36,778 nt of DNA from Armatimonadota bacterium. Lineage in GTDB: Bacteria > Armatimonadota > UBA10988. The position numbers were made by a program, and so were the translations under genes. The stretch spans positions 1 to 36,778 of the forward strand of contig JACRKZ010000128.1 of the NCBI GenBank assembly GCA_016235455.1, in the 5' to 3' direction. The notes under the pieces are model-generated. The model saw nothing but the letters and a program-made list of their open reading frames with translations. It made no database searches and was not told the origin of the DNA. Of this stretch, positions 1 through 36,778 are shown piece after piece (the first letter of the stretch is position 1; every line of letters starts with the position of its first letter).

Positions 1-2
1 GC

Positions 3-596
3 GACGGGCCGAGCGGGTTGGCCGAGGCCCGCGCCGCCGATTGGGATTTGATCATCCTCGACGTCATGCTGCCGGGCATCGATGGCTATGAGGTCTGCGC
101 GCGCCTGCGCGCCGCGCGGCGGGCCGCGCCGGTGCTCATGCTCACCGCGCTCGACGGCGTGGACGATCGGGTGCGCGGGCTCGATGCCGGCGCCGACGAC
201 TATCTGGGCAAGCCGTTCGACTTCGGCGAGCTGCTGGCGCGGGTGCGCGCGCTGTTGCGCCGGGGCCAGGCCGTGCGTTCGCGCCTGGTGCAGGTGGCCG
301 ACCTGGCCATCGACACCGGCGCGCGCACCGTGCGGCGCGGCGGGCGGGAGCTGCGGCTCACGCCGCGCGAGTATGAGCTGCTGGAAGCGCTGGCCACCAA
401 TGTCGGGCGCACCGTGACGCGCGAGGAGATCCTGGAGACGGTCTGGCGCGACGACCGCAGCTATTCGGATACCATCAGCGTCCACGTCTCGTCGCTGCGG
501 CGCAAGGTGGACGGCGACAGTGAGGTCAAGCTGATCGAGACGGTCCACGGCATCGGCTACATCCTGCGCGATTCTCGCGAGCGCGAGCCACGCTGA
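3..596 (+). CDS. OmpR/PhoB-family response regulator (5' truncated by window edge)
   Basis: Receiver motifs LIILDVMLP, LMLTA, GADDYLGKPF; winged-helix LTPREYELL...VHVSSLRRK...TVHGIGY. Frame is open to the window start; stop overlaps the next ATG (TGATG). Confidence 0.95.
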   Translation, partial: DGPSGLAEARAADWDLIILDVMLPGIDGYEVCARLRAARRAAPVLMLTALDGVDDRVRGLDAGADDYLGKPFDFGELLARVRALLRRGQAVRSRLVQVADLAIDTGARTVRRGGRELRLTPREYELLEALATNVGRTVTREEILETVWRDDRSYSDTISVHVSSLRRKVDGDSEVKLIETVHGIGYILRDSREREPR

Positions 597-1936
597 TGCG
601 ACGCAGACCCTTTCGCTACCGGCTGACGCTGTGGTACATCGCCGTGCTGGCGGCGGCGCAGTTGGTGATGGCGGTGGCGGCCGGGCTGACCGTGCGGCTG
701 AGTGGTCTGCGCTCGGTGGACCGCGAACTGCGGCAGAAGGCCACTCAGCCGCTGCGTACCGAGGACCTGCTGCCGCGGCCTCGGCAGTTCGACCGCGCCG
801 ACTTCCGGCGCACGCTGGCCGTGCGGCTGCCCTTGAGCGATGCCAACCTGCTCTGGAACAGCCGCGACGCAGAGCCGGCCGCGCGCGGCGAGATGCGCTT
901 CGCCAACGTCTGGGTGGAGAACGAACACGCCCGCACACTGACCGTGCCGTGGCGCGAGTCGGGCAAGATCGTCGGCGTCATCCAGGTGGCGCGGCCGCTG
1001 GCCGGCTACGACGACATGATGGGCACGCTGCTGCGCTCGGTGCTGGTGCTGCTGCCGCTGTCGTTGCTGCTGGCCGCACTGGGCGGGAGCGCTCTGACGC
1101 GGCGCGCGCTGGCGCCGGTGCGCGCGGCCACGCGGCTGGCCGCCGAGATCGGCGTGGAGGACCTGTCGCGCCGACTGGCGGTGCATGGCGAGGACGAACT
1201 GGCCGATCTGGCGCGCACCTTCAACGCCATGTTCGACCGGCTGGAGGCATCGTTTGAACAGCAGCGCGGGTTCATCGCCGATGCCGCGCACGAACTGCGC
1301 ACGCCGCTGTCGCTGATCAAGGTCAGTTCCAGCATGGCGCTGGCCGGCGCACCCGATGCCGACGAGGATCGCCGGGCGCTGAGCGTCATCGACCAGGCCG
1401 CCGACGGCATGACCGGGCTGGTCGGCCAACTGCTGCTGCTGGCCCGCGCCGATGCCGGGCAACTCGCCGTGGAGCCCGCCGAGTTCGAGGCAGTGGACCT
1501 GCTGGAGGCCGCCATCGCTGCCGTGCCGTCAGCCGCCGGACGCGTCACCATCGCGCCGGGCGGCCGGTTCCTGATGACCGGCGACCTGGATCTGCTGTGC
1601 CGGGCGTTGGTGAACCTGGTCAGCAACGCCCTGCGGCACTCGCCCGAGGCCGCGCCCATCGAGCTCCGAGCCGCCAGCGATGGCCACAGCGCGCGGCTGG
1701 CCGTGGTCGACCACGGCGAGGGCATCGCGCCCGAGCACCTGGCGCGGGTCACCGAGCGCTTCTACCGCGTGGACCGCGGTCGCGGCCGGCGCGAGGGCGG
1801 CACGGGCCTGGGCCTGTCCATTGTGGAGGGCATCGCGCGAGCCCATGGCGGCGCGTTGGTCTTGCGGCCAACGCCGGGCGGCGGGCTCACCGCCGAACTG
1901 CAACTGCCTCTTAGTGGCATCCAGCCGGCCCCTTAA
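596..1936 (+). CDS. Membrane sensor histidine kinase (2 TM, HAMP, HisKA, HATPase)
   Basis: Two hydrophobic segments, HAMP (DELADLARTFNAM), H-box AHELRTP, N-box NLVSNALRH, DHGEGI, GTGLGL; translationally coupled to the regulator. Confidence 0.95.
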   Translation: MRRRPFRYRLTLWYIAVLAAAQLVMAVAAGLTVRLSGLRSVDRELRQKATQPLRTEDLLPRPRQFDRADFRRTLAVRLPLSDANLLWNSRDAEPAARGEMRFANVWVENEHARTLTVPWRESGKIVGVIQVARPLAGYDDMMGTLLRSVLVLLPLSLLLAALGGSALTRRALAPVRAATRLAAEIGVEDLSRRLAVHGEDELADLARTFNAMFDRLEASFEQQRGFIADAAHELRTPLSLIKVSSSMALAGAPDADEDRRALSVIDQAADGMTGLVGQLLLLARADAGQLAVEPAEFEAVDLLEAAIAAVPSAAGRVTIAPGGRFLMTGDLDLLCRALVNLVSNALRHSPEAAPIELRAASDGHSARLAVVDHGEGIAPEHLARVTERFYRVDRGRGRREGGTGLGLSIVEGIARAHGGALVLRPTPGGGLTAELQLPLSGIQPAP

Positions 1937-1962
1937 GGCCTTCTTCTGGAACGTCGGGCATA
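1932..1962 (+). promoter_or_regulatory. Putative response-regulator-dependent promoter, copy 1
   Basis: CTTAAGGCCTTCTTCTGGAACGTCGGGCATA; 24/31 identical to 8467-8497; hexamers at 11-bp period (CTTAAG 1932, CTTCTG 1943; also CTTAGT at 1910). Confidence 0.65.
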
Positions 1963-2033
1963 ACAGTCCTCAGCGCGATGGTCGCGCTCAGCGCGACGGC
2001 CGCAGCCGCTCCGCGCCGGCAAGGAGACCGACG

Positions 2034-3239
2034 ATGAACAGAACGCTGTGCTGGCTGACCTGGGTCGGCGCGCTGCTTCTAACAACCAGCGCGCAGGCCG
2101 CGCCCGCGCCTCAGGGGATGGCGCTCATTCCCGCGGGCTCATTCGAGATGGGCGACCACATCGGGTTCGTCGACCCCAAGCATGGTGGCGACGAGACGCC
2201 CATCCACACCGTGCGGCTGGACGCGCTGTACCTGGGCATCAACGATGTCACCAACCGCGAGTTCTGCGCGTTCCTCAACAGCGCTCTCGGCGCGCGGTCG
2301 GTCGAAGTGCGGCAAGGTGGTGTCTATCCCGCCGGTGGCCAGGACCTGCTCTGCGAGACGCGGGCCATGTCGCCCTACAGCCGCCTCTGGTGGGACGGCG
2401 CCAAGTTCACCGTGCTGGACGGCAAGGACAACCACCCCGTGGTCTGCATCCGATGGGAAGGCGCGGCGCTCTACTGCAACTGGCTGAGCGCACAGGCCAA
2501 ACTGCCGCTCTGCTACGATCCGGCCACCTGGGCCTGCAACTTCAATGTGAGTGGCTACCGCCTGCCCACCGAGGCCGAGTGGGAGTACGCCGCGCGCGGC
2601 GGGCTCAAGGCGCCGTATGCCAACTTCGCCTGGGGCAATGAGGCCGACGCCACGCGCGCCAACTGGCCCGAGTCCAAGAACCCGTTCCGCACCGGTCCGC
2701 TGCCGTGGACTACGCCGGTCGGCTTCTTTGACGGCTCGCTGCGCCGACGCGCTGACTTCGCCTGGCCCGATGCGCAACAGGAGACCTACCAGACGGCCCG
2801 GGGCACCAACGGCTATGGCCTGAACGACATGAGCGGCAACGTCTGGCAATTGGTCAACGACTGGTATGGCCGCGACTACTACGCCTACAGTCCGGCCGAC
2901 AACCCGCCCGGCCCCGACAAGGGCAGCCTCATGCCCGACGGCAAGCCCTATCGCGGCATGCGCGGCGGCAACTGGTTCAACGGCGAGAACGGCCACGGCC
3001 GCGTCTCCAACCGCAACCCCTCGTACTGGCGCGGGCCCGAAGACCCCAACCACCCCTACTACCACATCGGCTTCCGCGTGGCGCTGCCCATCGACGCCGA
3101 GAAGCGCCCCGTGACTCGGCTCACGCCGGCCCAGGACGTGCCGCGTGGCGCTGGTCAGGGCCAGCCTGGTCAGGGCCAGGCCAAGGTGGTGGTCAGGCTG
3201 CCATCACGTTGCCGCCGAAGCAGGGCAGCATGGCCCTGA
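2034..3239 (+). CDS. Secreted FGE-sulfatase (SUMF1/EgtB/PvdO-like) domain protein; probably the N-terminal part of a frameshifted fusion running to 5542
   Basis: RBS AAGGAG then ATG 2034; signal peptide ending SAQA; IPAGSFEMG, VTNREF, RLPTEAEWEYAARGG, NGYGLNDMSGNVWQ, RGGNW, IGFRV. The tail after 3180 looks out of frame. Confidence 0.85.
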   Translation: MNRTLCWLTWVGALLLTTSAQAAPAPQGMALIPAGSFEMGDHIGFVDPKHGGDETPIHTVRLDALYLGINDVTNREFCAFLNSALGARSVEVRQGGVYPAGGQDLLCETRAMSPYSRLWWDGAKFTVLDGKDNHPVVCIRWEGAALYCNWLSAQAKLPLCYDPATWACNFNVSGYRLPTEAEWEYAARGGLKAPYANFAWGNEADATRANWPESKNPFRTGPLPWTTPVGFFDGSLRRRADFAWPDAQQETYQTARGTNGYGLNDMSGNVWQLVNDWYGRDYYAYSPADNPPGPDKGSLMPDGKPYRGMRGGNWFNGENGHGRVSNRNPSYWRGPEDPNHPYYHIGFRVALPIDAEKRPVTRLTPAQDVPRGAGQGQPGQGQAKVVVRLPSRCRRSRAAWP

Positions 3240-5542
3240 CCAGCCCGGTGGTGCAGGACGGCGGCGCGCTGCCATCCGAGTACACCGGTGATGGCGTGGC
3301 GGCCACCCTGCCCTTGGCGTGGAGCGGTGCCCCGGCGGGCACGCAGGGCTTCGCGGTGATCATGCACCACACCGACCCGCAAGGCGTGGCCAAGTGGTAC
3401 TGGACGCTGTACAACATCCCGGCCAACGTCACCAGCCTGCCCAGGAACGTGACCGGCATCGGCACGCTGGGCACCAACAGCGTTAACGAACGGCTCGCCT
3501 ACGCGCCGCCCATGTCCAAGGGGCCCGGCGCCAAGCTCTACACCTACACGGTCTATGCCTTGTCCGGCGCGCCACGGCTCACGGTGCCGGCTGACCGCGT
3601 GGACCGCGCCGCCCTGCTGGCCGCCATGGACGGCCTGGTGTTGGCCAGCGGCGAACTGCGCGTGACCTACACGCGCACCGGCATGGCCGACCCCAACGGC
3701 GGCGGCCCGCAAGGCGGGGGCCAGCCGGGGCCGCCCAACGGAGGTGGTGCCCGCGGCGGGTTTCAGAACGCTCAAGCGGGCGGTCAGATGGGTGGCGAGC
3801 AGCGCGGGCCTGGCGCTGGTGGCCCTGGTGGCGGTGGCGGCGGTGGCGGCCGCATGGAGATGCCTGAGAACAAGACGCCGACCTCGCCCAACGCCGGCCA
3901 AACCGTCGGGCTCTTTATGAACAAGCCGCAGTCCTTCGCGGGCTACACGCTGTTCGCGCCCAAGCACAACAACATCATCTTCCTGATGGACAACAACGGG
4001 CAGGTGGTGCACTGGTGGAAGAGCGACTACGAGCCCGGCCAGTCGGTCTATCTCAAGCCCAATGGCAACCTTCTGCACTGCTGCTTCACCAAGAGCCAGG
4101 CGTTCACCGGCGGTGGCGAGGGCGGGCGCGTGGAGGAGTTCGACTGGGACGGCAAGCTGGTCTGGGAGTTCAACTACTCGAGCGACACCTACCTCTCGCA
4201 CCACGACATCGCGCCGCTTCCCAATGGCAACATCCTCATGCTCGTGGTCGAGAAGAAGAGCATCGAGGACGCGCTGGCAGCCGGCTTTAGCCCGCAGATG
4301 CTGCGCGACCGCCAGCTCTTCCCTGATTCGGTGGTAGAGGTGCAGCCGATCTACCCCAACGGCGGCAAGATCGTCTGGCAGTGGCGGGTGTGGGATCACC
4401 TCATCCAGGACAGCGACCGCACCAAGGCCAACTTCGGTGACGTTGCGGCGCATCCCGAGCTGATCGATGTGGCCTGCAACGGCCGCGCCACACCGGCCTT
4501 CTGGAACCACATGAACTCGATTGCCTACAACGCCAAGCTCGACCAGATCATGGTCAGCGCGCGCGGCTGCAACGAGATCTGGGCCATTGACCACAGCACG
4601 ACCACCGAGCAGGCCGCTGGCCACAGCGGCGGGTTCCACGGCAAGGGCGGCGACCTGATCTACCGCTGGGGCAACCCCGCGGCCTATCGGCGCGGCACCG
4701 AGGCCGACAAACAGCTCGTGCAGCAGCACGACGCCGAGTGGATCCCCGACGGCTCGCCCGGCGCCGGTCATGTGACCATCTTCAACAACGGCTACGACCG
4801 TGGCTGGTCGAGCATCGAGGAGATCGAGCTGCCGCTGGACGCGAACGGTCACTACATCCTCGAACAGGGCAAGCCCTACGGGCCGGCCAAGCCCGTCTGG
4901 CACTACGAGGCGAAGAACCGCACGGACTTCTTCTCCTCGGAGATCTCCGGCGCCAGCCGCCTGCCCAATGGCAACACGCTGGTCTGCGCCGGTGTGGTGG
5001 GCCATCTGTTCGAGGTGACGCCGACCGGCGAGATGGTCTGGCAGTACGTCAACCCGATGGTGCGCGGCGGCTGCCTGGCGCAGGGCGAGCTGCCCGGCAA
5101 GGATGTGCGCGGCCACCTGTGGAACGCGGTGTTCAAGGTGCACCGCTACGCGCCGGACTACCCCGGCCTGGTCGGCCGCGAACTCAAGCCCATCGCGCTG
5201 ATCGAGCTGCCCGCCGACCAGAAGGGCAAGACCGGTCTGGACCAGGCCAACGCTACGCCCGATGAGTTCCCGCGCAACGAGCCCGGCGGCCAGGGCGGAC
5301 CTGGCGGTGGCGGCGGTCGTGGCGGTCAGGGCGGACCTGGTGGCGGCGGCGGTCGTGGCGGTCAGGGCGGACCTGGCGGTGGCGGCCGTGGTGGTCAGGG
5401 CGGACCTGGCGGTGGCCCCGGCGGCCAAGGCGGTCAAGGCGGCGGACCAGGTGGCGGCCAAGGCGGCCAAGGCGGCGGACCTGGCGGCGGCCAGGGCGGA
5501 CCTGGTGCTGGCGGCGGCGGCGGCATGGGTGGCCCCGGCTAG
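3209..5542 (+). CDS. YbhB/YbcL (PEBP-like) domain + aryl-sulfate sulfotransferase (ASST-like) domain + Gly/Gln-rich tail; probably the C-terminal part of the same fusion
   Basis: LTSPVVQDGGALPSEYTGDG...LAWSGAPAGT...YNIP...YTVYAL (PEBP-like); GYTLF, SHHD, WNHMNS, VSAR, QQHD, RLPNGNTL (ASST-like). No RBS or signal peptide of its own. Confidence 0.85.
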   Translation: MPPKQGSMALTSPVVQDGGALPSEYTGDGVAATLPLAWSGAPAGTQGFAVIMHHTDPQGVAKWYWTLYNIPANVTSLPRNVTGIGTLGTNSVNERLAYAPPMSKGPGAKLYTYTVYALSGAPRLTVPADRVDRAALLAAMDGLVLASGELRVTYTRTGMADPNGGGPQGGGQPGPPNGGGARGGFQNAQAGGQMGGEQRGPGAGGPGGGGGGGGRMEMPENKTPTSPNAGQTVGLFMNKPQSFAGYTLFAPKHNNIIFLMDNNGQVVHWWKSDYEPGQSVYLKPNGNLLHCCFTKSQAFTGGGEGGRVEEFDWDGKLVWEFNYSSDTYLSHHDIAPLPNGNILMLVVEKKSIEDALAAGFSPQMLRDRQLFPDSVVEVQPIYPNGGKIVWQWRVWDHLIQDSDRTKANFGDVAAHPELIDVACNGRATPAFWNHMNSIAYNAKLDQIMVSARGCNEIWAIDHSTTTEQAAGHSGGFHGKGGDLIYRWGNPAAYRRGTEADKQLVQQHDAEWIPDGSPGAGHVTIFNNGYDRGWSSIEEIELPLDANGHYILEQGKPYGPAKPVWHYEAKNRTDFFSSEISGASRLPNGNTLVCAGVVGHLFEVTPTGEMVWQYVNPMVRGGCLAQGELPGKDVRGHLWNAVFKVHRYAPDYPGLVGRELKPIALIELPADQKGKTGLDQANATPDEFPRNEPGGQGGPGGGGGRGGQGGPGGGGGRGGQGGPGGGGRGGQGGPGGGPGGQGGQGGGPGGGQGGQGGGPGGGQGGPGAGGGGGMGGPG
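5285..5420 (+). repeat. Coding tandem repeat, ~36-bp unit (GGQGGPGGGGGR), 3 full copies plus a partial one
   Basis: Units at 5285-5320, 5321-5356, 5357-5389 (33 bp) and from 5390; core CAGGGCGGACCTGG recurs. Confidence 0.9.
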
Positions 5543-5593
5543 CGGCCACCTGCCCTGCGGCAGCCAACTGACGACGACGAAACGAGGTGAGTG

Positions 5594-7270
5594 ATGAAGC
5601 GCCTGGCACGATCGCACCGGCTTCTCACAACGCTGCAACTGACGCTGGTCCGCCTGTTGCTGCTCTATGCCTGGGTCACTCCGGCCCTCAGCTACGAGCG
5701 GCTGCAAGGCCCGACCGAGCTGCTCTATGCCGATCCACAGTTGGCCCAACCGGGCTACACGCTGTTCGGCGCGCGCGGCACAACGTACCTGTTGGACCTG
5801 CAGGGCCAGGTGGTACATACCTGGCCCGCGGGCACCAACCCGCACCTGCTGGCCAACGGCAACATTCTGGACGCCTCGCGCGACGACCCCAGTGGCACGG
5901 CGGGCTTGCGCGAGGTGGACTGGGACGGCAAGCTGGTCTGGGAGTACACCGAGAAGCGCGCCGGCTATGCGCCGCACCATGACTGGACCCGCATCTACAA
6001 CCCGCAGCTCAAGGCACTGACGACGCTGTACATCGCGAACAAGACGATCAGCGAGGAGCAGGCGCTGGCCGCGGGGGCCAACCCGGCCACAGGCCCGTAC
6101 CGCGACACGCAGATGGACGCCGTGGTCGAGGTCGACGCCAACGGCCAGGTGGTCTGGGAGTGGTGGTTCTTCGACCATGTCGTCCAGGATATTGATCCGG
6201 CCAAGCCCAACTACGTGGGGCAGGGCAAGACCGTAGCCGACTATCCCGGCCGGATCAACATCAACATGCCCGGCAAGCCGCTGCACCGCGACTGGCTGCA
6301 CTGCAACTCCATCGATTACAGCCCCGAACTCGACCAGATCGTGGTCAACTCGGTGCAAGGCGAGCTGTACGTGATCGACCACGGCGGCACGTTCGTGGCG
6401 GGCGATGCCGCCGCCAGCATTGCCAAGGCGGCTGGTCCGGCGGGCGACTTCCTGTATCGGTTCGGCGACCCGGCGCGCTACGGCCAGGGCGAGCCGCCGT
6501 CCATCGGCCAGAACTGGGACGCGGCAAGCTCGGGCCACAAACAGATGGGCGGCACACACCACGTTTCGTGGATCCGCGCCGGCCTGCCTGGGGCGGGCCA
6601 CCTGCTCATCTTCAACAACGGGCAGTACCTGTACCAGCGCACGCCGCATTCGTCTGTGTTGGAGGTCAACCCCTACCTGGACGGCAACGGCCGCGACACG
6701 GGCAAGTACGTCAACCCGCCCTTGGCCGGCTACCGTCGCGAGCAGTATGACAAGGACACCCACAACCAACCGCGCCTGGTCTCCAACCAGATCGTCTGGA
6801 GCTACAGCCCCAACAACAGCCACGGCTTCTTCAGCCACATCGGCTCCAGCGCGCAACGGCTGCCGAACGGCAACACGTTCATCTGCTCGGATACCGAGGG
6901 CCACTTCTTCGAGGTGACCAGCGACGGCCGTCTGGTCTGGGAGTACATCAACCCCATCACGCCGCAAGGCCCGGTGAAGGTCATCGGTGACAACCTGCCC
7001 ATGCTCAACTCGGTCTTCCGCGCCTTCCGGCTGGCTCCCGACCACGCCGCACTCAAAGGCCGGGAGTTGACCCCGCGCGGCACGATCACCGGCGCGACGC
7101 CCAGCCCTATGCCCGCGACCGTGCAGCCCGTTTCGACCGGCCAGGTCCAACAGGGCCAGACCGGTGGCCCCGGTGGCGGGCAGCGTGGCCAAGGCGGCGG
7201 ACAGCGTGGCCTAGGCGGCCAGGGCGGTGGCCAGGGCGGACAAGGTGGAGGACAGCGTCAGCCGCAGTAG
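5594..7270 (+). CDS. Second secreted aryl-sulfate sulfotransferase (ASST-like) protein
   Basis: RBS GAGGTG; start GTG 5591 or ATG 5594; N-terminal hydrophobic signal; GYTLF, PHHD, WLHCNS, GTHH, QRLPNGNTF; clear paralog of the upstream ASST domain; Gly/Gln-rich C-tail. Confidence 0.88.
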   Translation: MKRLARSHRLLTTLQLTLVRLLLLYAWVTPALSYERLQGPTELLYADPQLAQPGYTLFGARGTTYLLDLQGQVVHTWPAGTNPHLLANGNILDASRDDPSGTAGLREVDWDGKLVWEYTEKRAGYAPHHDWTRIYNPQLKALTTLYIANKTISEEQALAAGANPATGPYRDTQMDAVVEVDANGQVVWEWWFFDHVVQDIDPAKPNYVGQGKTVADYPGRININMPGKPLHRDWLHCNSIDYSPELDQIVVNSVQGELYVIDHGGTFVAGDAAASIAKAAGPAGDFLYRFGDPARYGQGEPPSIGQNWDAASSGHKQMGGTHHVSWIRAGLPGAGHLLIFNNGQYLYQRTPHSSVLEVNPYLDGNGRDTGKYVNPPLAGYRREQYDKDTHNQPRLVSNQIVWSYSPNNSHGFFSHIGSSAQRLPNGNTFICSDTEGHFFEVTSDGRLVWEYINPITPQGPVKVIGDNLPMLNSVFRAFRLAPDHAALKGRELTPRGTITGATPSPMPATVQPVSTGQVQQGQTGGPGGGQRGQGGGQRGLGGQGGGQGGQGGGQRQPQ

Positions 7271-7291
7271 CGCGTCACGCCAGCGCACGGT

Positions 7292-7331
7292 GGGACATGG
7301 CCGGCAGCCCGGGCCGGCCATGTCCCGTTTT
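7292..7331 (+). terminator. Intrinsic terminator
   Basis: Perfect 14-bp stem GGGACATGGCCGGC/GCCGGCCATGTCCC, 7-nt loop, followed by GTTTT, 21 nt after the stop codon. Confidence 0.8.
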
Positions 7332-7428
7332 GGGTGGAATGGATCTGGACGCCGACGGCGTATCTGCGTCATAGCAGCGGATGTCACCTATCCGTGGGTG
7401 CGAGAGTCGGGCCCTGGAGGCAAGAACG

Positions 7429-8433
7429 ATGGCAGATAGCGATCAGATTTCCCGCCGGTCCTTCGTGCAGAACGTGGCCGTCGGCGCCGGCGCCGTGGCG
7501 CTGGCCGGCGCCGCGTCAGCCCAGACCGCGCCGGCGCCCGCGGGCGAGGCCAAGAAGAGCCGAGTGGTCATCGTGCGCCACTCGGGCGCGACCAACAAGG
7601 ACGATGTTCAGGCGGGCCCGGTGACCGAGATGGTCGACCGCGCCATGCTGGAACTGACCGGCGCGGCCACGGTGCGCGAGGCCTGGGCGCGCTACTTCAA
7701 GCCCGAGGAGCGCGTGGGCATCAAGGTCAACGCGCGCGGCGGCCCGACCATCGCCGTGGCGCCCTGCATCCTCAAAGTGTGCGTCGACCGGCTGGTCGAG
7801 TTGGGCGTCAAACCGGCCAACATCATCCTGTGGGACATGTATCCCGACGATCTCAAGAACAGCGGCATGAGCAAGGAAGGGTTCCACGGCGCGCAGGTCA
7901 TGACCTCCGATGTCGGCTGGAGCCCGGAGCTGGAGCAGGGCGTCTGGAAAGGCTCGCTGAGCACCATCGTCACCGAAAAGGTGGACGCCATCCTGAATCT
8001 GCCCATCGTCAAGGACCATGTGCTGTGCGGCGTGACGCTGGCCCTCAAGAACCACTACGGCACCATCAACAACCCCTCCAAGTACCATGCCGACAACTGC
8101 GACCCAGCCGTGGCCGACATCAACAACACGCCCGCCATCCGCGGCAAGCACCGTCTGGTCATCTGCGACGGCACGCGCTCGCTGCCCGACGGCGGCCCAC
8201 ACCTCAAGCCCGGCTTCCTGCTCTACACCAACTTCATCATGGCCGCCTCCGACCCCGTGGCCCACGACACCATCGGCTGGCAGATCATCGAGGAGCAGCG
8301 CAAGACCCACTTCCAACTGCCGCCGCTGGCCCGTGTCGGCCGGCCCCCCAAGCACCTGCGCTCGGCCGCGGAGCGCGGGCTGGGCACCGACCAGCTCGAC
8401 CAAATCGACAAGATCGATATCACGCTGGCGTGA
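7429..8433 (+). CDS. Tat-exported DUF362-domain protein
   Basis: RBS GGAGG; ISRRSFV twin-arginine signal; VGIKVN, ILNLPIVKDH...GVTLALKNHYG, ASDPVAHD, GLG motifs typical of DUF362. Confidence 0.85.
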   Translation: MADSDQISRRSFVQNVAVGAGAVALAGAASAQTAPAPAGEAKKSRVVIVRHSGATNKDDVQAGPVTEMVDRAMLELTGAATVREAWARYFKPEERVGIKVNARGGPTIAVAPCILKVCVDRLVELGVKPANIILWDMYPDDLKNSGMSKEGFHGAQVMTSDVGWSPELEQGVWKGSLSTIVTEKVDAILNLPIVKDHVLCGVTLALKNHYGTINNPSKYHADNCDPAVADINNTPAIRGKHRLVICDGTRSLPDGGPHLKPGFLLYTNFIMAASDPVAHDTIGWQIIEEQRKTHFQLPPLARVGRPPKHLRSAAERGLGTDQLDQIDKIDITLA

Positions 8434-8466
8434 GACCCGCGAGCGCTTGGCGCTCCCGCATCCCAG

Positions 8467-8497
8467 CTTAAGGGCATCTTAGGGAACCCAGGGCATA
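8467..8497 (+). promoter_or_regulatory. Putative response-regulator-dependent promoter, copy 2
   Basis: CTTAAGGGCATCTTAGGGAACCCAGGGCATA; CTTAAG-N5-CTTAGG direct repeat; matches 1932-1962. Confidence 0.7.
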
Positions 8498-8535
8498 TGC
8501 CATTTGGGCGCGACGTCGTTGGCGCCCAAAGGAGC

Positions 8536-9846
8536 ATGGAGATGAGAGCGATCACCCTGATGGTCATCGCGACCATGGTTCTCTCCGCGTGTGCCCTGCG
8601 TGCCCAAGGCCCGGGTGGGCCGCCGCCGCCACCGCGCGATGGCGCCCGCCCGCCGCGCGCCGGCGGACCGCCGCCGCGTGATGGCGCGGGCCGGCAGGAC
8701 GAATACTCGCTGGCCCAGGCCATCTCCGACCAGGCGCAGTTGCACACCATCGCCTTCGACGGTCTGGCCTTCCTGACCGGCGAGGTCGGCGCGAACACCT
8801 TCCTGCCGCCGGGCAAGGTGTGCGACTACTTCGGCTTCCAGTACATGCGCGATGTCGAGCCGAAGGGCGGCGGTCACAACACCGACTTCCTGACGCGCAT
8901 CGCGAACAACATGCTGCGCACCTACTCGCCCGCGCAGCTGGCCGAGCTGGTCACGCTGGCCAGCGGGCAGGTTGGCGGCTTCCGCGAGTTCGCCACCCGG
9001 CGGTTCGCGCTGATTGGCGCGTTCGACCGCCAGCGGCGCGGCGCTGTGCCCGCGGGTAGTGCCGGCCTCAACCGCGAGGCGGTGATGCGCTATTCGGCCG
9101 ACCTGTGGGCGCTCGACGGTCAGTTGGCGTACGACCGCGCCCGCGTCATGGGCCACATCGTCAGCAGCTTCACGCCCGAGCAGAAGGCCTACCTGGCCAA
9201 GCTCAAGTTCGGCGACTCCGGCACCTGGCCCGACGTGCCCGAGACGTTCGACAAGCGTAGCGTGCCGCACGACGTGCACGTGGCCGTGATGACCTATGCC
9301 AGCGAGATGTTCAGTTGGTATGCGGGCAGCGTCGAGGCGGATGTCTACTTCTGCCCTGAGCGCCACGCCACCTACTTCGGCTCCTTCTACATGAAGGACC
9401 GGCCGGTGATGGGCAAGCGCAACGCCTCCATCAGCACGTCGGTGACCGGTGACAGTGGCGCGGAGTTCCTGACCGCCCTGGCCCCCGCACAGCGCCAGAA
9501 CGTCACCAGCCTGGTCGACCTGCAGCGTGGCGACCTGGCCGAGGTGGTCAAGGTGCGGCGCGAGATCTCCATCGAGCTGCGCCGCTTCCTGGCGGGGCAG
9601 ACCGCTGACCACGCCAAGGTCATCGCACTGTCGCGGCGCTACGGCGAACTCGACGGGGCCATGTCCTACAACCTGGCGGTGGCCTTCGCCAAGGTGGGCC
9701 AGACGCTAACTGCCGAACAGGCAGCCAAACTCAAGCGTCTGCGCAACCTGGACGATTATCCGTGCACGGGAGCGTACATCTACTCCGAGCCGATCCCGCT
9801 GCCCGACTTTGGCAGCTCGGACTTCCTGTTCACCGCCGCCAAGTGA
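8536..9846 (+). CDS. Exported hypothetical protein with two tandem Spy/CpxP/ZraP-like (LTxxQ) helical modules
   Basis: Start 8536 or 8542 after AAAGGAG; signal peptide (possible lipobox LSAC); YSPAQ...FTPEQ and LAPAQ...LTAEQ pairs; duplicated YFGxxYMxD. Confidence 0.6.
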   Translation: MEMRAITLMVIATMVLSACALRAQGPGGPPPPPRDGARPPRAGGPPPRDGAGRQDEYSLAQAISDQAQLHTIAFDGLAFLTGEVGANTFLPPGKVCDYFGFQYMRDVEPKGGGHNTDFLTRIANNMLRTYSPAQLAELVTLASGQVGGFREFATRRFALIGAFDRQRRGAVPAGSAGLNREAVMRYSADLWALDGQLAYDRARVMGHIVSSFTPEQKAYLAKLKFGDSGTWPDVPETFDKRSVPHDVHVAVMTYASEMFSWYAGSVEADVYFCPERHATYFGSFYMKDRPVMGKRNASISTSVTGDSGAEFLTALAPAQRQNVTSLVDLQRGDLAEVVKVRREISIELRRFLAGQTADHAKVIALSRRYGELDGAMSYNLAVAFAKVGQTLTAEQAAKLKRLRNLDDYPCTGAYIYSEPIPLPDFGSSDFLFTAAK

Positions 9847-9856
9847 GGAGCCACCG

Positions 9857-11338
9857 ATGGCCGAGCATCTCTCGCGCCGTGACTTCCTGACCCTGACCGC
9901 TGCCGCCGGGCTGCTCGCAGCCCGGCGGGGCGGCTGTCAGCCTGGCACAGGCCGCCCCAACTTCGTGATCATCCAGGGCGAGGGCCAAGGCTGGAGCAGC
10001 CTCGGCCTGTCGATGGATCCTCGCCTGCCCAACGCCCACAGCACGCTCTCGCGAACGCCCAACCTGGCGGCTCTGGCCGCGGCGGGTATGTGCTTCGCCC
10101 AGGCCTACGTGGCCTCGCCGCGCTGCACGCCATCGCGCACCGCGCTGGTCACGGGGATCAACCCCGCGCGCCTGCACATGACCTTCGTCAACGAAGGCGG
10201 CGAGGGCAAGCGACGAGCCGGCGGCGACAACACCCGACTGCTCCCGCCCAGCCCGCTCATGGAGCTGCCCGCAGGCACCCAGACCGTGGCCCACCGCCTC
10301 CATGCCGCCGGCTATGCCTCGGCGCACTTCGGCAAGTGGCACGTCGGCCGCAGCGACCCCAAACTGCACGGTTTCGACGAGAGCGACGGTGCCAACGCCA
10401 ATGGCGGGCCGGATAACGTGGCCAACCCCAACCCCGGCCAAGGCCAGCTGCTGACCGAACGCGGCCTGGACTTCATGGCCCGCAGCGCCGCGGCCCGTCG
10501 GCCGTTCTACCTCCAACTCGACCACTACGGCGGCAAGGACCCGGCCGACGTGCGCCCGCAGACCTGGGCCGATGTCGCCGGGCGGTCCGACGGCCGGTTC
10601 AAGGACAAGGACCTGGGCAACGCCGCGGTCATGGAGGATGTCGACACGATGATCGGCCTGGTGCTGGCCAAGGTGGAGGCGCTCGGCCTGGCCGGCAACA
10701 CGTACGTCGTCTACCTCGCCGACCACGGCACGCCGGGGCCGAACCAGCCGCTGTCGGGCGGCAAGGGCACGCTGTGGGACGGTGGCCTGCGCGTGCCGCT
10801 GATCGTGCGTGGGCCGGGCATCGCCGCCGGTTCACGCTGTGCGGCGCGTGTGACCAACTGCGACTTGATGCCCACGGTGCTGGAGCTGGCCGGTGTCACC
10901 GAGCCGTTGCCGGCGACCGTGGACGGCGGCAGCCTGGCGGGCTTGCTGCGCGCCGGTGGCCTGGGCGTGGTGAAGCGCCCGCGCGAGGAACTGGTCTTCC
11001 ACTACCCGCACTACGACATGGACGCCAACGGCCCCGGTTCGTCGATCATCGTCGGCGACGACAAGCTGACGCGCTACGACGAGGGGCCCAGTCTGCATCT
11101 CTACAACCTGGCCGCCGACCCCAGCGAACAGCGCGACCTGGCTGCGGCCTCGCCCGCCAAGGTGACCGCGCTGCAGGAACGGCTCGATGCCTGGCTCAAC
11201 GCGGCCGGCGCCCAACGGGTCAGCCGCAACCCCAACTACGACCCCAACGCCGCCCCGACGGCGCCCGCCGCGGGTGGTGGCGGCCGTGGTGGCGGTCGAC
11301 GAGGCGGCCAAGGCGGCGGCCAGGGCGGTGCCCAATGA
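9857..11338 (+). CDS. Tat-exported Cys-type sulfatase
   Basis: RBS GAGGAG; LSRRDFL; RPNFVII; CTPSRTALVTG (CxPxR); GKWHVG; ADHG; GKGTLWDGGLRVP; LYNLAADPSE. Confidence 0.93.
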   Translation: MAEHLSRRDFLTLTAAAGLLAARRGGCQPGTGRPNFVIIQGEGQGWSSLGLSMDPRLPNAHSTLSRTPNLAALAAAGMCFAQAYVASPRCTPSRTALVTGINPARLHMTFVNEGGEGKRRAGGDNTRLLPPSPLMELPAGTQTVAHRLHAAGYASAHFGKWHVGRSDPKLHGFDESDGANANGGPDNVANPNPGQGQLLTERGLDFMARSAAARRPFYLQLDHYGGKDPADVRPQTWADVAGRSDGRFKDKDLGNAAVMEDVDTMIGLVLAKVEALGLAGNTYVVYLADHGTPGPNQPLSGGKGTLWDGGLRVPLIVRGPGIAAGSRCAARVTNCDLMPTVLELAGVTEPLPATVDGGSLAGLLRAGGLGVVKRPREELVFHYPHYDMDANGPGSSIIVGDDKLTRYDEGPSLHLYNLAADPSEQRDLAAASPAKVTALQERLDAWLNAAGAQRVSRNPNYDPNAAPTAPAAGGGGRGGGRRGGQGGGQGGAQ

Positions 11339-12819
11339 ACACCTCACGACGGCAGGTCGGGTTGGTGCTCGTGATCGTGGTCAGCCTGGCGCTGGCCGCG
11401 CTGGGCCAGGGCCGCGGCCCGGGCCGTGGTCCCGGCGGCCCGCGGCAAGGCGGCGGCCAGGGCGGACCGCAGGGCCCACAGGGCGGCGTGTCATTCCACA
11501 CCGACGTCCCCGCGCACGACCTCGACGTCATCGTCTGCCGGCCGGGTGCGGACCGCGTCAGCCTGAGCATCGTGGCCTACGGCGACCGCCGCGCCTACGT
11601 CGCCTGGGGTCCGGCCCAGGGCCGGCTCGAGCAGCGCTGCGACCTGCGCCCGTTCGCCGCCGGCGTGCCGCAGACAGTCGAGCTAACAGGCTTGAAATCG
11701 GATTCTCAGTACGACTGGGAGCTACGTGAGGAGCAGGGCAAAGTGCTGGCACGCGGCGCCTGCCATACCCAGCGCCGGCCGGGCAGCGAGTTCACCTTCA
11801 CCATCACCGCCGATTCGCATCTGGACGAGCAGACAGACCTGGCGCTCTATCAGCGTGCGCTGGCCAACGCCGCGGCGGATCGGCCGGACCTGAACGTCGA
11901 CCTGGGCGACACCTTCATGACCGAGAAGTACCCGGGCGACTGGCACGCCGCGCGCGCGCAGTACACCGCGCAACGCTACTACTTCGGCCAGCTCTGCTCG
12001 TCGGTGCCGCTGTTCCTCACCCTGGGCAACCATGACGGCGAGCTGGGCTACCTGGCCGACGGCACACCCGGCAGCATGGCTGCCTGGTCGCTCGACCTGC
12101 GGCGGCGCTTCTTCCCCAATCCCGAGCCCGGCGGCATCTACACCGGCAACGCCGTGCCGGAGCCGGGCCTCGGTCTGTTGCAGGACTACTACGCCTGGGA
12201 ATGGGGCGATGCCCAGTTCATCGTGCTCGATCCTTTCTGGCCGGTGCGCGGCAAGCCCAACCGCCAGGATGGCGGCTGGTCGCGCACGCTGGGTGAGCCG
12301 CAGTACCGTTGGCTGGTCAAGACGCTGGCTGGCAGCCAGGCCAGGCACCGCTTCGTGTTCATCCACCATCTGGTGGGCGGGCTCGACAACAACTGCCGTG
12401 GTGGCGCCGAGGCCGCGCGGTTGCTCGAGTGGGGCGGCCTCAACCCCGACGGCACGCCTGGCTTCGCGCAGCATCGGCCCGGATGGGAACTGCCCATCCA
12501 CGACCTGCTCCGCCGCTACGGCGTCGAGGCTGTCTTCCATGGCCACGACCACTTCTATGCCAAGCAGGAACTGGATGGCATCGTCTATCAGATGGTGCCG
12601 CAGCCGGGCCATCCCGGCCGGCGCACCGAGGGCCAGGCGGCCAACTACGGCTACAAGTCAGGCACCATCCTCGGCGGCTCCGGGCATTTGCGCGTGACGG
12701 TGACGCCGGGCGCGGCGCGCGTGGCGTTCGTCCGCGCGGTCGGCGCTGGCGAGGAGCGCGACGGCTGGCGCAATGGCGATGTGGGCGACAGCTACACGCT
12801 GGGGCCGCAAGCGAAGTGA
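11335..12819 (+). CDS. Exported calcineurin-like metallophosphoesterase with FN3/purple-acid-phosphatase-like N-domain
   Basis: ATGA overlap with the sulfatase stop; signal peptide with SRR; motifs ADSH, LGDTF, LGNHD, FIHH, HGHDH. Confidence 0.92.
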   Translation: MNTSRRQVGLVLVIVVSLALAALGQGRGPGRGPGGPRQGGGQGGPQGPQGGVSFHTDVPAHDLDVIVCRPGADRVSLSIVAYGDRRAYVAWGPAQGRLEQRCDLRPFAAGVPQTVELTGLKSDSQYDWELREEQGKVLARGACHTQRRPGSEFTFTITADSHLDEQTDLALYQRALANAAADRPDLNVDLGDTFMTEKYPGDWHAARAQYTAQRYYFGQLCSSVPLFLTLGNHDGELGYLADGTPGSMAAWSLDLRRRFFPNPEPGGIYTGNAVPEPGLGLLQDYYAWEWGDAQFIVLDPFWPVRGKPNRQDGGWSRTLGEPQYRWLVKTLAGSQARHRFVFIHHLVGGLDNNCRGGAEAARLLEWGGLNPDGTPGFAQHRPGWELPIHDLLRRYGVEAVFHGHDHFYAKQELDGIVYQMVPQPGHPGRRTEGQAANYGYKSGTILGGSGHLRVTVTPGAARVAFVRAVGAGEERDGWRNGDVGDSYTLGPQAK

Positions 12820-12830
12820 GCAGCGGGTCG

Positions 12831-12839
12831 TGGTATAGT
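12831..12839 (+). promoter_or_regulatory. Possible extended -10 promoter (TGnTATAGT)
   Basis: TGGTATAGT just after the phosphoesterase stop and 27 nt before ATG 12867; no clear -35. Confidence 0.4.
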
Positions 12840-12866
12840 CTGGCCAGCCTTCCGTCGGTGAGGACG

Positions 12867-14630
12867 ATGCTCGACCCGTTGGTGTTATGGCTATTCGCGT
12901 GGTGCGCCCTGGCGGTGCAGCCACGCCTGGTCTATCTGGCCAACGGACCCATCTTCCAGGTTGGCGCCGCCTTCGCCCAACGGCAGCTGGCCTGGTGCGG
13001 CGGACCTGCCCAGTATGCCGGTGCGTTCCTGGCCCAACTGGACCACTGGGATCTGGCCGGTGCGCTGATCCGCTGTCTCCAGGCGCTGCTCATCGGCTGG
13101 CTGGCCCAGCGCGCCGTGGCCGCCGTCACCGGCCGCGAGACGCGCGTGGTGCGCTGGTTGGCCATGCTGCCGTATCTCCTGCTCTCTGGCCGGTTCGACG
13201 CGAACCCCGCCATCGGGCTGATGGCCGTCGGACTGCTGGCCGCGGCCTGGCTGCGCGCCGCGCTGCCACGTTCGCGCCCGCTGGTGCATGCGGCGCTGTG
13301 CCTGGCGCTGGCCTACACCGTCGGTGGCGCCGACGGCCGCGCGGGGCTGTGGGTCACCTTGGCCAGCTTCGGCCTGCTGGCCGCCGTCGCCGAGCGCCGC
13401 TGGGCGGCGCTGGCTCAGGTCCTGACCGCGCTGGCCACGGCGGGCGTGGCGGGCCTGTTCCTGGCGCCCGCGGGTGTCGATGCGCCACGGCAACCGGCGC
13501 TGATCACCCAGCTGCTCACCTATGCGCTACTGCTGGCGGCACCAGCCTGCGCGGCGGCCATCAGGCTGTGGCCCGAACGCGCGGCCACGGGTCAGCCGGC
13601 GCCGTCACGCGGGCAGCGTCTGGTGCTGATAGTCGGCGCCGTCGCGGTGGTCCATCTGCTCGCCGGCCTGGTCGCCGCCAGGCAGCCCGCGCGGCTGCAG
13701 GCCGAACGCGACGAGCTGGTGTTGGCAGAACAGTGGGACCAGGTGCTGACCAGGCTGGGCCGCCAGCCGGGCCTCGACGCGCTGGCCATCCATGACATCG
13801 ACACGGCGCTGGCCCATCGCGGTCGGCTGGCCGAGGATCTGTTCCGGTATCCGCAGCTGCCCGAGGCGTTGGTGTTGCCCATGTCGGTGCCCAACACGTT
13901 CTCGGCGCGGCTGAGGCTGGCCGATCAGTACCTGTTGCTCGGGCGCCCCAACCAGGCTGAGTATGCGCTGCAGAACGCGCTGGCGCACACAGGCGACAAT
14001 CCCTATCTGCTGCGCCGGCTGGTGCTCACCTACCTGGTCAAGGGCGACACGGATGCCGCGCGCCTCTATCTGCGCGTGCTGCGCCGCGATATCGTCCACG
14101 GCGGCTGGGCGCGCGAGCAGTTGCGTCGGCTCGCGCGCGATCCATCGGCGTCGTTCGATCCCCGCGTGGCCGAGCTGCGCGCCGGCATGGTCGAGCGTGA
14201 CGACCTGCTGGAGATCACCGACACGGCCAAGGGCGAGGAGACGGTGGCCTACTTCCAGAACGTGTCGCTGTCGAACCTGCTCGATGCCAGGCCCGGACGC
14301 CGGCTGGCACTCGACTACCTCATGTCGCTCTACCTGGTCAACGGTCGGCCCGACGGCGTGGTGCAGGAGATGCACCGGCTGCGCGGCTGCGGCATGACGC
14401 GCATCCCCGCACCGTGGGAGGATGCGCTGCTGATCCAGATGAGCGTGCCCGGCGCGAAGATCGACCTGCACGGTCTGGCCATCAGCGACGAAGGGTATGA
14501 GCGCATGAGGCGCTTTGGTCGCCTGCTCGCCTCTGAGGGCGGCAACCTGCGCACCGTCTGGCCGCGGGTTGCCAGCGCGTTGCCAGGCACCTTCCTGGCC
14601 TACATGACGCGCCTGAAGGTCGGCGGATGA
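12867..14630 (+). CDS. DUF6057-like multi-pass membrane protein with TPR-like C-terminal region
   Basis: Several hydrophobic helices; GGPAQYAGAFLAQ, ALAHRGRLAEDLFRYPQ, ALDYLMSLYL resemble DUF6057; alternative GTG start at 12816. Confidence 0.7.
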   Translation: MLDPLVLWLFAWCALAVQPRLVYLANGPIFQVGAAFAQRQLAWCGGPAQYAGAFLAQLDHWDLAGALIRCLQALLIGWLAQRAVAAVTGRETRVVRWLAMLPYLLLSGRFDANPAIGLMAVGLLAAAWLRAALPRSRPLVHAALCLALAYTVGGADGRAGLWVTLASFGLLAAVAERRWAALAQVLTALATAGVAGLFLAPAGVDAPRQPALITQLLTYALLLAAPACAAAIRLWPERAATGQPAPSRGQRLVLIVGAVAVVHLLAGLVAARQPARLQAERDELVLAEQWDQVLTRLGRQPGLDALAIHDIDTALAHRGRLAEDLFRYPQLPEALVLPMSVPNTFSARLRLADQYLLLGRPNQAEYALQNALAHTGDNPYLLRRLVLTYLVKGDTDAARLYLRVLRRDIVHGGWAREQLRRLARDPSASFDPRVAELRAGMVERDDLLEITDTAKGEETVAYFQNVSLSNLLDARPGRRLALDYLMSLYLVNGRPDGVVQEMHRLRGCGMTRIPAPWEDALLIQMSVPGAKIDLHGLAISDEGYERMRRFGRLLASEGGNLRTVWPRVASALPGTFLAYMTRLKVGG

Positions 14631-16138
14631 ACAAGCGTCTGCGCTGGCTCCTACCGCTTGCCTTGGCCACCTGGCTGCTGAGCGGTCGCGCCACGCTGCC
14701 GCGCGGCGCGACCGACGCCGGCCGCGCGCCGCGCCTGTCGCCCGAGTATCGTGACCTGACCGTGCCGCCCAACATCGCGCCGCTCAACGTGCGCGTGGCG
14801 GAGCCCGGCCGACGCTTCCGCGCGCGGCTGTCGGGCAGCGCGGGTCGGCCGCTGGTGGTACGTGGCCACGGCGCGACGCTGCGCTTCCCCGAGCGCGCCT
14901 GGCACCGGCTGCTGGCCGCCAACGCCGGGCGCGACCTGACGCTGGACGTCTTCGTCCGCGGCGAAAGCGGCTGGACCCGCTTCGCGAGCGTGCGCAACCA
15001 TGTGGCCCAGGCGCCGGTCGACAGTCACCTGGTCTACCGCTGGTTCCGACCCACCTACACCACCAACACTCCGCTGGGTCTGTATCAGCGCGACCTGACC
15101 GGCTTCCGCCAGACGGCCCTAGTGCGCAGCCGCAGCAGCGGGCCACGCTGTGTCAACTGCCACGCCTTCGCCGACGGCCGGCCCGACCAGTTCTCGTTCC
15201 AGGCGCGACTGACCAAGGGCAGCCTGCCCATGGTGCTGGTGGCGGGCGGCCATCCGCGCACGGTCGACACACGCACCCAGCCGGGCCAGAAGCCCGCCGC
15301 GCTGACCACCTGGCATCCCAGCGGTCGCTGGCTGGTGGTGTCGCGCAACTGGATCCGCCAGTACTTCCACCAGGCCGGCTCGCCGGGCCGCGATGCGCTC
15401 GATGCCAAGTCGGCACTGGCGCTGGTCGAGGTCGGCAGCGGCAAGACGGTCGACCCGCCGGAGCTCAACCCCGCGGGCTACATGCCGACCTTCCCCTGCT
15501 GGTCGCCCGACGGCCGCTGGCTCTACTACAGCCGGTTCAAACGGTTCTGGCCCGAAGAGGTCACCATGCCGCTGGCCGAGCAGCCCCGGGTGCGCTACGA
15601 CCTGGTGCGCACCGCTTTCGACCCCGAGCGGGCCGCCTTCGGCCAGACCGAGACGGTGTTGGCCGCCAGGGACGTCGACCGCTCGGTGCTGCAGCCACGC
15701 GTGTCGCCGAACGGGCACTGGCTGGTGGTCACACTGGCGGCCTATGGCGGGTTCCCCGTGTTCTGCCCGCAGGCCGACCTGGCCCTGATCGACCTGACGC
15801 GGCAGCCGGCCCGCGCCGTGCCGCTGGAGCCCACGGCCACCACCTGCCGCGAGACCTGGCACGCCTGGTCGAGCAACAGCGAGTGGCTGGTCTCGGCGCG
15901 CAAGAGCGACAACGGGCTGCTAGCCCGGCCGTATCTGCGCCACATCGCGGCCGACGGCGCGGTGGGCAAGGCGTTCGTGCTGCCCCAGGCCGACCCGAGC
16001 TACTACGACGATCTGCTGTACACCTACAACATCCCCGAGTTCGTCCGCGGTCCGGTGGCCGTGCCCGAACGCACGCTGTCGCGCGCGTTGGGACGTGAGG
16101 ACGCGCCCGACCCGGCCGAGGCAGAGACCGATCTGTAG
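14627..16138 (+). CDS. TolB-like (PD40) beta-propeller protein with CVNCH motif
   Basis: ATGA overlap; PEYRDLTVPPNIAPLN, CVNCH, WHPSGRW, FPCWSPDGRWLYY, PRVSPNG, WSSNSEW, YNIPEF; usual partner of DUF6057. Confidence 0.8.
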   Translation: MNKRLRWLLPLALATWLLSGRATLPRGATDAGRAPRLSPEYRDLTVPPNIAPLNVRVAEPGRRFRARLSGSAGRPLVVRGHGATLRFPERAWHRLLAANAGRDLTLDVFVRGESGWTRFASVRNHVAQAPVDSHLVYRWFRPTYTTNTPLGLYQRDLTGFRQTALVRSRSSGPRCVNCHAFADGRPDQFSFQARLTKGSLPMVLVAGGHPRTVDTRTQPGQKPAALTTWHPSGRWLVVSRNWIRQYFHQAGSPGRDALDAKSALALVEVGSGKTVDPPELNPAGYMPTFPCWSPDGRWLYYSRFKRFWPEEVTMPLAEQPRVRYDLVRTAFDPERAAFGQTETVLAARDVDRSVLQPRVSPNGHWLVVTLAAYGGFPVFCPQADLALIDLTRQPARAVPLEPTATTCRETWHAWSSNSEWLVSARKSDNGLLARPYLRHIAADGAVGKAFVLPQADPSYYDDLLYTYNIPEFVRGPVAVPERTLSRALGREDAPDPAEAETDL

Positions 16139-16142
16139 CGCG

Positions 16143-17120
16143 TCAGGCGCGGAAGTCGGCCAGCGCGGTGAGCAGACCCACCATGGTCAGCAGATCGTGG
16201 CCGTTGTGCGTGACGATGGGCGCCAGCAAGCCCGCGTCGCGCGTGTCCACCCAGCGCTGATAGGTGCTCGGGATCTGTGCGCCGGGCACATCGCCCGGTG
16301 GCCGCGGCCGGCGGCACAGTTCGCGCTCGAGCGTCTGTAGCCGGCAGTCGCCAAAGCGCTGGCCGACGATGCGCCGCGCATGGTCGAGCAGGTCGCAGTG
16401 CGCCGGCTTGGGGAAGGGCGGCGTGCGATGGAAAGCGCGCCGCTGCTCCAGATAGGGCAGGTCGAACGTGCTGCCGTTGAACGTGACCACCCAGCTCGCG
16501 CCGACCAGCAGTTCCGCGGCCAGCGCGAGCACCGCGGGCTCCTCGTTCTGCTGCCGGGCCAGCAGGTAGTCCACCTCGACGTCGCTCTCACCCAGGCGCG
16601 CCAAGCCCACGAGGAACAACGGCAGCCCGCGCAGCCCGCAGGTCTCGATATCGAGGAAGACCACCTCGCCCGGCGGCGCGGCCAGCACCTCGTGCAGCTT
16701 GCGGCGGCCGCGCGGCGCGCCGAGCCAGGCCTGGTGCAGCGCCGGGCTGTCGGCGGCCACCTCGCTGCCTGGCTGGCGGATGCGCCAGCAGGTGCCCTGG
16801 CTTGTGACCACCTGCTCACCCGGCAGCAGTTCCTCTAGCGTGCCCGAGCGCAGCGGTCTGGTCTCGGCGCGGCGTTCCAGCGGCGGCAGGATGGACTCGC
16901 CCGGCGACGGCTGGCTGGTGGCGGGCAGGAACGACTCACCCAGGGCGTCGACCGGCACCGGCGCGCCGCTCGTGCCGACGCCCGCACCGGGCAAGAAGGA
17001 GTCGCCGGCGGCGGGCGGTTCAGGCTTGGGTTGCGCGGCCTGCTCGGGCAGGAAGGAAGCGCCGCTGGAGCCTTTGAGCCGGCGGCGGAGTCGCTTGTGC
17101 AGGTCGCCCAGGTCGCGCAT
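16143..17120 (-). CDS. YprB-like RNase H-fold (RNase_H_2, DEDD) exonuclease
   Basis: FLDIETCGL, VTFNGSTFDLPYL, HCDLL, RLQTLE, DVPGAQIP, HNGHDL. Confidence 0.88.
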   Translation of the reverse strand: MRDLGDLHKRLRRRLKGSSGASFLPEQAAQPKPEPPAAGDSFLPGAGVGTSGAPVPVDALGESFLPATSQPSPGESILPPLERRAETRPLRSGTLEELLPGEQVVTSQGTCWRIRQPGSEVAADSPALHQAWLGAPRGRRKLHEVLAAPPGEVVFLDIETCGLRGLPLFLVGLARLGESDVEVDYLLARQQNEEPAVLALAAELLVGASWVVTFNGSTFDLPYLEQRRAFHRTPPFPKPAHCDLLDHARRIVGQRFGDCRLQTLERELCRRPRPPGDVPGAQIPSTYQRWVDTRDAGLLAPIVTHNGHDLLTMVGLLTALADFRA

Positions 17121-17126
17121 GGCGGG

Positions 17127-18167
17127 CTACCGTGCCCAGCGTTCGCGCAGGTAGTCCATGTAGAACCGCGCGTTGTCCAGCGGGACGTTGCTGGGGATGT
17201 GATTGCCCACGGCGAACATGAAGCCGGGGCAGTCGAAGGCCAGTTCGAGTGTGGCGTCGATCTCGGCCTTGATCTGCTCACGCCCACCAAACGTCAGCGT
17301 GCGACAGTCGAGCTTGCTGCCGACGATGGCCGTGGTCTGGCCGTGGCGCTGGCAGACATAGTCGAGATCGGTGGTCGGCTCGAAGATGAGCCCGTTGGCG
17401 CCGGCCGCGACGATGTCGTCGACGAACTCGGTGAACGTGCCATCGGAGCAGAACAGCACAATCTTGCCCGCCTCGCGCAACGGCTCCCAGAGCCTGGCAT
17501 AGCGCGGGAAGATGACCTCGCGGTAGAAGCTGGGGTGCATGAACGCGCCTTGCGTCCAGACCATGTCGTCGTGCTGGATGATGACCTCGGCCGAGGTCTT
17601 GGCCCAGGCGCGCATGTGGTAGAGCGTGCGCTCAAAGAAGCCGTCGAGCACTTTGGTGAAGCGCTTGGGGTCGGCCGCGGCGACCAGCAGCATCTCCCAG
17701 CCAAAGGCCTGGATGGCGCCGGAGACGATGGTCTTGTAGTAGCCGCCAGTGACGATCTGGTTGGGGTTGGCGCCCTGGCTGGTCTGGTACCAGTTCTCAT
17801 AGAGCGCGACGAGGTCGTCGAACTCGGGCAGGCCATACTCGCTGACGGCGTCGAAGGTCCAGACATCCTCGGGATCGACAAACGGGCAGTGCACGCTGTC
17901 GCGCTTGTCGATGCCATGCTCGAGGAACTCGGCATGGCCCATGTCGGTGTTGCGGCCGGCGGCGGACCAGTCGATGGGTCCGTCGTGCACGCACCAGTTG
18001 AGGTCGACATCCCAGGCGTCGGCAAAGGCACGCATGGCCCCGCCGTCGCTAAGCGGATCGCGCCCGGTGACCGCGCGGACCAAGTCGTAGTTGCTGACAT
18101 AGTCAGTGTGCGCCAGGCGCGACGTGGGCTGCAGGCGCAGCGTGCTCATGCCGATGTCGTAGCTCAT
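17127..18167 (-). CDS. Uroporphyrinogen decarboxylase (URO-D)/methyltransferase-fold family protein
   Basis: Start MSYDIG after GAGGAAG; IQHDDM, YREVIFPRY, LFCSDG, GKLD-like GSKLD, GFMFAVGNHIPSNVPLDN. Not canonical HemE. Confidence 0.8.
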   Translation of the reverse strand: MSYDIGMSTLRLQPTSRLAHTDYVSNYDLVRAVTGRDPLSDGGAMRAFADAWDVDLNWCVHDGPIDWSAAGRNTDMGHAEFLEHGIDKRDSVHCPFVDPEDVWTFDAVSEYGLPEFDDLVALYENWYQTSQGANPNQIVTGGYYKTIVSGAIQAFGWEMLLVAAADPKRFTKVLDGFFERTLYHMRAWAKTSAEVIIQHDDMVWTQGAFMHPSFYREVIFPRYARLWEPLREAGKIVLFCSDGTFTEFVDDIVAAGANGLIFEPTTDLDYVCQRHGQTTAIVGSKLDCRTLTFGGREQIKAEIDATLELAFDCPGFMFAVGNHIPSNVPLDNARFYMDYLRERWAR

Positions 18168-18236
18168 GGGTCTTCCTCGTCGCGGTGCTTCGGCTCCGGG
18201 AGGCGGGCTCCTGCTGAGGCATGGGAACAACCGCAC

Positions 18237-18330
18237 CGTAGGGGCGACCCTCCGTGGTCGCCCAGCACGAAGGTCCGTTCGCGTTACGCGTTGACCAACC
18301 CACCGGCGACCACAGAGGGTCGCCCCTACG
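18237..18330. repeat. Inverted pair of GTAG-type REP sequences (REPIN-like)
   Basis: CGTAGGGGCGACCCTCCGTGGTCGCC at 18237-18262 and its reverse complement with one mismatch at 18305-18330; each copy is a GGCGACC/GGTCGCC hairpin with a GTAG foot. Confidence 0.85.
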
Positions 18331-18344
18331 CGAGATGCCGCACC

Positions 18345-19424
18345 CTACTCCTCAAACAGCGCCGCCGCGAACGCCCGTGGCTGGAAGTCGATCAGGTCGC
18401 GGGCGCGCTCGCCGATGCCCAGGAACTTGATCGGCAGGCCCAGTTCGTCGGCCACGGTGATGACCACGCCGCCGCGCGCCGTGCCGTCGGTCTTGGCCAC
18501 CACCAGGCCGGTTACCGGTACGCTCTGGCAGAACAGCTTGGCCTGGCGCACCGCATTTTGGCCGGTGGTCGCGTCGATGACCAGCAGCACCTCGTCGGCC
18601 GGCCGGCCCAGGGCGCGCTCGACCACGCGGTTGATCTTCTTGAGTTCCTCCATCAGGTTGGCCTTAGTGTGCAGTCGGCCAGCCGTGTCCGCGATGACGT
18701 AGTCGGCGCCGCGGGCCATGGCCGCGTTGACCGCGTCGAACACCACCGCCGCCGGGTCGCCACCCGCCTGCTGCCGCACCAGGTCGAGCCCGATGCGCTC
18801 GGACCAGATCTCGAGTTGCTCGATAGCCGCCGCGCGGAACGTGTCGCCCGCCGCCAGCAGCACTTTGCGGCCCTCGCGGTCGAGCCGATGGGCCAGCTTG
18901 GCGCAGAAGGTGGTCTTGCCCGTGCCGTTCACGCCCACGACCACGACCACGGTCGGCCGGTCGTCGCCGCGGTCGGCCAGCGGCGCCGTATGCTGCTCCA
19001 GGATCTCGGTGATGGCGTCGCGCAGGAAGCCCTGCACCACATCCGGGTCACTGGTGCGCTCGGCCTTGGCCCGCGCGCGCACCTCCGCCACCAGCTTCTC
19101 CGCCGTCTCCGCGCCGATATCCGACTGGATCAACTCGGCTTCGAGGTCGTCGAAGAAGTCATCGTCCAGCGGCACGTTCGACGCCGGTCGCGACTGCACC
19201 ACCGGCTGCGGTGTGACCACCGGCTGCGGTGTGACCACCGGCTGCGGTGTGACCACCGGAGGCGCCGCCGGGACGGGCGGTGCCGACCGCGGCTCGGGTT
19301 CGGCAACGGGTTCCGGCGCGACGACGGGCTCGGCCGCCTCGACGACGGGGTCAGTCGCGGCGGTCGATGCGGCGTCATCGCGGCCGAAGATGTCGCGGGC
19401 GCGCTTGAAGAAGTTGCGAAGCAT
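18345..19424 (-). CDS. ftsY: Signal recognition particle receptor FtsY
   Basis: GVNGTGKTT, AAGDTFRAAAIEQL, DTAGRLHTKANLMEEL, DATTGQNA, KTDGTARGG, GIGE. Confidence 0.97.
   Translation of the reverse strand: MLRNFFKRARDIFGRDDAASTAATDPVVEAAEPVVAPEPVAEPEPRSAPPVPAAPPVVTPQPVVTPQPVVTPQPVVQSRPASNVPLDDDFFDDLEAELIQSDIGAETAEKLVAEVRARAKAERTSDPDVVQGFLRDAITEILEQHTAPLADRGDDRPTVVVVVGVNGTGKTTFCAKLAHRLDREGRKVLLAAGDTFRAAAIEQLEIWSERIGLDLVRQQAGGDPAAVVFDAVNAAMARGADYVIADTAGRLHTKANLMEELKKINRVVERALGRPADEVLLVIDATTGQNAVRQAKLFCQSVPVTGLVVAKTDGTARGGVVITVADELGLPIKFLGIGERARDLIDFQPRAFAAALFEE
19198..19259. repeat. Perfect 18-bp tandem repeat x3.4 encoding PVVTPQ in the FtsY N-terminal region
   Basis: ACCACCGGCTGCGGTGTG at 19198, 19216, 19234 and a partial copy at 19252. 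Confidence 0.92.
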
Positions 19425-19427
19425 GGG

Positions 19428-19919
19428 TTACTTGAGGTCCTTGAGTTCGACGTCGAACAGCAGCGTGGCGTCCGGCGGGATCGTCGGCGGCTGGCCCTTG
19501 GCGCCATAGCCCAACGGCGCTGGGATCTTGAGGCTGCGCTTGCCGCCGATCTTCATGCCGGCCACGCCTTCGTCCCAGCCCTTGATGACCTGGCCCGAGC
19601 CGATCTTGAACTCGAACGGCGGCTTGCCGCGCGAGGTGTCGAACTGCGTGCCGTTGAGCAGCGTGCCGGTGTATTCGACCACGGCGGTCATGCCGTCCTT
19701 GGCCTCTTTGCCCGTGCCGACCACCTGGTCGGTATAGCGCAGGCCGGAAGCCGTCTGCACTTCCTTGCCGTCGCCGGCCGGTTTGGGCTGGCCGGGCTCG
19801 GGCTGGGCGCCGACCGCGGCAGGCTGGGCGGCGGGCTGCTCGGCCGTCTTGCAGCCGGGCAGGCAACTGATGCCAAGCGCGGCGGTGGTGGTCAATGTCA
19901 GCGATAGTCTGCGTGTCAT
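19428..19919 (-). CDS. FKBP-type peptidyl-prolyl isomerase, probable lipoprotein
   Basis: ASGLRY, YTGTLLNGTQFDTS, VIKGWDEGVAGMKIGGKR, LGYG, IPPDATLLFDVEL; N-terminal LPGC lipobox-like; RBS GGGAG. Confidence 0.93.
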   Translation of the reverse strand: MTRRLSLTLTTTAALGISCLPGCKTAEQPAAQPAAVGAQPEPGQPKPAGDGKEVQTASGLRYTDQVVGTGKEAKDGMTAVVEYTGTLLNGTQFDTSRGKPPFEFKIGSGQVIKGWDEGVAGMKIGGKRSLKIPAPLGYGAKGQPPTIPPDATLLFDVELKDLK

Positions 19920-19982
19920 GGTCGCTCCCACGTGGCTTGGTCGAGATGATATCATAGGTTGCTCGGTGGGTTGCCCGCCGTC

Positions 19983-20960
19983 GTGAGCACGGCCAACGTG
20001 GATGCCCTCTGCCTCGGTGAACTGCTGATCGATCTGGTATCGCCCGACGCCGATGTAGGGTTGGCCGAGGCGCGTTCGTTCGTCAAGGCGCCCGGCGGCG
20101 CGCCGGCCAACGTGGCTGTGGGCTTGGCCCGCTGGGGCCTGAGCGCCGGGTTCGTGGGCTGTGTCGGCGACGACGCCTTCGGCCGGCACCTGCGCGACAC
20201 GCTCGTCGGCGAGGGCGTCGACACGCAGGGCCTGCGGCTGCACCCCGAGGCGCGCACGACGCTCGCCTTCGTGGCCACGCGCAGCGACGGCCGCAAAGAT
20301 ATTCTGTTCTACCGCAACCCCGGCGCCGACGCCATGCTCGCCCCAGCCGACCTCGACCCGGCGCAACTCGCCTCGACCCGGCTGTTCCATTTCTGCAGCG
20401 TCAGCCTCAGCCGCAGCCCGGTGCGCGAGGCCACACTGACCGCGGCGCGGCTGGCCAAGGCCGCCGGCGCGACCATCTCCTTCGATCCCAATTGGCGCGC
20501 GCCGTTGTGGGACGATCCCGCCGAAGGTCGAGCCCAGATCGCCGCCGGCGTGGCGCTGGCCGATGTGCTCAAGGTGGCTGACGAGGAACTCGAACTCGTG
20601 GCCGGCACCGACGACCCCGAAGCGGCGGTGGAGCGGCTGCTGGCGGCCGGTCCGCGCCTGGTGGTCATCACTTTCGGCGCCGACGGCGCGCTGGCCGCCA
20701 CGGCCGCGCAGCGCACGCGCCTGCCCGGCTTCGCCGTGCACGCCGTCGACACGCTCGGCGCCGGCGATGCCTTCGTGGCCGGTCTGCTCAGCTACCTGCT
20801 CGAGCAGCCGCGCATTAACCTGGATCTCGATGAGCTGGCGCTGGCCGCGATGCTCCGTCGCGCCAACGCCGCCGGCGCCCTGGCCACCACCGTTGTAGGT
20901 GTCATTCCTGCCCTGCCCACGCCGCAACGCGTGCAGTCGTTCCTGGAGGTAGACCGGTGA
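19983..20960 (+). CDS. PfkB-family carbohydrate kinase (fructokinase-like)
   Basis: LGELLID, PGGAPANVA, VGDDAFG, FDPNWR, VDTLGAGDAF; start codon uncertain (GTG 19983 or 19998). Confidence 0.93.
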   Translation: MSTANVDALCLGELLIDLVSPDADVGLAEARSFVKAPGGAPANVAVGLARWGLSAGFVGCVGDDAFGRHLRDTLVGEGVDTQGLRLHPEARTTLAFVATRSDGRKDILFYRNPGADAMLAPADLDPAQLASTRLFHFCSVSLSRSPVREATLTAARLAKAAGATISFDPNWRAPLWDDPAEGRAQIAAGVALADVLKVADEELELVAGTDDPEAAVERLLAAGPRLVVITFGADGALAATAAQRTRLPGFAVHAVDTLGAGDAFVAGLLSYLLEQPRINLDLDELALAAMLRRANAAGALATTVVGVIPALPTPQRVQSFLEVDR

Positions 20961-23900
20961 AGTTGACGCGAATCCTGCTGGCCCTGCTCGTGGTGGTTCG
21001 CGTCCAAGCGGCTCCACCGGCCACGATGGACGCCAAGGAGATCCAGCCCGGCATGACGGGCTACGGCCTGACGGTCTTCCACGGTACGACCATCGAGAAG
21101 TTCAACGTCGAGGTCATTGGTGTGCTGCCGTTCGCCGATCTCGATGATGACTGGATCATGATGCGCATCACCAGCGGCCCGGTGGCCGAGCGCGGCAGCG
21201 GCGTGGTGGGCGGCATGAGCGGCAGCCCGGTGTTCATCGGCGAGCGCCTGGTGGGCGCGGTGGCCTTCGGCTATCCCATGCCGCGCGAGAGCGTTTGTTT
21301 CGTGCAGCCCATCGGCCAGATGATGCGCGCGCTGAAGTTCGCCGAGGCGCCCGAGCAACTGGCCGAGGGCGAGGTGCGTCCGCTGGAACGGCCGATGACC
21401 GTCATGGGCCGCACCGTGGACCGTGTGCGAGTGGGCAGCGGCACGGCGGCTCAGGGCGAACTGGTGGCGGAGCCCATGGCTACGCCCTTGGCGGTGAGCG
21501 GGCTGGGCGAGGCCGGGCTGGAGCGGCTCGGTCGCGCCATGGCGCCCTATCGTCTGGCGCTGCAGGCCGCGCCGGCGGGCCGCGCCTCGGGCACGGTGGA
21601 CATGCAGCCCGGCGCGGCGGTGGGCGTGCTGCTGGTCGACGGCGATGTCCGCGCCGCGGGCACCGGCACGCTGACCTGGCGCGACGGCGACCGCATGTTG
21701 GCCTTCGGGCATCCCATGCTCCAGCGTGGGCGGGTGAAGATGCCGTTGTGCGGCGCGAGCATCATCGATTTCTTCAACGGCATTCAGCGCTCGGACAAGA
21801 TCAGCGTGGCGCTCGACCCCTGCGGCACGCTGGAAGCCGACACGCGCTGGGCCATCGCCGGTCGGCTGGGCGCCGCGCCGAGCATGGTGCCGGTACACCT
21901 GAGCATCAGCGATCCGCAGGCGGGCTTCCAGCGGCAGTGGCGCTTTAGTGTGATCGACGACCGCACGCTGGGGCCGGCGTTGGCCTTCAACCTGCTGGGC
22001 TCGCTGGTCGACGGCACCTGTGGCGAGTGGACCAAGGTGGGCTATGAGGCGCACAGCGTCGTGAAGTTCGCCGGCCGCGAGCCGCTGGACCGTCGCCGCA
22101 ACGGGTTCGTCGCCTCCGGCGGGTCCATGGCCACGCTGGCCGAGGTCATGTCGGCCGTACAGATAGCCGTCACGGCGCCGTACGACGACTTGCGGCTGGA
22201 GGGCTTGGACCTGACCATCGACGTCACCCACGGTGACCGCACGGCGACCATGGTGCGCGCGCGGTTCGATACGCAGCAGGTCAAGCCGGGCGAGTCCATG
22301 AAGCTCGACCTGGACCTGCGCCGGCGCGCCGACGGTAGCATTCGGCCCGTGTCGATGACCGTGCCCATCCCGGCCAACACGCCGCCCGGCCGCTACCGCA
22401 TGGCCGTGTCGGGTGGCGCGCAGGCGCCCGCGCTGGACCAGCAGTTGGGCACGCTGCCACTGCCGGCCACCAGCACCGACCAGCTCTTCCGGCGCATCGC
22501 CGAGCGGCCGGCCGACGACCTGAGCCTGGTGGCCAAGCTGGCTGCCGGCAGCTTCGATGTGGGCATTCGCGGCCGACGGCTGCCGGGCCCACCGGCCCAC
22601 CTGGAGCAGCTCCTGACGCGCGGCCTGACCACCGACCTCACCCGCGCGCGCGCCGCGCTGACCACCCGGTTGCCGCTCGATCTGCTGGTGACCAATGCGC
22701 TGACCGCCGAAATCACGGTGCTCGACCCGCTGACCGGTGAAGCACCGCGGCCGGTGACCAGCGATGGCCCGTCGCCGGACGGCGGCGGCGGTGACGCATC
22801 GCCGTCGCGCGGTCCGGCCGGCACGCCGGTGTCCACGTTCGTCACCGAACTGGCCCAGCCGTCTCCCGACGACCCGCTCGCGCCGTGGCTGGCATCGCCC
22901 TGCTGGCTGCGTGCGCTGTGGGGGCAGCCGGTGAGCTACGACCTGGCCACGGGGCCGTTGCCCAAGGCCGTGCCGACCGCCGATCCCGCCACTCCCGATG
23001 CCAAATCGACCGCCGGCCATGGCGACACCAAGCCGGACACGACCAAGCCGCCCGAGCCTACGCCGGCCCCTGCGCCCGCCGCGGCTCGCGCGCCGAAGGC
23101 CTGGCTGTTGTCCAGCGCTCGCGACTTCGCACCGGGTGACACCGACGGCGTCGCGCTGGATCCCCAGGGCACGCTGCAACTGGCCGCCGGCCACGCCGAG
23201 GTGGCACGCTGGGCCGAGCCGCATCTGTTCGCCGCCGACACCGACCGCGCCGGCGTCACCTGGCTGGGTGGCGGCACCACCGGCGAGCTGCTCAAGCTGA
23301 CCGGCGACAAGTTGGAGGTGGCCTGGCACGGCGACGATCCGCTGGTCACCGCCGTCTGCGCCACGACCAACGGCGTGCTCTTCGCCACGGCGCCCAGCGG
23401 CATCATCCGCCGGGTCGACGCGCAGGGCAAAGTCACCGACGTGGTCGACCTCGACGCGGCCTATGTGTGGCAACTGCGCGCCGCGCGCGACGGCAGCGTG
23501 CTGGCAGTCACCGGCCGGCCCAGCCGGCTGCTGCGACTGCGCGGCGACACGGTCACCGAACTGGCCAGCTTCGAGCTCGAACATGCGCTCTGCCTGGCCG
23601 AGGCGCCCAACGGCGTCCTCTACGCAGCAGGCGGCATGCCGGGCCGGGTGCTGCGCGTCGACGGCGCGTCGACCAGCGTCGTGGCCACGGCCACCGACGC
23701 CGTGACCGCTCTGGCGGTCGGTTCCGACAACACCGTCTACTTCGGCCACGGCGGGACGCTCAGCGCCCTCGGCGCCAATGGCGACCGACGGCAGTTGAGC
23801 AGTTTCGCCGGCTGGCGCGTGCTGGCCATTCTGCCCACGGCGCGCGGGCTGCTGGTGTCGACCGGCCTGCGCAATGATGGGCGCTCAGCGCTGTTCAGCG

Positions 23901-24922
23901 TCAATCGCGCGACCGGCGACGCCACGGCCGTGTTCGACGAGAAGCTGGCCGCCATCACCGCGCTCGTGCCGCAAACCGACGGCACGTTCCTGGCCGCGGG
24001 CGACGCGCCGGCGCGGGTCTACCGCCTGACACTGCCGTGCGGCGCCAACGGCAGCTACCTGTCGCCGGTGCTCGATGCCGGCGCGCGAGCCCGCTGGGGC
24101 ACGTTCGAGGTCGGTCTGGCCGAAGGTTCGGCCGGCACGGTGGCGGTCGAGGCGCGCAGCGGCGACACGCCGCGGCCCACCGACGACTGGACGCCGTGGC
24201 TGCCGGTGAACGGCAAGCCGGTCTGCGGCCCGGCCCGCTACTGGCAGTACCGCCTGTTGCTGGCCGCCGGTGACGGGCGCAGCCCATTGGTTGAATCGAC
24301 CCGGCTCGACTATGCGTTGGTCAACACCGAGCCCAAGGTAACCATCGAGTCGCCGCTGCCCGGCTCGGCCTGGAAAGGCAAGCAGGACGTGCGCTGGAAG
24401 GTGACCGACGCCGAGAACGACCCGACCGTGGCCAACGTCTACATCAAGTCCGACGGCTCGGGCGAATGGCGGCAACTGGCCGAGGGCCTGGCGCCGGGCA
24501 CCACCACCTTCTCGCTCGACCCGGTCAGCGCCAAGGTGGCCGACGGCCGCTACCGAGTGCGGGTCATCGTCGACGACCTGCCCATGAACCCCACCGACCC
24601 GCGCCAGGGCAGCGCCGTCTCGGAAGCGTTGTGGATCGACAACACGCCGCCCACCGTGCTGCTGCCGGAGCAACTGGTATCGGGTGATGCGCTGGACTTC
24701 CGCATCAACGTCAGCGACAACTGCCGGCTGGCCAGTGTGGAGGTGCGCGCCGATGGTCGGCCGTGGCGCGCGGCGGCACCGGTGGACGGGCTGATCGACT
24801 CGGCGCTGGAGATGGTCCAGGTGACCTATCGGCCGATCCCCGCGGGCAAGCACACGCTGGAGATCCGCGCGCGCGACCAGGCCGGCAACGAGACCGTGGT
24901 CAAACGCGACCTGGTGAAGTAG
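20957..24922 (+). CDS. Large secreted protein: SpoIVB/S55-like peptidase + beta-propeller + Ig/FN3-like domains
   Basis: GTGA overlap; signal peptide; PGMTGYGLTVFHG, GGMSGSPV, GTLTW...LAFGHPM; Pro/Thr linker; propeller-like repeats; DNTPP and RARDQAGN Ig-like ends. Confidence 0.82.
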   Translation: MKLTRILLALLVVVRVQAAPPATMDAKEIQPGMTGYGLTVFHGTTIEKFNVEVIGVLPFADLDDDWIMMRITSGPVAERGSGVVGGMSGSPVFIGERLVGAVAFGYPMPRESVCFVQPIGQMMRALKFAEAPEQLAEGEVRPLERPMTVMGRTVDRVRVGSGTAAQGELVAEPMATPLAVSGLGEAGLERLGRAMAPYRLALQAAPAGRASGTVDMQPGAAVGVLLVDGDVRAAGTGTLTWRDGDRMLAFGHPMLQRGRVKMPLCGASIIDFFNGIQRSDKISVALDPCGTLEADTRWAIAGRLGAAPSMVPVHLSISDPQAGFQRQWRFSVIDDRTLGPALAFNLLGSLVDGTCGEWTKVGYEAHSVVKFAGREPLDRRRNGFVASGGSMATLAEVMSAVQIAVTAPYDDLRLEGLDLTIDVTHGDRTATMVRARFDTQQVKPGESMKLDLDLRRRADGSIRPVSMTVPIPANTPPGRYRMAVSGGAQAPALDQQLGTLPLPATSTDQLFRRIAERPADDLSLVAKLAAGSFDVGIRGRRLPGPPAHLEQLLTRGLTTDLTRARAALTTRLPLDLLVTNALTAEITVLDPLTGEAPRPVTSDGPSPDGGGGDASPSRGPAGTPVSTFVTELAQPSPDDPLAPWLASPCWLRALWGQPVSYDLATGPLPKAVPTADPATPDAKSTAGHGDTKPDTTKPPEPTPAPAPAAARAPKAWLLSSARDFAPGDTDGVALDPQGTLQLAAGHAEVARWAEPHLFAADTDRAGVTWLGGGTTGELLKLTGDKLEVAWHGDDPLVTAVCATTNGVLFATAPSGIIRRVDAQGKVTDVVDLDAAYVWQLRAARDGSVLAVTGRPSRLLRLRGDTVTELASFELEHALCLAEAPNGVLYAAGGMPGRVLRVDGASTSVVATATDAVTALAVGSDNTVYFGHGGTLSALGANGDRRQLSSFAGWRVLAILPTARGLLVSTGLRNDGRSALFSVNRATGDATAVFDEKLAAITALVPQTDGTFLAAGDAPARVYRLTLPCGANGSYLSPVLDAGARARWGTFEVGLAEGSAGTVAVEARSGDTPRPTDDWTPWLPVNGKPVCGPARYWQYRLLLAAGDGRSPLVESTRLDYALVNTEPKVTIESPLPGSAWKGKQDVRWKVTDAENDPTVANVYIKSDGSGEWRQLAEGLAPGTTTFSLDPVSAKVADGRYRVRVIVDDLPMNPTDPRQGSAVSEALWIDNTPPTVLLPEQLVSGDALDFRINVSDNCRLASVEVRADGRPWRAAAPVDGLIDSALEMVQVTYRPIPAGKHTLEIRARDQAGNETVVKRDLVK

Positions 24923-24934
24923 GCGATCCGGCCG

Positions 24935-24980
24935 AGGGCCAAAGGCCTGGCGTCATACCAGCCCAGGGCCACGCCCTGGG
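24935..24980. repeat. Two-hairpin palindromic element between convergent genes (REP-like or terminator)
   Basis: GGCC-AAA-GGCC followed by CCCAGGGC-CAC-GCCCTGGG; single copy in this window. Confidence 0.5.
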
Positions 24981-24989
24981 CACGCAGGT

Positions 24990-27137
24990 CTAGCCCTCGG
25001 TCTCGCCCTCGTCCTCGGCCTGGCCCTTAGGCTTGGGCATCGGCGGCATGGTCAGGCCGGCGGCTTCCAGTTGGGCCTGGAGTTCGGGTGTCATGGCCAT
25101 GGTCTTGCGGCACTTGGGGTAGCCCGAGCAGCCCAGGAACGGGCCGCGCCGGCTGGTGCGCAACACCATGGGCTTGCTGCACTCAGCGCAGGGGATCTCG
25201 GTCTTCTGGGCGGCCGCTCGCTGCACCGGCTTACCCTGGCGGTCGAGGTTCATCAGGCCGTCGCACTCGGGATAGCGCGAGCAGCCCAGGAACGTGCCGA
25301 AGCGGCCTTGGCGCTCGAGCATCTTGGCGCCGCACTTGGGGCACTCGTGCTCGGTCTCCACGGCCTCGACCCGGACGCGCTCCATGCCCTCGTAGGCTTC
25401 CTTGATGGCCGCGTCGAATGGGGTGTAGAAGTCACCCAGCAGGGCGACCCAGTCGGCCTCGCCGCTTTCCACGTCGTCCAGATCACGCTCGAACTTGGCG
25501 GTGAAATCGACATCCATGATGAGCGGGAAATGCTTGACCAGGCTGTCGGTGACGGCCTCACCCAGCGGCGTGGGAACGAACCGGCGCGCGTCGAGCTTGA
25601 CATAGCGGCGTTCGACAATGGTGGAGAGGATGGGCGCGTAGGTACTCGGTCGGCCGATGCCGCGCTCTTCCAGCGTCTTGACCAGCGTGGCTTCACTGTA
25701 GCGCGGCGGCGGCTGGGTGAAGTGCTGGGTCGGCGTCAATTCCTTGAGGCCACAGTCGTCGCCCTTGGCCAGCTGCGGCAGGTTGCGGCCGACGTCGTCA
25801 TCGTCGTCGTCGTCGCTGCTCTCCTCGGTGGTGGCGGCCTTGGCCTTCTGGCCGGGCAGTCCGGTCAGCGCCATGTAGCCGGGGAACAGCACCTGCGTGC
25901 CGCTGGCGCGGAACAGGTGCGAACCGGCGCCGATGTCCACGGTACTGGTTTCGAGCTGGGCAGGGGCCATCTGGCTGGCCATGAAGCGCGTCCAGATGAG
26001 CCGGTAGAGCTTGCGCTCGTCGCTGTGCTCGCGGCCGGGCAGCAGGCGGTCAATCTCGTCGGGATGGCGCTCGATGTAGCTGGGCCGGATGCACTCGTGC
26101 GCTTCCTGGGCGCCGCGCACGGCTCGGCCGCGGCTGCCCTTGCCCACATACGCGTCGCCCCAGGTGGCGCTGATGTAGCCCATCGCGGCTTCGCGCGCCT
26201 CGTCGGCCACGCGGGTCGAGTCGGTACGCATGTAGGTGATCAGACCGACCGGGTCCCCACCACCAAGCGGCAGACCTTCGTAGAGTCGCTGCGCCACGTT
26301 CATCGTGCGCTTGGCGCTGAAGCCGAGCTTGGTGGACGCGTCGCGCTGCAAGGTGGAGGTGATGAGCGGCGGCTGCGCCTGGCGCTGCGCCTTGCGGGTC
26401 CCGGTGCTGACCACCTGCCAGCTCGCGTCGCGCAACTCCTCGACCAGCGCCTGGGCGGCGGCTTCGTCGGGGATGGCACCGACTTCCCACTTGGCCCCAG
26501 CGATGCGCTCCATGCGGGCCTCGAAGACCTCGTCGGCGCGGCCCTCGGGGAACAGGCGCGCGGTGATCTTCCAGTGCTCGACCGGCACGAACGCGCGGAT
26601 CTCGCGCTCACGCTCGACAATCAGCCGCACCGCCACCGACTGCACGCGGCCGGCACTGCGGGCGTTCTTGACCTTGCGCCAGAGCAGCGGGCTGAGCTTG
26701 TAGCCGACCAGGCGGTCGAGCACACGGCGCGCCTGCTGGGCGTTGACGCGGTCCATGGCCAGCTCGCGCGGATGCTCCAGGGCGCGCTCCACGGCGCTGC
26801 GGGTGATCTCGTTGAACTCGATGCGCAGCACGTTCTTGAGGCCGAGCGCTTCGTAGAGGTGCCAGGCGATGGCCTCGCCCTCGCGGTCAGGGTCGGTCGC
26901 CAGGTAGACGCGCTCGGCCGACGCAGCGGCCTTCTTGAGCTTGCGCACGACCTCGGCCTTATCAGCCATGACGGTGTAGGTGGGCGTGAAGCCGTGGTCC
27001 ACATCGACGCTCATCTGCTTGGGCGGCAGGTCGCGCACGTGGCCGAACGACGCGGCCAACTCGAAGTCGGGACCCAGGAAACCGCCAATGGTCTTGGTCT
27101 TGGCAGCAGACTCAACGATGATAAGGGACTTGGCCAT
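24990..27137 (-). CDS. topA: DNA topoisomerase I (type IA)
   Basis: LIIVESAAK, SFGHVRDL, LATDPDREGEAIAWH, SAGRVQS, LITYMRTDS, AQEAHE, GIGRPSTY; two C4 zinc ribbons. Confidence 0.97.
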   Translation of the reverse strand: MAKSLIIVESAAKTKTIGGFLGPDFELAASFGHVRDLPPKQMSVDVDHGFTPTYTVMADKAEVVRKLKKAAASAERVYLATDPDREGEAIAWHLYEALGLKNVLRIEFNEITRSAVERALEHPRELAMDRVNAQQARRVLDRLVGYKLSPLLWRKVKNARSAGRVQSVAVRLIVEREREIRAFVPVEHWKITARLFPEGRADEVFEARMERIAGAKWEVGAIPDEAAAQALVEELRDASWQVVSTGTRKAQRQAQPPLITSTLQRDASTKLGFSAKRTMNVAQRLYEGLPLGGGDPVGLITYMRTDSTRVADEAREAAMGYISATWGDAYVGKGSRGRAVRGAQEAHECIRPSYIERHPDEIDRLLPGREHSDERKLYRLIWTRFMASQMAPAQLETSTVDIGAGSHLFRASGTQVLFPGYMALTGLPGQKAKAATTEESSDDDDDDDVGRNLPQLAKGDDCGLKELTPTQHFTQPPPRYSEATLVKTLEERGIGRPSTYAPILSTIVERRYVKLDARRFVPTPLGEAVTDSLVKHFPLIMDVDFTAKFERDLDDVESGEADWVALLGDFYTPFDAAIKEAYEGMERVRVEAVETEHECPKCGAKMLERQGRFGTFLGCSRYPECDGLMNLDRQGKPVQRAAAQKTEIPCAECSKPMVLRTSRRGPFLGCSGYPKCRKTMAMTPELQAQLEAAGLTMPPMPKPKGQAEDEGETEG

Positions 27138-27169
27138 GGTACTCACTACGACACGCGGCCAGCGAGCGC

Positions 27170-28288
27170 TCAGGTGGCGCGGACAAAGCGGTTGCCAGGC
27201 AACCGCACCACCAAGCCGGCCAGCTCCAACGTGACGAGGGCTGATTGTACCTCAGGAGTCGACAATCGCGAGCCCTCGATCACATCGTCCACACAGACCG
27301 GCGTCAGGCCCAGCGTTTCGATCACGCGTTGCTCGTCATCCGAGAGCTTGACCGCTGGCGCCGGCGCCGGCGGCGGGCCGCCAAAGTCCAGTGTGTCGCC
27401 TTCCTCGGCACGGCGCAGGTTAAGCGAGGCCAGAATGTCGTCAACGTCGCGCACAAGCCCGGCGCCATCGCGGATCAGCGCATGGCAGCCCTCCTGGCGC
27501 GCGTCGGTGATCAGGCCCGGCACCGCCAGCACCTCACGGCCCTGCTCCGTGGCCAGGCGCGCGGTGATCAGGGCGCCACTGCGCAGTGGCGCCTGCACCA
27601 CCACCACGGCGCGGCTCAGGCCGCTGATGATGCGGTTGCGCAGCGGGAAGTGCCAGGCCAACGGGCTCTCGCCCAGGCGGAACTCGCTGATCAGCCCGCC
27701 GCGCGCCGCCACCTGCTCGGCCAGCTCCACATGCGAGGCGGGGAAGATGCGGTCGACTCCCGTGCCCAGCACGCCGGCGGTGTAGCCGCCGTCGCCGGCG
27801 CGCAGCGCGCCCTTGTGGGCCGCGGAGTCGATGCCGGCCGCCAGCCCGCTGATCACGCCGATACCCAGGCCGGCCAGCTCGCGACCCAGCTGTTCGGCCA
27901 CCAGCGAGCCGTAGGCATTGACCCGCCGCGTGCCGACCAGCGCCACGCAGGGCTGGTTGAGGTCGGGCAGACGGCCGCGCACGAAGAGCAGTACCGGCGG
28001 ATCATCGATGGCGGCGAGCTGAAGCGGATAGCGCGGGTCGTCGCGCACGACCAGATCGACGTCGAGCGAGTCGAGCCGGTCCAGGTCGCGGCGCACATCC
28101 AGCCGGCCGGCGGTGCGCAGTTGGCTCTGCAGCCCATCGTCCAGACCAGCTTGGCGCCACTGCTCGCCGCTGGCCTCGAACAGCGCCTCGGGCGAGCCGA
28201 AGGAGTCCAACAAACGCGACCGGCGGCGCGCCGATACCGGCAACGCCGCCAGCCTCAACCACGCCGAGCGTGCCTCGCCGGTGGTCAC
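27170..28288 (-). CDS. dprA: DNA-processing protein DprA/Smf
   Basis: YPLQL...DPP, ALVGTR, ISGLAAGIDSAAH, FPLRNRIISGLS, SGALITA, GREVLAVPG, C-terminal winged helix LELAG; start GTG ~28288 is approximate. Confidence 0.95.
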   Translation of the reverse strand: MTTGEARSAWLRLAALPVSARRRSRLLDSFGSPEALFEASGEQWRQAGLDDGLQSQLRTAGRLDVRRDLDRLDSLDVDLVVRDDPRYPLQLAAIDDPPVLLFVRGRLPDLNQPCVALVGTRRVNAYGSLVAEQLGRELAGLGIGVISGLAAGIDSAAHKGALRAGDGGYTAGVLGTGVDRIFPASHVELAEQVAARGGLISEFRLGESPLAWHFPLRNRIISGLSRAVVVVQAPLRSGALITARLATEQGREVLAVPGLITDARQEGCHALIRDGAGLVRDVDDILASLNLRRAEEGDTLDFGGPPPAPAPAVKLSDDEQRVIETLGLTPVCVDDVIEGSRLSTPEVQSALVTLELAGLVVRLPGNRFVRAT

Positions 28289-28295
28289 GACAAGA

Positions 28296-30077
28296 CTATT
28301 CGGTGCGGAAACCGCCACCGGGCATCCCGCCCGGCATGCCACCCGGCATCCCGGGGCTGCTGCCCGGCATACCCGGCATGCCCGGCATCCCGGGGCCGCC
28401 CGGCATACCCGGCTGCACGGCCGGCTGCGGGCGACGGATCGGCGGCAGATTGTTGTCGATGACCACGCTGAACGACTGCACCTGCTTGTTGCCCACGAAG
28501 TCGGGGATGACCAGGCGCACGGTGTGCTTGGCGTCGGACAGGATGTTGCCAATCAGGCCAGTGGACTGCTTGACGAGGTCGATGCGCAGCAGGTAGTTCT
28601 TGCGGTCGACGAGCACCTGGTCGGCGGGCAGCGCCACGCCGTCCAACTGAACGTTGATGCCCTCGAGGTTGATGCCGCTACCTTCGTCCATGAGGTAGGT
28701 CTGGAAGCGGAAGTACTTCTGCTTGCCGGGCAGCTTGAGGTCCTCGGCGTCCTTGGGGATGTCGGGCTTGCGCGCCGGCTTCACATCGGCCACCAGATCC
28801 TCGGCTTCCTTGACCAGCCGGGCCCGCTCGTCGTCGGTGAGCACGGAATAGGCGATGCCCTTGCCGTCGCTGGCCTCGGTGACCCACTGCGGCTCACTGA
28901 TCTTGGGCTTGGACAGGTCGAGCGCGTCGGGCCGGAAGCAGAACAGCGTGCCCTGCTGGTTCACCGCCAGCAGCGCGCCGCCACCCAGGACCGGCGAGAC
29001 GTTCACGCCGAAATGCTTGGCCTTGGGCCCGACGGTGTCCAGCGGGCTCAGCCGGCAATACCACTTGATGGCGAGGGTGTTGGCGTCGGCGCAGTACAGA
29101 TTGCCTTCGGCGGTGCCGAAGAAGATCTCCTGGTCGCCGACGATCGGTGAGCTGAGCAGCCGGGAGTCGAGTTCCAGCCGCGCGGCTTCCTTGCCGGTCT
29201 TCTGGTCGAGGGCCAGCAGCCACTCATCCTGTGTGCCCACATAGACTCGCCCGTGGGCCAACGTTGGGTTGCCCTTGTAGGACGAGGCGCGGGTCGTCTT
29301 CCACTCCTCGGTGCCCGAGCGGAACCGCACGGCGGAGACGAACTGGCGGTTGGCGGCGTAGATCAGGTCGCCCTGGACCACCGGCGGCTGGGCCGACATG
29401 CCCAGCGTCTTCTGCCATTTGAGCGCCTTCTTGCCCAGGTCGAAAGCGACCACCTTGTCGTCGAGCGTGGCGAAGGAGAGCTCCTGCACGCCGTTGCTCT
29501 CAAAGTAGGATAGCGGGCCGCGCGGCGTGACGGTGAACTGGTAGACCAGCTTGTAGTCCTTGAGGCCGACGAGGTCCAGCGAGTAGAGCGAGCCGCGGTC
29601 GGTGATCAGGTACAGCGTGTCGCCGATGATGATCGGGTCGCAGGTCAGCCCGGCGCGGAAGCCGGGGAAGTAGCCGAGCACCCGCTGGCCGGCGGGCTGA
29701 TCGGCCATGTCGAGCACATGCAACTCGCCCTTGTCGGCCATGATCAGCAGTTTGCCGCCGTGCACCATCGGGGTGACGTAGACCCGACCACGGGTCTCAT
29801 AGGGCTGCTCCCAGACGGGCGCGCCGGTCTCGATGTCCAATGCATAGACCGAACCCTTGGAGCAGAAAAACACGCGATTGCCCACCACCGCCGGCAACGA
29901 CGTCGCCGTCAGATCCTCGGCCGTGGAGAACTTCCAGTGCAGCGCCATGGGTGGCGACAGCTTCTGGGTCGTGAATCCGGTGCGGGCCATATCATAGTGT
30001 GCGACCGTCGCATCGTCGGCCATAGCCGCGGTCGTTACCACCATGGTCCCCAGCATGAGCAACCAGCGGGCTTTCAT
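28296..30077 (-). CDS. Secreted PQQ-like (BamB-type) beta-propeller protein with Ig-like C-domain and Pro-Gly-Met tail
   Basis: RBS GGAGG; signal peptide; repeats VYALDIETGAPVW, LLALDQKTGKE, LYCADANT; DEGSGIN...DFVGN; PGM repeats. Confidence 0.8.
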   Translation of the reverse strand: MKARWLLMLGTMVVTTAAMADDATVAHYDMARTGFTTQKLSPPMALHWKFSTAEDLTATSLPAVVGNRVFFCSKGSVYALDIETGAPVWEQPYETRGRVYVTPMVHGGKLLIMADKGELHVLDMADQPAGQRVLGYFPGFRAGLTCDPIIIGDTLYLITDRGSLYSLDLVGLKDYKLVYQFTVTPRGPLSYFESNGVQELSFATLDDKVVAFDLGKKALKWQKTLGMSAQPPVVQGDLIYAANRQFVSAVRFRSGTEEWKTTRASSYKGNPTLAHGRVYVGTQDEWLLALDQKTGKEAARLELDSRLLSSPIVGDQEIFFGTAEGNLYCADANTLAIKWYCRLSPLDTVGPKAKHFGVNVSPVLGGGALLAVNQQGTLFCFRPDALDLSKPKISEPQWVTEASDGKGIAYSVLTDDERARLVKEAEDLVADVKPARKPDIPKDAEDLKLPGKQKYFRFQTYLMDEGSGINLEGINVQLDGVALPADQVLVDRKNYLLRIDLVKQSTGLIGNILSDAKHTVRLVIPDFVGNKQVQSFSVVIDNNLPPIRRPQPAVQPGMPGGPGMPGMPGMPGSSPGMPGGMPGGMPGGGFRTE

Positions 30078-30121
30078 CCGAACCTCCTGCCACTCCGCAC
30101 CTTCGCCACCGCACCGTGCCG

Positions 30122-30151
30122 ATTATACCGACCCTTCGATCGCCGTGTCAA
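30122..30151 (-). promoter_or_regulatory. Sigma70-type promoter for the PQQ-protein/dprA/topA run
   Basis: Minus strand TTGACA-18 nt-TATAAT, both hexamers perfect, 44 nt upstream of ATG 30077. Confidence 0.8.
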
Positions 30152-30341
30152 CGTCGCGGCAAACCGATGCTGCGCGCCGCCCTGGCGTCAGGCGCCGCGT
30201 GATGCCTGTCGCCGGGCCGCGGGCCCGGCCTTCACGCCTGTCCGGCGTTACCGGCTAGTACGGTTGCGGGACCGGCCTTGTTCCTGCGCTGGAGGAGCAC
30301 GGCGACCCTCGGCGTAACTGTCCGGTAACTTGGAGTACCCG

Positions 30342-32957
30342 ATGACCTGGATCGTTCTGGCGGCTTTGCTGGGCGCCGCGCAACCCGCGCCGTTGTCTGG
30401 ATTCGAGGCGGGCGCGCCGCTGAGACTGACGGGTGAGGGTCTGCAGCCCGGCAGCCGTGTGTCGCTGGTCAGCGAGCCAACGCACGCAGGCCGGCAAGCG
30501 GTGCGGCTGGACTACGAGTTTGTTGCCAAGCCCGAGGGCCTGCAGTATGTCGGGTTCGCCACCAGCCTGCCACTGCCCGGCCGCATCGACCGCTTCTTCG
30601 TGTGGGTCAAGGGCGACGGCCTGGGCCAGGCGGTGCGGCTGCGGCTGACCGACGCGAGCGGCGAGACCCACCAGTTCACCCTCGGCGTCACCAGCTTCGA
30701 GGGCTGGCGGATGATGGCTTGCCGCGTGGGTCTGGGCGGCGACCATTGGGGCGGCGATGGCAACGGCGTGCTCGACGAGCCCATCGCTTTCGATAGCCTG
30801 CTGGTCGACCAGAGCGTGCACCCGGCCCAGGGCACGATCGGCTTCGACGACATGATGACCACGCCGTACGTGCCGGCCGCCGACCCGGTCGGCGCGCTCG
30901 GCCGCACGGCCGCCCGGCCAACGGCGCTGCGCGTGCAGTCATGCGACGGCCCAGCGCCGCGGCTCGGCGGCGACGCCCTCAACGAGGCCAGCCGCCTGAC
31001 CGCCGACGCCGCCGTCAGCCACGACGGTCACGGCTCCTGGCGACTCGACTACGCGTTCGTGCCGCGCGAGGGCCTGCAGTACATCGAGGTGCCCATCGAG
31101 TACGGCGTCGACCAGCCGGCGGGGCCGCTGACCCTGTGGGTCAAGGGCGATGGTAGCGGCAACACACTGCGCCTGCGCGTGGTCGATGCCTCGGGCGAGT
31201 TCCATCAGTACACGCTGGGCAACCTCGACTCCACCGACTGGCGGCAGTACAAGGTGGAGTTGAAGGCCAGCGACCCGCACTGGGGCGGCGACGGCAACGG
31301 CCAGCTCGATGGGCGGGTGCGGGTGCTGTCGGTGCTGCTCGACTCGACCAAGAAGCCCAGCCGCGGCAGCATCTGGCTCGATGAGCTCGGCGTGACCGCC
31401 ACCGTGCGGCCGGCCGATGCCGTGGTCGTGCGGCTGGAGGCCGTTGAACCCGGCGCGGCCCTGGCGCTGGGCGATCCGCTGCGGCTGCGCATCAGCGCGG
31501 ACGATCGGCGCCTCGCGGCCGACCGGCTGCCCGTCCTGCCGCTGACGCTACGCCTGCTCTCGCCCACCGGCGAGCTCCTGCCGTCCGCTGCCAAGCTGCC
31601 CGCGGTCACCGGCGACATGGCGCCCACGCTGCTCACGGTGCCCTGCCCCACCGCGCGATACGGGCTCTACACGCTTCTGGCCGACTGGACCGTCGACGGC
31701 GACCAGAACCGGGCCCGCGCCACCTTCGCCAAGCTGCCGCCCATGCCCGCTCAGACCGACCTGGACACCAACCTGTTCGGCGCCTGCTTCCACTTCGCCC
31801 AGGGCAAGGGCGAGCTGCCGCGCAGCTATGCCATGCTGCGTCGCATCGGCGGCCGCTGGGTGCGCGACGAGTATGGCTGGGGCGCCGTCGAGCCGACCAA
31901 GGGCCAGTACGCCTTCTCGGAGTACGGCGATCGGTACGTGCGCGCGCTGCCCGGGCACGGTCTGCGCGGGCTGTACATCTACGACTACGGCAACCCGCTG
32001 TACGACGGCGGCCAGTCCCCGGCCAGTCCCGAGGCGCAGCAGGCGTTCAGCGAGTACGCGCGCCGGCTGACCGCGCGCTACCGCGATGTGGTTCGCCACT
32101 GGGAGGTCTACAACGAGCCCAACATCGGGTTCTGGAAGCCTAAGCCCGACGCGCTGGCCTATGCCTCGTTGCTCAAGAGTACCTACGCCGCCGCCAAGCA
32201 GGCCGATCCCAGTTGCACCGTGGTCGGCGTCTGCACCGCCGGGGTCGACCTGGACTACATCGACCGCGTGCTGGCCGCCGGCGGCACCACGATGGACGCG
32301 CTGAGCATCCACCCGTACCGCTATCCCACCGAGCCCGAGGCCGGCGGGCTGGTCGACGACCTCAAGAAGACCCGCGCGCTCATGACCAAGTACGGACTGG
32401 GCGACAAGCCGCTGTGGCTGACCGAGGTCGGCTGGCCTAACCACAAGGAGGGCAGCGGCGTGCGAGAGAGCGAGTCAGGCGACTACCTGGTGCGCATGTT
32501 CACGCTGGCCCGCAGCCAGCCCCACGCTGGGCCGGTCTTCTGGTACGACTTCCAGAACGACGGGGTCGACGAGCGCTACAACGAAGACAACTTCGGCCTG
32601 ATCAACCGCGACTACACACCCAAGCAGCCCTATGTGGCCGCGGCCATGATGAACCGCGTGCTGTGCGACAAGGCCTTCGCGCGCGACCTGGCGCCGGCCT
32701 ACCCGGCCTTCGCCCATGAGTACCTGGCCGCGGACGGCCGCCGCACGCTGGTGCTCTGGGCCACGCCCACCGAGGCGCAGTTCACCGTGGCGCTCGACGC
32801 CCGAGAGGTGGAGCTGTCCGACGCTTCCGGCGAGCTGAAGACCGTGCCAGTGACCGGCGGCCGTCTGACCCTCACCGTGGGCGGTACGCCGGTGTTCGTC
32901 AGCGGCCGGTTCGCCGCGCCGACGGTCACGGCGCGGCTGGCGGGCGTGGATGGCTGA
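30342..32957 (+). CDS. Secreted clan GH-A glycoside hydrolase (GH39/GH5-like) with two tandem CBM-like domains
   Basis: RBS GGAG; two repeats LDYxF...WVKGDG...DASGExHQ...WGGDGNG; WEVYNEPN (acid/base), SIHPY, LWLTEVGW (nucleophile), FWYD, NFGLI. Confidence 0.85.
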   Translation: MTWIVLAALLGAAQPAPLSGFEAGAPLRLTGEGLQPGSRVSLVSEPTHAGRQAVRLDYEFVAKPEGLQYVGFATSLPLPGRIDRFFVWVKGDGLGQAVRLRLTDASGETHQFTLGVTSFEGWRMMACRVGLGGDHWGGDGNGVLDEPIAFDSLLVDQSVHPAQGTIGFDDMMTTPYVPAADPVGALGRTAARPTALRVQSCDGPAPRLGGDALNEASRLTADAAVSHDGHGSWRLDYAFVPREGLQYIEVPIEYGVDQPAGPLTLWVKGDGSGNTLRLRVVDASGEFHQYTLGNLDSTDWRQYKVELKASDPHWGGDGNGQLDGRVRVLSVLLDSTKKPSRGSIWLDELGVTATVRPADAVVVRLEAVEPGAALALGDPLRLRISADDRRLAADRLPVLPLTLRLLSPTGELLPSAAKLPAVTGDMAPTLLTVPCPTARYGLYTLLADWTVDGDQNRARATFAKLPPMPAQTDLDTNLFGACFHFAQGKGELPRSYAMLRRIGGRWVRDEYGWGAVEPTKGQYAFSEYGDRYVRALPGHGLRGLYIYDYGNPLYDGGQSPASPEAQQAFSEYARRLTARYRDVVRHWEVYNEPNIGFWKPKPDALAYASLLKSTYAAAKQADPSCTVVGVCTAGVDLDYIDRVLAAGGTTMDALSIHPYRYPTEPEAGGLVDDLKKTRALMTKYGLGDKPLWLTEVGWPNHKEGSGVRESESGDYLVRMFTLARSQPHAGPVFWYDFQNDGVDERYNEDNFGLINRDYTPKQPYVAAAMMNRVLCDKAFARDLAPAYPAFAHEYLAADGRRTLVLWATPTEAQFTVALDAREVELSDASGELKTVPVTGGRLTLTVGGTPVFVSGRFAAPTVTARLAGVDG

Positions 32958-33052
32958 GCCGCCGGTTGCGAACAGGAGCCGCACGCGCGTCGTTTGACCT
33001 ATCATGAATACCGACGCTGGCGTGATCCGGCGTCGGCCCCGAGGTGAGCGCG

Positions 33053-34303
33053 ATGCGGCGAATCTGGCCATGGCTGGTGTTGTGTGCGGTCTGGTCGGCC
33101 TCGGCGCAGCCACCGCCGGGCGCGGCGCGCGCCGAGGGCGCGCCCCAGGTGCTCCGGCCCGACGCCAAGCTGCCCGACCGCAAGGTCGACGCCAGTCTGG
33201 GCGAGCGCCGTTACAGCCAGAAGGAAGAGGAACGGGGCGCCAAGGAGGTCCTGGCCTTCTACGCCAAGGAGTCGCGCCTCTCGACCGATCCCCGCCTGCA
33301 GGCCCGCCTCGAAGGCATCCTGCACCTGGTTATCACCGCCGCGGCGCAACTGGGACCCAGGCAGGTGTGCATCGACGCGGCCACTCCCGAGCTGACCTTC
33401 TCCATCCGCGTGCTCGAGAGCAAGGACATCAATGCCTTCTCCGCCTGGGGTGGCAACATCTTCCTGACTCGCGCCATGGTCGATTTCTGCCAGAGCGACG
33501 ATGAGCTGGGTGGCGTCATCGCGCACGAGGTGGCCCACACCATGTACCACCACCTGCGCGACCAGGCGGCCCGCATGCGCCGCTACCAGACCCAGCAGAT
33601 CCTGGCCATGATCGCCGCCTCGTTCATGGGCATCAACGTGGCCGACGCCGGCATCATGGCGCAGTATGTCTACCTGGCGCTGTTCAACGGCCACTCAGTG
33701 ACCGACGAGTCCCAGGCCGACTGGGCCGGCTGCTTCTATGCCTACCGCGCCGGGTACAACCCGGTGGGCATGATCACCACCTTCGAGCGGCTGCACCGCT
33801 ATATGATGAGCCAGCCCGTACCCACGGATATGGGCGCCTTCCAGACCCACCCCTGGTCCGACCAGCGCGCGCGCACGCTCGAAGCGCAGATCCGCGCGCT
33901 CGGCCTGCCCATCGACAAGTCCGACGTGACCCAGGGCCTCACCGCCATGGTGCGCCTGGACGCCGCGCACCGCGGCCAGGCCACGCTCTACCTCGACGAC
34001 TCGCCGCTGTTCGCCGTGGCCGCCGGCTCGGGCGGCGACTCGGCCGAGCGCGCGGCGCGGCTGGCGGTGGGCCTGAACCGGGCCATGGCCCTCGGTGTGC
34101 GCGCGGGCTCGCTGTCGCTGCGCGAGGTGGACGGCGTGTGGCGCATCTCGGGCCTGGCTCGGCTGCGCCCGGTGGAACTGTTGACACTCGACCCGGCCGA
34201 CGCCCAACTGGCCGGGGAGCCGCTGGCCACCTTGGCCCAGGGCGTGTTCAACCGCGTACAGGCCCGCTGCCGCCAGGCGGAAGCCGAAACCGGCCTGTCG
34301 TAA
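33053..34303 (+). CDS. M48-family zinc metallopeptidase, exported
   Basis: RBS GAGGTG; INAFSAWGG, DELGGVIAHEVAH (HExxH), ESQAD, AGYNP, THP; alternative start GTG 33044. Confidence 0.9.
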   Translation: MRRIWPWLVLCAVWSASAQPPPGAARAEGAPQVLRPDAKLPDRKVDASLGERRYSQKEEERGAKEVLAFYAKESRLSTDPRLQARLEGILHLVITAAAQLGPRQVCIDAATPELTFSIRVLESKDINAFSAWGGNIFLTRAMVDFCQSDDELGGVIAHEVAHTMYHHLRDQAARMRRYQTQQILAMIAASFMGINVADAGIMAQYVYLALFNGHSVTDESQADWAGCFYAYRAGYNPVGMITTFERLHRYMMSQPVPTDMGAFQTHPWSDQRARTLEAQIRALGLPIDKSDVTQGLTAMVRLDAAHRGQATLYLDDSPLFAVAAGSGGDSAERAARLAVGLNRAMALGVRAGSLSLREVDGVWRISGLARLRPVELLTLDPADAQLAGEPLATLAQGVFNRVQARCRQAEAETGLS

Positions 34304-34321
34304 GGGCCACCCCAAACGCAA

Positions 34322-34349
34322 CGCCCCGTGCCGGTCAGGGCACGGGGCG
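34322..34349 (-). terminator. Hairpin terminator between the convergent M48 gene and tRNA
   Basis: 11-bp stem CGCCCCGTGCC/GGCACGGGGCG; followed on the minus strand by TTGCGTTT. Confidence 0.7.
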
Positions 34350-34366
34350 CAATACACACAGCGCGA

Positions 34367-34438
34367 TGGGCGTGGGTGGTTTCGAACCACCGACCTCTTG
34401 AATGTGAACCAAGCGCTCTCCCGCTGAGCTACACGCCC
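34367..34438 (-). tRNA. tRNA-Val (anticodon CAC), CCA not encoded
   Basis: GGGCGTG/CACGCCC acceptor stem, D arm GCTC/GAGC, anticodon arm CTTGG-TTCACAT-TCAAG, T arm GGTGG-TTCGAAA-CCACC, discriminator A. Confidence 0.96.
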
Positions 34439-34453
34439 TCTAGAGGTAGGCAA

Positions 34454-34482
34454 AGTATAGGCGTGCGAGCACACTTCGTCAA
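34454..34482 (-). promoter_or_regulatory. Sigma70 promoter of tRNA-Val
   Basis: Minus strand TTGACG-17 nt-TATACT, 15 nt upstream of the mature tRNA 5' end. Confidence 0.8.
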
Positions 34483-34547
34483 GCGCCGATCCGCGCTCGA
34501 CGCAGGGCCGCGGCAGCGGCGGCCGCCACGGCCGGACGCGCCCCGCC

Positions 34548-34577
34548 TTGACACGGCCGACGGCCGGCGACGATAAT
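34548..34577 (+). promoter_or_regulatory. Sigma70-like promoter of the soluble kinase gene
   Basis: TTGACA-18 nt-GATAAT, divergent from the tRNA promoter. Confidence 0.65.
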
Positions 34578-34650
34578 GGACACGGCTAGCGCCGGCTCGC
34601 CGCGCCCTGGGGCGTCCCTTCATTCGTGAGCCGGTCTGGGAGCGCGGCAG

Positions 34651-36432
34651 GTGTTCAGCGAAACCGCCATTATGTTTCTCCGTACCTACCAACAGAACAT
34701 CGTTGAGCGCTGGCATCAGCTGGCCGAGGTGAACCTCAAACCCGACTTCGTGGCGGGCGAGTGGTTCACCTATGAGACGATGGATCGCCTGTTCGACCAG
34801 GTCATCGACGCCTTTGAGCGGCGGGTCTACCGCGAGCTGAACCGCACCATCGAGAATCTGGTGCGGGCTCGCGAGACGCCCAGCCCGCTGGATGTCAAGT
34901 CACTGCTGGACCTGTTCGCGCGGGCCGCGGTGGAAGAGTTCGAGTTGCGCGAGGAGTCGCTGCGCGACAGCCGCCAGATCCGCGCCGACCTGACCGCCAT
35001 TGGCCGCGTCCTCAAGCAGGTCTATTCCGAGCGGCTGTGCCCGCAGTTGCTCGATGTGCTCAAGGACCACGCCGAAGACCTGCGCGAGCGCTGGCTGCGC
35101 GATCTGCCCACGCCGCGCATCAGCGACCATTTCTCGCTGTTGTCCGATGACGACCGCCAAGTCTTCGTCGACAGCACCATGGCCATCTACGATGCCATTT
35201 TGCGCGGCCGCGAAGGCGATACCGCGCCGCATCCCAATGAGCCGGAGAAGACCTGCACGCTGTACGAAGCCTGGGTCATCAAGCAGGTCAACTACTTCAC
35301 GCCCAAGGGCTTTGGCGTGATCGACCTGCTCAAGGCCGTCGAGCATTTGTCCATGCTGCTCGAGCCGCTGGTGGCGCGCGCCACGGCGCACGACCTGTGG
35401 GTCTATCGCGTCAGCCTGCTGCTGCTCGACGATGCTCGCGACATGCTCGCCCGCGGCTTGGCCGAGGCCTATGTCGACCGCTTCAGCCGCAGCTTCTACG
35501 GCGAGGTGGGCATCATGCTCCACCGCATCAAGAACAAGCTGACCTCGGTGCCGACCACCATGCACACCGTGCTGGCCGTGGCGGACGAGGAGTACGGCCA
35601 GATGTTCGACCCCATGATCCTGACGATCGAGGAGGCCGAGCTCTGGGTCCAGTACGACCAGTTGGTGCAGGCGGTGCTCGCCGCGGTGGCGGCCGTCGAC
35701 CCGGCGGCGCCCAGTGCCGAGCAGTTGGCGGCGCTCAACACCGCGCGCGAGACGCTCGACGCCTTCACCGCCGAGCATGGCGACCGGGTCGAGATGATCC
35801 GCACCATGAAGCTCGACGTGGCCAACGCCGAGATCATCTCCGAGATGCTCAACATCGTCTACGAAGGCGGTGTGCAGACGCAGCAGCTGACCCAGGACCT
35901 GCAGGTCCGCATGAACGAGATGTACGAGCGCGAGACGCCCAAGTGGGAGTCGCTGGACATCGGCGACCTGATCACCGCGGCCGCCGACGAAGCCTCGGTC
36001 GACGCGCGCGCCAAGGACATCAACTTCGTGGTCGACAACCAGGCCAACGGGCTGCAGATCTACGGCATCAAGCGGGAGATCGGCCGTCCGTTCGTGCAGA
36101 TGATCGACAACGCCATCAAGTACACGCCCGCCGGCGGCGACGTCATGGTGGCCCTGGTGCCCGACGGACCCGACCATGTCCTGTTCCGGGTCAAGGACAC
36201 GGGCATCGGCATCCCGCCGGGCGAGGAGGAGCAGGTCTTCTCGCTGTGCGAGCGCTGCTCCAATGCCAAGGACTTCGCCGGCGGCACGGGCACCGGTCTC
36301 TACCACGACCGCATCACCGTCATGCATCATAACGGCGAGATGTGGTGCGAATCGCCCGGCCTCAACCAGGGCTCGGTGTTCTACGTACGGCTGCCGATCC
36401 ACCGCGACGGCATCGATGTGAAAGCTGCTTGA
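34651..36432 (+). CDS. Soluble orphan histidine kinase with atypical N-terminal and DHp regions
   Basis: No TM segment; LHRIKNKLTSV H-box; QMIDNAIKYT, VKDTGIGIP, GTGTGL, GSVFYVRLP; GTG start after GGGAG (or ATG 34672). Confidence 0.85.
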   Translation: MFSETAIMFLRTYQQNIVERWHQLAEVNLKPDFVAGEWFTYETMDRLFDQVIDAFERRVYRELNRTIENLVRARETPSPLDVKSLLDLFARAAVEEFELREESLRDSRQIRADLTAIGRVLKQVYSERLCPQLLDVLKDHAEDLRERWLRDLPTPRISDHFSLLSDDDRQVFVDSTMAIYDAILRGREGDTAPHPNEPEKTCTLYEAWVIKQVNYFTPKGFGVIDLLKAVEHLSMLLEPLVARATAHDLWVYRVSLLLLDDARDMLARGLAEAYVDRFSRSFYGEVGIMLHRIKNKLTSVPTTMHTVLAVADEEYGQMFDPMILTIEEAELWVQYDQLVQAVLAAVAAVDPAAPSAEQLAALNTARETLDAFTAEHGDRVEMIRTMKLDVANAEIISEMLNIVYEGGVQTQQLTQDLQVRMNEMYERETPKWESLDIGDLITAAADEASVDARAKDINFVVDNQANGLQIYGIKREIGRPFVQMIDNAIKYTPAGGDVMVALVPDGPDHVLFRVKDTGIGIPPGEEEQVFSLCERCSNAKDFAGGTGTGLYHDRITVMHHNGEMWCESPGLNQGSVFYVRLPIHRDGIDVKAA

Positions 36433-36445
36433 GGCGCAACCAACC

Positions 36446-36763
36446 ATGATTCCAGAGAGCTACGAATCCGTCACGGTCAAAGCCCTGGCCAACGTCTACT
36501 TCGGCGGCCAGGTGATCAGCCACGCCGTGGTGCTGGCCGACGGCAGCAAGAAGACCCTCGGCGTCATGCTGCCCGGCAGCTACGAGTTCAACACCGGGTC
36601 GCCCGAACGCATGGACATCATCGCCGGCACCTGCCGCGTGACCCTGCCCGGCGACACCGAGCGGATCTTCACCGCGGGTTCGGGGTTCGATGTGCCCGGC
36701 TCATCCAGCTTCGCCATCGCCGTCGACGAAGGTGTCGCGCAGTACGTCTGCGCCTACGAGTAG
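36446..36763 (+). CDS. ppnP: Pyrimidine/purine nucleoside phosphorylase (YaiE/DUF1255 cupin)
   Basis: ANVYFGGQVISH...DGSKKTLGVMLPGSYEFNT...ERMDII...F.VPGSSSF...YVC.Y; 105 aa. Confidence 0.92.
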   Translation: MIPESYESVTVKALANVYFGGQVISHAVVLADGSKKTLGVMLPGSYEFNTGSPERMDIIAGTCRVTLPGDTERIFTAGSGFDVPGSSSFAIAVDEGVAQYVCAYE

Positions 36764-36778
36764 CCGCCGTGCCGCAGC

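Follow-up and report, generated by a model that had tools for sequence, protein, structure and literature searches.

Among the closest described systems are the CpxRA–CpxP, BaeSR–Spy and ZraSR–ZraP modules of Enterobacteria, in which an OmpR-type or related two-component system (TCS) adjoins an exported helical protein of the LTXXQ family. Individual components of the locus studied here further recall the PmrA/PmrB (BasRS) system, the phosphatase PhoD of Bacillus subtilis and the purple acid phosphatases of plants and animals, Escherichia coli AssT (with DsbL/DsbI), and pairs of a sulfatase with a formylglycine-generating enzyme (FGE). The locus lies at positions 3–12,819 of the window, the whole 36,778-nt stretch of Armatimonadota DNA that was analyzed. 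Like the enterobacterial modules, it places an OmpR-type regulator and kinase beside an LTXXQ gene. It differs from them in that its LTXXQ unit is doubled to 434 amino acids, belongs to a family with invariant His, Cys and Glu motifs and ~60% identity across phyla, and is linked to phosphoesterases, PEBP domains and ASSTs rather than standing alone; no sign of feedback of this LTXXQ protein on the kinase was seen. We give a little under an even chance to the reading that the locus exemplifies a family of exported-enzyme gene clusters that is widespread and, it appears, unstudied.

In the window, regulator and kinase are followed by co-oriented genes with predicted export signals (Table 1), and all reading frames of the locus are backed by GC3 values of 0.8–1.0. 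Gene calls and domains confirm this composition as the earlier note had described it. Export signals, judged from the N-termini alone, are predicted to be Sec-like in the FGE-like, ASST2 and LTXXQ proteins and of the twin-arginine type in DUF362 (SRRSFV) and the sulfatase (SRRDFL; TIGR01409, 18.1 bits; PF10518, 17.2 bits, under cut-off), while the N-terminus of the metallophosphoesterase (MPE; SRRQVG) would be compatible with either route. The products also share low-complexity segments, defined as 15-residue windows in which 12 or more residues are G, Q, P or R. These occur in the FGE-like linker, the PEBP–ASST linker and tail, the ASST2 tail, the LTXXQ N-terminus, the sulfatase tail and the MPE N-terminus, and are missing from DUF362, the kinase, DUF6057 and PD40. 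The Gly/Gln-rich segments noticed earlier thus mark exactly the proteins of the module. Under a stricter filter, only five of 5,745 genome ORFs carry such a window, three of them in this locus.

Table 1 Features of the locus, with positions in the window
Feature	Position	Strand	Description
OmpR-family response regulator	3..596	+	PF00072 and PF00486; 5' end truncated by contig end
Sensor histidine kinase	596..1936	+	Two membrane segments, periplasmic loop, HAMP, HisKA, HATPase
Box 1	1932..1962	+	Direct repeat CTTAAG-N5-CTTCTG, then GGGCATA
FGE-sulfatase domain ORF	2034..3239	+	PF03781, 147.9 bits; predicted signal peptide and FGE-fold domain at 2034..3180
Assembly collapse in Gly/Gln-coding linker	3176..3180	.	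Read from independent contigs
PEBP and ASST ORF	3230..5542	+	PF01161, 68.1 bits; PF05935, 98.8 bits
Second ASST (ASST2)	5594..7270	+	PF05935, 57.9 bits
Terminator-like hairpin, end of sub-operon 1	7289..7336	+	17-bp perfect stem, then GTTTT
DUF362	7429..8433	+	65.3 bits
Box 2	8467..8497	+	CTTAAG-N5-CTTAGG, then GGGCATA
Doubled LTXXQ (CpxP/Spy/CnrX-like) exported protein (predicted), 434 aa	8542..9846	+	Pfam LTXXQ, 22.0 bits; duplication by hhalign
S1-family (formylglycine-type) sulfatase	9857..11338	+	PF00884, 139.6 bits
PhoD/purple-acid-phosphatase-like MPE	11335..12819	+	PF00149, 35.5 bits

The assembly as deposited places the FGE-like and PEBP–ASST ORFs in different frames. An independent contig from run X1 (depth 31) contains 97 extra bases at 3176–3180 (92 unaligned and 5 duplicated), with 2600–3180 corresponding to positions 31–611 of its record 1 and 3176–3800 to positions 704–1328; as 97 leaves a remainder of 1 on division by 3, the two frames are joined. 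In run X2, loose ends at 3176 and 3178 encode Gly/Gln repeats. Because these independent contigs identify the frame break at ~3176–3180 as a collapsed Gly/Gln repeat, the FGE-like/PEBP/ASST fusion suspected earlier is genuine. The same architecture is the commonest form among the 120 best PEBP–ASST relatives (74 proteins, 1,025–1,306 aa), and the FGE part of the window (2034..3180) is 70% identical to residues 1–369 of a single ORF in locus L066. Within the PEBP–ASST ORF, PEBP (~3269–3671) is followed by a Gly/Gln linker (3686–3865), the ASST beta-propeller (~3965–5054; hereafter ASST1) and a Gly/Gln tail (5267–5542).

The joint presence of a CxPxR sulfatase and an FGE-fold protein resembles known sulfatase/FGE pairs. 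In contrast to these, alignment to FGE structures 6muj and 2q17 revealed no Cys at either catalytic position, and the FGE fold tracks ASST (56/79 loci) rather than the sulfatase (15/79). A role as maturase of the window sulfatase was therefore ruled out. Both ASSTs match the Pfam ASST model above cut-off and are, like AssT, predicted to be exported. ASST1, related to E. coli AssT at only E = 2 × 10−6, retains the positions of AssT His252, His356, Asn358 and Arg374; unlike AssT, it is fused to PEBP and the Cys-less FGE fold and is paired with a paralogue, ASST2, in which Gln stands in place of Arg374. ASST2 is 37% identical to ASST1, has its own predicted signal peptide and a Gly/Gln tail (7136–7270), and adjoins ASST1 in 50 of 79 metagenome loci (best of 508 relatives). 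Dsb partners, as known for AssT, were not seen among the locus genes.

The nearest solved relatives of the sulfatase are carbohydrate sulfatases rather than arylsulfatases, the best being the S1_16 kappa-carrageenan sulfatase 9fo1 (E = 2.3 × 10−65), to whose CSPTR motif the CTPSR motif of the window protein aligns; a Gly/Arg/Gln tail follows. For the MPE, no PDB match was found at sequence level, and its predicted model (pLDDT 84.1) suggests the PhoD and purple acid phosphatase fold, in which a beta-sandwich precedes a dimetal phosphoesterase domain (Foldseek: PhoD 2yeq, E = 4.4 × 10−21, TM 0.60; wheat purple acid phytase 6gj9, E = 2.1 × 10−20). The PhoD site contains Fe3+ and two Ca2+ (PMC4223295). 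Like PhoD, the MPE is predicted to be exported and has intact metal-ligand motifs, which are invariant in an alignment of relatives (A2). It differs from PhoD in being under no recognizable Pho regulator and in occurring in paralogue pairs, or paired with a sulfatase, with LTXXQ, PEBP and ASST partners. Catalytic motifs are intact in the MPE, sulfatase and ASST1.

The LTXXQ protein scores 22.0 bits against Pfam LTXXQ, under the 24.3 cut-off, and carries a Pro/Gly/Arg-rich spacer behind the predicted signal peptide. Its internal duplication is supported by hhalign of the N-terminal versus the C-terminal half (probability 98.1, E = 1.2 × 10−13). Further affinities are weak, comprising Pfam LTXXQ and Metal_resist matches and fold likeness to CpxP (3itf, Z 3.9) and CnrXs (3zg1, Z 3.7); the family-wide invariant residues are His, Cys, Glu and Asp. 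PEBP is carried by 17 of the 120 best LTXXQ relatives, and 57 long LTXXQ-domain proteins include 11 with PEBP, five with SGL and one with Metallophos. Among 121 Armatimonadota genomes, the LTXXQ protein is present in five, all with the MPE, and absent from four of the nine that encode the MPE. From the direction of this co-occurrence, we infer that the LTXXQ protein is a helper of the MPE.

To assess linkage across phyla, window proteins were compared by tblastn with 80 LTXXQ-anchored loci (best 80 of 302 relatives) from more than ten phyla and with 79 ASST-anchored metagenome loci. The former contained MPE (47), histidine kinase (27), response regulator (25), PEBP (21), ASST (11), FGE (10) and sulfatase (6) matches and the latter FGE (56), ASST2 (50), MPE (41), PEBP (27), sulfatase (15) and LTXXQ (10) matches; these counts represent best-scoring subsets and, owing to duplicate metagenome contigs (L161/L168, L106/L107 and L132/L133), are not independent. 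In the 44 LTXXQ loci with at least 5 kb on either side, the MPE lies within 5 kb of the LTXXQ gene in 31, and seven have no partner in that range. Each of the 85 MPE matches points in the same direction as the LTXXQ gene. Of 25 ASST loci with at least 8 kb downstream, 22 contain ASST2, 21 the MPE (within 10 kb), 11 the sulfatase and four LTXXQ. The gene order of the window (FGE–PEBP–ASST, ASST2, sulfatase, MPE) is seen again in loci such as L095, L098, L103, L115, L121 and L138. The sulfatase sits between LTXXQ and MPE, as in the window, in L011, L029, L038 and L046, follows LTXXQ in L035, where no MPE match was found, and precedes the MPE, after an intervening ASST, in L012; it occupies the slot of a second MPE paralogue. 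Fusions connect PEBP with LTXXQ, PEBP with ASST, the FGE fold with ASST and, once, LTXXQ with MPE.

Two independent anchors, together with these domain fusions, therefore recovered recurrent linkage in a neighborhood search of the kind proposed in the earlier note, and not scattered, unlinked homologues. They delineate a cluster family consisting of the MPE as hub, the doubled LTXXQ protein, PEBP (free or fused to LTXXQ or ASST), the Cys-less FGE–PEBP–ASST protein with ASST2, and the S1 sulfatase. The earlier emphasis on the ASSTs shifts accordingly, as the hub gene is the MPE and ASST occurs in only 11 of the 80 LTXXQ loci. DUF362, previously counted as a member, drops out: it was found in 0/80 LTXXQ-anchored and 0/79 ASST-anchored loci (0/159), and has a terminator-like hairpin and no box upstream. 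This gene set appears again in numerous bacterial phyla of lake, peat and groundwater origin, the record titles of module-bearing genomes being largely those of lake, peat, groundwater and sludge MAGs. Literature searches found no published description of this gene cluster, in line with the initial impression that no characterized pathway has this composition.

The genes form two sub-operons, FGE–PEBP–ASST with ASST2 and LTXXQ with sulfatase and MPE. The hairpin closing the first (region 7268–7345, −41.5 kcal/mol, z −2.81) was missed by a consensus terminator scan because it has only four T. Upstream of both sub-operons lies the shared motif reported previously: box 1 overlaps with the stop codon of the kinase gene, its end lying 72 nt upstream of the FGE-like start, and box 2 ends 44 nt before the LTXXQ start. 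A 31-base pattern, derived from the same two sites that it then matched, fits both without mismatch (0/100 shuffles match) and has no other site in the 6.5-Mb genome at up to one mismatch. The half-site layout agrees with the PmrA box of Salmonella and Klebsiella as given in PMC3973317, in that CTTAAG and another CTT-type half-site are separated by 5 bp, although the second half-site is CTTCTG or CTTAGG and not xTTAAT. A strict box pattern showed no enrichment relative to a reversed control across the 80 loci and the window (9 versus 5), and a degenerate box showed none genome-wide (5 versus 8); the latter is informative by placement only, as four of its five matches fall at the two LTXXQ loci, C64 and C8. 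A same-family relative (G004) retains CTTCAG-N5-CTTTAG followed by GGCAT at the orthologous box 2 site.

Regulator and kinase fall into the broad OmpR clade that also includes PmrA/PmrB. They score best against heavy-metal models, below the cut-offs (regulator, TIGR01387, 202.9 versus 279.2 bits; kinase, TIGR01386, 219.3 versus 292.55), and fall far short of the PmrA (158 versus 330) and PmrB (121 versus 314) equivalog models; lipid-A-modifying genes, part of the PmrA/PmrB regulon, are absent from the locus. The TCS of the window most likely activates both sub-operons through the PmrA-box-like direct repeats. The TCS–LTXXQ layout emphasized earlier holds for the window and is facultative elsewhere: an OmpR-type TCS lies within 5 kb of the LTXXQ gene in 13 of the 44 well-flanked loci, and other loci have other TCS subtypes, LytTR systems or ECF sigma factors. 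In 24 of 25 other loci, the regulator resembles C151, another TCS encoded by the same genome as the window, more than it does the window's own; the case for control by the latter is therefore built on the boxes and one same-family relative.

Overall, the interpretation in the earlier note is partly supported. An inducible envelope module that moves or releases phosphate and sulfate esters is a reasonable reading of the gene content. A metal-ion or envelope-stress type of signal at the envelope would turn the system on. The exported MPE would then hydrolyze phosphate esters, and the sulfatase and ASSTs hydrolyze or transfer sulfate esters, on extracytoplasmic organic matter, probably phenolic/humic or glycan-bound esters, such that phosphate and sulfate are mobilized or removed. 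The PEBP domain may bind the anionic ester group, and the doubled LTXXQ protein may aid Fe/Ca-type phosphoesterases by chaperoning them or by handling metal.

Spy protects against tannins, and the locus could instead serve in defense against phenolic (tannin or humic) stress, with the ASST pair sulfating toxic phenols in the periplasm, the LTXXQ protein counteracting polyphenol-induced aggregation in a Spy-like manner, and phosphoesterases and sulfatase being protected cargo or side activities. The retained AssT positions in ASST1 and the habitats of the carriers would fit this idea, as would the activity of bacterial PAPS-independent aryl sulfotransferases on phenols and polyphenols (PMC13426309) and the strong induction of BaeS and an adjoining LTXXQ gene by EGCG in Pseudomonas fluorescens (PMC5435343). 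We nevertheless consider it unlikely, given that the MPE and not the ASSTs form the hub, that LTXXQ is rare near ASSTs (4/25) and that a natural sulfate donor is not evident. Slightly less probable still is metal defense, the example chosen in the earlier note, in which a metal-sensing TCS would induce phosphatases, providing phosphate for metal precipitation or stripping surface anions, and the LTXXQ protein would bind metal in the periplasm in the manner of ZraP or CnrX. It would account for the heavy-metal TCS models, the PmrA-box-like boxes, the invariant His, Cys, Glu and Asp residues, the small Metal_resist proteins (PF13801) and ECF sigma factors recurring in loci, EF-hand and Calx-beta fusions among relatives, and a palindrome between TCS and LTXXQ gene in beta-proteobacterial loci that we take to resemble CopR/CusR-type boxes. 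Yet every TCS model stays under its curated cut-off, efflux or metal-transport genes do not recur in the loci, and the tight ASST/FGE-fold link to the MPE (21/25) has no role in it.

We see little prospect for a locus degrading sulfated glycans, similar to a PUL, where the sulfatase would strip sugar sulfates and the other enzymes further decorations. The carbohydrate-sulfatase affinity would suit it, as would a GH106 rhamnosidase and SASA esterase encoded between the ASST, sulfatase and MPE genes of L106 and matched by tblastn in L107; however, GH106 relatives occur in just 2/79 and 2/80 loci and SASA relatives in 3/79 and 0/80, the window's locus has no glycoside hydrolase, and most loci lack the sulfatase (present in 6/80 and 15/79). 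That no system exists, and unrelated exported enzymes lie side by side by chance, receives almost no credence from us: it is true that DUF362, DUF6057 and PD40 do not travel with the other genes, but chance is contradicted by co-oriented linkage across phyla from both anchors, by multiple domain fusions, and by the shared boxes and low-complexity segments.

The window, which spans the first 36,778 of the 43,017 bases of its contig (6.5-Mb assembly, 185 contigs, G+C about 70%), carries a recurrent, fusion-linked set of exported genes, arranged here in two sub-operons with a common regulator-type box. Third-position G+C values of 0.8-1.0 back all listed plus-strand genes, and the remaining genes of the window are housekeeping genes (FtsY, topoisomerase I, DprA and PfkB).

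Features of the module and its downstream flank in the window
Feature	Position	Strand	Remarks
OmpR-type regulator (RR)	3-596	+	5' part cut by contig end
Sensor kinase (HK)	596-1936	+	
Box 1	1932-1962	+	Overlaps kinase stop codon; ends 72 nt before FGE-like start
FGE-sulfatase-domain ORF	2034-3239	+	PF03781, 147.9 bits
PEBP + ASST ORF (ASST1)	3230-5542	+	PF01161, 68.1 bits; ASST PF05935, 98.8 bits
Second ASST (ASST2)	5594-7270	+	PF05935, 57.9 bits
DUF362	7429-8433	+	
Box 2	8467-8497	+	Ends 44 nt before LTXXQ start
LTXXQ-like protein, 434 aa	8542-9846	+	
Sulfatase	9857-11338	+	PF00884, 139.6 bits
Metallophosphoesterase (MPE)	11335-12819	+	PF00149, 35.5 bits
DUF6057, PD40	12867-16138	+	Outside module

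Gene linkage was assessed from two anchors. For the LTXXQ protein, one genome per species was scanned and the best 80 loci among 302 relatives were used; for the ASST, a metagenome scan yielded 508 relatives, of which the best 79 loci were used. Matches to window proteins were called by tblastn at E <= 1e-6 (E <= 1e-5 for DUF362 in the ASST set). Well-flanked subsets comprised 44 LTXXQ loci with at least 5 kb on both sides, searched within 5 kb, and 25 ASST loci with at least 8 kb downstream, searched within 10 kb. Because both sets are best-scoring subsets and some contigs are near-duplicates (L161/L168, L106/L107 and L132/L133), the counts describe recurrence, not unbiased frequencies.

Loci with a relative of each window gene, by anchor
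Gene	LTXXQ, best loci	LTXXQ, well flanked	ASST, best loci	ASST, well flanked
MPE	47/80	31/44	41/79	21/25
HK	27/80	14/44	5/79	3/25
RR	25/80	13/44	7/79	4/25
PEBP	21/80	9/44	27/79	15/25
ASST (LTXXQ anchor) or ASST2 (ASST anchor)	11/80	4/44	50/79	22/25
FGE-like	10/80	3/44	56/79	21/25
Sulfatase	6/80	4/44	15/79	11/25
LTXXQ (second copy at LTXXQ anchor)		10/44	10/79	4/25
DUF362	0/80	0/44	0/79	0/25
DUF6057, PD40	0/80	0/44	0/79	0/25

The best 80 LTXXQ loci belonged to Verrucomicrobiota, Planctomycetota, Acidobacteriota, Proteobacteria, Bacteroidota, Chloroflexota, Armatimonadota, Firestonebacteria, NC10, Actinomycetota and others, and many were lake, peat, groundwater or sludge MAGs according to their record titles. 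The earlier note had proposed the genes as one system, and their linkage indeed recurs across phyla from both the LTXXQ and the ASST anchor, as with the MPE (31/44 and 21/25 well-flanked loci). All 85 MPE matches at LTXXQ loci were co-oriented with the LTXXQ gene (85/85), and seven of the 44 well-flanked LTXXQ loci lacked any partner within 5 kb. The usual order was LTXXQ, (PEBP), an MPE of 35-41% identity and then an MPE of 47-57% identity. Where a sulfatase followed LTXXQ (L011, L029, L035, L038, L046 and also L012), the later MPE was of the high-identity type only (five loci; none in L035); the sulfatase therefore takes the slot of the low-identity MPE paralogue. The window order of three-domain gene (FGE-fold + PEBP + ASST), ASST2, sulfatase and MPE recurred, for example, in L095, which also has RR and HK, and in L098, L103, L115, L121 and L138. 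Among 121 Armatimonadota genomes, the MPE subfamily occurred in nine and the LTXXQ protein in five; all five LTXXQ-bearing genomes also had the MPE, adjacent in four, and four of the nine MPE-bearing genomes, one of them 69% complete, had no LTXXQ protein. The MPE is the hub of this cluster family, with the LTXXQ protein apparently an accessory.

DUF362, previously counted among the module genes, drops out: none of the 80 LTXXQ and 79 ASST loci carries a relative, and no box lies upstream of it. The window gene (Tat signal) has three paralogues elsewhere in the genome, on C51, C48 and C113 (60%, 56% and 40% identity). The two co-oriented genes downstream, one for a membrane protein with DUF6057 (195 bits) and one for a PD40 beta-propeller, likewise had no tblastn relatives at the 80 LTXXQ-anchored loci.

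As assembled, the FGE-like and PEBP-ASST ORFs overlap in different frames, and the latter has no signal peptide of its own. They are one gene of about 1200 codons that the assembly split into two overlapping ORFs, as a single-ORF relative, the architectures of relatives and a contig from a public sequencing run (X1) show. The single ORF, on a Planctomycetia contig (L066), covers all three parts: FGE (residues 1-369, 70% identity), PEBP (405-559, 66%) and ASST (784-1084, 78%). Among the 120 best relatives of the PEBP-ASST protein, 74 were FGE+PEBP+ASST (1025-1306 aa), two FGE+ASST, 18 PEBP+ASST, including the window's own, and 26 ASST alone. The X1 contig (depth 31) matched window 2600-3180 at its positions 31-611 and window 3176-3800 at 704-1328, with 92 unaligned and 5 duplicated bases, in total 97 extra bases, at 3176-3180; since 97 mod 3 = 1, the two frames join. 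X1 may be the source sample of the window and thus represents an independent assembly, not an independent sample. In a second run (X2), loose ends fell at 3176 and 3178, in Gly/Gln repeat-coding sequence. The frame break is a collapsed low-complexity Gly/Gln-coding repeat, with about 97 bases lost at 3176-3180. The linker in which the window has Gly/Gln repeats is occupied by EF-hand pairs in 17/120 relatives (for example, L066:1285-4539, P0129, P0133 and P0154).

The FGE-like/PEBP/ASST fusion of the earlier note thus stands on L066, 74/120 relatives and the X1 contig. The FGE-fold domain matches PF03781 and the FGE structure 6muj (E 5e-22), yet its alignment with 6muj and 2q17 places no Cys at their C-x4-C positions, the catalytic cysteine pair near the FGE C-terminus, and the Cys residues of the ORF lie only at 6, 78, 107, 138, 148, 160, 168 and 393. 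An FGE/SUMF1 identity was, therefore, rejected. The ApbE-type flavinylation motif [ST]G[AS][ST] is also absent from this domain. Both ASST domains exceed the PF05935 cut-off of 24.2 bits. ASST1 matches E. coli AssT at no better than E 2e-06; AssT positions 252, 356, 358 and 374 are occupied in it by His, His, Asn and Arg, and a conserved His stands one position away from 436. ASST2, 37% identical to ASST1, has Gln at the 374 position. We take the AssT active site to comprise His252, His356, Asn358 and Arg374, with His436 accepting the sulfuryl group. The PEBP domain, above the PF01161 cut-off, matches 3n08 at E 3.9e-10. PEBP (YbhB/YbcL) anion pockets are marked by DPDxP and GxHR-type motifs. 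The first motif reads HHTDPQG in the window, HHIDPEG in L066 and HHVAPDQ in the related locus L020, and the second-motif His-Arg of 3n08 aligns with Ala-Lys in the window protein.

The CxPxR sulfatase proved to be correctly called, as an S1 formylglycine-dependent enzyme: besides its PF00884 match, its CTPSR aligns to CSPTR of the S1_16 kappa-carrageenan sulfatase 9fo1 (E 2.3e-65), and its nearest solved relatives are carbohydrate sulfatases. The MPE exceeds the PF00149 cut-off of 21.5 bits, and its dimetal-ligand motifs DxH, GD, GNHD/E, H and GHxH read as ADSH, LGD, GNHD, IHH and GHDH. Residues D160, H162, D189, H233, D234, H344, H404 and D405 are invariant (n = 18 sequences). Sequence search of the PDB returned nothing meaningful for the MPE. 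Its structural model (pLDDT 84.1) places strands at 63-158 ahead of an alpha/beta core, and Foldseek matched it to Bacillus PhoD 2yeq (E 4.4e-21, TMq 0.60) and to wheat purple acid phytase and kidney-bean PAP (E 1e-18 to 1e-20). The MPE is accordingly modelled as a PhoD/purple acid phosphatase-type protein with an N-terminal beta-sandwich and a phosphoesterase fold. Judged from alignments, the sulfatase and the MPE keep intact catalytic motifs.

The LTXXQ protein falls below the Pfam cut-offs for LTXXQ (PF07813; 22.0 versus 24.3 bits) and Metal_resist (18.0 versus 29.2 bits), and many of its relatives have a precomputed PF07813 match. Its reported duplication was confirmed by hhalign, which aligned the N-terminal and C-terminal halves of the 434-aa product as homologous (probability 98.1, E 1.2e-13, 153 columns). 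CpxP, Spy and ZraP (PF07813) are, in contrast, single units of about 100-160 residues; like the window protein, which has RR and HK in its locus and the common box upstream, they sit beside a cognate envelope TCS. The all-helical model (pLDDT 76.7) had no Foldseek match at E <= 0.001, and its weak VIA fold matches to CpxP 3itf (Z 3.9, 103 aligned, rmsd 5.0) and CnrXs 3zg1 (Z 3.7) lie in the noise range for helical proteins. A wide VIA-align search gave Z < 5 only, the LTXXQ profile found nothing meaningful among PDB sequences, and the ESM Atlas returned unnamed LTXXQ and Metallophos clusters only. The closest organism-named relative, 73-74% identical, is from Fimbriimonadaceae (Armatimonadota). 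The family is large (3836 matches among 8000 scored candidates; 434 relatives at E <= 1e-30 among 1.84 billion 50%-identity cluster representatives) and unusually conserved, with about 60% identity across phyla and invariant His/Cys/Glu/Asp-rich motifs.

Domain fusions further tie the families together. PEBP was fused to an LTXXQ domain in 17/120 best LTXXQ relatives, and PEBP-ASST and FGE-fold-ASST fusions were both present among relatives. Partners in 57 long LTXXQ-domain cluster representatives were PEBP (11), SGL propellers (5), Lcl_C (5), T9SS sorting tails (4), EF-hand (1), Metallophos (1; P0377) and, in several others, Ig-like, PKD, cadherin or similar domains. The SMP-30/gluconolactonase/arylesterase-like (SGL) propellers occurred as module neighbours or fused to an LTXXQ domain or PEBP-ASST (for example, L012:18237-19520, P0298, P0304, P0320, P0321, P0339 and P0166), and in a Verrucomicrobiia MAG (L048:8240-9937), a YHYH-domain + PEBP fusion lies directly 5' of the LTXXQ gene and an FGE+ASST fusion. 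According to a 2022 PEBP/YbhB genome-context survey (PMC8793217), conserved neighbourhoods are rare for these genes; the survey uses none of the words phosphoesterase, sulfatase and Spy.

The Gly/Gln-rich segments ascribed to the module products are present in the three-domain protein, ASST2, LTXXQ protein, sulfatase and MPE as Gly/Gln/Pro/Arg-rich stretches, and none was found in DUF362, the kinase, DUF6057 or PD40. A stricter filter retained 5 of 5745 genome ORFs, three of them at the module locus. Spacers after the signal peptide contained 25% Pro, 17% Gly, 16% Arg and 12% Gln in 20 LTXXQ proteins and 18% Gly, 14% Pro, 13% Arg and 11% Gln in 18 MPE proteins. In composition, the low-complexity trait is common to different phyla.

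The two sub-operons are preceded by the same 31-base motif, CTTAAGG-N3-TCTT-N2-GGAAC-N3-GGGCATA, in agreement with the upstream motif noted earlier: its two copies have 0 mismatches, with a match in 0/100 shuffles. Genome-wide, at <=1 mismatch, the pattern, which derives from these two sites, matched only them. At its core, CTTAAG is followed after 5 bp by CTTnnG as a direct repeat, in the layout of the PmrA box, which is described as half-site 1 CTTAAG, 5 bp and half-site 2 xTTAAT (PMC3973317). A degenerate box was not enriched genome-wide because it had five matches against eight for the reversed control; four of these five lie at the doubled-LTXXQ loci on contigs C64 (the window's) and C8, all four followed by a similar GG-CATA element. 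For this box, it is the placement, not the number, that is telling. A similar box is retained ahead of the LTXXQ gene in G004, a relative of the same family. Across phyla, a strict box was not enriched (nine matches versus five for the reversed control in the 80 loci and the window together), and a looser regular expression was too noisy for use. On C8 (16024-17650; L010, about 9000-10700), a second doubled-LTXXQ gene with 47% identity and a lipoprotein-like N-terminus is flanked by two more boxes, one before a prepilin-type N-methyl/DUF1559 gene and one before a single-domain response regulator.

A sigma-70 promoter scan returned 0 sites, and a 17-bp hairpin followed by GTTTT directly 3' of ASST2 (7289-7336) was missed by the terminator scan. 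On the basis of the box positions, this hairpin and the lack of a box before the downstream DUF362, four transcription units are likely: RR-HK; box 1 with the three-domain gene and ASST2; DUF362 alone; and box 2 with LTXXQ, sulfatase and MPE. Heavy-metal sensor TCS models (CusRS/CopRS/CzcRS) scored best, yet both fell below their cut-offs (HK, TIGR01386, 219.3 versus 292.55; truncated RR, TIGR01387, 202.9 versus 279.2). The PmrA/PmrB equivalog models likewise stayed below their cut-offs (PmrA NF007928, 158 versus 330, with the RR about 30 residues short; PmrB NF008025, 121.1 versus 314). In G004 (L011, 9134-9814), only residues 3-91 and 290-440 of the window kinase have a counterpart, and the kinase there looks shortened or broken, with RR, LTXXQ, sulfatase and MPE intact.

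The suggestion of two-component control fits the window, where RR and HK adjoin the module, but fails as a general rule: an RR accompanied only 13/44 loci, and other regulator types occurred elsewhere. Neighbour families were derived by single-linkage clustering of six-frame ORFs and used only after masking known genes, as unmasked clusters merged via fusions and antisense shadows. Recurrent neighbours were ECF sigma factors (11 loci), small Metal_resist (PF13801) proteins and EF-hand proteins (3 loci), with a LytTR regulator and its kinase near the module in Bacteroidales. A window-type TCS stood beside the module elsewhere only in G004; of the OmpR-type systems at other loci, 24/25 were closer to a TCS on contig C151 of the window's genome, whose regulator reaches 63% identity to module-linked systems of other phyla. 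Different TCS types, ECF factors and LytTR lie near the module, whose wiring to envelope-type regulators therefore differs between lineages. The C151 TCS (31521-34290; L093) is divergent from a gene for a 143-aa secreted protein with Gly/Gln and Met-Gly repeats and no Pfam family, and the intergenic region holds a perfect palindrome. Beta-proteobacterial loci have a similar palindrome between TCS and LTXXQ gene; both presumably resemble CopR/CusR boxes. Some Verrucomicrobial and Planctomycete loci carry CTTCAC-N5-CTTAAG about 25 nt before module-gene start codons, and in L090 a GTAAG-N6-GTAAA element stands ahead of both the TCS and the ASST.

As to function, a general role in processing phosphate and sulfate esters ranks first, as a plausible if tentative reading. 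The adjacent TCS would activate both sub-operons, and the exported enzymes would act on organic matter outside the cytoplasm, cleaving its phosphate esters and cleaving or transferring its sulfate esters; the PEBP domain may bind the anionic group, and the LTXXQ protein could assist Fe/Ca-type phosphoesterases. PhoD and PAP-type enzymes play a major part in the turnover of organic phosphorus. Defence against phenolic stress, which we consider unlikely, would draw on P. fluorescens, in which EGCG induces BaeS and the LTXXQ gene next to it (PMC5435343). Metal defence is a shade less probable still; the boxes and the best-scoring heavy-metal-type TCS models speak for it, the position of those models below their cut-offs against it. 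We give least credence to degradation of sulfated glycans, a very doubtful reading to which the carbohydrate-type sulfatase points, since GH106 and SASA occurred in only 2-3 loci per set, leaving a glycoside hydrolase link rare in both; in L106:5538-13277 (also L107), genes for a GH106 rhamnosidase and a PKD-containing SASA acetylesterase sit amid those for ASST, sulfatase and MPE.

Within ester processing, a more far-reaching possibility, which we hold to be rather improbable, is a new extracytoplasmic pathway in which the PhoD/PAP-like phosphoesterase, the histidine-based ASST-fold pair and PEBP would act in sequence on one aryl/glycan phosphate/sulfate ester class of natural organic matter, perhaps including phospho-sulfo exchange, and in which the phosphoesterase would rely on the doubled LTXXQ protein as its dedicated factor for maturation or metal loading in the periplasm. 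If true, this would give the CpxP/Spy fold a new role, and bacterial PEBP and environmental ASSTs their first physiological one; to our knowledge, none has been assigned to the PEBP proteins of bacteria or to most PAPS-independent aryl sulfotransferases.

For the linkage of doubled LTXXQ and PEBP with MPE, ASST, FGE-fold and sulfatase partners, we found no published description. Literature searches did not find the combination of LTXXQ with metallophosphoesterase; among the matches listed, none combined ASST with PhoD, metallophosphoesterase or PEBP, none covered the other combinations searched for, and no title or abstract start mentioning LTXXQ concerned the doubled form. Subscription journals and preprint supplements may contain more. 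The conserved, fusion-linked module joins PhoD/PAP-type enzymes, PEBP and ASSTs to a doubled CpxP/Spy-like protein and offers each of these four families concrete partners to test. It also suggests that bacteria of fresh water, peat and groundwater process the phosphate and sulfate esters of organic matter by a route not yet studied. Its regulation is directly open to experiment through the PmrA-like boxes and through a cultured carrier, Sapientia aquatica SA-152, whose locus L084 has the order RR-HK-LTXXQ-MPE-MPE.

In 4/80 loci (L033, L040, L060 and L067), a phage-type integrase gene and the LTXXQ gene are no more than about 10 kb apart; this recurrence and the 50-65% identity across phyla hint at lateral mobility.
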